Below the pieces are notes generated by a model. That model ran no database searches. It worked only from the letters and a program-made list of their open reading frames with translations, and was not told the DNA's origin. DNA of 64,000 nt, taken from assembly GCA_965222155.1 (NCBI GenBank), contig CBDCTH010000004.1, positions 384,001 through 448,000 of the forward strand, in the 5' to 3' direction. The position numbers and the translations under genes were made by a program. Below are positions 1-64,000 of the stretch, one piece after another (within the stretch, counting starts at the first letter, position 1; every line of letters starts with the position of its first letter). Source of the DNA: Gammaproteobacteria bacterium. Its GTDB lineage: Bacteria > Pseudomonadota > Gammaproteobacteria > Eutrophobiales > Eutrophobiaceae.

Positions 1-2302
1 CGGGTATGGCCTGGTTCAGGAGTTCCGCAGTGCGCTCACCGATACTTCCCAGCCCCTTCAACTGGATCTGTAAAAAGATACCGGTATTGAAATCACCATC
101 CAGGTTGGACAGGAAACGCCGTCCCACGGCCTTGATTGAAAAACAGCAACCCTCGTATTCCATGCCGAAGAACAGGTCCAGGGAACGCGCCTCGGAGAGC
201 GCATAATTCCACCGGCCTACGAGATTCAACCTGTCGGTCACGGGCCAACTGAATGACACGTCCGATTGCTCAATGTCCGTCGGGACGCGCCGTATCAGGC
301 CGGAATCGGCTCGCCTTACCCGGTAAGCCAGGTTGACGACCTTGCTGCCGGGCGGGTCGTATTGCGCTGAAAGCACCATTTTCCGGGTTATGCTGTCTTC
401 GGTATCCCAGTATAGCTCGGCGCCCACGGTCAGATCATCGCGCAGGTTGGCAGTGGCCTCGACAATCAGGGGTGAAAGCAGGTCATCTTCCGGCGACCCT
501 ATGTCCACAAGTTCCCCCCGGACGCCCAATATCTGCCTGATGACGTTCTGGTCTTCCAGGTAAAAGGATTGGGCAACCTGGAGAGAAGCGGTTTGCTTGC
601 CGGTTTCCCGGTTGATCAGCCGGCTGCCCAGGGCCAGCGTGACCTGGTTCGTGTCACCAATCCGGTCATAGCCGCTGAACCTGTTTTCCCGGAACAGGGC
701 GTTGTAGTCCAGGTTGAAAACGGACGAATCGAATACCGGCAGGTTGGACTGATCCTCGTGGGGTATGTACAGGTAGAAAAGCCTGGGTTCCAGGGTGTGC
801 AGGTAATCGGTCGATTGCAGCCCCAGGTTGCGCTCCAGGAACACACCGCTGTCAACGCTGACTATCGGCAGGGTCCTGCTGGGGCTTTTGTTGAAAGGGC
901 CTTGTTCGGTCAGGTTGTACTGGGTATAGCGCATGCCGACTTTGGGAATCAGGTAAGCAGACTGGCTGCGTATGGGATAGCTGATGGACGGATACAGGTC
1001 GGTGCGGAACCCGGTCACGTCTGTCGTGACCCCGGTTTCATCGGTGCGGTCGAAATAAGTGATATCCGATTGCAAGTTGAGATTGATTTTCCTGTTGCCT
1101 GTCAAAGGCCGATACCTGAACTGTACCCGGGGCAGGTTTTTATAGGGCCTGGATATGACCGCGATAGATCGATCGACAACCTGGTAGCTGTGTAACCGGG
1201 CCAGCAAATTCCAGTTCCTTCCCCGGTACGTCAAATCAGCCCGGCGCGGCAGGTAGCGGGTACTGGAAACGGCCAGTTCCGCACCGAAATCCTCCAGGTA
1301 TTCCGGGTCCGATGCCCGGTTATAAATCACGGAAAGCCGGCCCCGATCAAGGAAACTCTGAGTGTGTTCAAAATTGATTATGCTGCGGTCACGGTCGTCA
1401 AAGCCGACGTCGCCGGGCAGGTATTCGATGTTCACGCTGCCCTGCCCCCGGCTGAAAAGATAGCGGTATTCAAGCATGCCCATCACGCCGCTGTTGGCGA
1501 GCACCCTGGGGGTAAAGGTTGCGTCCATGTTGGGTGAGATATTCCAGTAATAGGGTAGCCGGGTTTCAAACCCGCCGTGGCTGTTCTTGCCGATCCCCGG
1601 TGCGAGAAAGCCTGATTTTCGTTCCCGGCTCAGGGGGAAGGTGAAGTAGGGCGCATAGAAGACCGGGATATTCTTTATCTTCAGTACGATGTCCCTGCCC
1701 GAGCCCCGGTTGGTCTCATGGTCGAGGTTCAGTTCACGGGCGGAGATTCCCCAGAAATTTTCTTCAATCCCGCCGCCGTTTTCCGGCGCGCAGGTGGTGA
1801 AGGCCATGTTCTTCCCCGAAGTCAGGGTACCGGGGTCAATGAACATTTCTTCAGCCTCGCCCCAGGCGCCGCTGTCAGGGATGTAGTATCGGGCTGCGTT
1901 CGCCCTTGCCGTATTGTCGTTCAGGTCGATGTGGGCGCGGTCACCGTCAAGGAACAGGGATTCTTCCCAGAACTTCACGTCGCCGGACAGGTCAACGTAA
2001 TTCCCGGCATCGTTATGGACCGCTTCATCCGCCCGCGCCGACCAGGTATCCGTGGTCATTTCGACGGAACCCACAAGCTGCGACACGCCTTTTTCCAGCA
2101 GGTCTATCTGGTCGGCATTGACATAGGTATCGCCTTCCTCCAGATCAACATCAACCACCGGCCTGTCGGGGATCTGGAACACCACCGGGCAATACGGCCC
2201 GGTGGCAGGCGTCTCCTGCGCCGCTGCAGTGGTACCCCACAACATGGGAAATAAAATAAGGAGCCGCCAAAGGCGGCACGTCGTTCCACTGGATTCCGGC
2301 AT
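1..2302 (-). CDS. lptD: LPS-assembly outer membrane protein LptD (3' end runs off the window)
   Basis: Manual translation of both ends in the same frame gives MPESSGTTCRLWRLLILFPMLWGTTAAAQE... and the C-terminal ...YEGCCFSIKAVGRRFLSNLDGDFNTGIFLQIQLKGLG, typical of LptD. It is absent from the ORF track because the stop lies outside the window. The start is uncertain (ATG lies inside a REP). Confidence 0.88.
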   Translation of the reverse strand, partial: MPESSGTTCRLWRLLILFPMLWGTTAAAQETPATGPYCPVVFQIPDRPVVDVDLEEGDTYVNADQIDLLEKGVSQLVGSVEMTTDTWSARADEAVHNDAGNYVDLSGDVKFWEESLFLDGDRAHIDLNDNTARANAARYYIPDSGAWGEAEEMFIDPGTLTSGKNMAFTTCAPENGGGIEENFWGISARELNLDHETNRGSGRDIVLKIKNIPVFYAPYFTFPLSRERKSGFLAPGIGKNSHGGFETRLPYYWNISPNMDATFTPRVLANSGVMGMLEYRYLFSRGQGSVNIEYLPGDVGFDDRDRSIINFEHTQSFLDRGRLSVIYNRASDPEYLEDFGAELAVSSTRYLPRRADLTYRGRNWNLLARLHSYQVVDRSIAVISRPYKNLPRVQFRYRPLTGNRKINLNLQSDITYFDRTDETGVTTDVTGFRTDLYPSISYPIRSQSAYLIPKVGMRYTQYNLTEQGPFNKSPSRTLPIVSVDSGVFLERNLGLQSTDYLHTLEPRLFYLYIPHEDQSNLPVFDSSVFNLDYNALFRENRFSGYDRIGDTNQVTLALGSRLINRETGKQTASLQVAQSFYLEDQNVIRQILGVRGELVDIGSPEDDLLSPLIVEATANLRDDLTVGAELYWDTEDSITRKMVLSAQYDPPGSKVVNLAYRVRRADSGLIRRVPTDIEQSDVSFSWPVTDRLNLVGRWNYALSEARSLDLFFGMEYEGCCFSIKAVGRRFLSNLDGDFNTGIFLQIQLKGLGSIGERTAELLNQAIP

Positions 2303-3788
2303 ACGCCGGAATGACGACTCTCGCTTACATCCCTGCATCATGGCGCATGCCGTGATCCAGTGCAGCCTCCGCCCCATCATTCCGGCGTATGCGGTGATCC
2401 AGTGCAGCCTCCGCCCCGTCATTCCGGCGTATGCCGTGATCCAGTACAGCCTCTGCGCCGTCATGCCGGCGCATGTCGTGATCCGGTGTAGCCTCTGCGC
2501 CGTCATGCCGGCGTATGCCGTGATCCCGTGCAGCCTCCGCGCCGTCATGCCGGCGCATGTCGTGATCCCGTACAGTCGCCGCGCCGTCATGCCGGCGCAT
2601 GCGGTGATCCCGTACAGTCGCCGCGCCGTCATGCCGGCGCATGCGGTGATCCAGTGCAGCCTCCGCGCCGTCATGCCGGCGCATGCGGTGATCCAGTGCA
2701 GCCTCCGCCCCGTCATGCCGGCGTATGCCGTGATCCGGTACAGCCTCTGCGCCGTCATGCCGGCGCATGCGGTGATCCAGTGCAGCCTCCGCGCCGTCAT
2801 TCCGGCGTATGCCGTGATCCCGTACAGTCGCCGCGCCGTCATGCCGGCGCATGCGGTGATCCAGTGCAGCCTCCGCCCCGTCATGCCGGCGTATGCCGTG
2901 ATCCCGTACAGTCGCCGCGCCGTCATGCCGGCGCATGCCGTGATCCAGTGCAGCCTCTGCGCCGTCATGCCGGCGTATGCCGTGATCCCGTACAGTCGCC
3001 GCGCCGTCATGCCGGCGCATGCCGTGATCCAGTGCAGCCTCTGCGCCGTCATGCCGGCACATGCCGTGATCCCGTACAGTCGCCGCGCCGTCATGCCGGC
3101 GCATGCCGTGATCCAGTGCAACCTCCGCCCCGTCATGCCGGCGCATGCCGTGATCCCGTGCAGCCTCTGCGCCGTCATGCCGGCGCATGCGGTGATCCAG
3201 TGCAGCCTCCGCGCCGTCATGCCGGCGTATGCCGTGATCCCGTACAGCTTCCGCGCCGTCATGCCGGCGCATGCCGTGATCCCGTGCAGCCTCTGCGCCA
3301 TCATTCCGGCGTATGCCGTGATCCCGTGCAGCCTCTGCGCCGTCATGCCGGCGCATGCCGTGATCCCGTACAGTCGCCGCGCCGTCATGCCGGCGCATGC
3401 CGTGATCCCGTGCAGCCTCTGCGCCGTCATGCCGGCGTATGCCGTGATCCGGTACAGCTTCTGCGCCGTCATGCCGGCGTATGCCGTGATCCGGTACAGC
3501 CTCTGCGCCGTCATGCCGGCGCATGCCGTGATCCCGTGCAGCCTCTGCGCCGTCATGCCGGCGCATGCCGTGATCCCGTGCAGCCTCTGCGCCGTCATGC
3601 CGGCGCATGCCGTGATCCAGTGCAACCTCCGCCCCGTCATGCCGGCGCATGCCGTGATCCGGTACAGCCTCTGCGCCGTCATGCCGGCGCATGCGGTGAT
3701 CCAGTACAGCTTCCGCCCCGTCATGCCGGCGTATGCCGTGATCCCGTACAGCCTCTGCGCCGTCATTCCGGCGTATGCCGGAATCCAG
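2290..3788. repeat. Tandem array of ~34 x 42-bp degenerate REP-derived units, bounded by intact REP palindromes
   Basis: Unit gccgtcatgccggcg(c/t)atgccgtgatcc(ag/cg/gg)t(g/a)cag...; intact gtcattccggcgtatgccggaatccag at the right end and its reverse complement at 2290-2316. Confidence 0.95.
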
Positions 3789-3814
3789 TAAGACACATTA
3801 TTCATTATATTCAT

Positions 3815-4381
3815 TCACGCCTTCGGCAGTGTTACCCCTGTCTGGCCCTGGTATTTCCCCTTCCTGTCCTTATAAGACGTCTCGCACGCCTCATCGGATT
3901 GCAGGAAGATCACCTGGGCGACGCCCTCGTTGGCATACACCTTGGCCGGCAGTGGCGACGTATTGGAAAATTCGAGGGTGACGTGACCCTCCCATTCCGG
4001 TTCCAGCGGCGTCACGTTGACGATGATGCCGCAACGGGCATAGGTGGATTTGCCCAGGCATATCGTCAGCACATCTCGGGGGATGCGGAAATACTCGACG
4101 GTGCTGGCCAGGGCGAACGAATTGGGCGGGATGATGCACACGTCCCCCTTGAAGTCCACGAAACTGTTTTCATCGAAATTTTTCGGATCGACGATAGCAG
4201 AATTGATATTAGTGAATATCTTAAACTCATCCGAGCAGCGAATGTCATAGCCGTAACTGGAGGTGCCGTAGGACACCAGCGAGGTGGAACCGTTATGTTT
4301 GATCTGCCGGGGAGTAAAAGGTTCAATCAGGCCCCGGGTTTGCGCCATCTCGCGTATCCATTTATCGCTTTTTACCGGCAT
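3815..4381 (-). CDS. dcd: dCTP deaminase
   Basis: [46 protein letters not shown] motifs. Confidence 0.97.
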
Positions 4382-5473
4382 TCAGGCATTCTCGACGACG
4401 ATTTTTGGGAATTTGCTACTGAAGTCTTTCGCCCGCAACGATAATCTCGCCGCGGCCTTGCGGGCGATGGCCCGGTAAATCCCGGCAAGGGGCGAATCCG
4501 GGTTCATCGCCACGGTCGGACGCCCGTTGTCCGCGCCCTCGCGGATACTGATGTCCAGGGGCAGGGAACCCAGCAGACCGACGTCATATTGTTCGGCCAT
4601 CTGCTTCCCGCCGCCGCTGCCGAAGATGTGTTCTTCATGACCGCAGTTGCTGCAGATATGGGTGCTCATGTTTTCCACGACGCCCAGCACCGGCACCTCC
4701 ACCTTTTCAAACATCTTCAGCCCCTTGCGCGCATCGAGCAGGGCGATATCCTGGGGCGTGGTCACGATGATCGCCCCGGAGACCGGAATTTTCTGGCACA
4801 GGGTCAACTGGATGTCGCCGGTGCCCGGCGGCAGGTCTATGACCAGGTAATCCAGGTCCGACCAGTTGGTGTCGCCCAGCAACTGCTCCAGCGCCGAGGT
4901 GACCATGGGGCCGCGCCATATCATCGGCGTTTCCTCATTGACCAGGTAGCCGATGGACATGGATTGCAGGTGGTAACTGACGTTCGGTTCGATGGATTTG
5001 CCGTCAGGGCTGTCCGGCTTGGCGCGGCAACCGAGCATGCGCGGCTGGCTCGGGCCGTAGATATCCGCATCCAGGATGCCCGTCTTTGCCCCTTCCGCAT
5101 GCAGCGACAACGCCAGGTTGACGGCCGTCGTCGATTTGCCCACGCCGCCTTTGCCGGAGGCGACGGCAATCGTATTCTTGATATTGTCTACGGGTTTCAC
5201 GCCGCGCTGTACGGCATGGGATTTGATCTCCGTGGTGAAGCTCAGGTCAATCCCCTGCACACCCGGGATTTGCCGTAACCGCTCGGTGACGGCATCCCGC
5301 AGCGTGTCGATGTAACCGTTTGCCGGATAACCCATTTGCAGGGAAAGTCTGATATTATCTCCGTCAATCTGTATATCTTTCACCATATCGGCAGAGACGA
5401 TGTCCTTTTCCAGGTTGATGTCCTGCACTCCGGTCAGGGCTGTTTTGATTGCATCTGGGCTTGTATTTAGCAT
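4382..5473 (-). CDS. apbC: Fe-S cluster carrier ApbC/Mrp
   Basis: SGKGGVGKST, WRGPM, DLPPGTGD, CSNC motifs; divergent from metG as usual. Confidence 0.95.
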   Translation of the reverse strand: MLNTSPDAIKTALTGVQDINLEKDIVSADMVKDIQIDGDNIRLSLQMGYPANGYIDTLRDAVTERLRQIPGVQGIDLSFTTEIKSHAVQRGVKPVDNIKNTIAVASGKGGVGKSTTAVNLALSLHAEGAKTGILDADIYGPSQPRMLGCRAKPDSPDGKSIEPNVSYHLQSMSIGYLVNEETPMIWRGPMVTSALEQLLGDTNWSDLDYLVIDLPPGTGDIQLTLCQKIPVSGAIIVTTPQDIALLDARKGLKMFEKVEVPVLGVVENMSTHICSNCGHEEHIFGSGGGKQMAEQYDVGLLGSLPLDISIREGADNGRPTVAMNPDSPLAGIYRAIARKAAARLSLRAKDFSSKFPKIVVENA

Positions 5474-5705
5474 GGGGGATCGGTATGTCGGTTAGTAAAC
5501 GGATATTTTACATGAATTTTGCCGGTCAAGCCGGAAAAAAAGAGGCCTCCCGTACCATTCCTGCGAAAGCAGGAATCCATTTGTCGGGCCTTTTTCTGGA
5601 TTCCTGCCCCTGCTCAACAGCATACAGGGGTAAACTTTCGCAAATGGCTACGGGGCAGGAATGGTACGGGGCAGGAATGGCAACGAGGGCCTTGGTACTG
5701 ATAAG

Positions 5706-7736
5706 ATGACAACCCTACAACGCAAAATCTTTGTGACCAGCGCATTGCCCTATGCGAACGGGTCGATTCATATCGGCCACCTGCTGGAGGCGATACAAAC
5801 GGATATCTGGGTGCGGTTTCAGAAAGTCCGGGGCCACGAGTGCCTGTATATCTGCGCCGACGATGCCCACGGCACGCCGATCATGCTGAGCGCCGACCAG
5901 CAGGGCATTACTCCGGAACAACTGATTGCCCGGATCCACGCGCAGCACCAGCAGGATTACGCCGGCTTTGAGGTCGGCTTTGACAACTTCCATACCACCC
6001 ATTCCGAGGAAAACCGGGAAGTCGCGGAGGCGATATATGCGCGCCTCGATGGCGCCGGCCATATCAAGCGCCGCACCATCAGCCAGTTTTATGACCCGGT
6101 GAAACAAATGTTTCTGCCCGACCGGTTCATCCGCGGCGAATGCCCGTTCTGCCGCGCCCAGGATCAGTACGGTGACAGTTGCGAGTCCTGCAATCGGACC
6201 TACACGCCCACGGACCTGGTTAACCCCGTTTCCTCCATATCCGGCGCAACGCCGGTCAAAAAGGAATCCGAGCATTATTTCTTTGATCTCCCGGCGTTCG
6301 AGACCATGCTGCGGGACTGGGTCGGCGCCGGGCATTTGCAGCCCGAGGTCGCCAACAAGCTGGACGAATGGTTTGAGGCCGGCTTGAAGGAATGGGACAT
6401 CTCCCGTGACGCGCCGTATTTCGGCTTCGAGATCCCCGGCGCGCCCGGCAAGTATTTTTACGTATGGGTCGACGCGCCCATGGGCTACTTCGCCAGCCTG
6501 AAGAACCTGTTGGACCGGCAGGGGAGGGACCTGGAGGAGTACACGGGCGCAGACAGCAACGTCGAGATGTACCATTTTATCGGCAAGGACATCATGTACT
6601 TCCATACCCTGTTCTGGCCGGCCGTGTTGCGCGGCAGCGGCCATCGCCTGCCGAACAATGTCTTCGTCCATGGCTTTCTCACGGTCGACGGGCAGAAAAT
6701 GTCGAAATCCCGCGGCACGTTCATCAACGCCCGGACCTACCTGGATCACCTGGACCCGGAATACCTGCGCTATTATTTTGCCGCAAAATCAGGCAGCGGC
6801 GTGGATGATATCGACCTGAGCCTGGAGGATTTCCGCCAGCGCGTGAACGCCGACCTGGTCGGCAAGGTGGTCAACCTCGCCAGCCGGTGCGCGGGTTTTA
6901 TCCATAAACGTTTTGTCGGGAAACTGGCCGCAGCCATCCATGACGAAGCGCTGCTGCAGGAATTCACCGACACAAGCCAGGCTGTCGCGGCGGCCTATGA
7001 AGCCCGGGAATACGGCCGCGCCATGCGCGAGATCATGGGCTTGGCCGACAAGGCTAACCAGTACATAGACCGGCACAAGCCCTGGGAAATCGCCCGGCAG
7101 GACTCCGGTTCAGCCGAGTTGCAACAGGTCTGTTCTCTGGGTATAAACCTGTTCCGCATACTCATCATCTACCTGAAGCCGGTCCTGCCCGGCATGGCCC
7201 AGCGCGCCGAGGCATTCCTGGCCATCGACCCGCTTGCCTGGGACGACCTGGCAATGCCGTTGCTCGACCACCCGATAACGAAATTCAAGCCACTCCTCAC
7301 CCGGGTGGAACAAGACAGGATCGATGCCATGATTGAAGACAGTAAACAAGACCTTGAAGCTACGGACACCGGCACAGGTAATAAATATCTGGTCGACGAC
7401 CCCGTTGGTGCCGAGATCAGCATTGATGACTTTGCCCGGATAGACCTGCGCGTGGCAAAAATCACCCATGCCGCCCACGTAGAGGGCGCGGATAAATTAC
7501 TCCAACTGACCCTGGACCTGGACGGCGAGACCCGGAACGTATTCGCCGGGATCAAGTCCGCCTACCAGCCGCAAGACCTGGTCGGCAAGCTGACGGTAAT
7601 GGTGGCAAACCTCACCCCCAGGAAAATGCGCTTCGGCATCTCCGAGGGCATGGTGCTCGCCGCCGGTCCGGGCGCCGACGAAATATTCATCCTGACCCCC
7701 GACCCGGGCGCCAGACCCGGCATGAAAGTCAAGTGA
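5706..7736 (+). CDS. metG: Methionyl-tRNA synthetase
   Basis: [11 protein letters not shown] (HIGH), KMSKS, C-terminal tRNA-binding domain. The true start is probably ATG 5706; the upstream extension is REP sequence. Confidence 0.98.
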
Positions 7737-7754
7737 TTGCTTGTCCCAGCCACT

Positions 7755-8156
7755 GGCGCCTCCCCCCGTCGTCTTACCGGCGTCTCCCCCCGTCGCCTTA
7801 CCGGCGTCTCCCCCCGTCGCCTTACCGGCGTCTCCCCCCGTCGCCATGCCGGCGCCTCCCCCCGTCGCCATGCCGGCGCCTCCCCCCGTCGCCTTACCGG
7901 CGTCTCCCCCCGTCGCCATGCCGGCGCCTCCCCCCGTCGCCTTACCGGCGTCTCCCCCCGTCGCCTTACCGGCGTCTCCCCCCGTCGCCTTACCGGCGTC
8001 TCCCCCCGTCGCCTTACCGGCGCCTCCCCCCGTCGCCTTACCGGCGTCTCCCCCCGTCGCCTTACCGGCGCCTCCCCCCGTCGCCTTACCGGCGCCTCCC
8101 CCCGTCGCCTTACCGGCGACCGCTTTATCGTCATTCCGGCGAATGCCGGAATCCAG
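7755..8156. repeat. ~15 x 24-bp tandem repeat (ccggcgtctccccccgtcgcctta) ending at an intact REP palindrome
   Basis: Visible tandem units followed by gtcattccggcgaatgccggaatccag at ~8130-8156. Confidence 0.93.
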
Positions 8157-8354
8157 TCCGATAACGTGTCTCCCCTGGCTTACGACATGCCGGGGCAGGC
8201 TCCGGCGACGCTTTGTTCTACTGGATTTCCGTCCTTTGGTCCGTTGACGGCACATCCGTGTGCCACTACTCGGCCTTCGCCGGAATGACGACGGAGGGAG
8301 TCACCGGCATGGCGACAAGGGCAACGGGCCAAAATTTTTCCGATTGGTTCAGTC

Positions 8355-8936
8355 ATGACTGAATTATCATTCATCTTCCTGGCCGCCTGCCTGGCGAACA
8401 ACCTGGTGACCGACCACCTGCTCGGCGTGAGCCCCATGCTGGCGGCCGCGCAGAAAATCGACATTGCCGTGGATATGGCACTGGCCGTCACAGGCATCAC
8501 CACCCTGGTGGCGTTTATTTCCTGCCTGCTGGACACCTTGTTCATTACCCCCCTGCACCTGGAAAACTACCGGTTGATCATCATGGTCATGACCGTCGTG
8601 TGCGTCTGCCAGTTATCCCGGAAAATACCGGGCGGGTATTTCCCCCGACTGTTTGACCGGGACGGCCGGTTCTATCCGCTGTTGCTGATGAATTGCGCGT
8701 TACTGGGCGTCATACTGCTCAACGCGCAACAGGGGATCAGCCTGCTCGGCGCGCTGTTTTTCGGCGCCGGCGCCGGCCTGGGCTTCTCCCTGGTATTACT
8801 GAGCTTCAGCGCCATAAACCAGCGCCTGATCGTCACCGACCTACCCGCCCCATTCAAAGGCCTCCCCCTGCAAATGGTCACCCTGGGCATCATCTCCCTG
8901 GCCTTCTCAGGCTTCACCAGCCTGATAAAAACGTAA
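8355..8936 (+). CDS. rnfA: Rnf electron transport complex subunit A
   Basis: Hydrophobic protein with LANNLV..LLG, PLLLMNCALLG and DLPAPFKGLP motifs; first gene of the rnf cluster after metG. Confidence 0.88.
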   Translation: MTELSFIFLAACLANNLVTDHLLGVSPMLAAAQKIDIAVDMALAVTGITTLVAFISCLLDTLFITPLHLENYRLIIMVMTVVCVCQLSRKIPGGYFPRLFDRDGRFYPLLLMNCALLGVILLNAQQGISLLGALFFGAGAGLGFSLVLLSFSAINQRLIVTDLPAPFKGLPLQMVTLGIISLAFSGFTSLIKT

Positions 8937-8949
8937 TGCTGGAACTCTC

Positions 8950-9825
8950 CTAATTTGGGACACCCATAAATTGGCTCTCCTAATTTGGGACACCCATAAA
9001 TTAGAGGCACCTGATTTTTTCGATACAATTTATGGGTGTCCTGAATTAGGCATGTTGCCTGATACGGCAGTGAGATAATGTTGGAATTGATAATTGTTAC
9101 CCTGGCGCTTTATTTGCTGGCGCAGTCAGCGGCTGTGTTGTTATCCGCAGCAGGCGACACAAATACACGCGCCGGGGAAGAAACCATCAAGGCGCTGGAC
9201 GCGTTGCTGCCCCAGACCCAATGTGGCGATTGCGGCTATCCCGGATGCCTGCCTTATGCCAGGGCAATCGCTGAGCAGGACATCCCGCTAAACTTATGCC
9301 CCCCCGGCGGCGCAGTCACAGTCAGGAAACTGGAGAAATTACTCGGCATGACGTCTTACCGGCATATTGCCCCGGTGACGCCCGAAAATACCATTGCCCT
9401 GATAGACGAAGAAACCTGCATCGGCTGCGTAAAGTGCATTGACGCCTGCCCCGTCGATGCCATCGTCGGCAGCGCCAAACAACTGCACGCAGTCATCCCC
9501 GAATATTGCACAGGTTGCAAACTATGCCTGCCCCCCTGCCCGGTAGACTGCATCTCAATGATCCCCCATATTAATCCGGGACACTCATAAAAATCGGGAT
9601 ACTCCTGATTTGTAAGATGCCTAATCCAGGACATCCATAAAATCGGGATACGCCTGGTTTTTATACGATGCAATTTATGGGTGTCCTGAATTAGACTATT
9701 TTTACGTTCCATTATATGGGTGTCCTGAATTAGTCTTCCTGAATTAGCTCTGAATCAGCTTATGCAATTTATGGGTGTCCTGAATTAGTGTCCTGAATTA
9801 GTGTCCTGAATTAGCTTCTGAATTA
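8950..9825. repeat. GGACACCCAT/ATGGGTGTCC repeat clusters between rnfA-rnfB (8950-9047) and rnfB-rnfC (9573-9825)
   Basis: Multiple aatttgggacacccataaatt copies followed by inverted aatttatgggtgtcctgaatt copies. Confidence 0.9.
9078..9590 (+). CDS. rnfB: Rnf subunit B (ferredoxin-like)
   Basis: [19 protein letters not shown], two CxxCxxCxxxCP clusters. Confidence 0.93.
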
Positions 9826-9871
9826 GGATAATATGCAGTGATATTGTGCTTATTTTCGGAGCAGTGGCGGT

Positions 9872-11401
9872 ATGCGTGAATTACATGATTTCCCGGGCGG
9901 GTTGTTGCTGGAGCCGCACAAGGAGATTACCGATCAGAAAATGTCTATCCTGCACCCGCTGCCGGAGCGGATGTTCCTGCCCCTGCAACAGCATATTGGC
10001 CAACCGGCTGAGCCGGTCGTAAAAATCGGCGACAAGGTATTGAAAGGACAGATCATCGCCCGCGCCGACGGCTATATAAGCGTACCCGTCCATGCCAGCA
10101 CATCCGGGAAAATATCGGATATTGGCGATTATCACGTACCGCATCCGACCGTAAGCAAAGCGCCGTGCATCGTACTGGAACCCGATGGAAACGACGCCTG
10201 GTTCGATATCAGGCCGACTGAAGAATACGATCGAACCGAACCGGCGAAACTGCAGGAGTTAATCAAGGATTGCGGCATAGTCGGTCTGGGCGGCGCAGGC
10301 TTCCCGGCCCACGTAAAATTGATGGAGGGGGTGGAAAATGCGGTCGATACGCTAATCATAAACGGCGTTGAATGTGAACCGCATATCAGCTGCGACGATC
10401 GGCTGATCCAGGAAAAAGCCTCCTACGTCGTATCCGGTGCGCGCATGATCCGTCATGCGGTGCAGGCCAGGCATTGCGTGATCGCCGTCGAGGATGACAT
10501 GCACCTGGCATACGACGCCCTGGCCGGCCTGGTTGATGATGACCTGGAACTGGTCAAAGTGCCCACCCGTTTTCCTGCCGGCAGCGAGAATCAGCTTATA
10601 AAAACACTGACCGGCAAGGAGGTCCCCAGCGAGGGCCTGCCGATCCACATCGGCATAGTCATCCACAACGTCGCCACGGCCGCCGCGGTATATCGGGCCA
10701 TCACCCGCGGCGAACCCATCGTCTCGCGCTACGTCACGGTGACCGGAAAAGTGGATAACCCCGTAAACCTGCAAGTCCTGATCGGCACGCCGGTGGAGGA
10801 TTGCCTCGCTACCTGCGGTTATCGACACAGTGAGGATAACAAGGTGATCATCGGTGGCCCCATGACCGGCCTGCGCGTTACCAGCCCCAACATGCCGGTG
10901 ATTAAGACCACCAACTGCGTCTTCATCGAAGAAAATACCCCTGTCCAGCCGGAGATGCCCTGCATCCGCTGCGGCAAATGTGTGGATGTCTGCCCGGCCA
11001 GGCTGCTGCCCCAGCAATTGTACTGGTTCGCCAAAACCGCGGATCTCGACCAGGCCCGGGAATATCGCCTGTTCGATTGTATAGAATGCGGCTGCTGCGC
11101 TTACGTCTGCCCCAGCCGTATCCCGCTGGTGCATTACTACCGCCATGCAAAAACGCAGATTGACGTTGAAGAAAACCATGACCGGGACGCCGACCTGGCG
11201 AGACAGCGCTTTATCCGGAAAAATGAACGTTTGATAAACGAGGCAGCCGAGCGGAAAGCAGCCAAAACAGACCCCGGCGCAGAGCAGGGACAAGACACCA
11301 AAGCTGCAAAAAAAGCCTATGTGCAGGACGCCCTCGCCAGGGTCCGGGCAAAACGCCAAAATCGGTTGAAACCGGAACAAAATACAGACGACTCCGGATG
11401 A
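9872..11401 (+). CDS. rnfC: Rnf subunit C
   Basis: GIVGLGGAGFP, NGVECEP, CIRCGKCVDVCP, CIECGCCAYVCPS. Confidence 0.95.
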   Translation: MRELHDFPGGLLLEPHKEITDQKMSILHPLPERMFLPLQQHIGQPAEPVVKIGDKVLKGQIIARADGYISVPVHASTSGKISDIGDYHVPHPTVSKAPCIVLEPDGNDAWFDIRPTEEYDRTEPAKLQELIKDCGIVGLGGAGFPAHVKLMEGVENAVDTLIINGVECEPHISCDDRLIQEKASYVVSGARMIRHAVQARHCVIAVEDDMHLAYDALAGLVDDDLELVKVPTRFPAGSENQLIKTLTGKEVPSEGLPIHIGIVIHNVATAAAVYRAITRGEPIVSRYVTVTGKVDNPVNLQVLIGTPVEDCLATCGYRHSEDNKVIIGGPMTGLRVTSPNMPVIKTTNCVFIEENTPVQPEMPCIRCGKCVDVCPARLLPQQLYWFAKTADLDQAREYRLFDCIECGCCAYVCPSRIPLVHYYRHAKTQIDVEENHDRDADLARQRFIRKNERLINEAAERKAAKTDPGAEQGQDTKAAKKAYVQDALARVRAKRQNRLKPEQNTDDSG

Positions 11402-12402
11402 TAAACAAAACCAGCAGCTCGCCACACTGGCACGATGGTCAGACCCTGGGGAGGGTGATGACGGACGTGTGCATCGCACTCGTCCCCGGATTGCTTTGTT
11501 ACATTTGGTTGTTCGGCTCCGGCGTGTTGCTGCAATGTATCCTGGCCGTGCTGTTCGCCCTCACGTTCGAATTTACCGTCCTCAAATTGCGTCGCCGCGA
11601 CCCCTGGGTTTCGCTGCGCGACGGCAGCGCGGTCGTCACCGCGTTGCTGTTTGCGGTCAGCATATCTCCGTTAGCGGCCTGGTGGGTCTGCCTGTGTGGG
11701 ATCGCCTTTGCCATCATCATCGCCAAACATGCCTTCGGAGGTATCGGCTACAATATATTCAACCCGGCTATGGCAGGTTTTGTATTCGTCCTGGTCTGCT
11801 TCCCGGTGCAGATGAATACCTGGCCGGCCCTGTCGGCGCACGCTATCGGCGCATACCTGGGCAGCATCTTCCCCGGCGCAGGCTCGGGGCCGGATATGCT
11901 GAGCGGCGCAACGCCCCTGGATGAACTGAAGACCCGGCTGGAAATGATGGAGATGGTGTCGGAGATGAAGACTGCCCAGTTGTTCGGCTATCTTGGCGGG
12001 GCCGGCTGGGAATGGATCAATATCATGTTCATGCTGGGCGGCATCTATTTGTTGTATCGCGGCGTCATCAAGTGGCAAATCCCTGCCGCACTACTGGCAA
12101 GCGTTTTCATCGTCAGCACAGTCCTTTACTTATACGATGCGGAAACCTACGCCTCTCCGCTGTTCCATCTCTTCAGCGGCGGCACGATGTTGTGTGCATT
12201 CTTTATCGCCACGGATCCCGTCACCGCGTCCACGACCAACCGCGGACGCCTGATCTACGGCGCCTTAATCGGAATACTCATCTGCCTGATGCGCCAATGG
12301 GGGGCATTCCCCGACGGGGTGGCTTTCGCGGTACTCCTGGCCAATATCTTCGTCCCGCTGATCGACCTGCTGACCCGCCCAAAGGCATTCGGAGAAACAT
12401 AA
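11398..12402 (+). CDS. rnfD: Rnf subunit D
   Basis: SSSPH N-terminus, GGIGYNIFNPA, SGATPL (FMN-Thr), FFIATDP. Confidence 0.95.
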   Translation: MINKTSSSPHWHDGQTLGRVMTDVCIALVPGLLCYIWLFGSGVLLQCILAVLFALTFEFTVLKLRRRDPWVSLRDGSAVVTALLFAVSISPLAAWWVCLCGIAFAIIIAKHAFGGIGYNIFNPAMAGFVFVLVCFPVQMNTWPALSAHAIGAYLGSIFPGAGSGPDMLSGATPLDELKTRLEMMEMVSEMKTAQLFGYLGGAGWEWINIMFMLGGIYLLYRGVIKWQIPAALLASVFIVSTVLYLYDAETYASPLFHLFSGGTMLCAFFIATDPVTASTTNRGRLIYGALIGILICLMRQWGAFPDGVAFAVLLANIFVPLIDLLTRPKAFGET

Positions 12403-13019
12403 TGGCCACAAAGGGAAACCCGCTGGTAAATTCTCTGCCGCTGTTATTCATCTGTTTCACGGCAGTGCTGGGTATCTATGCCCTGAGGCAATTTCTTGAG
12501 GATAACATCACCCGCAACCGGCACCTGCCCATCCTTGAGATCAGCGCCGGGATATTGCCCCTTGAGCGCGACAACGACTTGCCCGCAGACAGGTTAAGCG
12601 TCACCATGCCCACGTATTTCGGCACCGAGACCGCGACCTACGTCTATCGCGCGCGATACGGGGAAACCCCGGTGGGGCTTATCTTCAGTCCGCTCCAGGC
12701 CAGGGGCTATAACGGCATCATGGAACTGGCCGTAGGCATTCAATACGATGGAACCCTGGCCGGCGTCAGGATCCTGCAACACCGGGAAACCCCGGGCCTG
12801 GGCGACCAGGTCCACCAGGACAATTCACCCTGGATACTCGGTTTCAACGGCCACTCCCTCGACAACACCCCACAGGAAAACTGGGCAGTGAAAACAGACG
12901 GCGGCATCTTCGACCATATCAGCGGCGCCACCTCCAGCCAACGCGCCGTCATCCGCGCCGTGGAACACACCCTGAACTACTACAACGCCAATCGAAAAAC
13001 CCTCTTTAACCAGGAGTAA
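12402..13019 (+). CDS. rnfG: Rnf subunit G
   Basis: From ATG 12402: GYNG, HRETPGLGD, DHISGATSS (FMN-binding SGAT). Confidence 0.93.
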   Translation: MATKGNPLVNSLPLLFICFTAVLGIYALRQFLEDNITRNRHLPILEISAGILPLERDNDLPADRLSVTMPTYFGTETATYVYRARYGETPVGLIFSPLQARGYNGIMELAVGIQYDGTLAGVRILQHRETPGLGDQVHQDNSPWILGFNGHSLDNTPQENWAVKTDGGIFDHISGATSSQRAVIRAVEHTLNYYNANRKTLFNQE

Positions 13020-13150
13020 AATTTGGGACACCCATAAATTTCGTGGTAAAAATTGGGGGAAATTTGGGACACCCATAAAATTTAGGAGTAAAAATCAGGG
13101 GGAAAATTTGGGACACCCATAAAATTTAGGGGTAAAAGTCAGGACACCCG
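13020..13150. repeat. Four direct GGACACCC repeats downstream of the RAYT-like gene
   Basis: atttgggacacccataaa x3 plus caggacacccgta, each carrying a similar short flank. Confidence 0.9.
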
Positions 13151-13341
13151 TAGTATTAAATCGAATGAACCACGCTTTCTATACATTGCGCGGGGATCTC
13201 TTCAGCGACATCAACTCCACGGTAGCTGTATTGCCGGCTGCGCCGGCCTTCAGTAGAGATAAACACAGTAGATGTTGTGCGCTGGTAAACCCCAGCCGGG
13301 CGGCGCGTGGGGTGTGGGGTCAGGCTTGACAGGGTTCAGGT

Positions 13342-14307
13342 TTAGTTCAGCGAGTAGCTGGCCTGCCAGAGCCAATGCTGGCCGATAGCCTGGCAGTATT
13401 TCTTTATGTGCGTGGCAGACCCCAGTGCCTTCTGATGGGAGAGTACAGGAGGCTTCATAGCTGTTTGCCAATGGGCCGGTGTTATGCTGAGTTGGTCAAT
13501 CAGAGGTGGAGCGTCTTCCGGTATGGCTCCTTGCTTATCCTCCCTGATGATTCGACCCGACCAATCCAGAAGCTGCAGATAGTCATCAAAGTAAAATGGA
13601 AGGTGGTAATAATGGTTCGTCACCGTCTCCGGTTTATCTGATTTGAATGGTAGCAGGTCAGAGCTATTCCCAGCCAGTCGGCGTTTGATGGAGGTGTACT
13701 CCGACCGCATTGGGTTGTGGCTGAGACCGGCTCGGACAGGGTTTAATTCCACATAGGCCAAACATTGCAGTAAAGCGGTTTCATCCAGTAATGCTTGCGA
13801 CAGGAAGCGTCCTTCCCAAAAGCGTCCTTTACAGCCATCCTCCACATTGGCCTTACGGGCGATACGTTCGTTCAAATACCCCATGAAGCGGCTGATGCTG
13901 ATCAGGATTTTGCGCATTCGGGCAATCTCCGTATCGACGATTTCCTTTTCCGCATCTGTTAACACATTCCCTGCTTTGAACCGTACCATAAGTGGACTGA
14001 GGCGATATAACTGCTGCCAGCGGGTAAGTATCGTCTCAGCAGAGAGGGATGCAGCCAGCTCCAGGTTGACTTTGACAATCACATGATAATGATTGGACAT
14101 GATGGCATAACCCACCACATCAACACAAAATGCCCGGGATTGCGCTAAAAGCTGTTGTTCCACCCATTCTCTACGGTGTTGGTAGCTTTTCCCGGACAAG
14201 GCGTCGAAGCCACATAGGAAAGCACGGCGAACACAACGGGAAATACAGTGGTAATAACAAGTTTCTGCAAGACAGATTTGCTGGCGCCGAGCAATGGTCA
14301 TGGTCAA
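13342..14307 (-). CDS. RAYT-like HUH (Y1) tyrosine transposase/endonuclease
   Basis: YYHCISRCVRRAFLCG, HUH motif MSNHYHV, GRFWEGRF, catalytic Tyr in YVELNPVRAG; intact 321 aa; repeat clusters on both sides. Confidence 0.9.
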   Translation of the reverse strand: MTMTIARRQQICLAETCYYHCISRCVRRAFLCGFDALSGKSYQHRREWVEQQLLAQSRAFCVDVVGYAIMSNHYHVIVKVNLELAASLSAETILTRWQQLYRLSPLMVRFKAGNVLTDAEKEIVDTEIARMRKILISISRFMGYLNERIARKANVEDGCKGRFWEGRFLSQALLDETALLQCLAYVELNPVRAGLSHNPMRSEYTSIKRRLAGNSSDLLPFKSDKPETVTNHYYHLPFYFDDYLQLLDWSGRIIREDKQGAIPEDAPPLIDQLSITPAHWQTAMKPPVLSHQKALGSATHIKKYCQAIGQHWLWQASYSLN

Positions 14308-14339
14308 CTCCTGTAGTAATTGGGTATCCTGTAACGATT

Positions 14340-14367
14340 ATTGTAATAACGTTTGGCTCAATGTCAA
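14340..14367 (-). promoter_or_regulatory. sigma70-like promoter of the RAYT-like gene
   Basis: Minus strand TTGACA-16 nt-TACAAT, followed by RBS CAGGAG before the ATG. Confidence 0.6.
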
Positions 14368-14394
14368 TAGTCTGTCCGATGTCTAGAACCGGTT

Positions 14395-14592
14395 AATTTA
14401 TGGGTGTCCTGGATTTTTCAGGGCAGGTAATTTGGGACACCCATAAATTTCGTGGGGAGGTAATTTGGGACACCCATAAATTTCGTGGGGAGTATTGGGA
14501 CATACATAAAATCAGTTTATGGGTGTCCCAAATTTGCTCCCAAATTTGTCTCTGGAATTTATGGGTGTCCTGAATTTATGTCCTGAATTTAT
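14395..14592. repeat. GGACACCCAT/ATGGGTGTCC cluster upstream of the RAYT-like gene
   Basis: Direct and inverted copies, including duplicated ggtaatttgggacacccataaatttcgtgggga. Confidence 0.9.
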
Positions 14593-14606
14593 GATAGAGT
14601 ACGGCG

Positions 14607-15989
14607 ATGCGACATTTCCCGGTTTTTCTGGACCTGAATGGGCGCCGTTGTCTTGTGGTCGGCGCTGGTGAGGTGGCCGCGAGGAAAGCCCAGCAATTGC
14701 TCAGGTCGAACGCTGATCTGTTGATCGTCGCGCCCCGGGCGGGGGAGGGGATACTGGCCCTGAAGCAGCAGGGCAGGGTGAGGTATGAGGCAAGGGAATT
14801 CCTGCCGGAAGACGTTAGCGGCTGCGCGCTGGTGATAGCAGCAACGCCTGACAAGCAGGTGAACAGTCAAGTCGCCAGCGCGGCCAAGACCGGCAACGTG
14901 CCGGTCAACGTGGTCGATAACCCCGCCCTGTGCAGCTTCATCATGCCTTCGGTGGTTGACCGGGACCCGGTGCAAATCGCGGTGTCCACGGGCGGGGCCT
15001 CACCGGTCCTGGCCCGGCTGTTACGGGTAAAACTGGAAACGCTGATACCGGCAACCTACGGCCGGCTGGCGACTGTGGTGCGGGAGTTCCGCGGCCGGGT
15101 AAAACAGCGCTTCCCGGAATTCAGACAACGGCGCCGGTTCTGGGAACATATCCTGCAGGGGCCGGTGGTCGAGATGCTGTTTGCCGGACGGGAAGCCGCT
15201 GCCATCGAGGCACTGGAGAACGAACTGGACAAAGCCACGCCGACGGATCACCAGACCGGTGAAGTCTACCTGGTCGGCGGCGGTCCGGGCGATCCTGACC
15301 TGTTGACGTTCCGCGCCCTGCGCCTGATGCAACAGGCCGACGTCGTGCTGTACGACAGGCTGGTTGCCCCGGCCATAGTGGAACTGGTCAGGAAAGAGGC
15401 CCGGCGGATCTACGTAGGCAAACAGAGTGACAGCCATACGGTGCCACAGTCCGAGCTTAACGCCATGCTGGTCAAGCTGGCGCAACAGGGCAAACGCGTA
15501 TTGCGCCTGAAAGGGGGCGACCCGTTCATATTCGGCCGCGGCGGTGAGGAAATTGAGGAACTTGCCGCCGCCGCCGTCCCGTTTCAGGTCGTACCGGGCA
15601 TCACCGCCGCCGCCGGTTGCGCCTCCTACGCCGGCATCCCGTTGACCCACCGCGATTACGCCCAATCCTGCCTGTTCGTAACCGGCCACCTGAAGGATGG
15701 CAAGCTGAACTTTAACTGGCCGGCCCTGATCCAGCCGAAACAGACCGTGGCCATCTACATGGGAGTCAAGGGAATCGACGTGCTACAAAAGAATCTCCTG
15801 GAACACGGCATGGACGCGGATATGCCCGCCGCCATCATTCAGCAAGGCACCACGCCGGAGCAGAAAGTCTATGTGGGAAAGGTATCCACCCTGACAAAAA
15901 CCGTCGCCGCCAATGAGATCAAACCCCCGTCAATGATCGTCATCGGCGAGGTGGTAAAGCTACACGAGAAGCTGACCTGGTACCGGTAA
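14607..15989 (+). CDS. cysG: Siroheme synthase
   Basis: FPVFLDL..VVGAGEVA N-domain; GGGPGDPDLLT, RLKGGDPFIFGRGGEE methyltransferase motifs. Confidence 0.96.
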   Translation: MRHFPVFLDLNGRRCLVVGAGEVAARKAQQLLRSNADLLIVAPRAGEGILALKQQGRVRYEAREFLPEDVSGCALVIAATPDKQVNSQVASAAKTGNVPVNVVDNPALCSFIMPSVVDRDPVQIAVSTGGASPVLARLLRVKLETLIPATYGRLATVVREFRGRVKQRFPEFRQRRRFWEHILQGPVVEMLFAGREAAAIEALENELDKATPTDHQTGEVYLVGGGPGDPDLLTFRALRLMQQADVVLYDRLVAPAIVELVRKEARRIYVGKQSDSHTVPQSELNAMLVKLAQQGKRVLRLKGGDPFIFGRGGEEIEELAAAAVPFQVVPGITAAAGCASYAGIPLTHRDYAQSCLFVTGHLKDGKLNFNWPALIQPKQTVAIYMGVKGIDVLQKNLLEHGMDADMPAAIIQQGTTPEQKVYVGKVSTLTKTVAANEIKPPSMIVIGEVVKLHEKLTWYR

Positions 15990-16032
15990 ATCGGTCTTTC
16001 CCTGACTACGTCGCCATGACGGCGCCTCCTCC

Positions 16033-16130
16033 CCGTCGTCATTCCGATGCATGCCGGAATCCAGTGTAATAATGAGTCGCCTCCGGCGACACAGTATAAG
16101 ACTGGATACCGGGTCAAGCCCGGCATGACG
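16033..16130. repeat. Inverted REP doublet (REPIN-like) with internal hairpin
   Basis: gtcattccgatgcatgccggaatccag ... gagtcgcctccggcgacac ... ctggataccgggtcaagcccggcatgac; related copies at 16720-16780, 52810-52903 and 56340-56415. Confidence 0.8.
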
Positions 16131-16218
16131 GACGGGGGACAAGCCCGGTATGGTGACGGGGGCCGGAATGACGCTGGGGAGCATGCGCCGGAGTGACGGC
16201 AGGGGCCGCGACTCCGTT

Positions 16219-16626
16219 CTAGCTTTCCTTATCCAAATTGAGGGCTACGGAGTTGATACAGTAACGCAACCCGGTGGGTTCCGGACCGTCGGGGAAGACG
16301 TGGCCGAGGTGGGCGTCACAGGCGCTGCATAGTACTTCCGTACGCGACCTGCCGAACAGGCTGGGGTCGTCCCTGGTCTTGACCGCGTCCGCATCTTCCG
16401 GCTTGAAAAAACTGGGCCAGCCCGTGCCGGAGTCAAACTTGGCGTCGGAACTGAACAGCGCCTGGCCGCAGCAGACACAGTTGTATGCGCCCGCGTCCTT
16501 GCAGTCATTATACTCGCCGGTAAACGGGCGCTCCGTCCCCTTGCGACGGCATACCTCAAATTGTTCCGGCGACAGCTCCTGTTGCCATTCCTGCTCAGAC
16601 TTGACGACTTTATCGCTCTCAGACAT
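16219..16626 (-). CDS. msrB: Peptide methionine sulfoxide reductase MsrB
   Basis: [35 protein letters not shown]. Confidence 0.97.
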
Positions 16627-16781
16627 GTTCAACCTCCTTCACGAAAGGCTAAAAAGTTTACACCTTAATAATATAATAAAGAATAGTTATCCACCGCGCC
16701 AGAATGGCAAGCACCCCCATCGCCATGCCGGGCTTGACCCGGTATCCATTCTAATAACGTGTCGCCGGAGGCGACTCATTC

Positions 16782-18215
16782 TTACAATACAGGTGAATAA
16801 GCCGCACTATTCACAGGCGGTTGCACGGCTGTTTCCGGCGTTGTCTCCTCGTAGGTCAGGTGCATCAGCATGGCGTAGTACCTGCGGATGTTTTCCACGA
16901 ATTTGACCGGTTCTCTCCCCCTGGCGTGGCCGTGTTTTGTCTGCGAGTACCATTTGGATTGGTTCAACAGCGGCAGGGACTTTTTAACGGCGGCCCAGGA
17001 ATCAGGGTCGCCGCCGTTTTTCTGGGTTAGCACCCTGGCGTCTTCGAGATGGCCGTAGCCGACGTTATAGGAGGCAAGTGCAAACCAGGTGCGGTCCGGC
17101 TCGGCAATCCGGTCCGGCATCTTGTCTGCCAGGGTGGTCAGGTACTTGGCGCCGCCATGGATGCTCAGCACCGGGTCAAGGCGGTCGCTGATACCGATCT
17201 GCCGCGCCGTTTGTTTCGTCAGCATCATCAGCCCGCGTACGCCGGTGGGCGAGCGCGCCGAATTTTTCCAATGGGATTCCTGGTAGCTGATCGCGGCAAG
17301 CAGGCGCCAGTCAAAACCGAACTCGTTCCCGGCATTCATGAAATAAGGTTTCAACTCCGGCAGCAAGTCGTTGTAGCGGTCGATGAAACTGCGCGCCTCC
17401 ACATAATTTAATGAGTCCGCAAACGCATAAACCTGCTCGAGCAGGTCAGCCAGTTGACCCTTGCTCCTGATGTCATCCTGGAACTGCCTGATTGCCCTGA
17501 TGAGAGAATCATCATTCGGGGACTTACTGACAGCCCAGCCCAGGGGCTCAGGCGCGCTCAGGTCAAAGGCAACCCGAAGCTCCGGCAGGGAGATGCGCGC
17601 GTGGGCCACTTCGTTGGACCAGGCCACGGTGTAGAGGATTTCCCCGTTCTCTATCATCTCCAGCAGGTCGAGGTTGTCCTTGTCGTCGTACAGGACCAGG
17701 ATAAGGTCCGGGTGATGGGTTCGCAGCAGGTCAAGCTCCTCCGGGGTAAGGGCATTACGGCCCAGGTGAAGCCGGTGGGGCGCAATCTCAGCCAGCGAGG
17801 ATGGACGTATATAGCCGTAACGGTACACCACCTGCCGGGTCACCCATTGAAAACCGGGGCCGTACGCCAGGGGATCGTCCGGTTCGAAGGTCCTTGTCAA
17901 TCCGGCTGAGGCAACGTCCGCCTGTCCGGAGGCGAGCAGGTCGGTGATTTCCTCCCTGCCGTCAGCCTGGCTGAATTCGAAATCGACGCCCAGCCAGGCG
18001 GCGAACAGTTTGACCAGTTCGAATTCCAGACCGCGTCCGCCTTCCTCATCGTGCAGTTGATAGGTCGTCGGTCCAGCTACGGTGACGACGTTGACCACGC
18101 CCCGCTCCTGGATCTGCTCCAGCCGTGTTTTTTTCTCGGCACACCCCAGCATCAGCAGGTAGGCGGGCAGCACAAGCCCGATTAAAACCGGAACAAATTT
18201 CGCTGTCCTACCCAC
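16782..18215 (-). CDS. mltF: Membrane-bound lytic murein transglycosylase MltF
   Basis: Periplasmic binding-like N-domain plus SLT motifs AAISYQESHW, SPTGVRGLMMLT, ASYNVGYGH, ARGREP. Confidence 0.92.
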   Translation of the reverse strand: MGRTAKFVPVLIGLVLPAYLLMLGCAEKKTRLEQIQERGVVNVVTVAGPTTYQLHDEEGGRGLEFELVKLFAAWLGVDFEFSQADGREEITDLLASGQADVASAGLTRTFEPDDPLAYGPGFQWVTRQVVYRYGYIRPSSLAEIAPHRLHLGRNALTPEELDLLRTHHPDLILVLYDDKDNLDLLEMIENGEILYTVAWSNEVAHARISLPELRVAFDLSAPEPLGWAVSKSPNDDSLIRAIRQFQDDIRSKGQLADLLEQVYAFADSLNYVEARSFIDRYNDLLPELKPYFMNAGNEFGFDWRLLAAISYQESHWKNSARSPTGVRGLMMLTKQTARQIGISDRLDPVLSIHGGAKYLTTLADKMPDRIAEPDRTWFALASYNVGYGHLEDARVLTQKNGGDPDSWAAVKKSLPLLNQSKWYSQTKHGHARGREPVKFVENIRRYYAMLMHLTYEETTPETAVQPPVNSAAYSPVL

Positions 18216-19209
18216 TTTGCGCTAGAACCAGGGAGAAATAGTGGTTATCCGGCTCAAAATGACGGATGACGTTAAGTCCAAAGTCCTCCAGTAAGGTTTC
18301 CAGTTCATCGAAGCAGAACTTGTAGCTCAATTCAGTCAGTATCTTCTCGCCGCTTTCCAGCCGGATGCTCTCGTTGAGCTTGCCCAGCGTGATTTCCTGG
18401 CGCAGCCCGGATACGAGATACATCTCGATTCTGTTCAACTCATTATTATAGACAGCCAAATGAGCAAAATTATCCGCGCGGAAGTTCGCGTCCAGTTCGC
18501 GGTTCAACACCTGCAATACGTTCAGGTTGAACTGGGCGGTAATACCCTGGGCATCGTTATAGGCGGCATTCAGCACCGCAGTGTCTTTAATCCGGTCTGC
18601 CCCCAGCAGCAGAAAATCGCCCGGCTCCATGCGCCGCCGGATGTCACCGATGAAAGCGCGCACCTCCGGGGGGGTGAAATTACCGATGGTGCCGCCCAGG
18701 AACAGGTACATCCCGGCGCCCCGGTAATGCGGCAAATTCTTCAGGCCGGCATGATAGTCCCCCAGCAGCGGCCTGACGTCGAGCCACTTATAATCATGCT
18801 GCAGTTTGCCGGCTGCCTCCAGCAATACGGGTTCACAGATGTCAAACGGCGCATACACGCAGGTATGGCCCTGTTTTTCACAGGCATCAAACAGGTTAGT
18901 CGTTTTTTTCGAGCTGCCGCTGCCCAGCTCGATAAAGTAATCGGGACGAGCCAGCGCGATGATATCGTCACCGTACTGCCGTAACAGCGTATCCTCGGTA
19001 CGGGTCGGGTAATACTCGGGCGTTTCACATATCCGGCCGAACAACTCCGCCCCACGCGCATCATAAAAATACTTGGGAAGCAGGGAACGAGGCCGCTCAA
19101 TCAGACCCGCACGAGCATCCTCCTCCAAGCCAGCAACATGCTTGGCCGGCGTGATCGTAATGCACTGAACAGCACCCGAATATCGATTAAGCTCGGTAAT
19201 GGTATCCAC
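18208..19209 (-). CDS. egtD: L-histidine N-alpha-methyltransferase EgtD
   Basis: PKYFYDARG, PEYYPTRTE, IELGSGSS, FLGGTIGNF, AAYND..G.TA.FNLN, IEMYL. Start probably GTG 19209. Confidence 0.92.
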   Translation of the reverse strand: MDTITELNRYSGAVQCITITPAKHVAGLEEDARAGLIERPRSLLPKYFYDARGAELFGRICETPEYYPTRTEDTLLRQYGDDIIALARPDYFIELGSGSSKKTTNLFDACEKQGHTCVYAPFDICEPVLLEAAGKLQHDYKWLDVRPLLGDYHAGLKNLPHYRGAGMYLFLGGTIGNFTPPEVRAFIGDIRRRMEPGDFLLLGADRIKDTAVLNAAYNDAQGITAQFNLNVLQVLNRELDANFRADNFAHLAVYNNELNRIEMYLVSGLRQEITLGKLNESIRLESGEKILTELSYKFCFDELETLLEDFGLNVIRHFEPDNHYFSLVLAQSG

Positions 19210-19269
19210 TATGTCAAGAATATCCCGAAACAGGTTCGCTACCCGTAATTGTACCCGAGTTGCAGAATA

Positions 19270-19942
19270 AATTTGGGACACCCATAAATTCATTTTATGG
19301 GTGTCCTGAATTAATGGGTGTCCTGAATTAATGGGTGTCCTGAATTAATGGGTGTCCTGAATTAATGGGTGTCCTGAATTAATGGGTGTCCTGAATTAAT
19401 GGGTGTCCTGAATTAATGGGTGTCCTGAATTAATGGGTGTCCTGAATTAATGGGTGTCCTGAATTAATGGGTGTCCTGAATTAATGGGTGTCCTGAATTA
19501 ATGGGTGTCCTGAATTAATGGGTGTCCTGAATTAATGGGTGTCCTGAATTAATGGGTGTCCTGAATTAATGGGTGTCCTGAATTAAATTAATGCCTTGTT
19601 GAACATTACAAACTCATGGGTGTCCTGAATTAATGGGTGGAATTATGGGTGTCCTGAATTAATGGGTGTCCTGAATTAATGGGTGTCCTGAATTAATGGG
19701 TGTCCTGAATTAATGGGTGTCCTGAATTAATGGGTGTCCTGAATTAATGGGTGTCCTGAATTAATGGGTGTCCTGAATTAATGGGTGTCCTGAATTAATG
19801 GGTGTCCTGAATTAATGGGTGTCCTGAATTAATGGGTGTCCTGAATTAATGGGTGTCCTGAATTAATGGGTGTCCTGAATTAATGGGTGTCCTGAATTAA
19901 TGGGTGTCCTGAATTAATGCCTTGTTGAACATTACAAACTCA
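19270..19942. repeat. Perfect 17-bp satellite ATGGGTGTCCTGAATTA (17 + 1 + 16 copies) with a duplicated 26-bp flank
   Basis: Units at 19297-19585, 19616-19632 and 19645-19916; atgccttgttgaacattacaaactca at 19591-19616 and 19917-19942; inverted arm at 19275-19290. Confidence 0.97.
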
Positions 19943-19982
19943 CTGGTTATAATAGTCCCAATTTAGGACATGATATTGGATT

Positions 19983-20285
19983 ATGAGGATTATCGCGCTC
20001 CCGACGCTCAAGAAGTTCTGGGAGCAGAGCCCTGCATATACGGATGCGGCTGAGCCGGTCCGGGCCTGGTATCGGCATGCATTACGAGCTGACTGGGCCT
20101 CACCCGCTGATGTCAAACAGGATTTTGGCAATGCCAGTATTCTGAAGGACGGACGAGTGGTGTTTAATATAGCCGGTAACAAGTATCGGCTGGTTGTCTG
20201 GATTAATTACGCTTATCGAGTGGTTTACATACGGTTTATCGGAACACACGCCCAATATGATCAAATCGACGCACAAGTTATTTAG
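19983..20285 (+). CDS. higB: HigB-family toxin
   Basis: MRIIA..TLKKFW, WASPADVKQDFGNASIL, RVVFNIAGNKYRLV, RFIGTHAQYD; TTGAAC-17-TATAAT promoter upstream. Confidence 0.9.
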   Translation: MRIIALPTLKKFWEQSPAYTDAAEPVRAWYRHALRADWASPADVKQDFGNASILKDGRVVFNIAGNKYRLVVWINYAYRVVYIRFIGTHAQYDQIDAQVI

Positions 20286-20303
20286 CCTCTGGAGGAACAA
20301 GTG

Positions 20304-20684
20304 ATGGACGTTAAACCCATCAAAACCGATGCCGACTATCAAGCGGCGCTGCAAGAGATAGCAACGCTGATGACGGCGCGATTGGATTCACCGGAGGGTG
20401 AAAGGCTGGATGTATTGACGACACTGGTTGAGGCTTATGAACGGAAGCATTATCCGCTTGAATTACCCGACCCGGTGGCAGCCATCAAGTTTGAAATGGA
20501 ACAAAAGGGTCTAACGGCCAAAGATCTGGAACCGATGATTGGCAGGAGAAACCGGGTCTATGAAGTTTTGAATCGCAAACGTTCACTTACCCTTAAAATG
20601 ATTTGGCGCCTGCATGAGCAGCTAGGCATCCCTGCCGAGTCATTAATCAAACAGGCCCCTGGTCCGGATAACCAGGCCGCATAA
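20304..20684 (+). CDS. higA: HigA-family HTH antitoxin
   Basis: KPIKT.ADYQAAL, LVEAYE..HYP, C-terminal HTH (VYEVLNRKRSLT); directly follows higB. Confidence 0.9.
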   Translation: MDVKPIKTDADYQAALQEIATLMTARLDSPEGERLDVLTTLVEAYERKHYPLELPDPVAAIKFEMEQKGLTAKDLEPMIGRRNRVYEVLNRKRSLTLKMIWRLHEQLGIPAESLIKQAPGPDNQAA

Positions 20685-20718
20685 ACGCTTTATCCAGACC
20701 TGGACGGTAACGTTCTGG

Positions 20719-22029
20719 ATGACGAAGCTAACAAATTATGTGTTTGACTTGATGGCCACACCGGTCTGCCGCCAGTGTCTTTTGCCGTTCCTCCTGCCCG
20801 GCATTGCCCCATCCATCGCTTTGGGCAACGAAGCATCAGGCACACAAGTTCCCGACCCTGAAGCGCCCGGGCTAACCTGGTCCATCGCCCGCTACGAAAC
20901 GCGTATTGCCGAACTGGAGGCCGCCGAAGGTCCCCATGCAGCCGAGCTGGTTGAAGCCCACTCCAGCCTGGGCATGCTCTACCAGCGGGCCGGAGACCAC
21001 GGCCAGGCGATTGCAGTATTGCGGGACGCCCTGCAGTCGGCGCGCGTCAACGATGGGCTGCACAATATGAGCCAGGTCGCCATCCTGGAGGCCATCATCG
21101 ACAGCCAGGTCGCCCTGAGCGCCAGGGATGATCTGCGGCGCAACTATGAATACCTGTTCTGGCTGTACCAGCGCAACTACGGCGATTACAGCGCCGGCCT
21201 GGTGCCGGTGATCAAGAGGGTGGGGCAGTGGTACTTCGACCTCTACAACTTCAGCCCCCCGAACACCACGGTGGAACCCCTGATCGCGGCGGACGCCCTG
21301 TATGCCAAGGCGCTGAAAATCCTCCCGGGGGATGCGCCGTCCCGGGACCGGGCAGACATCTTATATAAGGTGGCCGTCATCAACCACCACGTCGCTGAGG
21401 ACGTGCAGGCCCCGATGCTGTCCCACCGGGAAATACGGGAAGCCATGATCCCCCACGGCCGGGGCAGCCCCTACCTCAACGAAACGGCCGTGCGCCAGTA
21501 CTACGCCGACCAGAGCTTCCACAAGGGCAAGCGCTCGCTGAAGCGCATCATCGAGACCTATGAGAAAACCCTGCCCGACGGCATCATGGACTACACCCGG
21601 GCGCTGGTATTCATGGGCGACTGGCTGACCGTGCAACGCCGGGTCCTGGAGGGCGCCCGCCTGTACCAGCGCGCCTGGGCCGCCCTGAAAGAACACAACG
21701 CCGACCCGGCGCAGGTGGATGAACTGTTCGGCGAACCGCAACCCATAGAGCAACTCCCCATCCCGGGCGAGCCGGAGCCGCAAGTCGGCGCCGACAACTA
21801 CTACGTGGATGCCCTGCTGGACGTACCCGAGTCAGGCTGGCCCACCAACATCAGGATACAGGCCATCCACCCGCCCGGCGAAACCACCCTGATCCAGCGC
21901 GCCGAACGCGGTATCGCCGCCACCCGCTACCGCCCCCGCTACTGCAACGGCCAACCGGTCGTCACCAGCGACGTCCCCCTGCGCTTCATCTTCAAGCACA
22001 AAGACCAACCCGGCTGGCTGCATTATTAA
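20719..22029 (+). CDS. Secreted TPR-like protein with TonB C-terminal-like domain (copy 1)
   Basis: Signal-like N-terminus, helical repeats, C-terminal VDALLDVPESG..NIRI...RYRPRY.NGQPV motif. Confidence 0.65.
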   Translation: MTKLTNYVFDLMATPVCRQCLLPFLLPGIAPSIALGNEASGTQVPDPEAPGLTWSIARYETRIAELEAAEGPHAAELVEAHSSLGMLYQRAGDHGQAIAVLRDALQSARVNDGLHNMSQVAILEAIIDSQVALSARDDLRRNYEYLFWLYQRNYGDYSAGLVPVIKRVGQWYFDLYNFSPPNTTVEPLIAADALYAKALKILPGDAPSRDRADILYKVAVINHHVAEDVQAPMLSHREIREAMIPHGRGSPYLNETAVRQYYADQSFHKGKRSLKRIIETYEKTLPDGIMDYTRALVFMGDWLTVQRRVLEGARLYQRAWAALKEHNADPAQVDELFGEPQPIEQLPIPGEPEPQVGADNYYVDALLDVPESGWPTNIRIQAIHPPGETTLIQRAERGIAATRYRPRYCNGQPVVTSDVPLRFIFKHKDQPGWLHY

Positions 22030-22100
22030 ACCTCTAAATTCGGGACACCCATAAATTGATTTTGTGGGTGTCCCGAATTAATGGGTGTCCCAAATTAATG

Positions 22101-22635
22101 CGTGAGCAGGAAAGCGGGCAGGACCAGGCCGGTTAAAATGGCAACACGTTGCACGGCATTAACCACTTTGCGCCAGAACCAGGGAGAAATAGCGGTTGTC
22201 CGGCTCAAAATGACGGATGACGTCAAGTCCGAATTCGTCCAGCAGTGTCTCCAATTCATCATGGTCAAACTTGTAACTCAATTCGGTCAGTATCTTCTCA
22301 CCGCGTGCCAGCCGGATGCTCAAATCCAGCCTGCCCAGAGTAATCTGCTGGTCCAGTCCGGATACCAGGTACATCTCAATCCTGTGCAACTCATTATTAT
22401 AGAAAGCCAAATGCGCGAAATTATCCGCGCGGAAGGCCGCGTCCAGTTCCCGGTTGAGCACCCGCAACACGTTCAGGTTGAACTCGGCGGTAATCCTCTG
22501 GGCATCGTTATAGGCGGCATGCAGCACGTCATTGTCTTTTATCCGGTCTGCCCCCAGCAGCAGAAAATCGCCCGGCTGCATGCGCCGGCGGATGTCGCCG
22601 ATGAAGGCGCGTACCTCGGGGGGGGGGGGGGGGTA
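22101..22635 (-). pseudogene. Diverged fragment of the egtD 3' half plus mltF 5' end, bounded by GGACACCC repeats
   Basis: Homologous to 18150-18675; translation matches the EgtD C-terminus, then MVNAVQRVAILTGLVLPAFLL versus MltF MGRTAKFVPVLIGLVLPAYLL. Confidence 0.88.
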
Positions 22636-22882
22636 AATCCGGGATAAATTCAGGACACCCATAAAATGGGGCAAATTCGGGACATCCATAAAATAGGGGT
22701 CAATCCAGGGGGATAAATTTGGGAGGGTAAATTTAGGAGGTAAATTTAGGACACCCATAAAATGGGCAAGAATAAATCCTGGACACCCACGAAATATTTT
22801 ATGGATGTCCTGAATCTATGGGTGTCCTAAATTTGCGTCCTGAATTGCGACCTATAATATCCAGGGGATACTGACAGATTTG

Positions 22883-23140
22883 TTACTCGTAATGATATCT
22901 GAGTTGAGCGATATACAAGTTATTACCGGCAACCTTGTAGACAATTCTATGCTCGTCATTGATCCGTCTGGACCAATAGCCCGTCAGGTTATGTCTCAGT
23001 GCTTCGGGTTTACCAATTCCTGCAAAGGGATCGCGCTGGATAGCCTTGATCAATGTGTTTATTCGCTTCAGCGTTGCTTTGTCCGTTTTCTGCCAGTAAA
23101 GGTAATTCTCCCATGCCGTGGAAGAAAACGTGAGTTTCAT
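22883..23140 (-). CDS. yoeB: Txe/YoeB toxin
   Basis: AWENYLYWQ, DPFAGIGKPEAL, WSRRINDEHRIVY, RYHY. Confidence 0.95.
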   Translation of the reverse strand: MKLTFSSTAWENYLYWQKTDKATLKRINTLIKAIQRDPFAGIGKPEALRHNLTGYWSRRINDEHRIVYKVAGNNLYIAQLRYHYE

Positions 23141-23388
23141 TCAATAAGTTCCCGTTCCGTGCCCTTTCCGGCTTCCAGTTCGGCGATGGATTCCAGCAGG
23201 CGCCTTGAATTGGCCGGGGCTCGCAGCAGATAGGCGGTTTCTTCCAAGGCCTGATAATCATCCAGGGACAGCATGACCACGGCCGATTCCCGCTTACGGG
23301 TAATAATGATGGGGGTATGGTCGTTGCATACTTTTTCCATCGTCTTCGCCAGGTTCGCCCGGGCAGCGGTGTAACTAATAGCATCCAT
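23137..23388 (-). CDS. yefM: YefM antitoxin
   Basis: ISYTAARANLA, PIIITR, LEETAYLLRAPAN. Confidence 0.95.
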   Translation of the reverse strand: MDAISYTAARANLAKTMEKVCNDHTPIIITRKRESAVVMLSLDDYQALEETAYLLRAPANSRRLLESIAELEAGKGTERELIE

Positions 23389-23686
23389 ATCAGCCTCCGG
23401 TTTCTATTGTACAGGATAATGTACGTATATCCTACACGCAAAAGCAAATGATGATCAACCCGTTACAAATTCAGGACACCCATAAAATGGGACAAATCCG
23501 GGACACCCACAAAATATTTTGTAGATACCCTTAATTTATGGGTGTCCTGAATTAGCTTCCTGAATTAGCTGTCTTTCGCATTGACAGGAGCCTGAACAGA
23601 ATTAATACTGTCGATAACATTCGATATCCTTGACAACAGGTTTCGGGTTGGAGAATGGTTAATGCAATGAGGCACAAAACAGGTAA

Positions 23687-23920
23687 ATGGATTTTGAGAT
23701 TATCAGCATTATTCGTCATTCTGAAACCATCGCACAAGGCTTCAGGATTCGCGAGTTGAAACGCCTGCAGAAGATATATGGATCAGGCCGGTGGCGAAAA
23801 CGTAAAGGTGAAACTACTGTCAGGCTGGCTGATGGAACCATATTGGGTGCAGAAGTTCACTGGTACGAAGCTCACGGTATAGGAAAACGTGAATTCAAGA
23901 TTAAACGGTATCTGAAATAA
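23687..23920 (+). CDS. Conserved hypothetical basic protein (possible toxin)
   Basis: 77 aa, AEVHWYEAHGIGK motif; coupled to the next small gene. Confidence 0.7.
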   Translation: MDFEIISIIRHSETIAQGFRIRELKRLQKIYGSGRWRKRKGETTVRLADGTILGAEVHWYEAHGIGKREFKIKRYLK

Positions 23921-23925
23921 CACTC

Positions 23926-24135
23926 ATGGCAAATACAAAATTTGCGGTCTGTATTGATAACTCAGGTTACGAGGCATCTCTGGAGCGTCGAAAATTATAT
24001 CAACTGATCCCGGATGATGAGGCGGCAAAACATCATCAGTTGCGGGTCACGGATGAGTCAGGGGAAGATTATCTCTATCCGGAATCCTGTTTTGTGACTG
24101 CGGCCTTGCCCGAAGCAAAGAAAGCGGCAACATAA
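23926..24135 (+). CDS. Conserved hypothetical acidic protein (possible antitoxin/immunity)
   Basis: 69 aa, CIDNSGYEASLE, RVTDESGEDYLYP. Confidence 0.7.
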   Translation: MANTKFAVCIDNSGYEASLERRKLYQLIPDDEAAKHHQLRVTDESGEDYLYPESCFVTAALPEAKKAAT

Positions 24136-24310
24136 TATAACCAAATCACCTCTGGTTATACCGGACAACCCCGTCATACCGAAAGAATCAGCCCGGTATA
24201 AATCCGGGACACCCACGAAATATTTTGTGGATGTCCTGAATTTATGGATGTCCTGAATTTGCCACTGGCATGGTAGTATCTTATATATTAAAAAGTATGC
24301 ATCCGCCCTG

Positions 24311-25606
24311 ATGACCGAACCCGTCTGCCGATATTTTTTGCCATTGCTTGTTATCGGCATTGTTCCATCCTTCTCTCCGGCCAACGAGCCGGCAGACATC
24401 CACCGCCCTGACTCTACTGTCGCTACACAAGCCCCCTCCGATCCCGGGCTGACCCGGTCCATCGCAAGCTATGAAACCCGCATTGCCGAACTGGAGGCTG
24501 CCGGAGGACCTCATGCAGCCGAGCTCGTCGAAGCCCACTCCAGCCTGGGCATGCTCTACCAGCGGGCCGGAGACCACGGCCAGGCGATTGCAGTATTGCG
24601 GGACGCCCTGCAGTCGGCGCGCGTCAACGATGGGCTGCACAGCATGAGCCAGGTCGCCATCCTGGAGGCCATCATCGACAGCCAGGTTGCCCTGGGCGCC
24701 AGGGATGATCTGCGGCGCAACTATGAATACCTGTTCTGGCTGTACCAGCGCAATTACGGCGATCACAGCGCCGGCCTGGTGCCGGTGATCAAGAGGGTGG
24801 GCCAGTGGTACTTCGACCTCTACAACTTCAGCCCCCCGAACACCACGGTGGAACCCCTGATCGCGGCGGACGACCTGTATGCCAAAGCGCTGAAAATCCT
24901 CCCGGAGGATGCGCCGCCCCGGGACCGGGCAGACATCTTATATAAGGTGGCCGTCATCAACCACCACGTCGCTGAGGACGTGCAGGCCCCGATGCTGTCC
25001 CACCGGGAAATACGGGAAGCCATGATCCCCCACGGCCGGAGCAGCCCCTACCTCAACGAAACGGCCGTGCGCCAGTACTACGCCGACCAGAGCTTCCACA
25101 AGGGCAAGCGCTCGCTGAAGCGCATCATCGAGACCTATGAGAAAACCCTGCCCGACGGCATCATGGACTACACCCGGGCGCTGGTATTCATGGGCGACTG
25201 GCTGACCGTGCAACGCCGGGTCCTGGAGGGCGCCCGCCTGTACCAGCGCGCCTGGGCCGCCCTGAAAGAACACGACGCCGACCTGGCGCTGGTGGATGAG
25301 TTATTCGGCGAACCGCAACCCATAGAGCAACTCCCCATCCCGGGCGAGCCGGAGCCGCAAGTCGGCGCCGACAACTACTACGTGGATGCCCTGCTGGACG
25401 TACCCGAGTCAGGCTGGCCCACCAACATCAGGATACAGGCCATCCACCCGCCCGAACAGACCACCCTGGTCCGCCGCGCCGAGCGCGGCATCGCCGCCAC
25501 CCGCTACCGCCCCCGCTACCGCAACGGCCAACCGGTCGCCAGCACCGACGTCCCCCTGCGCTTCATCTTCAAGCACAAAGACCAACCCGGCTGGCTGCAT
25601 TATTAA
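24311..25606 (+). CDS. Secreted TPR-like protein with TonB C-terminal-like domain (copy 2)
   Basis: Near-identical to 20719-22029 after the first ~50 aa. Confidence 0.65.
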   Translation: MTEPVCRYFLPLLVIGIVPSFSPANEPADIHRPDSTVATQAPSDPGLTRSIASYETRIAELEAAGGPHAAELVEAHSSLGMLYQRAGDHGQAIAVLRDALQSARVNDGLHSMSQVAILEAIIDSQVALGARDDLRRNYEYLFWLYQRNYGDHSAGLVPVIKRVGQWYFDLYNFSPPNTTVEPLIAADDLYAKALKILPEDAPPRDRADILYKVAVINHHVAEDVQAPMLSHREIREAMIPHGRSSPYLNETAVRQYYADQSFHKGKRSLKRIIETYEKTLPDGIMDYTRALVFMGDWLTVQRRVLEGARLYQRAWAALKEHDADLALVDELFGEPQPIEQLPIPGEPEPQVGADNYYVDALLDVPESGWPTNIRIQAIHPPEQTTLVRRAERGIAATRYRPRYRNGQPVASTDVPLRFIFKHKDQPGWLHY

Positions 25607-25822
25607 ACCTCTAAATTCGGGACACCCATAAATTGGGTTTGGGAGGGATGAATTTGGGACACCCATGAATTGAATTTATGGGTGTCCTGAAATTGGAAAT
25701 TAATGGGTGTCCTGAATTACTCTGCCATTTGACATCATAATTCACTATGTAACTTACAAAATACATAATATTTTCACTTTTTGACTTCATTTTTCCAGTA
25801 AACCCCGTATAATGACCATAAA

Positions 25823-26998
25823 ATGAATTCAAAACCCCCGTTCATGTTCGAAAGACTCATTAAAAAACCGCTGGAATCACGCAAAAGTTTTTTTCTCTTC
25901 GGCCCAAGAGGGACCGGCAAGACCACCTGGTTGAAACACCATCTCCCCGATGCGCTGTTTATTAACCTGCTCCAATCTGAATTCTACAATCGCCTGACTG
26001 CGAACCCCGGATACCTCAGAGAGTTCATTCCCCCCGACTACACAAAGCGGGTTATTATTGACGAGATACAGCGTATCCCTGCGCTGCTGAACGAAGTACA
26101 TGACCTGATCGAATCAAGAAAACTGGACTTTGTCCTGACCGGTTCAAGCGCCAGGGCGTTAAGACGGAAAGGGGTCAACCTGTTAGCCGGCCGTGCCCTG
26201 ACGTATGCCATGCACCCGTTGACGGTGACTGAGCAGCAGGACGCATTCGACCTGCGCAAATCCATACGGCTCGGCCATTTACCCGCCCGGTTCAACGAGA
26301 ACGACCCTGGCAAATATCTCAAGGACTACGTGCAGACATACCTCAGGGAAGAAGTCATGCAGGAGGGCCTGACCCGCAACATCGGCCACTTTTCCCGATT
26401 TCTGGAAGTAGCCAGCTTCTCCCAGGGAACAACGGTCAATATCAGCGCCGTAGCACGCGAGGCACAGGTCGAGCGACCGGTTGCGGAGAACTATTTCTCC
26501 ATATTGGAAGACCTGCTCATAGCCGTGCGCCTGCCGGTATTCAGCCGCAAGGCAAAAAGAAAACTCATCACACACAATAAATTTTATTTTTTCGATGTCG
26601 GCGTGTATCGAGCGATACGGCCCGTCGGACCCCTGGACTCCGATGCAGAACTGGACGGTCCTGCATTGGAAACACTGGTGCTCCAGGAACTCAGGGCGCT
26701 GAACGATTATTTGGAATGCGATTACCGGATATACTTCTGGCGCACACGAACCAACCTGGAAATCGATTTTGTCCTGTACGGGCCGCGCGGCCTGCTGGCA
26801 ATCGAGATTAAACGCTCGGCGCATGTCCAATTCAAACAGACACGATCGTTGCGGGAATTCAAAAAAGATTATCCCCCCGCCAGGTGCTACGTGTTCTACG
26901 GTGGAACCACTCCCCGATACATGGAAGACGTCACCGTGCTGCCCATCGAATACGCACTGAAGAATCTAGACCGGATGTTAACGGACAACCTGAACTGA
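25823..26998 (+). CDS. AAA+ ATPase (AAA_14 + DUF4143 type)
   Basis: GPRGTGKT Walker A, IIDEIQ Walker B, LTGSS, KFYFFDVG, EIDFV..AIEIK nuclease-like tail. Confidence 0.85.
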   Translation: MNSKPPFMFERLIKKPLESRKSFFLFGPRGTGKTTWLKHHLPDALFINLLQSEFYNRLTANPGYLREFIPPDYTKRVIIDEIQRIPALLNEVHDLIESRKLDFVLTGSSARALRRKGVNLLAGRALTYAMHPLTVTEQQDAFDLRKSIRLGHLPARFNENDPGKYLKDYVQTYLREEVMQEGLTRNIGHFSRFLEVASFSQGTTVNISAVAREAQVERPVAENYFSILEDLLIAVRLPVFSRKAKRKLITHNKFYFFDVGVYRAIRPVGPLDSDAELDGPALETLVLQELRALNDYLECDYRIYFWRTRTNLEIDFVLYGPRGLLAIEIKRSAHVQFKQTRSLREFKKDYPPARCYVFYGGTTPRYMEDVTVLPIEYALKNLDRMLTDNLN

Positions 26999-27119
26999 TA
27001 TGGGTGTCCCGAATTTATGGGTGTCCTGAATTAGCTTCCCGTCCTGAACTAGCCCTTAGAAAGATTCAGGGACGGGTATCAACCCGTCCGTAATTCATGG
27101 GTGTCCTAAATTAAGGGTT

Positions 27120-27341
27120 CTAACAGTTAGCGGAAAACTCATCAACGGTAAGGCCGGCAGAGCGAATCAGGCTCCTCAAAGTTCCTTTGGCAACCTCCTT
27201 GTGGTCAGGCACAGAAAGCGTCGCTATTTCTCCTTCTTTTGTCATAATAATGTGGCTGCTTCTCCGGCGCGCCACGTTCCAACCAAAGCCCTTGAAAATC
27301 CGCACAACTTCCTGCCCACTTAAAGAGGGTAATACTGCCAC
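27120..27341 (-). CDS. hicA: HicA toxin
   Basis: GWNVARRRSSHIIM, SVPDHKEVAKGTLRSLI. Confidence 0.88.
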   Translation of the reverse strand: MAVLPSLSGQEVVRIFKGFGWNVARRRSSHIIMTKEGEIATLSVPDHKEVAKGTLRSLIRSAGLTVDEFSANC

Positions 27342-27547
27342 TAAGCTGCGACCTCTATTTGCTGTGTCTCAATAGTTAACGGCAACCCCTTTTCTGCACG
27401 TACCTCAAGACAGAGAGCAATCGCTTCCTTAATATTGTCCAGTGCTTGCTCTCGGGTCTCACCCTGACTGACACAACCCGGAATCGCGGGACATTCAACA
27501 ATCCATACCCCATCTTCGTCCCGGTCAACCGTTATATTGAATTTCAT
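27341..27547 (-). CDS. hicB: HicB antitoxin
   Basis: DEDGVWIVECPAIPGCVSQGETREQAL. Confidence 0.9.
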   Translation of the reverse strand: MKFNITVDRDEDGVWIVECPAIPGCVSQGETREQALDNIKEAIALCLEVRAEKGLPLTIETQQIEVAA

Positions 27548-27721
27548 AATCTTCTTGGCCCCCGGCCACTGAGTTCATCACATTTATGAAAAGCGTACTA
27601 AAAAACGATTCAAGGATAAACCAAGGGCGAAAAAGAACAACAATTTCATTTTCAGTTGAATTCCAAATCAGACTGGATGCCGGGTGAAGCCCGGCATGGC
27701 GACGGGGACGCCGGGTCACAG

Positions 27722-28060
27722 CAAATCCGGGACCAAATCCGGGACACCCATAAAATCGTTTTGTGGGTGTCCCGAATTAATGGGTGTCCTGAATTAATGG
27801 GTGTCCTGAATTAATGGGTGTCCTGAATTAATGGGTGTCCTAATGGGTGTCCTGAATTAATGTCCTGAATTAATGGGTGTCCCGAATTAATGGGTGTCCT
27901 GAATTAATGGGTGTGAATTAATGGGTGTCCCGAATTAATGGGTGTCCCGAATTAATGGGTGTCCCGAATGAATTAATGGGTGTCCCGAATTAATGGGTGT
28001 CCCGAATTAATGGGTGTCCCGAATTAAGGGTGTCCCGAATTAATGGGTGTCCCGAATTAG
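27722..28060. repeat. Second ATGGGTGTCC(T/C)GAATTA satellite with truncated units
   Basis: About 17 tandem full or partial units after one inverted GGACACCCAT arm. Confidence 0.93.
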
Positions 28061-28074
28061 CTTTCCCAAGTCGC

Positions 28075-28608
28075 TCAGCCAAACACCCGCGGCACAAAAC
28101 CCACGTCGTTGGTGATACTTGCGCTGCTGCCGGTGGCCCGGATCACATACAGGCCCTGCCGTTGCGCATACACCTGTACGGACGCATCCGCCTTTAGGTA
28201 TGCCACCGCACCGTAGATCTTCTTTCCTTTGTAGACTGGCGCATAATCCGTGAACTTGCCCAGCTTCTCAAGAAACTGCGCCACGTCCTCTGCGCGCAGC
28301 GTGGTCTTTACCTCCACTACCACCACTTCTTCACCATTCTCAGCCAGGATATCAAACTCAAAATGCTCGCCATTACGCCGGCCATTCAATCGGGTATGCG
28401 TGGACCGTACGGTTATCCCTCGGGCGTGCAACAAGGGAACCAGGTCACCTTCCACCAGGCTCTCCATCAGTGCGCCCCACTGGCTGGTAAATAACCCTTC
28501 CAGCTTTTTCATCCGCCGGTTGGCCTCCTTGTGCTCATTGGACACCTCGCGCAGGATGGCCCGGATTTCTTCGAAGGTGGCGGGTTCACGTTGCAGTTCT
28601 TTTTCCAT
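28075..28608 (-). CDS. Coiled-coil + PD-(D/E)XK-like nuclease-fold protein (DUF3782-like)
   Basis: WGALME, EFDILA, VVVEVKTTL, IYGAVA, GLYVIR. Confidence 0.7.
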   Translation of the reverse strand: MEKELQREPATFEEIRAILREVSNEHKEANRRMKKLEGLFTSQWGALMESLVEGDLVPLLHARGITVRSTHTRLNGRRNGEHFEFDILAENGEEVVVVEVKTTLRAEDVAQFLEKLGKFTDYAPVYKGKKIYGAVAYLKADASVQVYAQRQGLYVIRATGSSASITNDVGFVPRVFG

Positions 28609-29159
28609 GATGCATTTCTCCTTATCAGTTCAGGTGGCGTTCACGAATAGCGCGGAGCCGGGCATGTAATACAAACCCGTCCCCGTGTCAGACATATTAT
28701 TATAGATAACGCGAAATAAGCAAATTCAGGATAAGCAAATTCAGGACACCCATAAATTCACTTTGCAGAAAGAACCGGGCCAGGCTTCAACCCGTCATAC
28801 CGGCCACCCCCCCTCGTCATACTCGTCATACCCCCCCTCTCGTCATACCGCCACCCCCCTCTCGTCATACCGCCCCCCTCTCGTCATACCGGCCAGGGAT
28901 TGGCCGGTACCCAGCCACAAGGACGTATAATAAAACACCTCCCCCAGCACCCCCCCACAAACACAAACCCCACCCCCCCGTTGCAACAAAGCAACACCTC
29001 CCCCCAAACCATCCACCCCCCAAACCACCCCCCCAAAACCCCCCAAAACCCAACCAAAACCCAACCACAAAACACCGCCACAAAAACTGACACGTATGTT
29101 GCCTGCTGATAAAACTTTAACTATACTGGGCTGAATTTTTTAACCGGATTAGACAATTT

Positions 29160-29450
29160 ATGCAGACTACAACCGTATCGCAACTCAAAATGTCGATGAG
29201 CGCCTATTTACGTCAGGTCAAGGCCGGTGAAGAACTGTTAATTACTGAGCATGGTCGTCCGGTTGCGCGTCTGTTGCCCGTTGCGGACCTTGCGTCTCTA
29301 CCCGAGCACCTGGCTGACATGGAAAAAAAAGGCTTGCTCAAACGTGCCGAGAAATCCTTGCCGGCGGATTTTTGGACCCTGCCTCGTCCCTCAGACCCAC
29401 AGGCGACAGTACGTTCGGCGGTCTTGCAGGAGCGCAAACAGGGCTGGTGA
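29160..29450 (+). CDS. Phd/YefM-family antitoxin
   Basis: VSQLK..MSAYLRQVKAGEELLITEHGRPVARL. Confidence 0.88.
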   Translation: MQTTTVSQLKMSMSAYLRQVKAGEELLITEHGRPVARLLPVADLASLPEHLADMEKKGLLKRAEKSLPADFWTLPRPSDPQATVRSAVLQERKQGW

Positions 29451-29905
29451 AATTCTGGGATACGTCGGCCATTGTGCCCCTGTATATGCATGAGCCGAAC
29501 TCGACCATAGTACAGCACCTGATCGCTGAGGATTCCTCAATCGTGGTATGGTGGGGCACGCACAGCGAATGCATATCCGCATTGATGCGACAGGTAAGAT
29601 CAGGCGGTTTCACAACGTCAGACGAACACGCCGCCCGTCAGGTATTGCATACTCTGATGCAATCCTGGGCAGAAATACAACCAGGTGAAGCATTACGCAA
29701 CACGGCTGAACGTTTATTGGCAGTGCATCCCTTACGCGCCGCGGATGCCTTGCAACTGGCCGCTGCCATCCAGTGGTGTCAGGGGCTCACAACCGGTCAG
29801 GGCCTTGTTGCCTTTGATCAACGGCTGCGTGACGCGGCATATCGGGAAGGCTTTACTGTTCTTCCCGGGAGTGAGGGCATCCCGCCCTCGACGGGGGCAG
29901 GCTGA
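29447..29905 (+). CDS. vapC: VapC PIN-domain toxin
   Basis: From GTG 29447: KFWDTSAIVPL, LRAADALQLAAA, VAFDQRL; overlaps the antitoxin stop. Confidence 0.88.
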   Translation: MKFWDTSAIVPLYMHEPNSTIVQHLIAEDSSIVVWWGTHSECISALMRQVRSGGFTTSDEHAARQVLHTLMQSWAEIQPGEALRNTAERLLAVHPLRAADALQLAAAIQWCQGLTTGQGLVAFDQRLRDAAYREGFTVLPGSEGIPPSTGAG

Positions 29906-29944
29906 TAAAATCAGCGGGACCAGCCGTTTTTTTCTGTTATACTG

Positions 29945-30373
29945 TTGACATGTCAGTTGAATACTGACATATTGCGGCCATTTTACGGCATGGGGGGGAT
30001 ATGTCGGGGAGAAAGGAGCACAGTTTAGTTCCGTGATACTGGCAAATGTCCGTCTTGGAATAGTGTAATCCGGGGCCAGTATCCAGGAAACATAAACCTG
30101 TTCACTTTTTTGATATTTTTTCCTGCCAGGTAGTTGACATCGTTGCGGAATACTGACATAGTGCTATTATCTTACAACACGGGGGAGAACGGCAGGTCAA
30201 ATCCTTGACAGACCTGCGGTATTTTTCTATTATGCTATTGACATACTTGTTGAATATCGGCATATTGCAACCGATAAAAAAATATGTAACATGGTTGACA
30301 AGCTGTAAACGCGCAGTATGATCAAGAATATTATAAATTATCTGTTGACTTATATCCGTCAGGGTGAGATATT
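29945..30373 (+). promoter_or_regulatory. Tandem array of six sigma70-like promoters upstream of RTX copy 1
   Basis: TTGACA at 29945, 30134, 30205, 30238, 30295 and TTGACT at 30345, followed after 16-17 nt by CATATT, CATAGT, TATTAT, CATATT, TATGAT and GATATT. Confidence 0.7.
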
Positions 30374-30479
30374 TGTGCGCAGTGATAATTTTTCTGTAAA
30401 AATGTGTAATAATGCGCAATAATGCGATAAACCAAAAGAATTCGTTTACTTCTATCTGATAGCACAGGAGAAAAAAGTT

Positions 30480-33400
30480 ATGCCAATTTCAATTGAGAAA
30501 TCACCGCAAGATGCGCCTGCAGCTCTCGACACCGGGTTCAGCTTCGCACCGCATTCTGATGGTTCATTCGATGAGAAAAATAACACGTTTATGGGCACAC
30601 TTAACGACTCGTCCGATGTAGACTGGATCGTAATTGATTTGCGAGCGGGGAAAGAGTACACAATCGGCGTGAAAGGCGATAAGGGTGGGGTGAATGACAC
30701 CATCCTGAAACTCCTCGATTCAAAGGGTGGCATTGTTGAAGATAATGACGACGTTGACGGCGCCAAGGGGGAGCTCAACTCGGAAGTGATGTTCACCCCG
30801 AAAGAGGACGCCAAATACTACATCAGCGTCAGCGCCTATACGGGTAACCCGCAAGCGAAAATGGACAATAAGGGCGCTTACACGGTTACGGTGACAGAGG
30901 AGGACGTAGGTCCTGCGGATATTCACGGTACTAAAACGCAGACAAACTCACCGGCACCGACGCAGGAGAGGAGATCGATGGGAAGGAAGGTAACGACGAA
31001 TTGAAGGGCGGAAGCGGTAACGACAACTTGATAGGCGGCGACGGTAATGACTTGCTCGTAGGCGGTTCGGGCGCCGATACGCTCAGTGGCGGCGCTGGCG
31101 ATGACACGATATCTTACGAGGATTCAATAAAGGGCGTTACCATAAACCTGCTCACCGACACGGCCAAGGGTGGCGACGCCGATGGAGATACGATTGTTGA
31201 TAAGAAGGGTGATCAGATCGAGAACGTTCAGGGTTCCATGTATGATGACCGGCTCACCGGTAATGATGTGGGCAACAAACTCTGGGGCTTGGGTGGCAAT
31301 GATGAACTGAACGGTGGCAGGGGCGCAGACACCTTGTCTGGCGGCCCCGGTGACGATGCTCTGGACGGTGGAGATGACAATGACACCCTGGAAGGCGGCG
31401 CCGGCGCGGACGAACTGACCGGCGGCAAGGGTGACAATACCGCATCCTACGCTAGTTCGGAGATGGGCGTGACGGTACGTCTTCATGCTTCCAAGGCCAT
31501 GGGCGGCGACGCCGAAGGCGATACCTTTGGCGGGATGGTAACTGTGAAGTATACGGATGAGGATGGCGATCCTCAAGGGGAAAACCTCCCTGATATAATT
31601 AAGCTTACAGGTTCTGCTCACGACGATATACTGGCGGGCGACTTCAGGGATAACGTAATCGAGGGCGGCGCCGGCAACGATAGGCTGTACGGCGGCCCGG
31701 GTGGTGGTGATGGCAAAGGTGACGACACTAACAAGGACACGCTGCATGGTCAGGCTGGCGACGATAAGCTGTACGGTGGTGCCGGCGATGACAAGCTGTA
31801 CGGTGGTGCCGGCAGTGACGTGCTCTGGGGCGGCCCGGGTGAAGACACCTACGAGGGCGGCGCTGGTGATGATACCATTCACGCCGATAAGGATGACGTG
31901 ATGATTGATGGTGATGGTGATGGTGATGATGAAGACGACGCAACTGAGAATGGTAAAAACGACACCGTATCTTATGCGAAGTTAGATGATGGAGTTACCA
32001 GGATCCTTGGAGGAACTGGGGACGGCGTAACGATTAGTAACGTTGAGAACATTATCGGGTCTCAGGGCGACGACAACCTGACCGGTGATGATAGAAATAA
32101 CGTCATTGAAGGTGGCGAGGGTGGTGATACTCTTATAGGTGGAGGAGGAGAGGACACCTTATCCTATGCCAGTTCGGATGACTGGGTCAGGGTATCGCTT
32201 GCCACTGAAACTGCCTCCAGGGGGCACGCTTCAGGTGATGAGTTCCAAAACTTCGCAAATATTACCGGGTCTGGTCACGATGACGACCTGACCGGCAACG
32301 ACGAAGACAATGTGCTTAAGGGCGGTGACGGTGATGATGATCTGGTTGGTAACGAGGGCGCTGATACGCTGGAAGGCGGTGCTGGAGCCGATGAGTTGGA
32401 CGGCGGTATTCCTAATGCTACTAGTCAAGAAGGCGCTGGCGAGGAGGCAGATCTCGACGATACCTTGTCCTATGCAAGTTCGAACGCTGGCGTCACGGTA
32501 CACCTGGCTGGTGCCAGGGTTTCCGGCGGTCATGCCACAGGTGATACTATTGCGACTGTTGAAACGGACCATGATAAGGACGCAAAGACAGACAAAATTG
32601 ACGTCTCTACCTTCGAGAACGCTACCGGATCTATGTATAATGACACATTAACAGGCGATTATATGGACAACAAGCTCACCGGCAACGCCGGTGATGATAC
32701 CCTCAAGGGCGGTGCCGGAGCGGATACGCTTAACGGCGGCCCCGGGGCGGACACGCTTGATGGTGGATCGTCGTTGGAGGAAGGTGGTGATACCCCTAAC
32801 AACGCAACTGATGATAAGCAACACGTGGATATCGCATCCTACGCCGGAGCAACGGCAGGCGTTACAGTGGACTTGAGCACCGGCAGAGGGACGGCGGGCG
32901 ACGCCAAAGGCGATACGCTTGACGATATTGAGAAAGTCATGGGATCTGCAAATGATGATACGTTCATTGCCAGTGCAGGGGCTGACGACATTGATGGCAG
33001 CGCCCACGATGGGGACGACGAGGGAGACGAAGGTGGTGACGGTGATACCGTATCCTATGAAGCATCAGGAGCAGGCGTTGCTGTGACTTTGATGGGTGAT
33101 AACAATGCCACTATCCCCTCCAAGATTGGTACTGGTGATGCTGCTGTCGAAAATGGCGCCGCTGGCGATGTGCTTTCCAATATCGAGAACCTTACCGGGT
33201 CTGCTCAAGGTGATTCTCTGACTGGAGACGGAAATGACAATACCCTCAAGGGCGGTGATGGCGGTGACACACTGATGGGCTTAGCTGGTAATGACATGCT
33301 GATGGGCGACGCCGGCGATGACACACTGAATGGCGGCGCCGGCGATGACACACTGAATGGCGGCGCCGGCGATGACACACTGAATGGCGGTGATGGCAAA

Positions 33401-33745
33401 AACACACTGAATGGCGGTGCCGGCGATGACGTACTGAATGGCAATGCCGGCGGCGTTGACACCTTCGTATTCAGCCCCGATGATGGGGATTGGGATGATG
33501 TCATTGTTGACTTCGATGAAGGAACCGATAAAATTGACCTGTCAGCTTTCAGAAACCTTAATGCTGATGCTCTGAAGGATCTCATAGAAGTACGAGGGAG
33601 CAGCGTCATAATCGATCTGACTGGTCTTGGCGGAGGGAAAATTGCAATACAAGATGATGGCGCTGGTAACGCTAGGGCTTTGGAGGGAGTTCTAGAAAGC
33701 ACCCTAACAGACGACAATTCGGCAAATGATGTTTTCATCCTCTGA
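30480..33745 (+). pseudogene. RTX Ca-binding repeat surface protein, copy 1 (PPC-like N-domain), split by a -1 frameshift near 30935
   Basis: GGxGxD nonapeptides; ORFs 30480-31004 and 31001-33745 join if one base is added at ACT-AAAA-CGCA, by comparison with copy 2. Confidence 0.85.
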
Positions 33746-33991
33746 TCAACCTGAGCATCAAAACCAGCTTCCTGATTTCACGGAAGTAAACGATCACAGG
33801 GGCGGTTTAGCCGGGTTTCCCGTTTAAATCAGCCCCTGTTTTATTAAAAGGGGTCGGTGACAAATGAGAACAAAGTGATCGGGGTCAGGTCGCACAATGC
33901 GCAGTGTTAAAACCCGATTGACAACGAGCCTCAGCCAAGCTACACTGCCTGAACGATTAACTGGAAGTTGTAAGAAAAGGAGGTACACCCG

Positions 33992-34252
33992 ATGATAAAT
34001 CAAGAAGCCCAACCGAATGGCAGCATGGAGGCCTTCGCCAGCGCCTTTTCCAACCTGGTAAAAGACGCCACCTCACACCTGGCCACCAAGGACGACCTCG
34101 CCAACATGGCCGCCAACATGGCCACCAAGGACGATATCAATAAACTTTCCGACAGGATAGACAAGGTAGAGCAAACGGTAGCGGAAGGCTACAAGCGCAT
34201 TTATAGCTGGAGAGACGAGATGTATAAGACGTTTGTCCGAAAAGCAGAGTAA
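33992..34252 (+). CDS. Small ATKDD-repeat coiled-coil protein
   Basis: Strong RBS aggagg; HLATKDDLANMAANMATKDDI; identical copy at 44842-45102. Confidence 0.75.
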   Translation: MINQEAQPNGSMEAFASAFSNLVKDATSHLATKDDLANMAANMATKDDINKLSDRIDKVEQTVAEGYKRIYSWRDEMYKTFVRKAE

Positions 34253-34641
34253 TCCAGGACACCCATAAATCAGATAGACGTATCTGTAGCCTTCGAGAGT
34301 CTGGTAGTGTCAAATTTGTTTCGCACTTTTTTCTCTGGGGTCGAGTAATTCAGGACAACCACAAATTAGATAGCCATACCCTGTAGCCTTCCAGGGTCGG
34401 ACCCGTATGACCCCATTATAAGAATGGATGCCGGGTCAAGCCCGGTATGGCGACGAAGGAGTCGCCCCCCTGTCGCCGTTCCGGCGAACGATGAGAATCT
34501 GTGATGATTTGTGATAAAACCCACAACCTCGGGGAAAAATGTGTGGACAGGTTCGATGCATACAATTATATTAAAGATAACTCAGAACCGGTAGATAACA
34601 GGCTCGCACTGACCACATAAGGAGACTAAGGAAAATACACC

Positions 34642-34905
34642 ATGTCAATGGAATTAATTGCAATCATAGGCGTCGGCGTCACGCTGGCCGGGCTTATCCT
34701 GAATGGTCAACACAACCTGCGGAATGAGATAGGCGGCTTGCGGGAAGAAATTAATGGCCTGCGGGAAGAAATTAATGGCTTGCGGGAAGAAATTAATGGC
34801 TTGCGGGAACGCATGGCACATCTGGAAGGATTGCTTGAGGGCCTGCGTGAGGCTATTACCGGTCGACGTGTGGCCGAAGACTCCGGACAATACGACCCAC
34901 GCTGA
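34642..34905 (+). CDS. Membrane-anchored coiled-coil protein (MSMELI family), 87 aa
   Basis: N-terminal TM helix, LREEING heptads, conserved ERMAHLEGLLEGLREAITGRRVAE tail. Confidence 0.75.
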   Translation: MSMELIAIIGVGVTLAGLILNGQHNLRNEIGGLREEINGLREEINGLREEINGLRERMAHLEGLLEGLREAITGRRVAEDSGQYDPR

Positions 34906-34983
34906 CCTGTCCCTTCCTGCTTCCGCAGGAATTACGAGTACGGGTTTCTGCATTATTATCGGGTAAATGGAGTAATTCAGGGA

Positions 34984-35260
34984 GCAAATCCAGGACACCC
35001 ACAAATCTAGCTTCCTGATTTCACGGAAGTAAACGATCACAGGGGCAGAGTAATCCAGGACACCCATAAATCAGATAGATGGATCAGAGTCAGAACCTGT
35101 TTCCCAGGACAGTAATCCAGGACACCCATAAATCACACTGCCTTCAAAAGGTAGTTGCCCACACTTCCTTAAACCAGAACACCCATAAATCCTGTCCATC
35201 CTGTTAATCCATGTGAGAGTAATCCAGGACACCCATAAATCACGCTGCCTTCAAAAGGTA
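34984..35260 (+). repeat. CRISPR-like mini-array: 24-bp repeat AGTAATCCAGGACACCCATAAATC with 26-41-nt spacers (continues after IS630 to ~36825)
   Basis: Repeats at 34984, 35049, 35111, 35168 and 35218; spacers of 41, 38, 33 and 26 nt; no cas genes in the window. Confidence 0.8.
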
Positions 35261-35273
35261 GTACTCTTTCAAT

Positions 35274-36398
35274 TTAATTCTGACCGGTTAAATTGTCGTA
35301 TGCCCTGTGCAGTTTGGTCCGAGCCTTATCGACATCAAACAGCCAGTTGATGCTTGCTTTCTCCTGGTTGCGTTGGGTCTCCCAGGCCGCCAGTTCCGAT
35401 TGCAACAAGCCCATGCTGTCTATGCGACGGTCCAAACATTGCTGGTTCATGTTGCCAATCTCAATCTCCACCCTGTTCAACCAACTGGCGTGCTTGGGCG
35501 TATAATGAAACGCCAGCTTGCGCAATAACCGCCGCGCCGCTGGCGCCGGGAATGCCCGGTACAAGGCGGCCGGCTGGTGGGTGCTGTAGTTATCCAGCAC
35601 CACCCGTATGCGCTCGGCCTCCGGGTAATGCTCATCCACCAGTTCACGCATCAACTCGGCAAAGTCGCCCGCTTTCTTGGTCTTAGTCGCCTTGGCATGG
35701 CGCCAGCCACGATGCTGGTCAAAACACACAAAGATAGTCGCCACCCCCTTGCGCTCGTATTCATAATCTATCTTATTCACTTGGCCGGGCGCCATCGGCC
35801 TGCCCGCCTGCACCTCCCCCACCAATTGTTTCGTTGCCTCGTCCACGTTCACCAGCGGCCTCTCAGGACAGGACGGCTCAGCATACACATCCAGAATGTG
35901 CTCCATCTGCGCACTAGACGCCGCATCCATCTGCCCCAAACACCACATCTTCTGTTGCCAGGGTTTTAACTGATTCGCCTTCAAACGCTGCCGGATGCTC
36001 TCCAGGGATACCGCCTCCATATCCGTCAGCGCCACCCAGCGCGCCGCCAACAACGATAACGTCCACCGGCACCGGCCCGGTGGCGGGGCGCTGCACGCAA
36101 TCGATACCAGCAATGCATCCTCATGCGCCCCCGTCTTGCGCGGCCGACCGGGGCGTGCCCCTTCCGACAGCGCCGCCTCCAATCCATACTCCACAAACTC
36201 CCGCTTCACCCGATACACCGTCGAGCTGCTCACCCCCAACGCCTCGACGATCTCCTCCTCACGCCGTACACCACCGTCCGCCAACAACAATATCTGCGCC
36301 CGCTTCAACGCCCGTACCCGTTGCCTCCCTTGGGATGTAAATGCCTCCAAATACCCCCGCTCCTCAGCCGTCAGTTCCACCCTGTACCGAATATGCAT
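35274..36398 (-). CDS. IS630 transposase
   Basis: N-terminal HTH; DDE motifs NVDE, VLDNYSTH, HYTPKHASWLNRVE. Confidence 0.92.
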   Translation of the reverse strand: MHIRYRVELTAEERGYLEAFTSQGRQRVRALKRAQILLLADGGVRREEEIVEALGVSSSTVYRVKREFVEYGLEAALSEGARPGRPRKTGAHEDALLVSIACSAPPPGRCRWTLSLLAARWVALTDMEAVSLESIRQRLKANQLKPWQQKMWCLGQMDAASSAQMEHILDVYAEPSCPERPLVNVDEATKQLVGEVQAGRPMAPGQVNKIDYEYERKGVATIFVCFDQHRGWRHAKATKTKKAGDFAELMRELVDEHYPEAERIRVVLDNYSTHQPAALYRAFPAPAARRLLRKLAFHYTPKHASWLNRVEIEIGNMNQQCLDRRIDSMGLLQSELAAWETQRNQEKASINWLFDVDKARTKLHRAYDNLTGQN

Positions 36399-36449
36399 GA
36401 CCTTGACCCTCATAGGATAAAAGCGATAATAGATCATAAAATATCCGAT

Positions 36450-36713
36450 ATGTCGATCCCTGACGCTCCAATACCGCAACCCGGCTACACCTATCTGCAA
36501 GGCCAGTACCTCGCCTTTATTTACTACTACACCAAAATCAACGGCAGAGCGCCCGCACACGCCGATTTACAACGCTACTTCCAGGTCTCGCCTCCTTCCG
36601 TCCATCGCATGTTGACCCATTTGCAGGAGCAAGGATTCATTGACAAACAACCGGGGATGACTCGTAGCCTGGCACTGGCTATACCCGTTGAACAACTGCC
36701 ACGGCTTGATTAA
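36450..36713 (+). CDS. LexA-type winged-helix regulator carried by IS630
   Basis: TYLQGQYLAFI...RAPAHADLQRYFQVSPPSVHRML...GFI; lies inside the IRs. Confidence 0.75.
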   Translation: MSIPDAPIPQPGYTYLQGQYLAFIYYYTKINGRAPAHADLQRYFQVSPPSVHRMLTHLQEQGFIDKQPGMTRSLALAIPVEQLPRLD

Positions 36714-37409
36714 TGTTGACCCGTCAACTGATCAAAATTAAATGGAAAGAGTACTAGTTGCCCACACTTCCTTAAACCAGGACACCCATAAATCCTGTCC
36801 ATCCTGTTAATCCATGTGAATTCAACGTAAACAGCACAAAAGGGGTCGGTGACAAATGTAAATAATTCTCATTTGTCACCGACCCCTTTTATTGCTTTTA
36901 TTCTGTACCTTTGTATTACACCATTCCAGAACCTGCCCCGGAGACGTTGTTGTTCCAGGGGCGTGCTTCAGCGACACGAAATCAGACTGGGTTCCGGCTT
37001 AAGCCGGGCATGACACCCCACGTCGTACCGGACAGTGCAAATAGAAGACAGACCGCATTTTCTCTCCTCTGTGACAACCCGTCCCTTCTACCAGCCGGAT
37101 ACAGGGCAACCGCATACTTTTGGATTCTGTTGCAGAAGACAGGAAACCAACCGGAAAACACCGCCCGTCATGCTGGCGAATGCCAGCATCCAGTCAAACA
37201 ACAGCGCATGCTCAGGGTAATGAAGGGTTATTCACTGGATTCTGGCCTGCGCCAGAATGACGGAATCGGGCAAAAACATCTGAATTCAAAAGTATGCGTT
37301 TGCCCTGCAGCCGGATATTGGTTTTACCGGAATCGGGTTTGATCTATATAATAATCGTGCTATTGTGCATCAATAGTATGATTTTCTACTTTATCTGCTG
37401 CAGACTGAC

Positions 37410-37667
37410 ATGACGACCATTCGAAAGACGATTACCTTGACGGAAAATCAGGACGAGTGGGTCAAAGCGCAGACTGCCAATGGCGAATTCACCGATGACA
37501 GTGAATACATCCAGGCTCTTGTGCATCGTGACCAGAAGCAAAACATCAAGTTTCGAGCACTTAAAGTGGCTATTCAGGAGGGTTTGGATAGTGGTGTGAG
37601 TGACAAGACAGTGAATGAGATCATGGAGGAAGTCGATGGCCGGCATGGAGCCGATGGCAGCTTATAG
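37410..37667 (+). CDS. parD: ParD-like RHH antitoxin
   Basis: RKTITLT..QDEWVKAQ..GEF...SEYI, ALKVAIQEGLDSG. Confidence 0.85.
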   Translation: MTTIRKTITLTENQDEWVKAQTANGEFTDDSEYIQALVHRDQKQNIKFRALKVAIQEGLDSGVSDKTVNEIMEEVDGRHGADGSL

Positions 37668-37956
37668 CTTATCGTTAAAAGCAGCTGCTGATCTTGATGG
37701 AATTTATGAATACACGCTCCTGAATTTCGGGCAGACACAGGCACGAAAGTACCTGATGGGCCTTCATGAATGCTTTGAGAGGCTTGCCGATAACCCGTAC
37801 TATGGCCGCAGTGTGGTAGAGCTTGCATCAAACTTAAGGCGCTTGGAGTATCAATCACACGTAGTGTTCTACAGACCGAGAGAACAAGGAGTGCTGATCG
37901 TGCGTGTGCTGCATGAGAGCATGAATACAGCAACACATTTCCAGGAAAAAATCTAA
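37654..37956 (+). CDS. parE: ParE/RelE toxin
   Basis: YSLSLKAAADLDGIYEYT..FG..QA..Y, SHVVFY, IVRVLHESM. Confidence 0.87.
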   Translation: MAAYSLSLKAAADLDGIYEYTLLNFGQTQARKYLMGLHECFERLADNPYYGRSVVELASNLRRLEYQSHVVFYRPREQGVLIVRVLHESMNTATHFQEKI

Positions 37957-38230
37957 TTCGTGAAAAAGGGAGACAGGCCAGCCCGGTCTCAGCATAGGAC
38001 TGGAAAGTAATCCAGGACACCCACAAATCACACTACCTTCAAAAAGTAGTTTCCAACACTTCCTTAAACCAGGACACCCATAAATCCTGTCCATCCTGTT
38101 AATCCATGTGAATTCAAAGCAGTAATCTAGGACACCCACAAATCATGCTGGGTAATGTCAATATTTACTTTATCAATGGATAACCTGCGGTGATTTGTGA
38201 TAAAACCCACAAGCGCCGGGAAAAAATGTG

Positions 38231-39613
38231 TGTTGTCAACAAATAGATTTGTCCGCTTCTGTAACAAATGAATTGTCCGCTTTTGTCTTCACACTGACAT
38301 CCTCCAGAAAGACAGAGTCCGACAAGGATCGTCCAGTGCCGACTGTGCGGCGGACATTACGCAGCAGTCGGTAGTTCATCGGCTATGAGCTGTCCTTGCG
38401 CATCGTATCGTGCCAAGCGCCGGGGGCCATGAAATACACTCACCGTCCCATCCCTATGACGAGCGACCTTCACCTTGGCCTTGATGTAGTGATACCGATG
38501 CCGGTCGGCCGGAAGCTGTAATACCAGGCCGTCTACACGCACGCAGTTGTCCTTGCTCACGGTTCGCGCAACATGCTCACACAGGCTGTCATCCAGTACC
38601 ACTGACTGTGGGCAGGGCACGAAGGCCGAGCCGTCCTCCCGCGCCGGGTGGGTAAACTCGGCATTAAACGCCGGCAGGTAGACGTCCCGCAGATACGCAT
38701 TGGCGGCGTCCATCGTGGTAATACCGGCCGCGGCCAATTCCTGCGGCAAACGTCCCTGGTGCGTGCCAAACGCCCGCTCCGAGCGCCCCCGGGCCGCCGG
38801 GGAATACGCCGGTATCATCTCAATACCCAACTGCGTCATGGCTCGTCCGAACTGTGTCAGATTGCCCTTGTCTACCTTGCCCCCGGCCTCCGGCGTCGTC
38901 CAGTAATGACTGCCCCGGTCGGTGTATAACGAGCAAAACAAGCCCCTCGCCTCAATCACGTCTTTCACGCCCTGAAAACTGCTCTGTGTGCCTTCCTCCG
39001 CACAAAAGAACATCGAGTAATGCTCATTCGTGGCATCATCCATCGTCACAATCAAATCCCAGTGCTGCGCCGGTACCCACTCGTGCGTGCTGCCATCCTG
39101 GTGCAGCAGCATCCCCGGCCAGGCCGCCGGCTCGCGCCGTTTCCGATGCGCCCCGCGTTTGGCCGCTTTCTTCACCACCCCGCCAGCCTGCAACGTATTC
39201 TTCACCCAACTGTAACTGCGCCCACCCCCGTCCCGCCGATACCACGAATAGTAATGCGTCACGTTCCAACCGTCGTGTCGCCGTCGATACCGGTCTACCA
39301 ACCGCATGACCTCGTCCACCGGCGCCCGCCGGTGTGATACCTGACTCAGGCGCTTGTCCAGTAACCCGTCCAACCCGGCGTCTTCATACCGGTCGATGTA
39401 ACGTCGGAAGGTCCGGGCACACACGCCCAGTAACTGTGCCGCGTCCTCCTGGGTTAATCGCCGCGCTGTCCAACCCCTATAGGCTTCTTCAAATCTCATC
39501 AGTTTTGTCTCCTGTAACCAGTTTGTCCGCGTCATCATGCCTCCCAAAAGCTAACATGATAAAACCGGACAGATTATGTGTTACAGATGCGGACAGTTTA
39601 TTTGTTCTCAACA
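38231..39613. mobile_element. IS1202-like (ISNCY) insertion sequence
   Basis: Terminal IRs TGTTGTCAACAAATAGATTTGTCCGC / TGTTGAGAACAAATAAACTGTCCGC; imperfect 16-bp direct repeat (gccgggaaaaaatgtg / tccaggaaaaaatgtg). Confidence 0.85.
38357..39547 (-). CDS. DDE transposase (rve-type)
   Basis: HQDGSTHEW, MDDAT, LYTDRGS, AYSPAARGRSER. Confidence 0.9.
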   Translation of the reverse strand: MGGMMTRTNWLQETKLMRFEEAYRGWTARRLTQEDAAQLLGVCARTFRRYIDRYEDAGLDGLLDKRLSQVSHRRAPVDEVMRLVDRYRRRHDGWNVTHYYSWYRRDGGGRSYSWVKNTLQAGGVVKKAAKRGAHRKRREPAAWPGMLLHQDGSTHEWVPAQHWDLIVTMDDATNEHYSMFFCAEEGTQSSFQGVKDVIEARGLFCSLYTDRGSHYWTTPEAGGKVDKGNLTQFGRAMTQLGIEMIPAYSPAARGRSERAFGTHQGRLPQELAAAGITTMDAANAYLRDVYLPAFNAEFTHPAREDGSAFVPCPQSVVLDDSLCEHVARTVSKDNCVRVDGLVLQLPADRHRYHYIKAKVKVARHRDGTVSVFHGPRRLARYDAQGQLIADELPTAA

Positions 39614-39727
39614 TCCAGGAAAAAATGTGTGGACAGGTTCAACGCATAGAATTATATTAAAGATAACTCAGAACCGGTAGATAACGGGCACGCGCTGACT
39701 ACACAAGGAGACTAAGGAAAATACATC

Positions 39728-40024
39728 ATGTCAATGGAATTAATTGCCTTAATCGGTATCGGCGTGACGGTAATCAGTATCGGCGTTGCGCTGGCCGCTC
39801 TTATCCTGAATACTCAACGTAACCTGCGGTCTGATATGCAGGCTCAGCGGGAGGAGACGCGGGCAGAATTCAAGGCCGTGAGGGTGGAGATGCAGGCCCA
39901 GCGGGAAGTAATAATCAGTTTACTGGAACGCATGGCACACCTGGAAGGATTGCTTGAGGGTCTGCGAGAAGCGATCACAGGCCGACGCGTGGCTGAGGAT
40001 GCGGGGAAATACGATCCGCGCTGA
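39728..40024 (+). CDS. MSMELI-family TM coiled-coil protein, 98 aa
   Basis: Paralog with conserved upstream region and C-terminus. Confidence 0.75.
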   Translation: MSMELIALIGIGVTVISIGVALAALILNTQRNLRSDMQAQREETRAEFKAVRVEMQAQREVIISLLERMAHLEGLLEGLREAITGRRVAEDAGKYDPR

Positions 40025-40373
40025 ACACCGGCGCCAACCTCTCGCACATTGTCCAGAGTAATCCGGGACACCCATAAATCACACTGCCTTCAAAAGGTAG
40101 TTGCCCAAGAGTAATCCAGGACACCCATGAATCCTGTCCATCCTGTTAATCCATGTGAATTCAAGAGTAATCCAGGACACCCACAAATCATGATGGGTAG
40201 TGTCAATATTTTCGTTATAAATGGATAACCTGCGGCGATTTGTGATAAAACCCACAAGCGCCGGGGAAAAATGTGTGGACAGGTTCAAAGCGCACAATTA
40301 TATTAAAGATAACTCAGAACCGGTAGATAACGGGCTCGCGCTGACTACATAAGGAGGCTAGGGAAAATACATC

Positions 40374-40649
40374 ATGTCAATGGAATTAATTGCCTTAATC
40401 GGTATCGGCGTGACGGTAATCAGTATCGGCGTTGCGCTGGCCACTCTTATTCTGAATACTCAACGTAACCTGCGGGCTGATGTGCGAGCCCAGCGGGAGG
40501 AGACGCGGGCAGAATTCAAGACCCAGCGGGAAGCAATAATCAGTTTACTGGAACGCATGGCACACCTGGAAGGATTGCTTGAGGGTCTGCGAGAAGCGAT
40601 CACAGGCCGACGCGTGGCTGAAGATGCGGGGAAATACGATCCGCGCTGA
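40374..40649 (+). CDS. MSMELI-family TM coiled-coil protein, 91 aa
   Basis: Paralog with conserved upstream region and C-terminus. Confidence 0.75.
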   Translation: MSMELIALIGIGVTVISIGVALATLILNTQRNLRADVRAQREETRAEFKTQREAIISLLERMAHLEGLLEGLREAITGRRVAEDAGKYDPR

Positions 40650-41134
40650 ACACCGGCACCAACCTCTCGCACATTATCCAGAGTAATCCAGGACACCCAT
40701 AAATTATGCTACCTTCAAAAGGTAGTTTCCAACACTTCCTTAAACCAGGACACCCATAAATCCTGTTAATCCATGTGAATTCAACGTAAACAGGAGACAG
40801 CCCCCTTTTCTTTGAGTTGTATCAGAGTCTTGTGTGCTTTCCCACAGTAATCCAGGAAGTAATCCAGGACACCCATAAATCAGATAGATGGATCAGAGTC
40901 AGAACCTGTTTCCCAGGACGATTTGACACTACCCAGCGCCTGCATGCCGTTGAACAGGAGATGAAATTATTTACGTTTTCAATGGATAACCTGCGGCGAT
41001 TTGTGATAAAACCCACAAGCGCCGGGGAAAAATATGTGGACAGGTTCAACGCATACAATTATATTAAAGATAACTCAGAACCGGTAGATAACGGGCTCGT
41101 GATGACTACACAAGGAGACTAAGGAAAATATATC

Positions 41135-41464
41135 ATGTCAATGGAATTAATTGCCTTAATCGGTATCGGCGTGACGGTAATCAGTATCGGCGTTGCGCTG
41201 GCCGCTCTTATCCTGAATACTCAACGCAACCTGCGGGCGGAGATGCAGGCTCAGCGGGAAGAAACGAAGACAGAATTCAAGGCCCAGCGGGACGAGACGC
41301 GGGCAGAATTCAAGGCCGTGAGGGTGGAGATGCAGGCCCAGCGGGAAGTAATAATCAGTTTACTGGAACGCATGGCACACCTGGAAGGATTGCTTGAGGG
41401 TCTGCGAGAAGCGATCACAGGCCGACGCGTGGCTGAAGATGCGGGGAAATACGATCCGCGCTGA
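41135..41464 (+). CDS. MSMELI-family TM coiled-coil protein, 109 aa
   Basis: Paralog with conserved upstream region and C-terminus. Confidence 0.75.
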   Translation: MSMELIALIGIGVTVISIGVALAALILNTQRNLRAEMQAQREETKTEFKAQRDETRAEFKAVRVEMQAQREVIISLLERMAHLEGLLEGLREAITGRRVAEDAGKYDPR

Positions 41465-41862
41465 ACACCGGCGCCAGCCTCTCGCACATTGTCCAGAGTA
41501 ATCCAGGACACCCATAAATCAGAGAATATTTGGGGTCAGAGTAAAAATACTCAACAATAAACCAGCGCCACCTGCCAGCCTGATTGTATTTTTACTCTGG
41601 CCCCATACATGTGTGAATCTGTTCGCAGCGACAATCTGGCGTGAGGGGCGCTCCACTCCTGCACGATGCAGGGGATCGTGATTTAAGAAAAAATTCTGTT
41701 CGCTATTGCAAGGACAAATGGATAAAGGGAAAACACAGCGAATTTCAAAACTTTTAATTCGGCTTGCATGTCAACATGGTTTTCCTGGTGGAAAAAGCCG
41801 CTTTTTACATGGATGGACAGGATAAGAGTATATTTTCCAAATAGCGCTCTTTTACTGTCAGG

Positions 41863-42399
41863 TCAACGCTGCTCATACTGACCCGGGGCTTCAGCTACGG
41901 CCTCTGCTACAACGCGCCGGCCGGTGATGGCTTCACGTAGGCCTTCAAACAAGCCTTGCAGGTGCGCTATGCCTACTTGTACATTTTTTATTTCTTCCCG
42001 TACGTCCTTGAATTCTGCCTGCATCTCTGTTCGTTGGGCCTGCATCTCTTCCCGCACGGCCTTGAACTCTTCTCGCACGGCTTTGAATTCTGCCTGGGTC
42101 TCTGTTCGTTGAGCCTGCATCTCTTCCCGCACTGCCTTGAACTCTTCCCGCACTGCCTTGAATTCTGCCTGGGTCTCCGTTCGTTGAGCCTACATCTCTT
42201 CCCGCACGGCCTTGAATTCTTCCCGCACGGCCTTGAATTCTGCCTGGGTCTCTGTTCGTTGGGACTGCATTTCTTCCCGTACGGCCTGTATTTCTTTCCG
42301 CTGGATACCCTGACCATTCAGGATGAGGGTGGCCAATCCTACGCTGACGCCGATAATTGTTATGCCGACGCTGATAATCGCTATTAATTCCATTGACAT
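41863..42399 (-). pseudogene. MSMELI-family paralog with one in-frame nonsense codon (CAG>TAG at 42190-42192)
   Basis: ORFs 42190-42399 and 41863-42153 share a frame; the neighbouring repeat reads GAG ATG CAG GCT where this one reads GAG ATG TAG GCT. Confidence 0.8.
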
Positions 42400-42872
42400 G
42401 TCGTGTTTCCCTCAGTCATCGTGTGTTGTCATCAGGTGTCCATTATGTCCCGGTTTTGAGCCATTTTCAATATAAAAGTACGTACTGATATTGTCATGTA
42501 GAAAATAAACCTGCCTGTTTTTCTAAGGAACTTAAAGAAAATAGGTATCCCGGATTACTTCCTGCTACACCATGTATGGGGCCAACACTTCCTTAAACCA
42601 GGACACCCATAAATCCTGTCCATCCTGTTAATCCATGTGAATTCAAGAGTAATCCAGCAAAGTAATCCAGGACACCCACAAATCATGATGGGTAGTGTCA
42701 ATATTTTCGTTATAAATGGATAACCTGCGGCGATTTGTGATAAAACCCACAAGCTCCTGGGAAAAATGTGTGGACAGGTTCAACGCATAGAATTATATTA
42801 AAGATAACTCAGAACCGGTAGATAACGGGCACGCGCTGACTACACACACAAGGAGACTAAGGAAAATACATC

Positions 42873-43256
42873 ATGTCAATGGAATTAATTGCCTTAATCG
42901 GTATCGGCGTGACGGTAATCAGTATCGGCGTTGCGCTGGCCACTCTTATTCTGAATACTCTACGCAACCTGCGGGCTGATATGCGAGCCCAGCGGGAGGA
43001 GACGCGGGCAGAATTCAAGGCCGGGCGGGTGGAGATGCGAGCCCAGCGGGAGGAGACGCAGGCAGAATTCAAGGCCATGCGGGAGGAGATTCAGGCCCAG
43101 CGGGAAGAAACGAAGACAGAATTCAAGACCCAGCGGGAAGCAATAATCAGTTTACTGGAACGCATGGCACACCTGGAAGGATTGCTTGAGGGTCTGCGAG
43201 AAGCGATCACAGGCCGACGCGTGGCTGAAGATGCAGGGAAATACGATCCGCGCTGA
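42873..43256 (+). CDS. MSMELI-family TM coiled-coil protein, 127 aa
   Basis: Paralog with conserved upstream region and C-terminus. Confidence 0.75.
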   Translation: MSMELIALIGIGVTVISIGVALATLILNTLRNLRADMRAQREETRAEFKAGRVEMRAQREETQAEFKAMREEIQAQREETKTEFKTQREAIISLLERMAHLEGLLEGLREAITGRRVAEDAGKYDPR

Positions 43257-43669
43257 ACACCGGCGCCAACCTCTCGCACATTGTCCAGAGTAATCCAGGA
43301 CACCCATAAATTATGTTGCCTTCAAAAGGTAGTTTCCCACATACTGTCAACCCAAGATAGAAATATCCCCATGTTGAGTAAGTCAGGGAGTGGTAGCGGT
43401 GGCGGAAGCAGGTGAGTGTTGCCGCCAGGGATAGTCAGATAAGAATATTTGGGGTCAGAGTAAAAATACTCAACCCTAAACCAGCGCCACCTGCCAGCCT
43501 GATTGTATTTTTACTCTGACCCCATACATGTGTGGGTCAAGCAACAGGGGTGTTAGGAACAAATAAACTGTCCGGTCCCGTATCGGTGTACGGGACAAGC
43601 TTTATCATGTTAGATTCCAGGAGGAATGATGACGCTGACAAGGTGGTTACAGGGGACGAGTCACACGTT

Positions 43670-44119
43670 GACCTTCAGGTGAAGGTCCTGGACTATGAAG
43701 CACAGCGTCCGTCGGGCAAGGTGCAGCAGTTTACCTGGGTGACCGATAATTCCCTGCATAGCGACACCCTGATGCGGCGGCTGCGCGGGGCGCGGGCGCG
43801 TGGGAAGAGTGAGAACGAGACAGTTACACCCCTGAAGCACCCAGGCGACCACGTTGAGCATACCCTCCAACACGGCTATCAGCACCTGTCCACGGTGCTG
43901 GCGTACCTGATGAGGCTGGCGTGTCTGATTGACCCGGTGCAGCAGCACTGCTGCGGGCTGTTTCAACAGGGGGTGGCGAAGCAGGGCTGCAAGCGTGACT
44001 TCTAGGAGAAACTGCGCAGCGTCTTCTCCATCTGGTTGTTGCCGGACTGGGAGACGTTGTATCGGGGTGCTGGCCTATGGCGCCGCCCCGACCGTGGTGG
44101 TGCCGTATGATACCGCTTG
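43670..44119 (+). pseudogene. Degenerate DDE transposase remnant
   Basis: FTWVTD...GARARGKSENET...EHTLQHGYQHLSTVLAYLM resembles the RARWKIENE..FEHNFGHG motif of IS transposases, but is degraded and stopped. Confidence 0.6.
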
Positions 44120-44841
44120 AGGGCGGGCCGGGGTCGAGCAGTTCAGGGTTCTAACCCGCATATCTCCACCGGTTGCCTACCATGACCTGAATTCGAGTAT
44201 TTTTCAATGATTTTATCCAGTGTGTAGGTGCTCCCGCTAAATCGCGAACACAGGGGGGACGGATTTAAATCTGTCCCCCAAGTTCCGCTGACCATAAAGT
44301 GGCATGTTTCCCTGGTAGGGAGGGCGTCTCGCCCTCCACGAGGGGAAGATGCCCTCGATCCCGGGAGTTAGCGGGAACTGTTGTTCAGTGTGTAGACGCA
44401 TAGTCGTAATGTCCCCTTTTTGTTTGAGAGAGGAGAAGGACGTTGACCAAATAGAGGGTCATGAGCATGGCAGAAATAGAACGGTTATAGGTGATCTGCG
44501 AGGTAGAGCAGAAGCGTCTTCGACAACGTCCCCTTCTTTGCACATGGATTAACAGGATGGACAGGATTTATGGGTGTTCTGGTTTAAGGAAGTGTTGGAA
44601 ACTACCTTTTGAAGGCAGCGTGATTTATGGGTGTCCTGGATTACTGCTTACTTGTGCGGGAATGGTCAGTAGGCGGTACATTTTACCCCCAAAATGACCC
44701 TTTTAAGCTCATTTATAGTCCCGTTTTAGTATTTATCCATAATATAATCAATGTGTTATCCAGAGTCATAAGGGTCCGACCCTAGAAGTCCAGACTCTCG
44801 AAGGCTACAGATACGTCTATCTGATTTATGGGTGTCCTGGA

Positions 44842-45102
44842 TTACTCTGCTTTTCGGACAAACGTCTTATACATCTCGTCTCTCCAGCTATAAATGCGCT
44901 TGTAGCCTTCCGCTACCGTTTGCTCTACCTTGTCTATCCTGTCGGAAAGTTTATTGATATCGTCCTTGGTGGCCATGTTGGCGGCCATGTTGGCGAGGTC
45001 GTCCTTGGTGGCCAGGTGTGAGGTGGCGTCTTTTACCAGGTTGGAAAAGGCGCTGGCGAAGGCCTCCATGCTGCCATTCGGTTGGGCTTCTTGATTTATC
45101 AT
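44842..45102 (-). CDS. Small ATKDD-repeat coiled-coil protein (identical to 33992-34252)
   Basis: Identical translation. Confidence 0.75.
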   Translation of the reverse strand: MINQEAQPNGSMEAFASAFSNLVKDATSHLATKDDLANMAANMATKDDINKLSDRIDKVEQTVAEGYKRIYSWRDEMYKTFVRKAE

Positions 45103-45172
45103 CGGGTGTACCTCCTTTTCTTACAACTTCCAGTTAATCGTTCAGGCAGTGTAGCTTGGCTGAGGCTCGTTG

Positions 45173-45439
45173 TCAATCGGGTTTTAACACTGCGCATTGT
45201 GCGACCTGACCCCGATCACTCCAGCTATAAATGCGCTTGTAGCCTTCCGCTACCGTTTGCTCTACCTTGTCTATCCTGTCGGAAAGTTTATTGATATCGT
45301 CCTTGGTGGCCATGTTGGCGGCCATGTTGGCGAGGTCGTCCTTGGTGGCCAGGTGTGAGGTGGCGTCTTTTACCAGGTTGGAAAAGGCGCTGGCGAAGGC
45401 CTCCATGCTGCCATTCGGTTGGGCTTCTTGATTTATCAT
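45173..45439 (-). CDS. Tandem duplicate of the ATKDD protein with altered C-terminus
   Basis: 337-bp tandem duplication; identical until KRIYSW. Confidence 0.65.
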   Translation of the reverse strand: MINQEAQPNGSMEAFASAFSNLVKDATSHLATKDDLANMAANMATKDDINKLSDRIDKVEQTVAEGYKRIYSWSDRGQVAQCAVLKPD

Positions 45440-45689
45440 CGGGTGTACCTCCTTTTCTTACAACTTCCAGTTAATCGTTCAGGCAGTGTAGCTTGGCTGA
45501 GGCTCGTTGTCAATCGGGTTTTAACACTGCGCATTGTGCGACCTGACCCCGATCACTCGATCACTCCATTTGTCACCGACCCCTTTTAATAAAACAGAGG
45601 CCGATTTAACCGGGTTGTGCCCGGTTAAACCGCCCCTGTGATCGTTTACTTCCGTGAATTCAGGAAGATGGCTTCAATGCTCAGGTTGA

Positions 45690-48600
45690 TCAGAGGATGA
45701 AAACATCATCTGTCAGATTGTCATCTGCTAGGCTGACTATACTACCTTCTAGATATATCTCCAACTCTTTAGCGTCCTCAACGCTATTATCTTGTATTCC
45801 AATTTTCCCTCCGCCAAAATCAGTCAGATCGATTACGACGCTTTTCCCTCGTACTTCTATGATATCCTTCAGAGCATCAGCATTAAGGTTTCTGAAAGCT
45901 GACAGGTCAATGCGATCGGCGATATCACGATCGAACTCCAAGATGAGATCATCCCCATGTCCATCATCGGGGCTGAATACGAAAGTGTCATTGCCATCGC
46001 CGCCATCCAGTATGTCATCGCCAGCGCCGCCATTCAGTGTGTCATCGCCATCACCGCCATCCAGTGTGTCTTTGCCGGCACCGCCGTACAGCATGTCATT
46101 ATCGCTGCCGCCTCCCAGTTTGTCATCACCGGCGTCGCCCATCAGTGTGTCATCGCCATCACCACCCTCCAGCGTGTCACCGCCATCACCGCCCTTGAGG
46201 GTATTGGCATTTCTGTCTCCAGTCAGAAAATCAACTTGAGCAGACCCGGTAAGGTTCTCGATATTGGAAAGCACATCGCCAGCGGCGCCATTTTCGGCAG
46301 CAGCATCACCAGTACCAATTTCGTCTCCAATGATGTCTTTGCCCAAAGTCACAGCAACGCCTGCTCCTGATGCTTCATAGGATACGGTATCACCGTCTTC
46401 CTTATCACCGTCCTTTGGATTATCCATATTGTGGCCACCGCCATTAATCACGTCGACCCCTTCACTGGCAATAAACGTATCATCATTTGCAGACCCCTCG
46501 ACTTTCTCAATATTGACAAGCGTATCGCCATCGGCATCGCCTGCGGTACCTCTGCCGGTAGCCAGGTTCACCGTCACTCCCGCCTCTGCGTCGGTGTAAG
46601 ATGCGATATCCATAGAAGCATCGTTTTCCCCTGGATCTTCTCCACCATCAAGCCTGTCGGCGCCAGGGCCGCCGTTAAGCGTATCCGCTCCGGCACCGCC
46701 CTTGAGGGTATCATCACCGGCGTTGCCGGTGATGATGTTGTCCCTGTAGTCACCGGCCAATGTGTCATTATGCATAGAGCCGGTAGCGTTCTCGAAGGTG
46801 GAGACGTCAATTTCGTCTGTCGGATTGTTGTCGTCTTTGTCCCCATCATGGTCCGTTTCAACAGTCGCAATAGTATCGCCGTTGGCATGACCGCCGGAAA
46901 CCCTGGCGCTAGCCAGGTTTACCGTGACGCCAGCGTTCGAACTCGCATAGGACAAGGTATCTTTGAGATCCGAGACTTGATTATCTGCCTTAGACTCACC
47001 ACCGTCCAACTCGTCGGCTCCGGCACCGCCTTCCAGTGTATCAGCGCCCAAGCCACCGACCAGCTCATCATCACCATCACCGCCCTTGAGCACGTTGTCT
47101 CCGCCGTTGCCGGTCAGGTCGTCATCGTGAGTAGACCCAGCGATATTTTTGAAGCCAGTGGCTTCATCGCCTGAAGCGTGACCCCTGGAGGCAATTGCAG
47201 CCTCATCGTCGCCATCACGCAGCGTTACCCTGACCCAGTCATCCGAGCTGGCATAGGACAAGGTGTCCTCTCCTCCTCCACCTTTAAGAGTATCACCACC
47301 CTCGCCGCCTTCAATGATGTTATCTTCTGTATCACCGGTCAGCGTGTCGTCGCCCTGAGACCCGATAATGTTCTCAACGTTCTCAATCTTTACGTTACTC
47401 GCAGATTCTGTATCTCCAAGGATCCTGATAACTCCTTCCTCTAACTTCGCATAAGATACGGTGTCGTTTTTACCATTATCAGTTGTGTCGTCTTGATCAT
47501 CACCATCAATCGCCTTGTCATCCTTATCTGCGTGAATGGTATCATCACCAGCGCCGCCCTCGTAGGTGTCTTCACCCGGGCCGCCCCAGAGCACGTCATT
47601 GCCGTCGCCGCCTTCCAGCGTGTCTTCGCCGGCACCGCCGAACAACATGTCATCGCCAGCATCACCATGCAGCGTGTCCTTGTTAGTGTCGTCACCTTCG
47701 CCATCACCACCACCCGGGCCACCGTACAGCTTATCGTTGCCAGCGCCACCCTTGATTACGTTATCCCTGAAGTCGCCCGCCAGTATATCGTCGTGAGCAG
47801 AACCCTTAAGATTAATTATATCGGGGAGGTCTTCATCTTGATCATCGCCATCTTCATCCGTATACTTCGCAGTTACCATCCCGCCAAAGGTATCGCCTTC
47901 GGCGTCGCCGCCCATGGCCTTGGAAGCATGAAGACGTACCGTCACGGCCATCTCCGAACTGGCGTAGGACGCGGTATTGTCACCCTTGCCGCCGGTCAGT
48001 TCGTCCGCGCCGGCGCCGCCTTCCAGCGTGTCATTGTCATCTCCACCGTCCAGAGCATCGTCACCGGGGCCGCCAGACAGGGTGTCATCGCCGGCGCCAC
48101 CGTTCAGTTCATCATTGCCACCCAAGCCCCAGAGTTTGTTGCCCACATCATTACCGGTGAGCCGGTCATCATACATGGAACCCTGAACGTTCTCGATCTG
48201 ATCACCCTTCTCGTCAACAATCTCATCTCCATCGGCGTCGCCACCCTTGGCCGTGCCGGTGAGCAGGTTTATGGTGACGCCCTTTATTGATTTCTCGTAA
48301 GATATCGTGTCATCGCCGCCGCCGCCACTGAGCGTATCGGCGCCCGAACCGCCTACGAGCAGGTCATCACCGTCGCCGCCTTTCAAATCGTCGTTACCGC
48401 TTCCGCCCTTCAATTCGTCGTTACCTTTACCCCCATCAATCTTCTCTCCTGCGTCGGTGCCGTCGAGTTTGTCTGCCAAATCAGTACCGGTAATATCCGC
48501 AGGACCTACGGCCTTCTCTGTCACCGTAACCGTGTAAGCGCCCTTATTGTCCACTAGCGGGTTACCCGTATAGGCGCTGACGCTGATGTAGTATTTGGCG

Positions 48601-48932
48601 TCCTCTTCCGGGGTGAACATCACTTGCGAGTTGAGCATCCCCTTGGCGCCGTCAACGTCGTCATTATCTTCAACAATGCCACCCTTTGAATCGAGGAGTT
48701 TCAGGATGGTGTCATTCACTCCACCCGTATCATCGCCTTTCACGCCGATTGTGTACTCTTTCCCCGCTCGCAAATCAATTACGATCCAGTCTACATCGGA
48801 CGAGTCGTTAAGTGTGCCCGTAAACGTGTTATTTTTCTCATCGAATGAACCATCAGAATGCGGTGCGAAGCCGAACTCGGTGTCGAGAGCTGCAGGCGCA
48901 TCTTGCGGTGATTTCTCAATTGAAATTGGCAT
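45690..48932 (-). CDS. RTX Ca-binding repeat surface protein, copy 2 (intact, 1080 aa)
   Basis: PPC-like N-domain, many GGxGxDxLxG repeats, T1SS-type C-terminus ..DDVFIL; no signal peptide. Confidence 0.9.
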   Translation of the reverse strand: MPISIEKSPQDAPAALDTEFGFAPHSDGSFDEKNNTFTGTLNDSSDVDWIVIDLRAGKEYTIGVKGDDTGGVNDTILKLLDSKGGIVEDNDDVDGAKGMLNSQVMFTPEEDAKYYISVSAYTGNPLVDNKGAYTVTVTEKAVGPADITGTDLADKLDGTDAGEKIDGGKGNDELKGGSGNDDLKGGDGDDLLVGGSGADTLSGGGGDDTISYEKSIKGVTINLLTGTAKGGDADGDEIVDEKGDQIENVQGSMYDDRLTGNDVGNKLWGLGGNDELNGGAGDDTLSGGPGDDALDGGDDNDTLEGGAGADELTGGKGDNTASYASSEMAVTVRLHASKAMGGDAEGDTFGGMVTAKYTDEDGDDQDEDLPDIINLKGSAHDDILAGDFRDNVIKGGAGNDKLYGGPGGGDGEGDDTNKDTLHGDAGDDMLFGGAGEDTLEGGDGNDVLWGGPGEDTYEGGAGDDTIHADKDDKAIDGDDQDDTTDNGKNDTVSYAKLEEGVIRILGDTESASNVKIENVENIIGSQGDDTLTGDTEDNIIEGGEGGDTLKGGGGEDTLSYASSDDWVRVTLRDGDDEAAIASRGHASGDEATGFKNIAGSTHDDDLTGNGGDNVLKGGDGDDELVGGLGADTLEGGAGADELDGGESKADNQVSDLKDTLSYASSNAGVTVNLASARVSGGHANGDTIATVETDHDGDKDDNNPTDEIDVSTFENATGSMHNDTLAGDYRDNIITGNAGDDTLKGGAGADTLNGGPGADRLDGGEDPGENDASMDIASYTDAEAGVTVNLATGRGTAGDADGDTLVNIEKVEGSANDDTFIASEGVDVINGGGHNMDNPKDGDKEDGDTVSYEASGAGVAVTLGKDIIGDEIGTGDAAAENGAAGDVLSNIENLTGSAQVDFLTGDRNANTLKGGDGGDTLEGGDGDDTLMGDAGDDKLGGGSDNDMLYGGAGKDTLDGGDGDDTLNGGAGDDILDGGDGNDTFVFSPDDGHGDDLILEFDRDIADRIDLSAFRNLNADALKDIIEVRGKSVVIDLTDFGGGKIGIQDNSVEDAKELEIYLEGSIVSLADDNLTDDVFIL

Positions 48933-49104
48933 AACTTTTTTCTCCTGTGCTATCAGATAGAAGTAAACGAATTCTTTTGGTTTATCGCATTACCAAGCAA
49001 TAAAAGCGCCGTGATTGACAGTTATGACCTCTTATATTGATATACTCCACAATTTTCTTGCAGTGAAGCGTCAATAAAATGAACCAACTTTGAGGATGTT
49101 AATC

Positions 49105-50073
49105 ATGATGAAACCAATCGAAAGCGAGAACAGTTTTTATGAGGACGTGCTTTTTTCAGCATTAGCGAACAATACCCGTATTGCCTACAACAAGGGCTGG
49201 TCCTGTTTTCAAGACTACTGCGTGGAGACAGACGTCAATCCATTATCTGCGACGCCCGCTCAGGTAGCTGAATTTTTTATTGACCTTGGGTCACGCGCCA
49301 ATACATCCAGCGGGAAAAAGTTATCAGTTGGCACACTTATTCTGTATAGGAGCGCGATAAACAGGCAGTATGTGGAAGCATACAAACCTTCACCCACCAA
49401 CCATCCAAAGGTGAATGCCGTCCTGAAAGGATTGGCGCGGATGCGCGGAACTGCGCCGCGCCGGGTGCAGGCTTTGCGGGAGTATCATATCTTGTGTATG
49501 TTGGAGCAGTGTGGAAACAGCCTGATCGGGCTGCGCAACGCGGCGATTATTTCGCTTGGTTTCTCGGGTGCCTTACGCAGGTCTGAAATATGCGCTCTCA
49601 CTATCGACGATATTCAAATCATTCCGCCACTCAATGGAGACGATGCCCGTAAAATGTTTGTTCATATCCGAAAATCGAAAACAGATCAGGAAGGGAGGGG
49701 ACAACGCATCGCTATTCCGGAGGGTCAACGGATAAAACCGATAAAACGATTGGATGATTGGCTTCAGGCGTCAGGCATCACGCAGGGGTACGTGTTCCAG
49801 ACGATGAGACGTGGGGGTCATTTGCGTGGACGTCCTTTGCATCATTCGGATATTCCTCGACTGCTGAAGCACTACGCCAAAGCTATTGGTCTGAACCCCG
49901 GTGAGATCGCCGGCCACTCACTACGGGCAGGCTTTGTGACCAGTGCGGCTGTTCACCATGCGCGTCTGGACAAAATCATGGAAATTACGCGACACAGCAA
50001 CCCGGAAACGGTCATGAGATACATTCGGGACGTGGAGTTATTCAGAGATCACGCCGGAAAGGATTTTTTGTAA
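49105..50073 (+). CDS. Tyrosine recombinase (Cre/phage-integrase-like)
   Basis: SAM-like N-domain; catalytic R (GALRRSE), K (KSKTDQ), HSLR, H (TRHS), Y (MRYIR). Confidence 0.9.
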   Translation: MMKPIESENSFYEDVLFSALANNTRIAYNKGWSCFQDYCVETDVNPLSATPAQVAEFFIDLGSRANTSSGKKLSVGTLILYRSAINRQYVEAYKPSPTNHPKVNAVLKGLARMRGTAPRRVQALREYHILCMLEQCGNSLIGLRNAAIISLGFSGALRRSEICALTIDDIQIIPPLNGDDARKMFVHIRKSKTDQEGRGQRIAIPEGQRIKPIKRLDDWLQASGITQGYVFQTMRRGGHLRGRPLHHSDIPRLLKHYAKAIGLNPGEIAGHSLRAGFVTSAAVHHARLDKIMEITRHSNPETVMRYIRDVELFRDHAGKDFL

Positions 50074-50201
50074 GACATAAGTGCCCTCCTTCAGGCTCAT
50101 TTCATATTGGAAAATACTCATATTGAAAATATCCCAAATTCGGGAGATAATAGACACCACGATGTCTAAGTGAAACGCAACATGTTAACGGAGGATAACC
50201 A

Positions 50202-50630
50202 ATGACGGATCAACAAGACAAACTTAACGGCAGCGCGCAAACATTTATCCGCGCGTTTTCCGACCTGATAAAGGATGCCACGTCTCACTTGGCCACCAAG
50301 GATGACATAGCCAACATGGCCACCAAGGATGACATAGCCAACATGGCCACCAAGGACGACATAGCCAACATGGCCACCAAGGACGACATAGCCAACATGG
50401 CCACCAAGGACGATATAGCCAACATGGCCACCAAGGACGATATAGCCAACATGGCCACCAAGGACGATATAAATCAACTTTCAGACAGGATAGACAGGGT
50501 GGAGACCCACCTCAACCGGCAAATAGTCACGACCAATAAAAACATGCAGGCGCAGTTTGCCCAACAGGAGAAGAAAATCGCCGAGATTAATAGAAAGCTG
50601 GACGAAGCCGGCTATATGAACACGCGCTGA
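50202..50630 (+). CDS. ATKDD-repeat coiled-coil protein with 7 x 27-bp repeats
   Basis: ATKDDI x7 (six full ATKDDIANM units); N-terminus homologous to the MINQEAQ proteins; RBS ggagga. Confidence 0.75.
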   Translation: MTDQQDKLNGSAQTFIRAFSDLIKDATSHLATKDDIANMATKDDIANMATKDDIANMATKDDIANMATKDDIANMATKDDIANMATKDDINQLSDRIDRVETHLNRQIVTTNKNMQAQFAQQEKKIAEINRKLDEAGYMNTR

Positions 50631-50898
50631 CTTCACAACGAAACATGTCATACGAAAAAATATACAAGGAGAGAGGGCCATGAGTATAATGATTGCAGAA
50701 ATTTATGCAGCCCTGGTAGAAGCCGGAGCGTCCGATTTGCCATCGCCTACTGAAATTTTTCTTAACGCCGGCATCTCGCGCATCATCCCGGACAGATTTT
50801 ATCCTTTTCATAAGGATAAAAATGCCGTATATTAGTCTGCCGACATCCGAATTTAGCTATACTCTCCCGTATCAGGTGATACCCCGGTAATTTCAGCT

Positions 50899-52641
50899 AT
50901 GCAGCAGCTTCCAGGTCCATCCGGCCCGTCCCAGGAGACACAGTTGCAGGCAGCGTTGCGCCGTTGCCGCGGCGGTTTCGTGGGGGTGACGGTATTCAGC
51001 GCGGTGGCCAACATACTGATGCTGGTGGCGCCGGTGTACATGTTGCAGATGTACGACCGGGTGCTGACCAGCGCCAGTTTCGAGACCTTGATCGTGCTGA
51101 CCATGATCGCGGTCTTCCTGCTGGCCTGCTTCGGCTTGCTGGACTGGGTACGGCAACGCCTGATGGCGCGCATCGCCCTGACTTTGAACCATGATGTGCA
51201 GGATGAAGTACTGGCCGGCGTATTCCGCGGCAGTTTGCAGCGCTTCCGGCAAAGCGTCGACCAACCGGTGCGCGACCTGGATACGGTGCGCCAGTTTATT
51301 TCCAGTCCCCCTGCGCTGGCCTTCTTTGATGCGCCCTGGGCGCCGGTGTTCATCGCCGTCATCTTCCTGATCCATCCCTGGCTGGGGTTCTTCGCGATAT
51401 TTGCTGCGTTGTTCATCCTGTTCCTGGCCCTGCTGACGGAGTGGACGTCACGGGGACCGCTCCGGAATGCCTCGGAGCACACGGCGGAGTCCAATCGATT
51501 TGTGGAGAGCAGCCTGCGCCATGCGGACGTACTGGAGGCGATGGGCATGTTCGAGGGCTTTCGCCGCCGCTGGCGCGACAAGCACGACCGTAGCGTGGCC
51601 TTCCAGGCCCGGGGCGGTTCCCGGATCAGCGCGTTGCTGGCCACCTCAAAGTCGGGCCGCCAGATCGTGCAGGTGGGCATCCTGGGCATGGGCGCTTGGC
51701 TGGTGCTCAAACAGGATATCTCGCCGGGCATGATGATCGCCGCCTCCATTATCCTGGGGCGTGCGCTGGCGCCTATCGAACAAGGCATATCGGCGTGGCG
51801 CGGCTTTGTCTCCGCCCGCCAGGCCTGGCGCCGGCTCAATAACCTGCTCAAGAGCGCGCCGCCGGCGCGGGGCGGCGGCGCGTCGAGCCTGCCCCGGCCC
51901 ACGGGCAAGCTGGATGTGGAGGGGGTATCTGCTGCGCCGCCCGGGACGACGACACTGGCCTTGAAGCGTGTGCATTTCACCCTGGAAGCGGGTTCCAGTA
52001 CCGGACTCATCGGTCCCAGCGGCAGTGGCAAAAGCACCCTGGCCCGCCTGATGGTGGGCGTCTGGACACCCCAGGGCGGGGTGGTGCGCCTGGACGGAGC
52101 GGCCATAGGAGACTGGCCGAGCGAGAGCCGCTTCCGCCACGTGGGTTACCTGCCCCAGGAGGTAGAACTGTTCGAGGGCACCGTGGCCGAGAACATTGCC
52201 CGCCTGTCTGAGCCGGACAACGACGCGGTGCTCGCCGCGGCGCAGCAGGCGAACTGCCATGACATGGTCATGCGCCTGCCGGAGAACTACAATACGCCCA
52301 TTGCGGCCGGCGGTTCCAACCTGTCAGCCGGACAACGCCAGCGCGTGGCCCTGGCGCGGGCTTTGTACGGCGACCCGGCGCTGATTATACTGGACGAGCC
52401 GGACGCAAACCTGGATACGGACGGCGAGATGGCGCTCAGAAACGCCTTGCGCACCCTGTCCCAGCGCGGCGTGACAACCCTGATGGTGACCCACAATTTC
52501 CGCCTGTTGCAGATGGTCGAATTTGTACTGGTATTGAAGGAAGGCGTCCTGCTGGAGAGCGGCCCCCGCGAAGAAGTCCTGAAACGCTTCATGCGCCCCG
52601 CCCCGGCTGCCGGCGAGAAGAAGGCGCAGGCTGGTAGTTGA
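50899..52641 (+). CDS. Type I secretion ABC transporter (PrtD/AprD type)
   Basis: YMLQMYDRVL, FFDAPW, GPSGSGKST, LSAGQRQR, ILDEP. Confidence 0.93.
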   Translation: MQQLPGPSGPSQETQLQAALRRCRGGFVGVTVFSAVANILMLVAPVYMLQMYDRVLTSASFETLIVLTMIAVFLLACFGLLDWVRQRLMARIALTLNHDVQDEVLAGVFRGSLQRFRQSVDQPVRDLDTVRQFISSPPALAFFDAPWAPVFIAVIFLIHPWLGFFAIFAALFILFLALLTEWTSRGPLRNASEHTAESNRFVESSLRHADVLEAMGMFEGFRRRWRDKHDRSVAFQARGGSRISALLATSKSGRQIVQVGILGMGAWLVLKQDISPGMMIAASIILGRALAPIEQGISAWRGFVSARQAWRRLNNLLKSAPPARGGGASSLPRPTGKLDVEGVSAAPPGTTTLALKRVHFTLEAGSSTGLIGPSGSGKSTLARLMVGVWTPQGGVVRLDGAAIGDWPSESRFRHVGYLPQEVELFEGTVAENIARLSEPDNDAVLAAAQQANCHDMVMRLPENYNTPIAAGGSNLSAGQRQRVALARALYGDPALIILDEPDANLDTDGEMALRNALRTLSQRGVTTLMVTHNFRLLQMVEFVLVLKEGVLLESGPREEVLKRFMRPAPAAGEKKAQAGS

Positions 52642-52875
52642 CGGAACACCCATCCCCCTATTACCACTCCTGCGAAAGCAGGAGTCTCACGCGCTAGATT
52701 CCTGCTCCCGCTGCAAGTGAGCAGGAATCCAGTGAAATACTGAGTCTGGGGACGGCACAATGAGAGATGAGGAGCATCGCCAGGTATTTTATGTAAGTTG
52801 CGCTTTTGTCGTCATGCCGGGCTTGACCCGGTATCCAGTCTGATAATGTGTCGCCCCTGGCGACTCCTTGTCTCA

Positions 52876-53010
52876 CTGGATTCCGGCATTCGCCGGAATG
52901 ACGACAGGGGGGCCTCGCCGGAATGACGACAGGGGCCTCGCGGAATGACGACAGGGGGCTTCGCCGGAATGACGACAGGGAGCCTCGTCGGAATGACGAC
53001 AGGGGGATTC
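52876..53010. repeat. REP palindrome followed by ~4 tandem 22-24-bp units (gccggaatgacgacagggggcctc)
   Basis: Direct inspection. Confidence 0.85.
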
Positions 53011-53098
53011 GTCGAAATCATACTGGATGCCGGGTCAAGCCCGGCATGGTAGAATCGCCGTGATGACAATCGAATGTAGAAGCAGTACGAGTTAAATT

Positions 53099-54547
53099 AT
53101 GGTCGCAGAAGCTGAACAATCCACATTGGCCCTGGCGGGCAAAGTCACGAGCGGCTGGCTGCAACGCCTGTCCGGTTACATCGTCTCCCTTATCCGCGGA
53201 CCCAAGGAGGAGGACGTCGGGCTGTCCCAGGACGCTGCGGATGAAAAGAAAGAATTGCAGGCACTGTTGTCCCGCGATGTGGTCATGCGCCGGGGGATCA
53301 TCGTGATCGTCATCGCCCTGGGCGGATTCCTGGCCTGGGCGACGCTTGCGCCCCTGACAGAAGGCGTGGTTGCGATGGGTACGGTGGTGGTGGATACGGA
53401 GCACAAGACCATCCAGCACCTGGAGGGCGGTATTGTCGAGACCCTGTACGTGCATGAGGGCAGCGAGGTCAAGGCCGGGGACGTGCTTATTGAATTAAGT
53501 GAGACCCAGAACCGCGCCCAGTTGGAGCTCCTGGAAAGCCGTTATTACGGGCGCTTGGCGGAGATCAACCGCTTGAATGCCGAGCGCCTGTTGCAGGAGG
53601 AGATTGCCTTTTCCGACGAACTGGTCGCCCTGCGCGACGATCCGGTGATCGCCGATATCCTGTCGGTGCAGGAAAACCTGTTCCAGGTGCGGCGGCGCCA
53701 GTACCACGGCCAGATCGAGGTCCTGCGCCATCGCATCAGCCAGCTTGAGGAGCAGATCCACGGCCTGGATGCAAGCCGAGGGGCCTTGTTGCGCGAGCAG
53801 GGCTTGATCGAGAAGGACCTGGAAAGCCTGGTTGCCCTGCGCGATCAGCAATTGATTGATGAGGGCGTGCTGATCAACCGGCAGCGCGAATACGAACAGA
53901 GCATCGGCCGACTCGGCAGCCTCGTCGCGGACATCGCCTCGACCCGGGTAAAAATCGGTGAAACCCGCCAGGAGATCCTCCAGATCGAACACGGCTGGGG
54001 CACGGAGGTATCCGACCAGATCAACACGGCGCAACAGCAATGGTTCGAGACCCGCGAGCGTATCGCCTCGGTGCAGGACGTGTTGCAGCGTACCACCATC
54101 GTGGCGCCCCAGGACGGCAAGGTCATCGGACTCAGCGTCCACACCCTGGGCGGGGTGATCCCGCCCGGCAGTTCCATTATGAACATTGTCCCGACTGAAG
54201 AACGGCTCATGGTGGAAGGCCAGGTGCGGCCCACCGACGTGGACAACGTCTACCTCGGCCAGACGGCCAGGTTGCGGTTTTCGGCCTTCAGTTGGCGCAC
54301 CACGCCCCAGGTTAAAGGCACGGTCGAGCGCGTCTCGCCCGATGCCTTCCGCGACGACGAGGCCGGCACCGCCTACTATATCGCCCGCATACTGGTCCCC
54401 GAGGATGAAATGGCGAAGCTGGGCGACGTCACCGTCGGCCCCGGCATGCCGGTGGACATCATGTTCACCGGCAGCGACCGCACCGCCATGTCGTACCTGA
54501 CCAAGCCCCTGACCGACATCATGGGCAAGGCGATGGTCGAAGAATGA
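53099..54547 (+). CDS. Type I secretion membrane fusion protein (HlyD family)
   Basis: TIQHLEGGIV, VKAGDVL, IVAPQDG, VGPGMP. Confidence 0.93.
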   Translation: MVAEAEQSTLALAGKVTSGWLQRLSGYIVSLIRGPKEEDVGLSQDAADEKKELQALLSRDVVMRRGIIVIVIALGGFLAWATLAPLTEGVVAMGTVVVDTEHKTIQHLEGGIVETLYVHEGSEVKAGDVLIELSETQNRAQLELLESRYYGRLAEINRLNAERLLQEEIAFSDELVALRDDPVIADILSVQENLFQVRRRQYHGQIEVLRHRISQLEEQIHGLDASRGALLREQGLIEKDLESLVALRDQQLIDEGVLINRQREYEQSIGRLGSLVADIASTRVKIGETRQEILQIEHGWGTEVSDQINTAQQQWFETRERIASVQDVLQRTTIVAPQDGKVIGLSVHTLGGVIPPGSSIMNIVPTEERLMVEGQVRPTDVDNVYLGQTARLRFSAFSWRTTPQVKGTVERVSPDAFRDDEAGTAYYIARILVPEDEMAKLGDVTVGPGMPVDIMFTGSDRTAMSYLTKPLTDIMGKAMVEE

Positions 54548-55923
54548 TTGGGGTCAGAGTAAACACGACGAATTACCATTCCTGCGGAAGCAGGAATCCA
54601 CTAAGCCTATCAATGGATTCCTGCTTTCGCAGGAATGGCGCTGGGGGCGCACGAATAGGGTTCGCCATACTCATGTTATCACTCTGCCTGGGACAGACCG
54701 CCATGGCCGGCGAGTCGGCCGGTTCCTACACCTTGTCGCAGGCGTTTCTGGATGCGCAGGCGCGGGATGCCCGGATGCAGGCGGCCGATAATCGCGTGGC
54801 GGAAGCGCGCGAGAGGCTGGTGGAAGTCAACACCAGTCGCCGCCCCTCGCTCACCATATCCGGCAACACCGGGTACAGCCATAACCGCAGCGAGGCTCGC
54901 GTGAAGCAGACCTATGAGGGGCACTCGTACCGGGGCAGGCTGCAGCTTAACCAGAACCTGTATACCTTCGGCCGTCTGGAGGGCCGCCAGCGCCGGGCCG
55001 AGGCCGAGATCGCCGAGGCGGAATACGCTTTTGAGGAAGTGCGCCAGGAAGTCCTGGCGGAGGTCGCCCGCGCCTTTTCCGAGCAGTTGTTCCGGAAACG
55101 CATCTACGACAGCCGGCGCGACTTCGAGATGCTGCTGGTCGATCTTGAAGACATTGCGCGCCGGCGTATCGAACAGGGTAGCCTGGACCGCACCGAGTTG
55201 TTTGAAGTCCTGCGCCGCCTGCACCAGGCGCGGGCGCAGCGTATTGAGGCCGATTCCTATTACCGGGTGGCGCGGGCGCAGTTAGTGCGGCTGACGGGAA
55301 CCGAGCATGACGACCTGGCGCCCACTTCCCTGGCCGGCCTGGAACTGGCGACTCCGGCCAGTCTCGAAGATGCGCTGATCCGGGCCGAGAACCGGTCCCC
55401 CTCCCTGGCGCGGGCGCGCATGCGCCTGGAAGCCGCAGAAGGAGAGCTGGCGTTCCGCAAGGCTGAGCTCTGGCCGACCCTGAGCCTGGAGGTCAACGCC
55501 AGCGCCGGCCACGTTGGGCCGATCGACACCCGCGATATTGTCGGCGGAGTCAACCTTTCGGTGCCGATGTATGAAGGCGGCCTCAAGCGCTCACAGTTGC
55601 GCGGCGCCAGGCTGGCGATGGAAACCGCGCGCCGGGACTTGTCCGCGGAACGGGACCAGGTCGAGATAGACGTACGCTCGAACTGGGACCTGCTTGAGGG
55701 ATTGATCCATTCCCTGCGGGAGTTCGAGGCCGCAATCGCAGATATGGAAGAGGTGGTGGAACTGACCGGCAGCAAGCTGGACGTCGGCCGCGCTACCTTC
55801 GTGCAGCACATCGAAGCCCGCCAATCCGCCCTGGACGTCGAATTCGACACCCTGGACAGCCGCCTGCGCCTGGAAGAAACCCGCATCGCCCTGCTCCGCC
55901 TCCTGGCGGAACTGAATCCCTGA
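54544..55923 (+). CDS. TolC-family outer membrane channel
   Basis: OEP repeats (RPSLTISG, LNQNLYTFG, WPTLSL, LSVPMYEGG); ATG overlaps the hlyD stop. Confidence 0.88.
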   Translation: MIGVRVNTTNYHSCGSRNPLSLSMDSCFRRNGAGGARIGFAILMLSLCLGQTAMAGESAGSYTLSQAFLDAQARDARMQAADNRVAEARERLVEVNTSRRPSLTISGNTGYSHNRSEARVKQTYEGHSYRGRLQLNQNLYTFGRLEGRQRRAEAEIAEAEYAFEEVRQEVLAEVARAFSEQLFRKRIYDSRRDFEMLLVDLEDIARRRIEQGSLDRTELFEVLRRLHQARAQRIEADSYYRVARAQLVRLTGTEHDDLAPTSLAGLELATPASLEDALIRAENRSPSLARARMRLEAAEGELAFRKAELWPTLSLEVNASAGHVGPIDTRDIVGGVNLSVPMYEGGLKRSQLRGARLAMETARRDLSAERDQVEIDVRSNWDLLEGLIHSLREFEAAIADMEEVVELTGSKLDVGRATFVQHIEARQSALDVEFDTLDSRLRLEETRIALLRLLAELNP

Positions 55924-55932
55924 GAAATCCAC

Positions 55933-56368
55933 CAGTCGTCATACCGGCGCATGCCCCCGGTCGTCATACCGGCGCATGCCCCCAGTCGTCATACCGGCGT
56001 ATGCCCCCAGTCGTCATACCGGCGTATGCCCCCAGTCGTCATACCGGCGTATGCCCCCGGTCGTCATACCGGCGCATGCCCCTGGTCGTCATACCGGCGG
56101 CATGCCCCCGGTCGTCATACCGGCGTCATGCCCCCGGTCGTCATACCGGCGGCATGCCCCCGGTCGTCATACCGGCGCATGCCCCCGGTCGTCATACCGG
56201 CGCATGCCCCCGGTCGTCATACCGGCACATGCCCCCAGTCGTCATACCGGCGTATGCCCCCGGTCGTCATACCGGCGCATGCCCCCAGTCGTCATACCGG
56301 CGCATGCCCCCGGTCGTCATTCCGGTGCATGCCCCCGGTCGTCATACCGGGCTTGACCCGGTATCCAG
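55933..56368. repeat. ~16 x 25-26-bp tandem repeat (gtcgtcataccggcgcatgcccccg) ending at an intact REP
   Basis: Ends with gtcataccgggcttgacccggtatccag. Confidence 0.93.
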
Positions 56369-56402
56369 TCCAATAACGTGTCGCCCTTAGCGACTCTTTG
56401 TT

Positions 56403-57617
56403 TCACTGGATTCTGGAAAAAACCAGGGTGGCGTTTGTGCCGCCGAAGCCGAAGCTGTTCGACATTACCGTGTTGAGGCTGGCGTTATCGATGCGTTCCA
56501 GGGCGATGGGCAGGCCTTCTGCTGCTTCGTCCAGTGTTTCTATGTTAGCGGATTCGCAGACGAAGTCCTGTTTGAGCATCAGCAGGGTGAAGATTGCTTC
56601 ACTCACGCCCGCGGCGCCGAGGCCGTGACCTGTCAGGGCTTTGGTTGAGCTGATCCTGGGTAGCTTGTCCTTGAATGCCGTTCTTATTGCGCTGAGTTCT
56701 CCCGTGTCGCCGGCCGGTGTGCTGGTTGCATGGGCGTTGATATAGTCGACCGGGTCGGTGACGTTTGCAAGTGACATCTGCATGCAGCGCACTGCGCCTT
56801 CGCCGGAGGGCTTTACCATGTCGTAGCCGTCGGAGGTGGCGCCGTATCCGACAATCTCGGCGTGTATGTTTGCATTCCTTTTCACGGCATGGTCATACTC
56901 TTCCAAGACGATTATCCCGCCGCCGCCGGAGATGACAAACCCGTCCCTGTTCGCGTCAAAAGGACGGGATGCGGTTGCCGGGCTGTCATTGTAGCGCGAC
57001 GAAAGGGCGCCCATGCTGTCGAATAACAAGGTGCCGGTCCAGTGAACCTCGTCGCCGCCGCCGGCGAAGATGATGTCCTGTTTGCCGGACTGGATAAGCT
57101 CGTAGGCATTGCCTATGCAATGGGCGCTGGTGGCGCAGGCTGAGCCGATTGAATAATTGATTCCCTTGATCCTGTAAGCAACTGCCAGGCAGGCGCTGGC
57201 TGTGCTCGACATGACCCGGGGCACGATGGTCGGCCCCACTTTCCGGGCGCCTCTGCTGCGTAATATGTCCGCCGCGGCGACCATATTCTCGGTGGAGGTG
57301 CCGCCGGTGCCGACTATCAAACCGGTGCGATGGTGGGATACCTGCTCTTCATCCAGGTTGGCATCGGTTATTGCATCCCGCATTGCCAGGTAGGCGTAGG
57401 CGGCGGCATCGCCCATGAAACGCTTCTGTTTCCTGTCGATTAGCTCATCCAGGTCAAGATGGATGGGGGCGCGAAGGTGGGATCGGAATCCCAGGTCCGC
57501 ATATTCCTGTGAATGTTCTACGCCGGTTATTGCCGATTTCAGTGCATTAAGCACTTCCGGCTGGCTGTTTCCTATACTGGATTTTATGCCCAGGCCGGTA
57601 ATGACTACTCGGTTCAA
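56403..57617 (-). CDS. fabB: Beta-ketoacyl-ACP synthase I
   Basis: [37 protein letters not shown]; downstream of fabA. Confidence 0.95.
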
Positions 57618-57661
57618 ATTATATCCCTCTGAAAAGATTTACTGGCTTGCGTTGTTACCTG

Positions 57662-58180
57662 TCAAAATTTTCCCAACTGCTGGAATAGGCCTACCCTGAG
57701 GTCTTTTGCCGAATAGGTTTCCTTGCCATCGACATACATGCAGCCATCGGCGACCCCCATCACCAGGTTTCGGGAGAATATTTTTTTCATATCAATTACG
57801 TATTCTACCACCTTGCAGTCCGGAGTGACCTGCCCGGAGAATTTGATTCTACCCGCCCCCAGCGCCCGGCCGCGACCGGGTGCACCGGTCCAGCCCAGGT
57901 AAAATCCCACTAATTGCCACATCGCGTCAAGCCCCAGACAGCCGGGCATAACCGGGTCGCCTTGAAAGTGACAATTAAAAAACCACAAGTCTGGATGAAT
58001 ATCCAATTGCGCCACAACGTACCCCTTGTCCTTCAGGCCCCCGCTGTCACTGATATCCGTTATCCGGTCAACCATCAACATATTGTCCAACGGCAACTGG
58101 GCATTTCCATCACCGAACAGCTCGCCCCGACCACAAGCTAACAATTCTTCTTTGGAATACTGACTTTTTCCCCTGCGCAT
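57662..58180 (-). CDS. fabA: 3-hydroxydecanoyl-ACP dehydratase
   Basis: [34 protein letters not shown]. Confidence 0.96.
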
Positions 58181-58229
58181 AGAGCAGGAAGTATCGCATG
58201 TTTCACAGCGTTTTTCTATCCAAAATCAC

Positions 58230-58452
58230 TAATCCAGGACACCCATAAATTAAAATTTGGGATAAAATTTGGGACACCCATAAATTGATCGATAACCGAA
58301 ATTTTATGGGTGTCCCAAATTGAGTCCCATCAATTCATGGGTGTCCCAAATTTGCTTTCATCCCAAATTGAGTCCCATCAATTCATGGGTGTCCCAAATT
58401 TGCTTTCATCCCAAATTGAGTCCCATCAATTCATGGGTGTCCCAAATTTGCT
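58230..58452. repeat. GGACACCCAT cluster including a 48-bp tandem unit
   Basis: cccaaattgagtcccatcaattcatgggtgtcccaaatttgct repeated three times. Confidence 0.88.
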
Positions 58453-58501
58453 ATTCTGAGTATGTGCTTGACTATTACCGTGTTGTATTTAGACTTGCGG
58501 T

Positions 58502-59728
58502 ATGACAAATCAGCAGGGTCTTTCGGAGAGGCGGCGCAGTGTTGCGGTTAGAATTGGTCCGGTCGAAGTGGGCGGGGGCGTGCCGGTGGTCGTCCAGTCC
58601 ATGACGAATACTGATACTGCTGACGTCATTGCTACGGTGAAACAGGTGCAGCAGTTGGCTGCAGCCGGGTCGGAGCTGGTGCGCATCACTGTGAATAACG
58701 AAGATGCGGCGCGCCAAGTCATGCGTATTCGGGAAAGGCTGGACGTGCTGGGTTGCAACGTGCCTTTGATCGGTGATTTTCACTATAACGGCCACCAGTT
58801 GTTGACTAAATTCCCTGATTGCGCCGAGGCGCTGGCCAAATACCGGATAAATCCGGGGAACGTGGGGTTTGGCAGGAAGCGGGACAGCCAGTTTGCGATC
58901 CTGATAGAAAAGGCTATCGAGTATGATAAGCCGATTCGGATTGGCGTGAACTGGGGCAGCCTGGACCAGGAGCTGGCTACCCACATGATGGATGAGAATG
59001 CCAGGTTGGCAGAACCCCTGGACGCCGACCACGTCATGCAGGAAGCTTTGATCGTTTCTGCCTTGAACAGTGCAACCAAGGCGGAAGAGATTGGCTTACC
59101 CAGAGACAGGATCATTCTGTCATGCAAGGTAAGTGGAGTACAAAGGCTGGTTTCGGTTTACCGGGACCTGGCCAGTCGCTGCGAGTATGCCTTGCACCTC
59201 GGCCTGACGGAAGCCGGAATGGGGTCAAAGGGGATTGTTGCGTCTACCGCGGCCCTCGGTATTCTGTTACAGGAGGGGATAGGAGATACAATCCGCATTT
59301 CCCTCACTCCCGAACCGGGAGGTGACCGGACTACCGAGGTGATTGTAGCCCAGGAGATCCTGCAAACAATGGGTTTCCGTTCATTTACTCCGCTGGTTAC
59401 CGCCTGTCCCGGCTGTGGCCGTACCACGAGTACCGTATTCCAGGAACTTGCGGATAACATCCAGGCCTACATCAGGACTCAGATGCCGATCTGGCGCGAG
59501 AAATACAAGGGAGTTGAGGAGTTGAACCTGGCGGTGATGGGTTGCGTGGTGAACGGTCCCGGCGAAAGCAAGCATGCGGACATCGGTATCAGCCTGCCCG
59601 GAACGGGCGAGTCGCCGTCCGCGCCGGTTTTTGTTGACGGCAAGAAAGTGGTCACCCTGCGCGGCGATAATATCGCCGGAGAGTTCCAGCGCATAGTGGA
59701 TGACTACATTGAAAACCGCTTTGGGTGA
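58502..59728 (+). CDS. ispG: HMBPP synthase IspG (GcpE)
   Basis: [38 protein letters not shown]. Confidence 0.97.
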
Positions 59729-59862
59729 GCCGGAAAAATTCCCGGCGCTAATTCAAAAGCCCCACCCACCCCCTGGGCAGGTGAGGCAATTGATTTAAGC
59801 AGACTAAATGCAGAATTAACCGGAGTCTTCTATCTGCTATAGATAATCCGGTTGGCCTGATA

Positions 59863-60189
59863 TCAGCCCTTCAATCGATTTACAGTCCTCGCTACGAGAA
59901 TGCTGATAACACCAGCATTAAGTGCGTTGCTGACCTGATCGACGATAGCATCAAGATATCCCCCCAGCATGGGAATTGCGTTTAGAACTCCTTCGCTCAT
60001 TGTCGCAGCGCCTACAGCGATAGCGACTGCCAGGTAAGCGACAGGATCTTCAGCATCGACCGCCGTCCAGCCATAGACCAGACCAAGGATCACGATAGCT
60101 AGTGGAAGCAGGTCTGAAGGAACTGCGCCCGGGGCCAGCCCCTCAACAAGCGCTGCTAGGGTGATCAATCCAACGATGATTCTAGTCAT
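59863..60189 (-). CDS. Hypothetical small membrane protein
   Basis: 108 aa hydrophobic; RBS ggaggg upstream. Confidence 0.65.
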   Translation of the reverse strand: MTRIIVGLITLAALVEGLAPGAVPSDLLPLAIVILGLVYGWTAVDAEDPVAYLAVAIAVGAATMSEGVLNAIPMLGGYLDAIVDQVSNALNAGVISILVARTVNRLKG

Positions 60190-60455
60190 TTTTTCTCCCT
60201 CCTACGGTTATTATGACGTAAAAGGCTCACCGGTGAGTGGCCACGCTGGTTCTTAACATGGATTCTTACGGTCAGCCACATAGGAAACTATAGCACATAA
60301 AAGTCGTCTTGGATCAAAACAATCGGGCAAACGGAGCTATTTTTTTGTTACCGTCATTCTCCGGAATGATGATAGTTTTAACTCATAAGGTGAGTGTTTG
60401 CCCTATAATGTACAATCCGCACGATACCAATAAGAATAGTTGAAGAGGAAATAGC

Positions 60456-62393
60456 ATGTCTGAAGTACATATTTATCCTGCACCCCTGACGCTTGCATCA
60501 GCCGCCCATATCAGTGCGGAACGATACTCTGCGATGTATGAGCGTTCAATCAACGAGCCGGAGGCTTTCTGGGCCGAGCAGGCCGAACAGTTCGTCAGTT
60601 GGTTTAAAAAATGGGATAAAGTCCAGGATTGGGACTATGAGAGCGTGAACATCAAATGGTTCACCGGGGCGAAACTGAACGTATCGTATAATTGCCTGGA
60701 CCGGCACCTGGAGACCCGCGGCGATGACGTTGCCATCATCTGGGAAGGCGATGATCCCGATATTGACAAGAAAATCACCTACCGGGAGCTGCACCGGGAA
60801 GTCTGCCGCTTCGCCAACGTCCTGAAAGCAAGGGGCGTGGGCAAGGGCGATCGCATCTCCATCTATATGCCCATGATCCCCGAGGCGACGGTCGCCATGC
60901 TGGCCTGTACCCGCATCGGCGCGGTCCACTCGGTGGTATTCGGCGGGTTCTCGCCGGAGGCACTGAAGGATCGCATACTGGACTCTGATTGCCGGGTGGT
61001 CATTACCGCGGATGAAACCGTGCGCGGTGGCCGCAACACACCGCTGAAGGCGAATACCGACAAGGCCCTGGAACAGTGCCCGGACGTGCATAGCGTGATC
61101 GTGGTAAAACGTTCCGGCGCGGACGTGGGCTGGAATGCGGCGCGCGATGTGTGGTATCACGAACAGATGGCGAATGCCGCGGCGGAATGCCCGCCGGAGG
61201 AAATGGATGCGGAAGATCCGTTGTTTATCCTGTACACCTCAGGCTCCACCGGCAAGCCCAAGGGCGTATTGCATACGATGGGCGGCTACCTGCTGTACAC
61301 CGCGCTGACCCATAAGTATGTGTTTGATTACCAGGATGGGGAGGTTTACTGGTGTACCGCGGACGTCGGCTGGGTGACGGGGCATTCCTATATTGTCTAC
61401 GGCCCCCTGTGCAACGGCGCCACCACCCTGATGTTTGAAGGTGTCCCGACCTACCCTGACGCGGGCCGGTTCTGGCAGGTGGTGGATAAACACCAGGTCA
61501 ATATTTTCTATACTGCGCCCACTGCATTGCGCGCCCTGATGGGGCAGGGCGATAAGTTCGTGAAACAGCATGATCGCAGCAGCCTGCGCGTGCTCGGCAG
61601 TGTCGGCGAACCCATCAACCCGGAAGCCTGGGAGTGGTATTACCACGTCGTCGGTGACGGGCGCTGTCCGATTGCGGATACCTGGTGGCAGACGGAGACC
61701 GGCGGCGTACTGATTGCGCCGTACCCGGGCGCGACCGCCCTGAAACCCGGCTCCGCAACCCGGCCCTGCTTCGGCGTGGAGCCCTGCCTGGTGGACGACA
61801 AGGGCAACGAGTTGCACGGAGCGACCTCGGGGTCGCTGTGCCTGAAGCGCTCCTGGCCCGGTCAGATGCGTACCGTGTACGGCGATCACCAGCGCTTCAT
61901 AGATACCTATTTCAAGACCTTTCCCGGCAAGTATTTCACCGGTGACGGCGCCCGTCGGGATGAGGACGGTTATTACTGGATCACCGGGCGGGTTGACGAT
62001 GTGATCAACGTCTCCGGTCACCGTATGGGGACGGCTGAAGTGGAAAGCGCCCTGGTGCTGCATGACGCGGTCGCCGAAGCGGCCGTGGTGGGGTTTCCCC
62101 ATGATATCAAGGGCCAGGGGATCTATGCTTACGTGACCTTGATGCAGGATGCCGACCCTTCCCCTGAACTTAACAAGGAACTGGTGCAGCACGTACGCCG
62201 GGAGATCGGCCCCATCGCCAGCCCGGACGTGATCCAGTGGGCGCCCGGCCTGCCCAAGACCCGTTCCGGCAAGATCATGCGCCGCATCCTGCGCAAGATA
62301 GCAGCCAATGAACTGGACAACCTGGGCGACATCAGCACCCTTGCCGACCCCGCCGTGGTGGACGACCTGGTCGATAACCGGGCGGTCAGGTGA
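60456..62393 (+). CDS. acs: Acetyl-CoA synthetase
   Basis: [32 protein letters not shown]. Confidence 0.97.
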
Positions 62394-62559
62394 TGGAGTC
62401 GACCACCCGTTCCATTCCTGCGAAAGCAGGAATCTTCCGACTGCCATTCCTGCGAAAGCAGGAATCCACCCTCGTACCATTCCTGCGAAAGCAGGAATCC
62501 AGTATGTGGTGGTACCGCCATGGATTCCTGCTTACACAGGAATGGTAACACAGCATTCA

Positions 62560-63783
62560 ATGACTCAGAAAACCGCCGGCGGGCAGCCTGGAACTGCGCT
62601 TTCACCGGACGCGATCGCAGCCCTGAAAGAGTATTTCAACCTGTGGCTGGAATGCGGGGAGCAGGCGTATGCGGAAATGGCATTTACCGAGGAATACTCG
62701 CGCAACTTTGCCGGCCTGGTGAATGCGTTTTTGGCCATGCGGCGCGGGCTTGCCGATGAGGCGGCCGGGTTCGACCTGCCGTTGCCTCCGGGTTTTGCAA
62801 AGCCGTCCGGCGCCGCCCCTGTTGACGTCGGTCCTTCGCTCAGGGACGAGGTGTACTACGAGGACAAGGTCAGGCTGTACCACTACAAACCGCTTGTTGC
62901 CGAACCCCATGGCGTCCCCGTCCTGATCGTCTACGCCCTGGTCAACAGGCCGTACATCATGGACCTGCAGGACGGGCGTTCGTTAATCCAGGGGTTGCTC
63001 AAGGCCGGCCTGGACGTTTACCTGCTTGACTGGGGCTATCCGGATAAGGACGACGTGGCCCTGACCCTGGACGATTACATCAACCGCTACCTGGACAACT
63101 CGGTGAATTTCATCAGGCAGCGGGGTGGTGCAGACCGGATTAACCTGCTGGGGGTGTGCCAGGGGGGGACGTTCTGTCTCTGTTATACGGCCCTGCGCCA
63201 GCACAAAGTCGCCAACCTGGTGACCAGCGTCACGCCTGTGGACTTTCATACCCACCGGGACCTGCTTAGCCACCTGGTCCGGCACCTGGACATCGACCTG
63301 GGCGTGGACACCCTGGGCAATATACCCGGCGAGTTCCTGAACTGGCTGTTCCTGCTCTTGAGGCCGTATCGGCTGACCGGGAAAAAATACCTGGACGCGC
63401 TGGATATCCTGGATGACAAGGACAAGCTCGCCATGTTCATGCGCATGGAAAAGTGGATTTTTGACAGCCCCGACCAGGCCGGAGAGGCGTGCCGCCAGTT
63501 CGCCGGGGATTTTTACCAGGGTAATAAACTGGTGAAGGGAGAGGTACGCATCGGCGGGCAACAGGTTGACCTGGAACAGATATCGATCCCGATCCTCAAT
63601 ATCTACGCAAGTGATGACCACCTGGTCCCGACCGATGCATCCAAGGCCCTGGCGGGTTGCATCAGCAGCGAGGATTACACCGAACTGGACCTACCGGGCG
63701 GCCACATCGGCATCTACGTCGGCGCCGACTCCCAGTCAACCCTCCCCGGCGCCATCAACGACTGGCTCAGAGCACGCCCCTGA
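62560..63783 (+). CDS. phaC: Class III PHA synthase PhaC with PhaE-like N-terminal segment
   Basis: YALVNRPY, lipase box GVCQGG, MEKWIFDSPDQAG, DDHLVP, GGHIG. Start probably ATG 62560; the upstream ORF extension is REP sequence. Confidence 0.88.
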   Translation: MTQKTAGGQPGTALSPDAIAALKEYFNLWLECGEQAYAEMAFTEEYSRNFAGLVNAFLAMRRGLADEAAGFDLPLPPGFAKPSGAAPVDVGPSLRDEVYYEDKVRLYHYKPLVAEPHGVPVLIVYALVNRPYIMDLQDGRSLIQGLLKAGLDVYLLDWGYPDKDDVALTLDDYINRYLDNSVNFIRQRGGADRINLLGVCQGGTFCLCYTALRQHKVANLVTSVTPVDFHTHRDLLSHLVRHLDIDLGVDTLGNIPGEFLNWLFLLLRPYRLTGKKYLDALDILDDKDKLAMFMRMEKWIFDSPDQAGEACRQFAGDFYQGNKLVKGEVRIGGQQVDLEQISIPILNIYASDDHLVPTDASKALAGCISSEDYTELDLPGGHIGIYVGADSQSTLPGAINDWLRARP

Positions 63784-63817
63784 CGCAACACCATTCCTGC
63801 GAAATCAGCGAATCTTT

Positions 63818-64000
63818 TTAATTTGGGACACCCATTAATTTGGGAAGTCGAATCTTTAATTTGGGACACCCATTAATTTGGGAAGTAAATTTGGAATTTA
63901 TGGGTGTCCTGAATTGACCTCCTACATTGACCCGAATTTATGGGTGTCCTAAATTGACCCCTGAATTTATGGGTGTCCTGAATTGCCCCCCTAATTTATG
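63818..64000. repeat. GGACACCCAT/ATGGGTGTCC inverted cluster
   Basis: Two direct copies with a duplicated flank, then at least three inverted copies. Confidence 0.9.

Follow-up and report, generated by a model that had tools for sequence, protein, structure and literature searches.

A 64-kb stretch of bacterial DNA, which we refer to as the window, carries a gene for an HUH enzyme and many copies of a short repeat. We consider it probable that they form a system of the REP/RAYT (TIRtron) kind, whose end repeats have spread locally and among which accessory modules have arrived independently. This does not look like an integron-like gene-capture machine.

Judged from its sequence, the frame at 13342–14307 encodes a single-tyrosine HUH single-stranded DNA transposase of the RAYT/TIRYT kind. 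The protein carries the motifs NHYH, WE, and YVELNP (as AYVELNPVRAG), and its residues H73, H75, Y185, N189, and P190 are invariant across 28 homologs. A Foldseek search with an AF2 model (pLDDT 87) returned 4er8_A, the E. coli RAYT-REP complex, as the best match (E 4e-5), followed by the TnpA proteins of IS200, IS608, and ISDra2. More than 7900 homologs were found, with transposase or RayT among their names. The first-pass annotation had described an intact Y1-HUH gene with a good promoter and repeats on both sides, in agreement with the open 321-aa frame, the promoter match at 11 of 12 positions, and the 3 + 5 flanking motif copies. The placement of the upstream cluster agrees with the upstream copy found family-wide, and the nearest downstream copy lies 222 nt past the stop codon, the family median being +239 past the match end. 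The element containing the gene ends in inverted copies of GGACACCCAT.

We found 106 exact copies of GGACACCCAT on the two strands of the window as compared to 0.18 expected, a number reached in none of 100 shuffles. The copies span 8.9 to 64 kb and include conserved core spacers, such as those either side of rnfB. The motif unit is 21 nt long, and because it is non-palindromic and has no GTAG or GT[AG]G foot, it is not a canonical REP. Inverted pairs are predicted to fold into single-stranded DNA hairpins of 19 to 22 bp (z −7 to −8.5 in a folding test). This agrees with the hairpin pairs described earlier. Of the 106 copies, 49 sit in two clusters (19276–19909 and 27742–28052), chiefly as 17-nt tandem arrays. 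An 84-nt stretch of the first array (19297–19380) showed no hairpin potential in this test (z −0.34). The hypervariable island that adjoins the gene is bounded by egtD and type I secretion genes, and the variable region reaches ~50.8 kb. This extent, the full span of the motif, the core-spacer copies, and the tandem clusters had all been missed by the first-pass annotation.

Table 1. Features of the window; unit identities are from Pfam or NCBIfam.
Position	Strand	Feature	Details
8958..9780		Motif clusters either side of rnfB	Conserved core
13026..13120		Downstream (right-end) motif cluster	3 copies; inverted relative to upstream end
13342..14307	-	Y1-HUH transposase gene, RAYT/TIRYT-like	Open 321-aa frame; matches TnpA-Y1 subclass 2.3
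14340..14367	-	Promoter-like site of HUH gene	TTGACA-16-TACAAT, 11/12 positions
14400..14570		Upstream (left-end) motif cluster	5 copies; nearest copy directed into HUH gene
19276..19909		Hairpin pair, then 34 tandem copies in two blocks	Mostly 17-nt period; hairpin z -6.97
19983..22029	+	HigB (19983-20285), HTH antitoxin (20301-20684), TPR gene 1 (20719-22029)	Pfam
22043..22090		Hairpin pair, REPIN-like	19-bp stem, z -8.46
22100..22650	-	egtD 3' fragment (22159-22758) reaching into mltF start	Methyltransf_33, profile positions 152-303 only
22653..22827		Motif cluster	+ + -
22883..23388	-	yoeB-yefM	Pfam
23474..23547		Hairpin pair	z -7.08
23687..24135	+	Two small ORFs	No family match in Pfam/NCBIfam
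24198..24262		Degenerate hairpin pair	
24311..25606	+	TPR gene 2	Pfam; paralog of TPR gene 1 (96% nucleotide identity across 1199 nt)
25620..25712		Nested hairpin pairs	+ + - -; z -7.82
25823..26998	+	AAA_14/DUF4143 ATPase	Pfam
27000..27106		Motif cluster	- - -
27120..27547	-	hicA-hicB	Pfam
27742..28052		Hairpin pair and 13 further tandem copies	
28075..28608	-	Hjc-like PD-(D/E)XK gene	Pfam Hjc; multi-copy family in genome
28744..28753	+	Lone motif copy	
29160..29905	+	Phd-family antitoxin and PIN toxin	
34257..44837		Further motif copies in longer composite repeats	All + up to 43298, then two -
49090..50073		Tyrosine recombinase (Phage_integrase family)	Right edge of island
58237..58442		Nested motif cluster	Conserved right flank; z -8.44
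63826..63978		Motif cluster	Conserved right flank

Enzyme and motif co-occur in the genus. All 13 same-genus genomes with the HUH gene contain 26 to 247 motif copies, whereas among the 9 genomes lacking it, 8 have 2 to 19; a reversed-pattern control gave 0 to 10 per genome. The gene is present in G013, yet the genome has only 26 copies, while G014 keeps 160 copies though it is without the gene. In G014, the sequence corresponding to 13041–14578 of the window is absent, and its place is taken by a single perfect pair of inverted copies (stem of 22 bp, z −7.58). Another relative, G009, contains four copies of a 1,260-bp element that are 96.5 to 97.7% identical, have unrelated flanks, and are bounded exactly by the motif, with GGACATCCAT at one end and ATGGATGTCC or ATGAGTGTCC at the other. 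G009 shows recent copying of the whole element.

At 74 loci from other genera (41 to 48% protein identity), a GGACACCC-like 8-mer, counted with at most one mismatch, flanks the HUH gene at fixed distances, with opposite orientations on the two sides. Within the 400-bp flanks its density was 2.94 per kb, as compared to 0.50 per kb elsewhere in the loci; three control 8-mers gave 0.37 to 0.60 per kb. Upstream copies were 88 '+' and 2 '-', downstream copies were 72 '-' and 5 '+', with median positions of −81 and +239. In 13 of 40 loci, the two ends carried the identical variant, versus 5.8 expected by permutation; the 74 loci, as well as the genus genomes, are mutually related, and thus the counts overstate independence. 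The co-occurrence, the G014 and G009 loci, and the family-wide ends make a strong comparative case for a link between the HUH enzyme and the motif. This part of the gene-capture platform proposed by the first-pass annotation was supported; the capture of units was not.

The arrangement of the repeats differs among species even at orthologous gaps, as the cysG-msrB gap holds no copy, one pair, or six copies. Such variation argues against the motif being mainly a host-adopted protein-binding or transcript-processing site (an operator, terminator, mRNA-stabilizing hairpin, or regional nucleoid mark) and the HUH protein being a domesticated DNA binder that is no longer mobile in the genus. That reading would accommodate the single-copy state and constant location of the gene across the genus, the hairpin pairs that closely follow stop codons (e.g., 14 nt past the TPR gene), and a regional confinement that is not usual among mobile repeats. 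Most family members also have their upstream copy 8 to 10 nt before a TTGACA box, which suits autoregulation. However, the catalytic H, H, and Y are invariant, the whole element was recently copied in G009, and the 17-nt arrays of 13 to 34 copies have no obvious regulatory reading. We therefore regard adoption by the host as unlikely.

The motif was crowded around the HUH gene, and not genome-wide, in all four genomes checked. On contig C4, which contains the window, 30 of 34 motif clusters fall inside 79 kb. In the island, 16 of the 32 gaps contain the motif, as compared to 4 of 10 and 1 of 8 for the core flanks of the window and 1 of 11 and 3 of 11 for the nearer flanks outside it. Farther out on this contig, starting ~14 kb upstream of the window and 22 kb downstream, the motif was found in 2 of 323 and 0 of 80 gaps, respectively. 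On C12, the 3.5-Mb contig, occupancy was 15 of 2110, so the even density across all gaps that the first-pass annotation had set against its own model was not observed. Similarly, 75 of 100 copies listed in G019 fall inside 119 kb, 64 of 100 listed in G020 inside 131 kb, and 50 of the first 100 listed in G022 inside 53 kb adjoining the HUH gene.

As described earlier, the motif separates the units between 19.3 and 28.8 kb, being present at every junction, although the one at 24.2 kb has none but degenerate copies. The listed unit identities were likewise confirmed, the ORF pair at 23687–24135 being without family match; a homolog of the second of these ORFs (72% identical) adjoins an HTH gene in G003. 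The fragment at 22100–22650 is an old duplicate, with 80 to 84% identity to 18149–18674 (80% to 18149–18448). Farther right, the composite repeats at 34257–44837 adjoin paralogous small genes and IS elements.

Such an array could suggest that the HUH enzyme cuts two hairpin pairs on one strand and rejoins them, and that the resulting unit circle reinserts at another pair, the island acting like an integron with the HUH enzyme replacing IntI. IS608-type enzymes excise DNA lying between two hairpins, which offers a precedent, and here each between-unit gap holds a hairpin pair in a region where the motif is concentrated. Unit order differs between G000 and G019, with 10 of 11 block ends 0 to 57 nt from the motif. 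The PD-(D/E)XK unit, flanked by repeat arms on either side, retains shared junctions in each of three contexts, and repeats bound the gene fragment at 22100–22650; both observations also fit repeat-guided movement of whole units and count against our own proposal. Nevertheless, the configuration known to have moved, in G009, consists of inward-facing motifs enclosing cargo, whereas the units sit between pairs whose neighboring motifs face outward. Only the HUH gene and 43298–44627 have an inward-facing pair with >300 bp of cargo in the window. Moreover, the units lie on both strands, and several are multi-gene.

The modules also occur apart from the motif. G014 and G016 have six toxin-antitoxin loci with homology to units of the window, and five of these have no adjoining motif. 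In the genome of the window, ~24 PD-(D/E)XK paralogs, including an 8-copy tandem array, each lie at least 12 kb from any copy. In G003, which has no HUH gene and no motif in the island, a PIN pair and an HTH pair follow the corresponding TPR gene. Thus, the modules do not depend on the motif. Homology-block ends lay within 30 nt of a copy in 9 of 11 cases (82%), no better than the background, as 65% of all non-ORF positions there are equally near; the prediction that breakpoints fall specifically at the motif gained no support from this. The repeat copies at the TPR 3′ end, the PD-(D/E)XK ends, and the egtD 5′ end are common to species and paralogs, indicating that they are old and were carried along in duplications. 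With outward-facing pairs, mixed strands, and motif-free homologs, integron-like capture was not borne out, and we judge the cassette model improbable.

The right edge of the island carries a Phage_integrase-family gene, with a matching location in G014 and G013. It is very improbable that this tyrosine recombinase, as an integron-like or island integrase, built the island, the repeats being bystanders or its sites. It has no integron-integrase model match, and its Xer-type matches reach 49.9 bits against a cut-off of 220. It lies 20 kb away from the 19- to 29-kb array, is also present in G004, G005, and G010, which have only 2 to 6 motif copies, and has no nucleotide match in the 100 kb of G019 bearing a similar array.

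Among known systems, REP/REPIN-RAYT (REPtrons; E. coli TnpA-REP, Pseudomonas REPINs) likewise have a single-copy Y1-HUH gene between its own short repeats, which are abundant outside genes, often as inverted dimers folding into hairpins. There too, gene and repeat co-occur across genomes, and repeats outlast gene loss for a time; 4er8 is the top structural match of our protein. In contrast, the unit here is 21 nt, non-palindromic, and missing the GT[AG]G foot, its core is conserved across genera rather than lineage-specific, copies are gathered around the gene and not scattered, there are long tandem arrays with a 17-nt period, and the 321-aa protein has two inserted domains and a long tail. 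IS200/IS605 elements (IS608, ISDra2) share the Y1-HUH fold and, as in G009, move whole as short elements. They have subterminal hairpins in direct orientation, whereas the ends here are inverted 10-nt core copies, often at least two per end, and there is no tnpB. Sedentary chromosomal integrons resemble the island in having small toxin-antitoxin-rich modules parted by hairpin-forming repeats and content that differs among related genomes. Here, however, there is no IntI, attC architecture, common orientation, or single promoter, and the modules are multi-gene and also found without the repeat.

TIRtrons, as described in the cited sections of Di Nocera et al. (2013, PMC3733652), carry a Y1 gene (TIRYT) between terminal inverted repeats at fixed distance, and some genomes contain moderately abundant families of such repeats, arranged in dimers or clusters. 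Both features are found here, but the shared motif given there is GGGGWSAS as compared to GGACACCC. The TIRYTs listed in the sections of Quentin et al. (2018, PMC6006769) that we cite fall in subclasses 2.1, 2.2, and 2.5, not 2.3. The same sections give for TnpA-Y1 subclass 2.3 the motifs NHYH, WE, and YV[D/E]LNP, a median length of 325 (321 aa here), insertions at beta1-alphaA and beta3-alphaC, a TS motif in the tail, and occurrence in Gammaproteobacteria, some genomes carrying several copies, all as in our protein and its family. A TnpA-REP-type enzyme diversifying a neighboring gene array, likened to integrons, has been proposed for prochlorosin genes, which adjoin TnpA-REP in picocyanobacteria (Laurenceau et al., bioRxiv 10.1101/2020.03.09.984088). 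According to the portions of the preprint cited here, that enzyme belongs to subclass 2.1 and no repeat family turned up, and a later addition by the authors states that causality is not established.

We propose that in this genus, gene-less element ends have multiplied to 26 to 247 copies per genome as inverted pairs with hairpins of 19 to 22 bp (REPIN- or MITE-like), singles, and tandems. If IS200/IS605 TnpA and E. coli TnpA-REP are a guide, the HUH enzyme would cut and rejoin the ends as single-stranded DNA. Spread would be mostly local, the majority of copies lying within ~100 kb of the HUH gene, and copies would occupy the spacers of the hypervariable island next to it, where many short accessory modules, each transcribed on its own, offer tolerant gaps. 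The toxin-antitoxin, TPR, ATPase, and nuclease modules would arrive and multiply by their own routes, with repeat clusters marking the gaps, and established repeats probably also supply the homology through which segments are duplicated, deleted, or reshuffled. For subclass 2.3, REP-like sequences were not found by automatic or manual searches, as stated in the cited sections of Quentin et al. (2018, PMC6006769); relative to these, the family-wide inverted end motif and a proliferated repeat family in one genus would be new.

The first-pass annotation had described an intact Y1-HUH gene with a good promoter and repeats on both sides. This description holds: the reading frame is intact, the promoter (TTGACA-16-TACAAT) fits at 11 of 12 positions, and the gene is flanked by three copies of the 10-mer GGACACCCAT at one end and five at the other. 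Among 28 aligned homologs, N72-H73-Y74-H75 and Y185 are invariant; the protein has one catalytic tyrosine motif, likewise invariant, and no helicase domain. It missed the cut-offs of Pfam Y1_Tnp (20.7 bits against 23) and NCBIfam REP_Tyr_transpos (41.7 bits against 80), a PDB sequence search found no match at E up to 1, and the core is interrupted by inserted domains. A single sequence search, which gives a lower bound, returned more than 7900 homologs of ~320 aa, some of which carry the names transposase or RayT. The AF2 model of the protein (28 homologs; pLDDT 87.2, pTM 0.88) had as its top Foldseek match the E. coli RAYT in complex with a REP hairpin (4er8_A; E 4.1e-5; TM 0.63, normalised to target), and the next matches (2ec2, 2f4f, 2a6o, and 2xm3) were IS200, IS608, and ISDra2 transposases. 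The predicted structure is that of a TnpA fold of the Y1-HUH superfamily, which includes IS200/IS605 TnpA and RAYT.

The extra segments of the model span residues 26-43 and 82-135. The protein is 321 aa long and carries NHYH, W164-E165, YVELNP, and T205-S206 in its tail. These features match TnpA-Y1 subclass 2.3 as set by the published description of its traits, namely NHYH, WE, YVDLNP, a length of about 325 aa, insertions at beta1:alphaA and beta3:alphaC, and TS in the tail (Quentin et al. 2018, PMC6006769). For this subclass, the same description states that automatic and manual searches yielded no REP-like sequences. The segment inserted between beta1 and alphaA (residues 20-44) has invariant H20, C25, C32, and H44 and a nearly invariant C21, and it may form a metal-binding knuckle. 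We also considered a conserved RNA or second end structure 3' of the gene. The 220 nt from the stop codon to the first downstream motif are only 0.26-0.44 identical within the genus, compared with 0.8-0.9 for the coding part, and because of this poor conservation the idea was dropped.

The motif itself occurs 106 times in the window against 0.18 expected copies. Its extended consensus is a 21-nt unit, AATTYR-GGACACCCAT-AAATT, which is non-palindromic and has no GTAG foot. The hairpin sites of the first-pass annotation held up for the inverted pairs, which fold as single-stranded DNA hairpins with stems of 19-22 bp and z-scores of about -7 to -8.5 (-6.97 to -8.46 for the six inverted clusters tested). 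Direct-repeat clusters (z -0.65) and part of the first array of 17-nt tandem copies (z -0.34) fold no better than shuffles. Neither Rfam at its gathering threshold nor ARAGORN gave a match in the window. Among the matches listed by a full-text literature search with the motif strings there were only unrelated, primer-type ones, which weakly suggests that the motif is absent from print. Spacers without the main motif are filled by a different short repeat (GTCATACCG or CGTCATTCCG type), present in direct and inverted orientation.

That the HUH enzyme and the motif belong together had been proposed from the window, and the comparison of genomes bears this out. The gene was present in 13 of the 22 other genomes of the same genus that were searched. 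Those with the gene carry 26-247 motif copies, as compared to 2-19 in eight of the nine without it. The exception is G014, a genome without the gene yet with 160 copies. There, the equivalent of window 13041-14578 is absent and one perfect inverted pair with a 22-bp stem occupies the site. Thus, the HUH gene sits inside a hairpin pair, and a bare hairpin pair equals the element minus its gene. G014 has lost the gene recently, and its repeats survive. Another genome of the genus, G009, contains a 1,260-bp element in four copies that are 96.5-97.7% identical to one another and have unrelated flanks; hence the element has recently moved as a whole in that genome. The ends of this element are exact, with GGACATCCAT at one and ATGGATGTCC or ATGAGTGTCC at the other, and additional motif copies lie just beyond each end.

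The pairing extends outside the genus. We compared 74 loci, related to one another, whose proteins are 41-48% identical to the HUH protein and which come from Psychromonas, Oceanospirillaceae, Photobacterium, Grimontia, Colwellia, Thiodiazotropha, and others. In the 400-bp flanks, the 8-mer GGACACCC (one mismatch allowed) reached 2.94 per kb, versus 0.50 per kb elsewhere in these loci, and three control 8-mers were found at 0.37-0.60 per kb. Its orientation is inverted between the two sides, with 88 plus and 2 minus copies upstream and 72 minus and 5 plus copies downstream. The nearest upstream copy has a median position of -81, mostly 8-10 nt 5' of a TTGACA box, and the nearest downstream copy a median of +239 past the match end. 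Of the 69 loci whose flanks reach 200 bp or more on each side, 44 have inverted GGACACCC-like copies on both sides of the gene. Upstream ends are chiefly GGACACCC and downstream ends chiefly GGACATCC or AGACACCC; the two ends carry identical variants in 13 of 40 loci, where permutation predicts 5.8. In a comparison of loci through 10-mers shared between flanks, proliferation of the motif was seen only in the genus of the window: three of its five loci with sufficient flanking sequence reach 39-47 copies per 20 kb, and no compared locus elsewhere exceeds 8. Judged from these sequence comparisons, the enzyme-motif pairing is real and much broader than could be seen from the window alone.

Within the genome, the copies are strongly localized. 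The assembly (4.55 Mb in 12 contigs) holds 224 copies, with 154 on the 622-kb contig C4, where the window spans positions 384001-448000, and just 55 on C12, which is 3.5 Mb long. On C4, 30 of 34 clusters lie between 379.8 and 458.8 kb, and 133 of the 154 copies are not wholly inside a called ORF. The motif is far from equally dense in all gaps, occupying 16 of 32 in the variable island that runs from egtD to the type I secretion genes, versus 15 of 2110 on C12. In closed genomes of the genus, 75 of the 100 copies listed for G019 fall in 119 kb and 64 of the 100 listed for G020 in 131 kb. For G022, 50 of the first 100 copies listed lie in 53 kb beside the HUH gene, and 73 further copies exist; the remaining listed ones are mainly pairs with 33-nt start-to-start spacing, dispersed on the chromosome at about 30 sites. 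Because the copies cluster near the HUH gene in this genome and in three closed relatives, their distribution is not that of a uniform intergenic repeat.

Features of the region and occupancy of intergenic gaps by the motif (window coordinates unless a contig is named; gaps of at least 30 bp, counted on crude ORF calls)
Feature	Position	Strand	Detail
Y1-HUH gene, intact ORF	13342-14307	-	NHYH HUH motif, AYVELNPVRAG tyrosine motif
Segment inserted in HUH protein, residues 20-44	about 14176-14250
GTCATACCG/CGTCATTCCG-type repeat	15990-16220; 28790-28850
Unit: higB, HTH gene, TPR gene	19.3-29.9 kb region		Pfam/NCBIfam
Unit: egtD 3'-end fragment running into mltF	19.3-29.9 kb region		Pfam/NCBIfam
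Unit: yoeB-yefM	19.3-29.9 kb region		Pfam/NCBIfam
Unit: two ORFs	19.3-29.9 kb region		no family match
Unit: second TPR gene	19.3-29.9 kb region		Pfam/NCBIfam
Unit: AAA_14/DUF4143 ATPase	19.3-29.9 kb region		Pfam/NCBIfam
Unit: hicAB	19.3-29.9 kb region		Pfam/NCBIfam
Unit: Hjc-like PD-(D/E)XK gene	19.3-29.9 kb region (gene 28075-28530)		Pfam/NCBIfam
Unit: Phd antitoxin, PIN toxin	19.3-29.9 kb region		Pfam/NCBIfam
Run of ~16 G	about 22617-22633		right end of egtD fragment
Inverted duplication	30420-34215 / 45216-48992		86.8% identity
Identical stretch in the duplication	33874-34304 / 44790-45220		431 bp, 100% identity
Small-gene units, paralogous	34494-34905; 39614-40081; 40237-40704; 40998-41521; 42732-43339
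Small-gene unit, further copy	C12:466879-467497		motif retained
DDE_3 (IS630-like) transposase gene	35274-36560	-	composite-repeat halves at 35227 and 36780
206-bp repeat	37102-37307
HTH transposase-like ORF	38357-39547
Phage_integrase-family recombinase	49090-50073	+	right edge of island
PD-(D/E)XK tandem array	C12:933916-941276		8 copies, period about 1 kb
Gaps with motif, variable island	19.25-50.8 kb		16/32
Gaps with motif, window core, left flank			4/10
Gaps with motif, window core, right flank			1/8
Gaps with motif, C4	14 kb before window		1/11
Gaps with motif, C4	22 kb after window		3/11
Gaps with motif, C4	0-370 kb		2/323
Gaps with motif, C4	470-622 kb		0/80
Gaps with motif, C12			15/2110

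The first-pass annotation had listed a string of units at 19.3-29.9 kb separated by the motif. Pfam and NCBIfam searches confirmed the list, and the motif is present in every inter-unit gap, one of which has degenerate copies only. The window is collinear with G019 at 1-19.3 kb and 50.8-64 kb, and the stretch from egtD to the type I secretion genes is variable, with a length of 31.5 kb in the window as compared to 22.6 kb in G019. In G019 and three other genomes of the genus (G014, G013, and G016), repeats and a TPR gene come next after egtD, and the set of units beyond them differs from genome to genome. Some shared units are reordered, the order in G019 being TPR, PD-(D/E)XK, yefM-yoeB. Repeat copies at the ends of units are common to species and paralogs at the 3' end of TPR genes, at both ends of PD-(D/E)XK genes, and at the 5' end of egtD; by contrast, yefM-yoeB homology ends at the operon, with unrelated flanks. 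In the strongly diverged cysG-msrB spacer, the window's genome has no motif, G014 a single pair, and G019 six copies.

Several further features were observed in and around the island. The Hjc-like PD-(D/E)XK gene has ~24 paralogs in the genome at 75-77% nucleotide identity, including a tandem array on C12, and the G014 island has four in tandem. The length of the G run that closes the egtD fragment on its right differs in two public runs, whose contigs have 6 G more (X4) and 4 G fewer (X6). A large inverted duplication of a block with a PPC-domain gene and an RTX-repeat gene flanks a segment at 34-45 kb with IS elements and small paralogous genes. The DDE_3 gene in this segment is inserted in a motif-bearing composite repeat, whose halves lie beside it, and a second transposase-like ORF contains an HTH. 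The four small-gene units at 39.6-43.3 kb end alike, in ...CAGAGTAATCCA-GGACACCCAT-AAAT..., and the proteins of the small-gene units have no Pfam match or coiled-coil noise only. The 206-bp repeat, with about 30 copies in the genome at 95-99.5% identity, looks MITE-like and is unrelated to the GGACACCCAT motif.

The first-pass annotation had taken this layout as integron-like gene capture by the HUH enzyme. In its fullest form, this explanation would have a subclass 2.3 enzyme acting mainly on hairpin pairs near its own gene and excising, duplicating, or reordering the modules between them, so that the island would be an HUH-run analogue of a sedentary integron with the GGACACCC end motif as its recombination site. 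The motif in every inter-unit gap is what it would predict at first sight. However, the orientation of the motifs argues against it. In the form that moved in G009, the motifs face inward and enclose the cargo, an arrangement shared by the HUH gene of the window. Each island unit is set between complete hairpin pairs, and therefore its adjacent motifs face outward; inward-facing pairs with more than 300 bp between them occur in the window only at the HUH gene and at 43298-44627. The units also lie on both strands, with 1-3 genes each. Of six toxin-antitoxin loci of G014 and G016 with homology to such units of the window, five have no adjoining motif, and none of the ~24 PD-(D/E)XK paralogs has a motif within 12 kb. 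In the 18 kb examined of G003, a genome without the HUH gene, the motif was absent even at one mismatch, and still a TPR gene is found in its island together with a PIN pair and an HTH pair, all closely spaced. The 40 kb examined of G004 had one copy at one mismatch. The G002 island has decayed motif clusters near its hicAB and PD-(D/E)XK genes, which limits motif-free comparisons to G003 and G004.

Breakpoints were compared as well. Between 19.25 and 29 kb, 9 of 11 ends of homology blocks fall no more than 30 nt from a motif, compared with 6 of 26 ORF boundaries and 22% of random positions; since the share among all non-ORF positions is 65%, this proximity fits either model. In Logan contigs of four runs covering 19930-27770, the listed joints are at motif clusters, and the short side is 20-27 letters inside repeats in 14 of 15; the remaining one, with a side of 37-38, links two near-identical hairpin pairs, and such joints arise from repeats. 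The integron-like reading was not sustained, and an HUH-run cassette island appears improbable to us. Movement of whole units driven by the HUH enzyme is about equally doubtful. The only tyrosine recombinase in the window, of the Phage_integrase family, is found at the same place in G014 and G013 and also in motif-poor relatives, and has a 67%-identical paralog on C12; it lies ~20 kb from the array and has no integron-integrase match in NCBIfam.

The best reading is that the repeat clusters are miniature, gene-less copies of the element's ends. Their spread would have been local, and they would have come to rest in the tolerant gaps of a pre-existing variable island. The repeats of the island probably also foster duplication and reshuffling through homology.

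The element was also compared with known systems. As in REP/REPIN-RAYT systems, the gene is flanked by its own repeat, which is abundant outside genes; inverted dimers (REPINs) form hairpins, and pairs with 33-nt spacing are dispersed in G022; and gene and repeat family co-occur across genomes, G014 excepted. In contrast, a REP unit is a palindrome with a 5' GT[AG]G, and the unit here is neither. Integrons differ in having IntI beside the array, which is missing here, and co-oriented, mostly promoterless single-ORF cassettes with one attC each, whereas the units here lie on either strand and have 1-3 genes. Rolling-circle HUH elements that capture genes (IS91/ISCR and Helitrons) use a two-tyrosine Rep or Rep-helicase, unlike the HUH protein here with its single tyrosine motif and no helicase domain. 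A gene with inverted ends is the architecture of the TIRtron described by Di Nocera et al. 2013 (PMC3733652), and the terminal inverted repeats of TIRtrons/TIRYTs likewise stand at a fixed distance from the gene, here with medians of -81 and +239. The TIR motif shared there is GGGGWSAS, however, while the core here is GGACA[C/T/G]CC. An integron-like proposal has been made for TnpA-REP and prochlorosin genes, which its authors present as unproven (bioRxiv 10.1101/2020.03.09.984088). Finally, subclass 2.3 was published without a REP-like sequence (in its description in PMC6006769), in contrast to the inverted GGACACCC-like flanks found here.

The new results are a putative cognate motif for subclass 2.3, its conservation across genera, the confinement of the repeat family to one region, and a natural series of states in one genus. 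Subclass 2.3 is a large HUH group for which the 2018 survey, in its account of the subclass, reports no DNA partner (PMC6006769). The inverted end motif shared across genera would provide a defined biochemical substrate, be it the 21-nt unit, a hairpin pair, or the exact ends of the 1,260-bp element in G009. Within one genus, the states range from a multi-copy mobile element (G009) through a single-copy gene with repeats (the window's genome, G019, G020, and G022) to loss of the gene with the repeats kept (G014), a series that bears on the origin of REP-like families from transposon ends. Copies cluster around the gene in all four genomes checked, unlike the usual REPIN picture, which points to action in cis or locally. 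Such action could account for the build-up of repeats in the adjacent variable island.

Follow-up and report, generated by a model that had tools for sequence, protein, structure and literature searches.

Why does a gammaproteobacterial chromosome carry, 4 kb from a resident egtD-mltF gene pair, a second and truncated copy of the junction between these two genes, and from where could such a copy have come? It lies in a stretch of 64,000 nucleotides (G000:C4:384001-448000, the window in what follows) of a metagenome-type assembly. A first-pass annotation, which had only the letters to go by, proposed that arbitrary chromosomal DNA of a related lineage had been trapped there between repeats. I took up this proposal with homology searches, trees and comparisons of the locus across the genus.

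The truncated copy and its contents

Within the whole 4.55-Mb assembly, BLASTN aligns positions 22105-22625 with 18154-18674 at 84.07% identity over 521 bp without a gap (E 1e-161), and the fragment as query finds two places only, itself and the resident egtD-mltF pair. The diverged copy that had been noticed by eye is therefore real, although the figure first given for its identity (roughly 80%) was slightly low; on 522 aligned columns the value is 83.7%. The fragment holds EgtD codons ~203-361, the stop and the first 22 codons of MltF, with no indel. On the minus strand the 153 aligned EgtD codons and the stop form an unbroken frame without an internal stop, with 130/153 residues identical to the resident EgtD and 138/153 to the EgtD of the related genome G016. 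The stop of the egtD relic overlaps the GTG start of the mltF relic, which itself ends two codons short of the lipobox cysteine. Thus the gene boundary is indeed crossed with the reading frame kept, just as the first-pass annotation had it.

The fragment corresponds to positions 152-303 of the 304 positions of the Pfam family Methyltransf_33 (E 1e-47), as against positions 2-303 in the resident EgtD. Measured against a full-length EgtD (TIGR03438 / PF10017), which includes an N-terminal SAM-binding half, it has the C-terminal part only, and for this retained part the E-value and the 138/153 residues in common with G016 establish homology to EgtD. Since the SAM-binding half is absent, the fragment is predicted to be non-functional, with no methyltransferase possible. 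A promoter scan of 21800-23000 returned no sigma-70-like site, and no Rfam family matched in the window.

The frame of the relic also stays open through the C16 run and the adjoining repeats to an ATG, which gives an ORF of 199 aa (22159-22758, minus strand). Gene callers may label this ORF a short EgtD, and a one-base change in the homopolymer would shift its frame. It should be annotated as a pseudogene and not as a second EgtD. The features of the locus are collected in Table 1.

Table 1. Features in and around the egtD-TPR region; positions are those of the window.
Feature	Position	Strand	Evidence
RAYT-like (REP-associated tyrosine transposase-like) gene	13342-14307	-	NF047646 41.7 bits (cut-off 80); Pfam Y1_Tnp E 5e-4
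Resident mltF, 477 aa	16782-18215	-	NF008112 509.7 bits (cut-off 354); 95.5% to sister species G019
Resident egtD, 361 aa, holding the segment copied (18154-18674)	18208-19293	-	TIGR03438 339 bits (cut-off 290.9); 95.2% to G019
37 tandem copies of the 17-nt REP unit ATGGGTGTCCTGAATTA, array directly upstream of egtD	19297-19919	.	TRF: period 17, 37.2 copies, 93% matches
HigB/HigA-like toxin-antitoxin pair	19983-20684	+	Pfam HigB_toxin E 2e-32, HTH_3
TPR-like gene copy 1, 436 aa	20719-22029	+	weak TPR hits (Pfam)
REPIN-like hairpin (19-bp stem) and one further unit, left junction	22035-22100	.	DNA fold -22.1 kcal/mol, z -8.2
mltF relic, GTG start and 22 signal-peptide codons, foreign type	22101-22166	-	homology to G014-G016 clade extends as far as 22100-22101
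egtD relic, C-terminal ~155 codons and stop, foreign type, frame open	22159-22633	-	Pfam, identity, tree
G16 homopolymer, right junction	22618-22633	.	sequence
REP units and nested REPIN-like hairpin	22634-22850	.	fold of 22740-22850: -21.3 kcal/mol, z -5.3
YoeB/YefM toxin-antitoxin pair, resident (G019-like) type	22883-23388	-	Pfam YoeB_toxin E 4e-38, PhdYeFM E 2e-26
REPIN-like hairpin	23457-23570	.	fold -23.7 kcal/mol, z -6.8
Two small ORFs, 77 and 69 aa	23687-24135	+	no Pfam or NCBIfam match
REPIN and remnant of the ancestral spacer between egtD and TPR gene, ahead of TPR copy 2	24199-24310	.	aligns with spacer of G022, G015, G016
TPR-like gene copy 2, 431 aa, 5' end foreign type like the fragment	24311-25606	+	tree of 5' 209 columns
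AAA_14/DUF4143 ATPase gene	25823-26998	+	Pfam

Relatives of the fragment and of the resident gene

I searched the fragment against 40 related genomes. Of the 22 other genomes in the genus, 20 gave a match (one of them, in G012, of 30 bp only), as did one genome outside it, and in each relative the match is to a full-length, syntenic egtD-mltF pair. Over 522 columns the fragment is 90.8% identical to G016, 90.2% to G014, 90.0% to G022 and 89.3% to G015, with matches spanning 524 bp in these four, and 84.1% identical to G019. At identical sites the resident gene reaches 82-83% against the clade of G014, G015, G016 and G022, as compared with 89-91% for the fragment.

The resident egtD-mltF pair is instead 95.4% identical to that of G019 over 2454 bp (95-97% overall range for the resident gene). 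Three 12-kb chunks of contig C12 are 91-97% identical to G019 and 74-90% to the other clade, and the 18-kb left flank of the window 88-96% and 80-90%, respectively; the background identity to the G014/G015/G016/G022 clade is mostly 78-87%. A fourth chunk (C4:100001-112000) found a long syntenic match neither in G019 nor in the other clade. This background agrees with G019 being the sister species of this organism and, since the resident locus is in line with it, vertical descent of the resident locus is indicated. The fragment, at 89-91%, is closer to the other clade than the genome at large (74-90%).

A maximum-likelihood tree was built from 522 columns and 22 rows, namely 20 loci of 19 relatives (G018 twice), the resident gene and the fragment; G005, G010 and G012 offered no usable match and were omitted. 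In this tree the fragment is sister to G014/G015/G016/G022 (support 100/100) and the resident gene groups with G019 (99/97). Forcing the fragment, the resident gene and G019 into one clade costs 56.9 units of log-likelihood and is rejected (AU p 5e-5). The tree, the AU test and a fragment that is 89-91% identical to the other clade but 84% identical to its own genome's gene mean that it did not arise by local duplication of the resident gene. This closer match to another species is what the first-pass annotation had offered as a check of its idea of a related lineage, and on the origin of the DNA that idea holds. A foreign source in a different species of the same uncultured genus is thus well supported by the sequence comparisons.

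No closer donor was found among the 22 other genomes of the genus, the best match being 91%. Species-representative genomes held nothing closer to the fragment, and a protein query of JGI metagenome contigs gave, among the 80 loci kept, a single close match (90% aa), whose sequence is the same as the G016 contig. When 22000-24300 was compared with plasmids, similarity (65-71%) was confined to the YoeB/YefM module. The donor was probably an unsampled lineage, sister to the G014/G015/G016/G022 clade, a placement that forms part of the account I consider probable below.

Two side observations concern the same genomes. G000:C12:2003036-2006597 is 90% identical to G015 as compared with ~79% to G016, well above the clade background, and may be another exchange between lineages. 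G018 has two inverted egtD-mltF copies (C2:4915147-4918588, 1104729-1108170) that are 99.9% identical over 3.4 kb. One of them lies at the very end of the contig, and the doubling may be an assembly foldback; the pair is uninformative.

Had the fragment decayed neutrally after a local duplication, its dN/dS should approach 1, the outcome that the first-pass annotation had set against its own reading. By the Nei-Gojobori method fragment and resident gene give 0.20, fragment and clade members 0.16-0.21; ortholog pairs span 0.16-0.47, a range that includes these values. The substitutions by codon position 3:1:2 are 37:18:11. The fragment departs from every one of the four clade members at 34 sites, 26 of them in egtD (16 synonymous, 10 not). 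Of the changes polarised to its own branch, 14 in all, eight are synonymous and six non-synonymous, and six or fewer would be expected under neutrality with a probability of 0.007 (binomial). The low dN/dS and the few non-synonymous changes imply that the fragment diverged for the most part while it was still a working gene in its donor, and that its time as a pseudogene has been short.

A further reading is an old local duplication that preceded the split of the clades, with one paralogue retained by the G014-G016 clade, the other by this genome and G019, and a scrap of the first left in this genome. Such hidden paralogy would likewise place the fragment with the G014-G016 clade. However, the path length from the fragment to the clade is 0.11-0.12, as against 0.23 for the resident gene at the same sites, and a decaying pseudogene should be farther from the clade than the mostly 78-87% of the background, not nearer at 89-91%. 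Nor does G019 retain any trace of a second copy (one match only), and I regard this explanation as barely credible.

Could the fragment instead be a chimera of assembly or binning, in which reads of a second related organism were joined at the repeat arrays? The metagenome-type assembly with its estimated contamination of 7.28%, the repeat-rich region and the homopolymer at one joint would all suit such an error. A join of this kind needs shared sequence, however, and the fragment breaks off within genes that are whole in each of the 20 aligned relatives, so that some real molecule must contain the truncated piece. Furthermore, a second full egtD is absent from the genome (two matches in all), the flanks run on as resident-type or mosaic sequence in one contig of 622 kb, and the G16 tract is no one-off artefact in an assembly with about 20 poly-G/C tracts. 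A chimera is very unlikely on these grounds.

Repeats, joints and the neighbouring TPR genes

Both ends of the fragment lie at motif clusters, as first noted by eye: units of the GGACACCCAT type occupy 22043-22090 on the left and begin at 22653 on the right. The unit is ~22 nt long with the consensus TAATTCAGGACACCCATAAATT, and its 10-nt core has 128 matches in the window where 5.0 are expected. Of 224 exact cores genome-wide, contig C4 has 154, which fall almost entirely at 370-460 kb. The units fill most intergenic gaps of the region, including those between rnf genes and at fabA/ispG, and therefore lying between repeats is the default state for any segment here. Inverted pairs form hairpins with 19-bp stems (z -5.3 to -8.2), and head-to-tail arrays with a 17-nt period reach 37 copies (19297-19919) and 18 copies (27764-28059). 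The family belongs to the genus, with 102-211 copies in eight of its genomes and at most 10 outside it.

I read these repeats as REP/REPIN-like elements, as they are short, palindromic, extragenic units of high copy number that occur as inverted-pair hairpins, although long head-to-tail arrays are unusual for REP elements. Similar arrays are found at the G019 locus (L026) at 7815-8065 and 8850-9084. A RAYT-like gene encoding 321 aa has repeat units on both sides (13026-13151 and 14400-14570) and is single-copy, apart from a weak match of 77 aa elsewhere in the genome. Its translation contains what I take to be the HYH and Y..NP motifs, and its scores fall below the cut-offs (NF047646, 41.7 against 80; Y1_Tnp, 20.7 against 23). 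Set beside the known REP/REPIN-RAYT systems (PMC3116915, PMC3337134, PMC5581495), the locus is alike in its short extragenic units, often in inverted pairs that form long hairpins, in its hundreds of copies confined to one genus, and in a unit-flanked, single-copy candidate gene of the IS200-like Y1 type. It differs in its long head-to-tail 17-nt arrays, in the concentration of units in ~90 kb of one contig, and in a RAYT-like protein of 321 aa below the curated thresholds.

At the left junction the sequence reads ...AAATTAAT up to the joint and GCGTGAGC beyond it. There GCGTGACC loosely resembles the repeat core GGGTGTCC, with G-GTG matching at 6/10 positions. At the site of the right junction the fragment has G16, the resident gene G7+TGAAATT and the nearest relatives G6+AGTGAAATT, and the G-run+GAAATT loosely resembles G-run+TAAAT, with AAAT shared after the G-run. 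The microhomology is short at 4-6 nt per joint, and chance could account for such similarity. The right cut thus does fall at a G-run (22618-22633), as the first-pass annotation observed, but its likeness to a flank of the repeats holds only loosely: a G-run followed by TAAAT stands upstream of only 14/158 non-array units genome-wide and so is no regular flank.

Poly-G/C tracts of 12-27 nt number about 20 in this genome, for example at C12:1208189 (C27), C12:1836123 (G26) and C10:86262 (G21), and no A/T run exceeds 10 nt, so that expansion of G-runs seems to be a property of the organism. Some of the tracts have conserved flanks (…cgttatctcatgt G(n) tgaaggaggatggg…), and the tracts could be contingency loci or belong to a repeat element.

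Could the repeats themselves have brought the fragment in? REP/REPIN-like units and the RAYT-like HUH transposase might have excised or bracketed a donor segment and carried it here as a repeat-bounded cassette, which would supply a mechanism for the first-pass proposal. The fragment adjoins units at both ends, both cut sites are loosely unit-like, a unit-flanked RAYT-like gene lies 8 kb away, the region is a string of modules with repeats between them, and one copy of the HigB/HigA-like pair in G016 is bounded by units exactly where the homology ends. However, of six toxin-antitoxin copies in G014 and G016, three have no unit within the fetched 4-5 kb and only one has units on both sides, so repeat-bounded mobility of these modules is inconsistent and I have rejected it. 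In addition, repeats interrupt egtD or mltF in none (0/20) of the aligned relatives' loci, and the RAYT-like protein is below both curated cut-offs. Random capture does not predict homology to the adjacent locus and collinearity with a foreign-type TPR copy, and capture by repeats is an unlikely source of the fragment. A bolder form of the idea, in which hairpin repeats and the RAYT-like transposase make up a capture-and-shuttle system with the egtD-mltF piece as one cargo, I find quite unlikely. Units would insert at unit-like sites in genes, and the DNA between two units would become a mobilisable single-strand cassette able to pass between genomes of the genus; if true, toxin-antitoxin modules and gene scraps would come to stand in arrays with repeats between them.

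Two known classes of system were considered and rejected. A diversity-generating retroelement, which would confine differences to adenines of its template, does not suit the divergence, as all 12 substitution types occur, and no RT domain was found among the 58 ORFs scanned. Integron cassette arrays string together small modules, many being toxin-antitoxin pairs and some duplicated, with a structured repeat between one and the next. The locus resembles them in all of these respects but differs in having no IntI next to the array, in repeats that also lie between core genes, and in modules that point in both directions. Among the same 58 ORFs the only tyrosine recombinase (49090-50073) scores 49.9 bits against a cut-off of 220 with the XerA/integron-integrase model, and no GTTRRRY core site was seen by eye in the window repeats that were read.

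What, then, does the order of genes say? For seven relatives the retrieved locus extends past egtD (G001, G013, G014, G015, G016, G019 and G022), and in all seven the order is mltF (-), egtD (-), repeats, one TPR-like gene (+) and repeats. This genome has two TPR copies where each of the seven has one, divergent from egtD, and the fragment sits between the two in the ancestral orientation relative to copy 2. The copies are 96% alike over 1199 bp (20866-22064 and 24443-25641), their first ~225 columns 66-78%. Copy 2 keeps the ancestral egtD-TPR spacer, and the region upstream of it is of the foreign type. In trees restricted to the seven relatives with retrieved TPR loci, the 5' 209 columns of copy 2 fall with G016/G022/G015 (98/97 support), with which they have a 21-nt insertion in common. 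Over their middle 670 columns the two genes agree at 98%, and at the 3' end each of them falls with G019. Copy 2 therefore shifts in type along its length, from a foreign 5' end to a G019-like 3' end, and the 98%-alike middle blurs the crossover. Copy 1 is 93-97% identical to G019 at its 3' end, and its 5' end is unlike that of any sampled genome. Along the unit, identity to G014 is 90.2% in the fragment, 90.2% in TPR copy 2 and 87.9% in the region of the AAA gene. The AAA_14/DUF4143 gene has its nearest copy (88-89%) after the TPR gene of G014, which is the syntenic place, and it was not found at the G019 locus.

The fragment therefore corresponds to the adjoining locus and stands in its genus-wide order with TPR copy 2, which points to out-of-register recombination of a homologous segment from outside and not to random capture. 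The part of the first-pass annotation that spoke of arbitrary DNA taken up regardless of gene boundaries finds no support here, since the fragment is of the very locus found 4 kb away and is collinear with the foreign-type TPR copy.

The modules around the fragment have histories of their own. The HigB/HigA-like pair finds its nearest DNA, at 85%, at unlinked sites in G016 and G014, with no full copy at the G019 locus. The YoeB/YefM module is 92.9% identical to that of G019 over 581 bp, and in G019 the module lies a few kb away.

Several other features of the region and the genome deserve mention. A 3.85-kb duplicate occurs in inverted orientation at 30420-34215 and 45216-48992 (86.8% identity) and holds RTX-repeat (HemolysinCabind) genes of 914 and 1080 aa; the two copies bracket ~11 kb with a DDE_3 transposase, repeat units and small-ORF families. 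At 28075-28608 (minus strand) lies a gene for a 177-aa protein with a weak Hjc/nuclease-like match and a large paralogous family (~75% DNA identity), which is found in more than 20 places in this genome, for example C12:933916-941276, and in tandem runs here and in G014. An element of ~206 bp (37100-37307) has more than 25 copies at 95-99.5% on contigs C12 and C4 and looks like a MITE. Long tandem repeats, in-frame or intergenic, occupy 2342-3780, 7755-8118 and 55935-56350; a 42-nt unit is repeated 34 times inside an ORF of 1280 aa, and arrays of 24-nt and 25-nt units at two distant sites are ~75% alike.

A probable recombination account of the locus

The copy is real and foreign, its divergence built up under purifying selection, and it lies collinear with a TPR gene whose 5' end is of the foreign type. 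From these observations I infer how the DNA came in, in what order the events took place, and what part microhomology played at the joints. The fragment is probably, though with a good deal of room for doubt, a xenologous relic of an mltF-egtD-spacer-TPR(-AAA) locus, integrated one register rightward of the resident unit and afterwards truncated. An unsampled species of the genus would have supplied the DNA that entered the cell, a segment that began within mltF, took in egtD and the TPR gene and reached the AAA gene at least. Its right part would have recombined with the resident locus in homologous sequence, and its left end, in the signal-peptide codons of mltF, would have been attached, by an illegitimate joint, to the hairpin repeat that follows the resident TPR gene. 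The event might have been homology-facilitated illegitimate recombination (HFIR), or an equivalent with a tandem-duplication joint, and would have left the resident unit followed by the foreign unit. The redundant foreign egtD would then have lost its N-terminal half at the G-run, and the gap would now hold the repeat units, the resident-type YoeB/YefM pair and the two small ORFs. The topology of the joint would be that of a tandem duplication with a unit of ~2.6 kb, formed either in the recipient or in the donor and then imported via the TPR gene.

Some findings sit uneasily with this account. The right-hand crossover cannot be placed because the TPR copies are mosaic, 98% alike in mid-gene and G019-like at their 3' ends; gene conversion has overwritten part of their history. 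The model leaves the 5' end of TPR copy 1 unexplained. At least one further rearrangement is needed, as the YoeB/YefM module is of the resident type (93% to G019), and the microhomology at the joints is short and a donor above 91% was not found.

HFIR is described for naturally transformable bacteria and for conjugation in E. coli (PMC3240628), and it is invoked for the orphan gene arrays that sequential displacement of T6SS effector genes leaves in Vibrio cholerae (PMC5361080). Like such scars, the locus has DNA of a related lineage added beside resident DNA with remnants of a redundant gene, and it would have one side in homologous sequence and the other joint at a site lacking real homology. 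Unlike them, it has neither crossover mapped, the TPR genes having since been homogenised, and its inserted DNA is an allele of the neighbouring locus and so mimics a tandem duplication.

The mechanism looks like an ordinary recombination scar in a hypervariable region rich in repeats and toxin-antitoxin modules, with no new DNA-capture system and no new mechanism to be read from it. Mis-registered integration of a homologous foreign segment can evidently mimic a tandem duplication. The stretch beside egtD is a recombination hot spot, with its toxin-antitoxin modules, hairpin repeats and mosaic genes, and the fragment within it is clean, datable evidence that species of an uncultured gammaproteobacterial genus have exchanged DNA.

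Follow-up and report, generated by a model that had tools for sequence, protein, structure and literature searches.

A candidate site-specific inversion switch for T1SS-exported RTX protein genes beside a Cre-like recombinase in a gammaproteobacterium

In the window that we analyzed, a 64,000-nucleotide stretch of a gammaproteobacterial genome, blastn and repeat comparison delineated two inverted arms, arm 1 at 30420..34304 on the plus strand and arm 2 at 44790..48992 on the minus strand, which align with 89.5% identity across 2390 nt and 86.0% across 1410 nt. Two convergent RTX genes thus form inverted arms of ~3.9-4.2 kb, as an earlier note on this DNA had claimed. Copy 2 in arm 2 (45690..48932, minus strand), defined by ORF calls and a domain search, is intact and encodes a 1080-aa protein that combines a PPC domain with RTX repeats, the latter in 12 stretches that match HemolysinCabind with 246 bits. 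Copy 1 in arm 1 (30480..33745, plus strand), defined by ORF calls and alignment of the copies, encodes an N-terminal PPC domain and RTX repeats but is frameshifted: a single net -1 frameshift near 30937 leaves ORFs at 30480-31004 (174 aa) and 31001-33745 (914 aa). The C-termini of both copies share the same few last residues, and neither copy matches a named RTX toxin or protease family at its cut-off. We rejected slipped-strand phase variation at the frameshift since there is no homopolymer or short repeat at this position, where a short patch differs between the copies.

The arms extend beyond the RTX stop codons and take in a small ORF of 86 aa (33992..34252, plus strand), which is coiled-coil-like and matches no family at a curated cut-off. 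Arm 2 also contains a perfect 337-bp tandem duplication (44879-45515), on which small ORFs are called at 44842-45102 and 45173-45439. A 142-aa paralog with 27-nt tandem repeats (repeat families D2 and D6), which has homologs in the related locus L005, lies outside the arms at 50202..50630 on the plus strand. According to domain, family, and repeat searches, the DNA between the arms (34305..44789) is a filler of IS and MITE-like elements. It includes an IS630 transposase (35274-36560, minus strand), a ParD antitoxin (37410-37667, plus strand) adjoining a 113-aa ORF, an ISNCY transposase (38357-39547, minus strand), six small TM/coiled-coil ORFs, and MITE-like repeats of ~110 nt in both orientations. 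Integrons pair an integrase of the IntI type with an array of cassettes that all point the same way and have attC sites between them. We rejected this label for the locus because its recombinase (described below) has no IntI match and a best NCBIfam match of 50 bits against a cut-off of 220, and because the inter-arm repeats run both ways (pairs I18 and I20). An Rfam search of the whole window, including the 5'UTR of the RTX genes, gave no match at the gathering score.

The identity of the arms begins at exactly 30420 and 48992, 60 nt 5' of the start codons at 30480 and 48932, which bears out the sharp stop 60 bp before both ATGs noticed earlier. Conserved and diverged blocks then alternate, also as described before. 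The outer 261 nt, which include the conserved 60-nt 5'UTR, are 99% identical, the middle ranges from 47 to 96% identity per 100 columns, and the inner 431 nt (33874-34304 and 44790-45220), within which the 86-aa ORF lies, are 100% identical. Such ends, set against such a middle, suggest continuing exchange between the arms. In the coding part, 13 of the 14 indels between the RTX copies are multiples of 3, which indicates a history of reading-frame constraint. The dN/dS ratio between the copies is patchy, exceeding 1 in 5 of 27 windows, with dS = 0 and dN > 0 in 3 further ones.

Outside the right arm, a plus-strand ORF at 49090-50073, with a likely ATG at 49105, encodes a 322-aa Cre-like tyrosine recombinase, which places its start codon 113 nt beyond the arm, close to the ~110 bp first estimated. 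The protein matches Pfam Phage_integrase with 58.6 bits (cut-off 27.1; 9e-16), and Cre is its best match among solved structures (E 1.8e-5), with an alignment spanning residues 72-311 that covers the catalytic region. Residues R159, K192, H271, R274, H297, and Y306, corresponding to the R, K, H-x-x-R, H, Y signature, are invariant in 12 family members. The exporter said to follow the recombinase is also there: 1) a PrtD-type ABC protein at 50899-52641 (TIGR01842, 676 bits; cut-off 510), 2) an HlyD-type membrane-fusion protein at 53099-54547 (TIGR01843, 372 bits; cut-off 209), and 3) an OEP/TolC-like outer-membrane protein at 54544-55923, all on the plus strand. The first two exceed their NCBIfam cut-offs, and the third is assigned by Pfam OEP (151 bits), its 162 bits against the NCBIfam TolC model being under the 225-bit cut-off. 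By their predicted functions, the RTX proteins and the linked ABC, membrane-fusion, and outer-membrane protein genes are a T1SS-exported RTX set.

Homologs of the recombinase with 50-80% identity occur in Gammaproteobacteria, Thermodesulfobacteriota, Latescibacterota, Binatia, Chloroflexota, Acidobacteriota, and other groups. Plasmid homologs (at most 40% identical, mostly "site-specific integrase" genes on small plasmids) and phage homologs (33%) are so distant that they are uninformative on its role here. We examined related loci of the family from many phyla and found that, in at least 25 of 79, the recombinase adjoins a part of a Type IIG methyltransferase gene in inverted orientation and without a promoter. 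In these, 12 partial ORFs encode only a TaqI_C specificity domain and oppose a full-length Eco57I-type gene; PADLOC labels the methyltransferase genes REase_MTase_IIG. Of 71 loci examined, 19 have inverted repeats of at least 40 nt whose near arm stops 43-444 nt upstream of the recombinase. At L028, L033, L035, and L067, the recombinase is adjoined by unknown proteins encoded as inverted pairs, and about 40 of the 79 loci have no inverted paralog. PADLOC has no model for the recombinase or for the L035 pair, and there is no Type IIG or Eco57I-type methyltransferase with TaqI_C near the recombinase of the window.

The methyltransferase-type loci gave us a means to look for recombination sites. 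In the 16 that we used, the identity of near and far arms is lost at one fixed point, directly after AT-N-GCA, and we built a 24-nt weight matrix from their near sites only, without any RTX locus. Over ~128,000 positions of the window, the best match (20.3 bits) is at 48977..49000 on the plus strand and the second (19.0 bits) at 30412..30435 on the minus strand. The former, the proximal or P site, reads TTGGTTT-ATCGCA-TTACCAA, with imperfect 7-bp inverted arms around an asymmetric 6-bp centre, and 105 nt separate its end from the recombinase ATG. The latter, the distal or D site, straddles the outer end of arm 1. The two candidate core sites are identical in the inner arm and the ATCGCA centre and differ in the outer arm, and their 14-nt core occurs exactly twice, in inverted orientation. 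At both outer ends, the identity of the duplicated arms runs out inside the candidate site. In a shuffled-sequence control, 6 of 200 shuffles contained at least one position reaching 19.0 bits. In 63 loci outside the training set (1,057,637 bases), the matrix found only 8 matches of at least 18 bits, 6 of which are within 147 nt upstream of the recombinase and 2 of which are partner-like (in L059 an inverted copy of identical sequence, in L006 a further site in direct orientation). The highest score overall, 26.7 bits, falls in non-coding DNA 5' of the RTX gene of L006. The dyads of the window, L006 (GCGGTAA-ATCGCA-TAACCGC), and L005 (GCGTTAA-GTCGCA-TTAACGA) differ in sequence, and their arm positions co-vary. 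Other matches in the window were discarded. The one at 62667 is inside a PHA synthase gene and was taken as chance, 17-18-bit matches arising by chance, and those at 40214 and 42709, within a repeat that precedes small ORFs, differ in the centre and are hence incompatible with P and D as partners.

Promoter-like sequences are distributed unevenly around the arms. Using a consensus scan, we found 20 sigma-70-like matches in the scanned region compared to 4.9 ± 2.1 in shuffles. Five of them, starting at 30134, 30205, 30238, 30295, and 30345, form a plus-strand cluster (30134..30373) just outside the left arm, which we propose as an expression site. Between the right arm and the recombinase, the same scan gave no sigma-70-like match on either strand. 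As assembled, the frameshifted copy 1 lies behind the promoter-like cluster and the intact copy 2 lies by the recombinase. Neither the opposite orientation nor a recombinant junction turned up at any point of the analysis.

RTX genes are found beside this recombinase in other gammaproteobacteria as well. In L001, L003, L005, and L006, whose recombinases are 72-79% identical, the gene that adjoins the recombinase gene divergently encodes an RTX protein sharing the N-terminal domain, and the order recombinase, site, conserved 5'UTR, RTX gene is kept in all four. The 5'UTR is 90-100% identical across the 29-52 nt matched, whereas the RTX proteins are merely 46-53% identical. L001 and L005, both complete chromosomes, have a second, convergent RTX copy, that of L005 extending past the end of the 10-kb flank. 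Within such 10-kb flanks, no relative has a complete inverted site pair (the sites of the window are 18.5 kb apart), L001 has one site only with no partner across 21 kb, and a possible partner site in L003 has a different centre. In L006, the recombinase-adjacent RTX gene is at the head of a T1SS operon and is therefore probably transcribed, which makes a silent recombinase side less likely.

On balance, we find it somewhat probable that the locus is a site-specific DNA inversion switch, in which the Cre-like recombinase acts on two inverted ~20-bp core sites and exchanges whole RTX genes. The recombinase (49105-50073) would recognize P near its own gene and the inverted D 18.5 kb away, each followed by the same 60-nt 5'UTR and an RTX gene. 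Strand exchange within the 6-bp centre ATCGCA would flip the segment between P and D, and the RTX genes would trade places against fixed flanks, with the promoter-like cluster on the left and the recombinase gene, but no recognizable promoter, on the right. Flipping the 18.5-kb stretch would probably bring a different RTX copy behind the strong promoter-like cluster. In the present arrangement, inversion would move the intact copy 2 into the expression site, its product would be exported by the adjoining PrtD-type T1SS, and an RTX protein that is secreted or at the cell surface would be either turned on and off or exchanged for a variant. Recombinase cutting at P and D, transcription from the left side only, and a switch that is still active are all steps that we infer. 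The earlier idea that inversion of 30.4-49.0 kb would put copy 2 behind the promoter stack thus holds in part. Since the family occurs beside inverted pairs, inverted candidate sites sit at both outer arm ends, and synteny is conserved, such an inversion would exchange the genes behind the left cluster, but it is the frameshifted copy that the promoter-like cluster now precedes.

The explanation that competes best is a decayed or static inverted duplication, in which the RTX gene and its small ORF were doubled once, perhaps by an old recombinase event, copy 1 turned into a pseudogene not long ago, the recombinase is a remnant or has another target, and nothing switches now. The frameshift in copy 1 and the interior filled with IS630, ISNCY, and many MITE-like repeats fit decay equally well as they fit a switch. 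Relatives show similar damage, with an IS interrupting the recombinase of L005, splitting the RTX gene of L003, and abutting the left copy of L001 (IS21), and their flanks are those without an inverted two-site pair. Yet simple decay sits poorly with a recombinase ORF that is intact with all catalytic residues, two candidate sites that are intact and identical through inner arm and centre, arm ends far more alike than the middle, and coding indels that are in frame in all but one case. We consider this explanation unlikely.

Two further explanations keep exchange but change its nature. The recombinase might move site-bounded RTX cassettes, as in the pneumococcal tvr locus or an integron, with the inverted copy of the window a by-product of one insertion. 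This would agree with L006, where a single RTX gene lies between two direct sites (26.7 and 20.5 bits), with each arm of the window starting exactly at a site, and with the high identity of the family across many phyla, which suggests a mobile module. However, the inner arm ends in the window have no matrix site, a tyrosine recombinase would invert rather than excise DNA between the inverted sites present here, and most family contexts are inverted pairs, all of which makes cassette capture or excision improbable. Alternatively, the 3.9-kb arms could exchange sequence by homologous recombination that depends on RecA or by gene conversion, in the style of Campylobacter fetus, with the recombinase uninvolved. 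The arms do contain extended stretches of identity (431 nt without a mismatch and 261 nt with 99%), and their mosaic of conserved and diverged blocks fits conversion tracts, but this would leave unexplained why arm identity ends inside a motif common to unrelated methyltransferase shufflons and why the recombinase-site-5'UTR linkage is kept in four relatives. Chimeras, which the earlier note had allowed for as products of inversion, would require homologous recombination within the arms. Neither an intact nor a chimeric copy 1 was found in the protein collection, where the best non-query match is 62% identical (copy 2 itself being oddly unlisted). We regard a purely RecA-driven process as slightly more improbable than cassette capture.

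An assembly artefact, in which the inverted copy or its orientation stems from mis-joined repeats, is very improbable: the perfect 431-nt repeat and 337-bp tandem duplication are of a type that assemblers mishandle, and the contigs of L002 and L004 end 133-143 nt upstream of the recombinase, but an overall difference of 10-15%, 14 coding indels, and unique flanks show the two copies to be distinct loci, and two complete chromosomes, L001 and L005, have RTX genes in convergent pairs too.

A broader proposal goes beyond the inversion switch that we favor, and we think it unlikely to hold. One horizontally spread Cre-like invertase with a portable ~20-bp (7-6-7) site would serve two unrelated cargoes in more than 10 phyla, namely Type IIG specificity domains and, in the present gammaproteobacterial lineage, whole T1SS-exported RTX genes as site-bounded cassettes, which are in inverted orientation in the window and between direct sites in L006. 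If true, symbionts would possess a system akin to an integron or an expression site for the secreted proteins by which they interact with hosts. The lineages bearing the recombinase are mostly uncultured and, we assume, mostly sponge-associated. Because the recombinase is 50-80% identical across many groups, it can serve to mark programmed variation in symbionts that are uncultured. A working inversion switch in the window would be, as far as we found, the first case of a dedicated site-specific recombinase that varies an RTX protein exported by a T1SS, and would also show that one invertase family and its core site are transferable from the shuffling of defence genes to the variation of surface or secreted proteins. 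A full-text literature search returned no paper on such a protein, and RTX, hemolysin, and type I secretion are absent from the main text of a systematic survey of programmed inversions (PMC9881135).

How does the locus compare with known systems? The usual context of its recombinase family is the methyltransferase inverton, in which a full-length gene and the recombinase accompany a partial gene that is inverted and has no promoter. According to the same survey, inversions that swap specificity domains affect Eco57I-type/Type IIG, DISARM-like, and BREX PglX methyltransferases, and those in Eco57I-domain methylase genes were confirmed with long reads (PMC9881135). Other reports describe Type I hsdS invertons with PsrA (PMC7672463, PMC7096588, and PMC4948785). 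The methyltransferase loci share with the window the site motif and the distance between site and recombinase. There, exchange is limited to the 3' end of a single gene, the site is in coding DNA, and the cargo is a defence enzyme, whereas inversion in the window would exchange entire genes together with their ribosome-binding sites, at a non-coding site, with a secreted protein as the cargo.

Cre/loxP of phage P1 is similar in its catalytic residues and in having inverted arms around an asymmetric centre, but sequence similarity is low, the biological role is another, and the proposed site is 7-6-7 where loxP is 13-8-13. In the R64 shufflon, the tyrosine recombinase Rci acts on sfx sites with only one well-conserved arm, and the C-terminal ends of the PilV pilus adhesin are exchanged among many short segments. 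The candidate D site, which keeps only the inner arm and centre, resembles these sites. In C. fetus, divergent sap genes for the S-layer surround a promoter within an invertible segment, and inversion, by exchange in the conserved 5' regions, brings another copy to expression; it is RecA-dependent and is not known to involve a dedicated site-specific recombinase. The sap comparison made originally is therefore a loose one. It stands for paralogous genes of T1SS-exported proteins with conserved 5' ends and an adjoining T1SS, but not for the convergent genes, the promoter-like cluster outside the segment, and the adjoining recombinase with its candidate core site.

By its architecture, the locus has its best mechanistic analogue in the expression-site switching of Mycoplasma Vpma/Vsa, C. 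fetus sap being a weaker match. In the Mycoplasma Vpma, Vsa, and Vsp systems, the gene for a Xer-like tyrosine recombinase adjoins a family of surface-lipoprotein genes, the recombination site is in a conserved 5' untranslated stretch, and inversion puts another whole gene behind a fixed promoter. Xer1 of M. agalactiae is an example of such a recombinase (PMC2268961). The window likewise has a recombinase by genes for predicted secreted or surface proteins, a conserved 5' stretch with a candidate site, and a layout suited to whole-gene exchange. It would nevertheless represent a distinct version of this design, read here from sequence alone, with two genes rather than a cluster, ~1080-aa RTX proteins and a T1SS, an 18.5-kb segment, a gammaproteobacterial host, and a Cre-like recombinase of another family.

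The two convergent RTX genes lie in inverted arms, which a repeat search and blastn placed at 30420-34304 (plus strand) and 44790-48992 (minus strand), confirming the arms that an earlier note had read from the sequence. By blastn, the arms are 89.5% identical over 2390 nt and 86.0% over 1410 nt. The conserved blocks alternating with diverged ones that the note had also described appear as a clear mosaic in a global alignment: identity is 99% in the first 261 nt, ranges from 47 to 96% per 100 columns in the middle, and is 100% in the last 431 nt (33874-34304 and 44790-45220). The sharp limit reported 60 bp upstream of both start codons holds to the nucleotide: the ATGs are at 30480 and 48932, and identity sets in exactly 60 nt before each, at 30420 and 48992. 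The arms extend past the RTX stop codons and take in an 86-aa ORF, of which a third paralog lies 3' of the recombinase gene, and the right arm contains a perfect 337-bp tandem duplication.

Copy 1, in the left arm, carries a single net -1 change near 30937 that splits it into a 174-aa ORF with a PPC domain and a 914-aa ORF with RTX repeats; copy 2, in the right arm, encodes an uninterrupted 1080-aa protein. When the copies were aligned, 13 of 14 coding indels were multiples of three, the exception being this -1 change. The copies thus diverged under frame-keeping pressure, and the frame break in copy 1 looks recent. Between them, dN/dS exceeded 1 in 5 of 27 windows, and dS was 0 with dN above 0 in 3 more, a patchy pattern that fits a protein under diversifying pressure and also relaxed constraint on a broken copy. 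In a protein search, the best listed match to the 914-aa ORF besides the query was 62% identical; copy 2, with ~85% protein identity, was absent among the listed homologs, and this RTX family has at least 3-4 paralogs in the genomes of relatives.

The recombinase gene (likely ATG at 49105) begins 113 nt outside the right arm, and its best relative of solved structure is Cre, which bears out the earlier description of a Cre-like enzyme encoded ~110 bp outside this arm. It is followed by a 142-aa ORF, a PrtD-type ABC exporter, an HlyD-type adaptor, and an outer-membrane protein. These genes agree with the ABC-MFP-TolC exporter described in the note; the first two components exceed NCBIfam cut-offs, and the third has a Pfam OEP match but scores under the NCBIfam TolC cut-off. 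A 79-nt direct repeat (89% identical; 52808-52886 and 56338-56416) brackets the MFP and TolC-like genes, with one copy between the ABC and MFP genes and the other 3' of the TolC-like gene. Straight after the latter, two blocks of 25-nt tandem repeats (55841-56425) overlap several short ORFs.

The 10.5 kb between the arms contains an IS630 transposase, an ISNCY transposase, a ParD antitoxin gene, and six small ORFs of membrane/coiled-coil type, and a ~110-nt MITE-like repeat occurs there in both orientations. Small ORFs of two families, one membrane/coiled-coil and the other of the 86/142-aa type with 27-nt repeats, recur around RTX/T1SS genes, both in the window (34642-43256) and in two loci with relatives of its recombinase, L001 (18105-18872) and L005 (2655-3933 and 13853-14215); neither had a family match at cut-off. 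Left of arm 1, five sigma-70-like matches were found (30134-30373); the 113 nt separating the right arm from the recombinase gene had none. Further left (25823-29905), a DUF4143 AAA ATPase is encoded alongside ORFs with an Hjc-like nuclease fold and a PIN domain, a group that resembles a small patch of defence or toxin-antitoxin genes. An EgtD-like histidine methyltransferase gene is present in full at 18208-19293 and as a partial second copy 3 kb away at 22159-22758, with unrelated ORFs in between, and a 638-aa ORF at 2528-4444 scores 30.5 bits (cut-off 25) for the TAZ zinc finger, a domain of eukaryotic type.

Relatives of the recombinase are abundant, with 6861 of 8000 scored candidates at E ≤ 1e-3 and of nearly equal length; the best 120 of these 6861 are 303-330 aa long and 60-100% identical. 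A scan restricted to one genome per species yielded 79 loci, whose recombinases are 50-79% identical to that of the window. These loci belong to Gammaproteobacteria, Thermodesulfobacteriota, Latescibacterota, Binatia, Dehalococcoidia, Caldilineaceae, Acidobacteriota, Paracoccaceae, Arenicellales, Dadabacteria, and others, and we take the set to be mostly sponge-associated, judging from the name 'Candidatus Spongiihabitans' and the lineages represented. A more distant group (35-38% identity) occurs in Methylobacterium-like bacteria, and homologs on plasmids and in phages are at most 40% and 33% identical, respectively.

In 19 of 71 loci, self-comparison detected an inverted repeat whose near arm stops 43-444 nt upstream of the recombinase gene, and tblastn found an inverted methyltransferase fragment beside the recombinase gene in 25 of the 79. 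In these methyltransferase-type loci, the repeat is mostly ~80-180 nt long, with its partner ~1.2-1.4 kb away. The repeats belong to a full-length gene for an Eco57I-type, Type IIG-like methyltransferase with a TaqI_C specificity domain (Pfam, PADLOC), often preceded by a PLD+SNF2 helicase gene, and the inverted partial ORF that abuts the recombinase gene is promoterless and has the TaqI_C domain only. Programmed inversions of this kind are known; according to PMC9881135, Eco57I-domain methylases belong to the families in which such inversion is most enriched, and long reads have confirmed cases. Four other loci, L028 (6252-9622), L033 (4604-9494), L035 (6576-9775), and L067 (11143-18057), have recombinase-adjacent inverted pairs, in which long repeats reach up to 930 nt at 99% identity. 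The unknown 460-550-aa proteins that these pairs encode had no family match and are a third kind of cargo. No inverted paralog was found in about 40 of the 79 loci. A LuxR-family regulator lies 3' of the recombinase gene in several loci, MalT-like in L003 (6744-9521) and L005 (10977-13670) and a response regulator in L028, L033, and L035 (~11050-11990), which hints at regulated switching.

In all 16 methyltransferase-type loci used, the arms at the site adjoining the recombinase gene (P) and at its far partner (D) are identical up to one fixed spot, at the motif ...TAAAT/TTAAT-N-GCA, and diverge beyond it, as expected if crossover took place within a short central stretch. Immediately inside this spot, a 35-nt segment occurs in two forms, with B at P and A at D in 8 loci, the reverse in 4, and the same form at both sites in 4, a distribution that fits past inversions in the history of the recombinase family. 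A 24-nt weight matrix was built from the 16 P sites alone, the window being left out. Among ~128,000 window positions, its best match is at 48977-49000 on the plus strand (20.3 bits) and its second at 30412-30435 on the minus strand (19.0 bits), and these are the outer ends of both RTX arms, in inverted orientation. A score of 19.0 bits was attained somewhere in 6 of 200 shuffled windows, so the weight of this result lies in the positions rather than in the scores. The third match (62667, 17.9 bits), in a PHA synthase gene, is taken to be due to chance.

In the 63 loci left out of the matrix (1.06 Mb), 8 matches reach at least 18 bits, and all are at most 147 nt upstream of the recombinase gene or resemble partner sites; the top match overall (26.7 bits) precedes the RTX gene of L006, in noncoding DNA. 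In the RTX-type candidate sites, an asymmetric centre of 6 bp is flanked by inverted arms of 7 bp: TTGGTTT-ATCGCA-TTACCAA at P in the window, GCGGTAA-ATCGCA-TAACCGC in L006, and GCGTTAA-GTCGCA-TTAACGA in L005. The D site of the window has its inner arm and centre in common with P and differs in its outer arm. Two identical 16.6-bit matches within a repeat (40214-40237 and 42709-42732), with a centre unlike that of P and D, precede two small ORFs of membrane/coiled-coil type by ~160 nt.

The recombinases of L001, L003, L005, and L006 are 72-79% identical to that of the window, and in each locus the recombinase gene adjoins a divergent RTX gene with the shared N-terminal domain. Over the 29-52 nt in which their 5'UTRs match that of the window, identity is 90-100%, although it is only 46-53% for the RTX proteins. 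A further, convergent RTX copy is present in L001 and in L005 (chromosome OZ244846.1), and L005 also has T1SS genes in common with the window and a 404-aa ORF matching the position and orientation of the window's fabB-like gene on the right side. The left RTX copy of L005 extends beyond the fetched DNA, and the contigs of L002 and L004 stop 133-143 nt upstream of the recombinase gene, at the expected start of the repeat. Since the partner site in the window is 18.5 kb away, 10-kb flanks are too short to include an equivalent partner in these relatives. IS elements cut the L005 recombinase gene after about five codons (8697-9989) and split the L003 RTX gene (2509-3993); in L001, which has a single site in 21 kb, an IS21-type pair (273-2588) abuts a shortened left RTX copy.

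Taken together, these findings make a site-specific inversion switch, with moderate confidence, the most likely explanation of the locus. The recombinase would exchange strands within the ATCGCA centre of P and D and flip the 18.5 kb between them, and the RTX genes would trade places relative to fixed flanks, each taking its 5'UTR and ribosome-binding site along. If transcription came only from the left flank, the present orientation would have the broken copy in the expression site, and the flipped one would have the intact copy there, its product exiting via the adjacent T1SS. The invertible switch put forward in the earlier note is partly supported, with a link to the recombinase stronger than that note could know. 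What the sequences show directly is the layout, the matches to the site, and the comparative setting; we infer cutting at P and D, one-sided transcription, and present-day activity.

The main rival is a static, decaying duplication, for which the frameshift in copy 1, the IS load, and the degraded relatives all speak. Cassette capture or excision is suggested by L006, where a single RTX gene heading a T1SS operon is flanked by two sites in direct orientation (5938-5961, 20.5 bits; 9831-9854, 26.7 bits) and could be excised as a circle. Exchange between the arms driven by RecA may well take place too. At the 431-nt perfect inner repeat it would invert the interior only, and it leaves the site motif at the arm ends unexplained. 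The 10-15% difference between the copies and their unique flanks make an assembly artefact unlikely.

Our literature search, including the main text of PMC9881135, turned up no report of a dedicated recombinase that switches an RTX protein or T1SS substrate. The window is not an integron, nor is it itself a methyltransferase shufflon. As an inversion switch, it would fit less well with Campylobacter fetus sap, the comparison drawn in the earlier note, from whose defining layout it departs. Its closest working analogue would be Vpma/Vsa/Vsp switching in Mycoplasma, in which a Xer-like recombinase acts on sites in the conserved 5' leader and whole genes are brought behind one promoter.

Follow-up and report, generated by a model that had tools for sequence, protein, structure and literature searches.

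The DNA at positions 34,984 to 36,825 of the window, the whole 64,000-nucleotide stretch that was analysed, is probably a cluster of REP-type repeats of a RAYT-like gene, located at the joints of amplified small-gene cassettes and reshaped by recombination. As bacterial repeats go, such a cluster is fairly ordinary. The first-pass annotation had interpreted the region as a cas-less CRISPR-like array in which an HUH system captures short pieces of DNA. The link to an HUH gene and the presence of modules bordered by the repeat were upheld, whereas the likeness to CRISPR and the capture of DNA as a rule were not. The features on which the analysis is based are as follows (R, repeat; R', variant repeat; s1, a, b and c, pieces between the repeats).

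13342-14307, minus strand: RAYT-like HUH/Y1 gene of 321 aa (P0001) with HYH and YVELNPVRAG motifs
33746-33844, plus strand: 3' flank and terminator hairpin of the RTX gene 31001-33745, local match of s1
34984-35007, plus strand: R0, degenerate R copy with 4 mismatches, preceded at 34972 by the partial head copy AGTAATTCAGG
35008-35048, plus strand: piece s1, a third occurrence of the left half of the RTX-gene 3' flank and terminator stem
35049-35110, plus strand: R and piece a, 62 nt, 100% identical to 40858-40919
35111-35217, plus strand: intact composite unit R-b-R'-c, 107 nt
35218-35260, plus strand: R followed by the left portion of another b piece, ending at a TA target site
35261-36754, minus strand: 1494-bp insertion sequence of the IS630 family; terminal inverted repeats imperfect, TA duplication at 35259-35260 and 36755-36756
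36755-36825, plus strand: right part of the split unit, with the rest of b, R' (36771-36794) and c
36827-36903, unstranded: hairpin formed by a second repeat, GGGGTCGGTGACAAATG, in two inverted copies
38006-38144, plus strand: joint R-b-R'-c-R between a ParDE pair and cassette 2
39561-43341, plus strand: run of small-gene cassettes for proteins with a membrane anchor plus a coiled coil
about 44540-44645, minus strand: inverted unit R-b-R'-c, 97% identical to 35111-35215
45589-45701: inverted twin of the RTX 3' flank, beside the RTX gene 45690-48932

The sequence confirmed that a 24-bp direct repeat alternates with pieces of 41, 38, 33 and 26 nt, as had been annotated. The repeat R (AGTAATCCAGGACACCCATAAATC) has 25 matches with at most three mismatches in the window, compared with 0.00 expected from 100 shuffles. 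The cluster contains three perfect copies, starting at 35049, 35111 and 35218, and three degenerate ones, at 34984 and 35168 with four mismatches each and at 36771 with three. Every copy is in direct orientation, and the start-to-start distances are 65, 62, 57 and 50 nt, followed by 1553 nt across the insertion sequence. The pieces between the repeats are s1 (35008-35048, 41 nt), a (35073-35110, 38 nt), b (35135-35167, 33 nt), and c (35192-35217, 26 nt). The variant repeat R' differs from R in its 5' part, and at position 40110 a full R occupies the place normally held by R'. The 23 R copies, tabulated with their flanks, have sharp borders and unrelated sequence on either side, which supports the earlier description of the region as modular, with module borders at the repeat. 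R is a local variant of the motif AATTYRGGACACCCATAAATT.

The second composite unit is interrupted by the IS630 element, whose minus strand encodes a transposase (35274-36401) and whose plus strand has a small HTH reading frame; related copies of 80-88% identity are present on contigs C12 and C9. Excision of the element in silico restored an intact unit; the first-pass annotation had not mentioned the insertion. An ISNCY-family element (transposase 38357-39547, minus strand) splits the 5' region of cassette 2. The hairpin at 36827-36903 gave the only Rfam matches at a permissive threshold, which were chance matches to microRNA precursors. The repeat GGGGTCGGTGACAAATG that forms this hairpin also adjoins another Y1_Tnp gene, at C12:2623939.

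The first spacer had been described as an exact copy of the DNA at 33766-33803, and the two sequences are indeed identical at 38 of 38 positions, at a distance of 1.2 kb. An inverted third copy at 45667-45632 is identical at 35 of 36 positions. The end of s1, GGGGCAG, corresponds to the flank as it reads in the relative G019, and the left end of s1 exhibits the microhomology CAAAxCxA. The RTX flank upstream of s1 was considered as a degenerate copy of R and rejected, as about 8 of 24 positions agree by eye.

Comparison of the spacers with the genome itself, which had been proposed as a check, showed that all four recur; including the copies in the array, s1 is present in three places, a in two, b in seven, and c in eight. 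Piece a begins with AGATAG, like the sequences that follow the motif in relatives. Piece b contains a small hairpin (CTGCCTTCAAAAGGTAG) and adjoins the repeat in two other species as well, with hairpin-preserving changes in G000, G019, and G014. Piece c is one of 34 copies of ACATGGATnnACAGGATnnACAGGAT, a separate dispersed repeat family, and the order b-R'-c is the same at all six R' copies. Three of the four spacers, a, b, and c, are not captured DNA, and the capture of DNA pieces by an HUH enzyme as a rule was not borne out. Only s1 and one 62-nt unit of R and a end exactly at R borders, which leaves room for cutting and joining at R of the kind that E. coli TnpA-REP carries out in vitro. 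Plain segmental duplication does not explain these two exact ends.

All of the mini-arrays that had been reported in the neighbourhood, at 38006-38144, 40057-40189, 40682-40920, 42585-42685, and inverted at 44540-44645, exist. They are the joints of tandemly duplicated small-gene cassettes. The cassette genes are located at 39728-40024, 40374-40649, 41135-41464, and 42873-43256, together with one reversed broken copy near 41900-42400, and an earlier cassette contains a gene at 34642-34905 with a promoter-like site at 34544. Each intact cassette gene on the plus strand has a promoter-like sequence TGGACA-17-TATATT upstream and a copy of R 33 nt past its stop codon. In the genome as a whole, the motif lies at most 90 nt after the stop codon in six of the seven copies of the small gene. 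The repeat families D1, D3, D4, and D8 reach from R into the adjacent small genes. Among genomes of the genus, 20 of 22 gave matches to cassette DNA, as did none of 18 genomes from outside the genus. In G019, one small gene is truncated exactly at a copy of R, and gene and repeat share GTAATC. The cassette copy at C12:466.9-467.5 kb has no clean empty site in G019, where the flanking blocks are oppositely oriented. A terminator scan returned 14 sites, compared with 12.4 expected, and none on the plus strand inside the array, so a role of R-b as a terminator is unsupported.

The repeat had been called RAYT-associated, and its surroundings support this. The motif borders the RAYT-like gene at 13024-13140 and 14395-14570, and every one of the 12 orthologous loci examined has copies no more than about 250 nt from the gene. 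Eight loci have them on both sides; of the remaining four, two are interrupted by contig ends. The gene is single-copy in the genome and is located 21 kb upstream of the repeat cluster. Its product P0001 matches the Pfam family Y1_Tnp with an E value of 4.8e-4 and 20.7 bits, below the curated cut-off of 23, and the NCBIfam family REP_Tyr_transpos with an E value of 9.7e-11 and 41.7 bits, below the curated cut-off of 80. The AlphaFold model of P0001 has a pLDDT of 85.7, and its best fold match in the PDB is the REP-associated tyrosine transposase 4er8_A (E 3.4e-5), followed by the TnpA proteins of IS608 and ISDra2. The RAYT structure was found by the fold search only; sequence searches of the PDB with P0001 and with a 28-sequence profile gave no match. 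Close orthologues are encoded in 13 of the 22 genomes of the genus. The genome G014 contains the motif and the cassettes, yet no orthologue was found in it with P0001 as the query. The evidence favours REP-type repeats linked to a domesticated HUH transposase.

The motif AATTYRGGACACCCATAAATT has about 240 copies in the genome, concentrated in about 150 kb around the RAYT-like gene, and the 10-mer GGACACCCAT occurs 224 times, compared with 9.6 expected. In the window, 120 of 121 core copies are outside the listed genes, which constitute 71% of it. Close neighbour pairs are mostly direct (160), with 29 convergent and two divergent, and 27 direct arrays of at least three copies are present genome-wide. 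Partial heads of the motif precede many full copies. In unrelated intergenic gaps, copies of the motif are arranged as hairpin pairs and as 17-nt and 27-nt tandem arrays, and the motif is also found in gaps between housekeeping genes, such as rnfA-rnfB-rnfC. The search across genomes used the degenerate motif as the query in place of exact R. Exact matches to the 21-nt motif occur in at least 83 stretches of other gammaproteobacterial genomes, and exact matches to the 21-nt R in none.

Among known systems, the closest comparison is with the REP and BIME clusters of REPtrons, as described in the available parts of PMC3333891, PMC8266576, and PMC5581495. In both, an HUH/Y1 gene is flanked by its own short repeat, which lies outside genes in clusters with linkers that vary. 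The RAYT-flanking form of the motif may be read as an imperfect, bulged palindrome (AATTTGGG-ACA-CCC-AT-AAATT). The REPtron characteristics found here are a gene with HUH and Tyr motifs, flanking repeats, and extragenic over-representation. The region differs from REPtrons in several respects. Classical BIMEs alternate in orientation, whereas the array copies are all direct, and the local R lacks the palindrome. At 26-41 nt the linkers are long, and they are conserved modules in their own right. The copies are concentrated near the gene rather than spread genome-wide, and the 321-residue protein scores under the curated family cut-offs. R alone does not fold (-0.1 kcal/mol), and the RAYT-flanking motif folds weakly (-2.6 kcal/mol, z -0.89), with 47 of 200 shuffles folding as well; the palindrome that defines REPs is therefore poor in this family.

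The REPINs of Pseudomonas, REP doublets that form hairpins according to the available text of PMC5581495, resemble the motif in that convergent pairs far outnumber divergent ones and in that the RAYT-like gene is kept across the genus. They differ in that direct tandem copies are commonest here and the array contains no inverted doublet.

The BOX elements of pneumococci are modular mosaic repeats, in which short modules vary in number and order in intergenic DNA. The region resembles them in arrangement and differs in that one of its modules is linked to an HUH gene.

Based on these comparisons, a history of the region can be proposed. A cassette consists of R, a promoter region, a small gene for a protein with a membrane anchor and a coiled coil, another R, and the hairpin b, and consecutive cassettes are separated by R' and piece c, which comes from another family of dispersed repeats. 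The sequence shows that whole cassettes were duplicated and that their joints were thereby copied to several places. Units may then have been added, removed, and swapped between copies of R, whether through unequal recombination, slippage, or cutting and joining catalysed by the RAYT. One IS630 element probably inserted into a unit later, and s1 may be a leftover or transferred fragment of an RTX 3' flank that now lies between two copies of R. The likeliest role of the repeats, if they have one, would be as 3' end structures of the small-gene transcripts, as is usual for REPs. The uniformly direct orientation of the array copies, the poor palindrome of R, and the scores of P0001 below the family cut-offs speak against the REP-type explanation.

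A more active role of the enzyme is unlikely but deserves to be weighed ahead of the other alternatives. The RAYT-like enzyme would cut single-stranded DNA at R borders and join the ends to other R copies. Anything between two R sites, including linker modules, whole cassettes, and fragments such as s1, would be moved or copied as a unit. The sharp R borders with unrelated sequence on both sides are consistent with such shuffling, as are s1 and the 62-nt unit bounded exactly by R, the full R in place of R' at 40110, the small gene of G019 cut off at R with GTAATC common to both, and the partial motif heads ahead of full copies. TnpA-REP of E. coli cuts in linkers in vitro and generates products with an extra REP and new REP-linker combinations, as described in the available part of PMC3333891, which parallels the idea discussed here. 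However, short direct repeats promote slippage and RecA-dependent unequal exchange, which yield the same products, and the microhomologies at the junctions (CAAAxCxA at the left end of s1, GTAATC in G019) require no enzyme. Furthermore, most recurrences continue past R into genes, and R lacks the hairpin that known RAYTs need.

It is very unlikely that the R arrays are binding sites of a protein that recognises double-stranded DNA, such as a regulator or nucleoid protein, and controls the small genes. The motif closely borders each small gene on its upstream and its downstream side and is exactly conserved across species, which would agree with such a function, but it also forms tandem arrays and hairpin pairs in unrelated gaps. 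Its presence beside the RAYT-like gene at all 12 loci fits a mobile repeat better than an operator.

The reading as an orphan CRISPR-like array, with captured spacers between the repeats and guide-like RNAs processed from its transcript, is highly improbable and already largely refuted. The region resembles CRISPR arrays in its 24-bp direct repeats, the similar-sized pieces of 26-41 nt between them, and the one piece that exactly duplicates a sequence 1.2 kb distant. It differs from them in that all four pieces recur in the genome, three of them being modules conserved in other species, and in the irregularity of piece lengths, repeat sequences, and spacing. Segmental duplication beyond the repeats, which had been set beforehand as evidence against the reading, was found: the homology between mini-arrays continues into the flanking small genes. 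Cas1, the only cas gene searched, gave five matches, all on C12 and none on the contig of the array. The true CRISPR arrays of the genome, at C12:582525-586353 and C12:2251602-2253455 (53 and 28 repeats), have repeats that differ from R. Rfam gave no match over the window at the gathering score, and no CRISPR family over 33700-45700 at E values up to 1. The segment 34984-35262 had no blastn match among 50,697 phage and 72,556 plasmid records, from which mobile elements of this uncultured host may be missing. The only promoter-like site ahead of the array is that of the small gene. The array appears to hold no stored foreign DNA, and guide-like RNAs from it are not supported.

We rejected the similarly improbable reading as an integron-like array, in which the tyrosine recombinase at 49090-50073 would use the R-b-R'-c joints as recombination sites: tandem small genes with a repeated site at each border and a gene of the Phage_integrase family about 3.4 kb beyond the region recall integron cassette arrays, but the recombinase is of no IntI type and matches no family above its cut-off (best, a generic Xer-type model, 49.9 versus 220 bits), an RTX gene separates it from the cassettes, which carry promoter-like sites of their own, the joints lack the imperfect hairpin of attC sites, and the motif is also found in housekeeping gaps.

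The genome is a 12-contig assembly with contamination rated at 7.28%, and the assembly is a caveat here, since the region contains 431-nt inverted repeats that are 100% identical. Logan contigs from two runs matched 34781-35038 and 35233-35510 without difference; the runs may be the source sample, so the match is not independent support. Logan joints across the array, for example from 35133 to 35220 and from 35110 to 38162, fall at repeats, with sides just 21-30 letters long, and are indistinguishable from graph ambiguity. In one RNA run, 13 of 15 contigs were just 90-95% alike, so the run has no bearing on transcription of the array.

A cas-less CRISPR system that captures nearby DNA would have been striking; the evidence favours the ordinary class of REP-type repeats. 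The case for reshuffling by RAYTs has so far been built on in vitro experiments with the E. coli enzyme. The REP family described here is unusually readable: it is concentrated near its own gene, forms mostly direct arrays, is base-exact across species, and is regularly present at both ends of a duplicated small-gene cassette. It is doubtful that HUH-driven shuffling of cassettes, with R as the working sites of the RAYT, operates throughout this genus of uncultured gammaproteobacteria; if it did, it would be a single-strand counterpart of the integron rather than a CRISPR. The family is a convenient natural case in which to ask whether RAYTs reshuffle the DNA between their sites in living cells.

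The 24-bp direct repeat R (AGTAATCCAGGACACCCATAAATC) matches the window at 25 sites when up to three mismatches are allowed; 100 shuffles gave no match. Twenty of the matches fall at 34.2–44.9 kb, and relaxing the search to the 18-nt core of R gave 23 copies at 33–46 kb. The analysis supports a REP/RAYT system, one cluster of which lies at the joints between duplicated small-gene cassettes. In the array at 34984–36825, three perfect and three degenerate copies of R, all in direct orientation, alternate with pieces of 41, 38, 33 and 26 nt, in agreement with the coordinates and lengths of the first-pass annotation. The first piece, s1 (35008–35048), had been described correctly as an exact copy of the 3′ flank of an RTX-repeat gene (31001–33745), since 38 of 38 nt are identical to 33766–33803, directly 3′ of the stop codon. 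The inverted twin of this flank at 45667–45632 is identical to s1 at 35 of 36 positions. The array also contains an IS630-family element, absent from that annotation, and an intact repeat unit is regained when the element is taken out. Contigs from two sequencing runs, which may be the source data of the assembly (12 contigs, 4.55 Mb, contamination rating 7.28%), matched the left array end and the IS junction with no differences.

A run of small genes, one further copy of which is broken and reversed, lies between two inverted RTX genes.

Features of the array and small-gene region
34642–34905, plus strand: small gene
35261–36754: IS630-family element, 1494 bp, with terminal inverted repeats and a TA duplication
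38233–39560: ISNCY-family element; transposase at 38357–39547, minus strand, 331.9 bits against a 250-bit cut-off
39728–40024, plus strand: small gene
40374–40649, plus strand: small gene
41135–41464, plus strand: small gene
42873–43256, plus strand: small gene
C12:467090–467437 (main contig, outside this region): small gene of the same family

The products have an N-terminal membrane helix or anchor, a coiled coil of short repeats that vary in number (for example, GLREEIN three times) and a conserved C-terminus, and they match no Pfam or NCBIfam family. All five intact plus-strand genes have a conserved promoter-like site upstream. R lies 33 nt past the stop codon in four of the five; the exception is the cassette at 34642, where the R-type copies begin with the degenerate R0, which starts 78 nt past the stop. 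A second R stands at the head of each cassette's promoter region. The direct-repeat families D1, D3, D4 and D8 extend from R into the small genes, and therefore the mini-arrays are joints of tandemly duplicated cassettes, in the order gene, R-b, R′-c, R and next promoter, where R′ is a variant repeat and b and c are the 33- and 26-nt pieces. Duplications thus reach beyond the repeats, the very outcome that the first-pass annotation had named as refuting its proposal. Within the genus, 20 of 22 genomes have cassette DNA, against none of 18 genomes outside it. The small genes of relatives likewise end beside an R-type motif, at times as a perfect inverted pair.

The RTX genes frame a region of 12 kb. 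An inverted repeat (33874–34304 and 44790–45220, 100% identity over 431 nt) comprises the RTX 3′ flanks, the first R copy and an 86-aa gene whose stop codon is part of R (AGTAA). On the right side this gene is in tandem (44879–45163 and 45216–45500). The ISNCY-family element interrupts the promoter region of one small-gene cassette, and a ParD/ParE toxin-antitoxin pair at 37410–37956 is located between two repeat joints within the cassette region.

All four pieces between the R copies recur in this genome. Piece b occurs in seven places and holds a small hairpin, whose stem is retained despite base changes (G-T, A-T and G-C at one pair); both here and in two other species it comes directly after R behind the small genes. 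Piece c occurs in seven places in the window and belongs to a separate dispersed repeat, ACATGGATnnACAGGATnnACAGGAT. Genome-wide this repeat has 34 copies, with places listed at 35192–35217 and five more in the window and 26 on C12, and many copies form convergent pairs about 130 nt apart. Such pairs often stand immediately behind genes and resemble the two ends of a miniature element. The 38-nt piece a occurs in two places and begins with AGATAG, as do sequences after the motif in three relatives (G019, G014 and G016); a longer a-type version at 34337–34400 is recognisably conserved in G014. The order around R′ is fixed, with b before and c after in six of six cases. Three of the four pieces are therefore fixed modules, and the suggestion that an HUH system captures DNA pieces between its sites does not hold for them.

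Several features at or near R are signs of repeated breakage and joining at this sequence. Both s1 and the 62-nt unit of R and a are bounded exactly by R and do not lie within longer duplications; the copies of the unit at 35049 and 40858 are 100% identical. The closest relative, G019, has a syntenic RTX gene followed by about 120 nt of the same flank and then an R-a type array, and therefore the order s1, R, a could be a leftover of this adjacency after a deletion. The end of s1, GGGGCAG, is that of the G019 flank; the local flank reads GGGGCGG. At the left border, s1 and the original flank have CAAAxCxA in common. In G019, one small gene breaks off precisely at the point where its GTAATC runs into an R copy, and at 40110 a full R stands in place of R′. 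Slippage, unequal exchange or cuts made by the enzyme would each yield products of this kind. Passages of PMC3333891 describe extra REPs with new linker combinations produced by the E. coli enzyme in vitro; the reshuffling half of the earlier proposal, a possibility for this array, therefore has a precedent in that in vitro system. The cas-less CRISPR-like array of the first-pass annotation was not borne out: all five Cas1 matches and the true arrays (53 and 28 repeats, unrelated to R) are on C12, Rfam gave no match at the gathering score, with hits at E ≤1 being chance matches to a hairpin, the array had no match in phage and plasmid records and is irregular in repeat sequence, in spacing and in piece length, and R on its own forms no fold.

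The repeat R represents a local form of a more widespread motif M, AATTYRGGACACCCATAAATT. Across the 4.55-Mb assembly there are 224 copies of the 10-mer GGACACCCAT, where 9.6 would be expected, with a density of 24.8 per 100 kb on C4, the contig of the window, and 1.6 per 100 kb on C12. Nearly all C4 copies of the motif lie at 310–460 kb, which includes the window (384–448 kb). Of the 121 core copies in the window, 120 are outside the listed genes, which occupy 71% of it, and copies are present even in gaps within the rnf operon. Close neighbour pairs are 160 direct, 29 convergent and 2 divergent, and the genome has 27 direct arrays of at least three copies. Beyond this genome, at least 83 stretches carry the exact 21-nt motif, and nearly all of them come from uncultured Gammaproteobacteria assemblies; a search of the same kind for the exact R variant gave no stretch.

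Motif runs and the RAYT-like gene
C4:379920–380438, just upstream of the window: head-to-tail motif run, 19 copies, 27-nt period
13024–13140 and 14395–14570: motif copies on both flanks of the RAYT-like gene
13342–14307, minus strand: RAYT-like open reading frame, 321 aa, with HYH and YVELNPVRAG motifs
19286–19921: head-to-tail motif run, 34 copies, 17-nt period
27752–28064: head-to-tail motif run, 15 copies, mostly 17-nt period

Partial "head" copies precede many full motif copies elsewhere, stutter-like. The zone of motif concentration spans about 150 kb around the RAYT-like gene and is no obvious island or plasmid, because it carries the housekeeping genes lptD, metG, rnf, cysG, fabAB, ispG and acs. 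Two small contigs each carry identical motif hairpin pairs separated by about 11.1 kb (C7:11030 and 22149; C10:34363 and 45492), which look as if they bound a repeated 11-kb unit.

The RAYT-like protein scores below the curated cut-offs of Pfam Y1_Tnp (20.7 bits, cut-off 23) and NCBIfam REP_Tyr_transpos (41.7 bits, cut-off 80), and is therefore a distant relative by sequence. With a structure model built on 28 homologues (pLDDT 85.7), the predicted fold matched the E. coli REP-associated tyrosine transposase (4er8_A, E 3.4e-5), the sole PDB match at E <0.001, followed by IS608, ISDra2 and IS200 transposases. At least 7906 of 8000 candidates scored are homologues at E ≤1e-5, some annotated at source as "REP element-mobilizing transposase RayT". 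Close orthologues (69–92% identity) occur in 13 of 22 genus genomes, as a single copy except in one genome with four; G014, which carries the motif and cassettes, gave no orthologue with this protein as query. The association of the repeat with a RAYT is supported, as the motif flanks the gene here and lies within about 250 nt of it in 12 of 12 orthologous loci examined, on both sides in eight; of the other four loci, two are truncated at a contig end. This layout is that of REPtrons, in which, according to PMC5581495, PMC3333891 and PMC8266576, the transposase gene is flanked by repeat copies. The hallmark of REPs is a palindrome, however, and M has a weak one and R none (−0.1 kcal/mol by itself); the uniformly direct orientation of the array copies is a further caveat.

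A second REP-type repeat, GGGGTCGGTGACAAATG, has 10 copies, often as hairpin pairs (33850–33866, 36842–36886, 45567–45583 and C12:2623770–2623814). It adjoins a different Y1_Tnp gene at C12:2623939, which suggests two or more RAYT/REP pairs in this genome. The long N-terminal part of an LptD-like open reading frame (1271 aa) contains about 15 repeats at regular intervals (2455–3766), which are probably a protein repeat.

The system described here belongs to the known REP/RAYT class, with one cluster of its repeats at the joints of a duplicated small-gene family.
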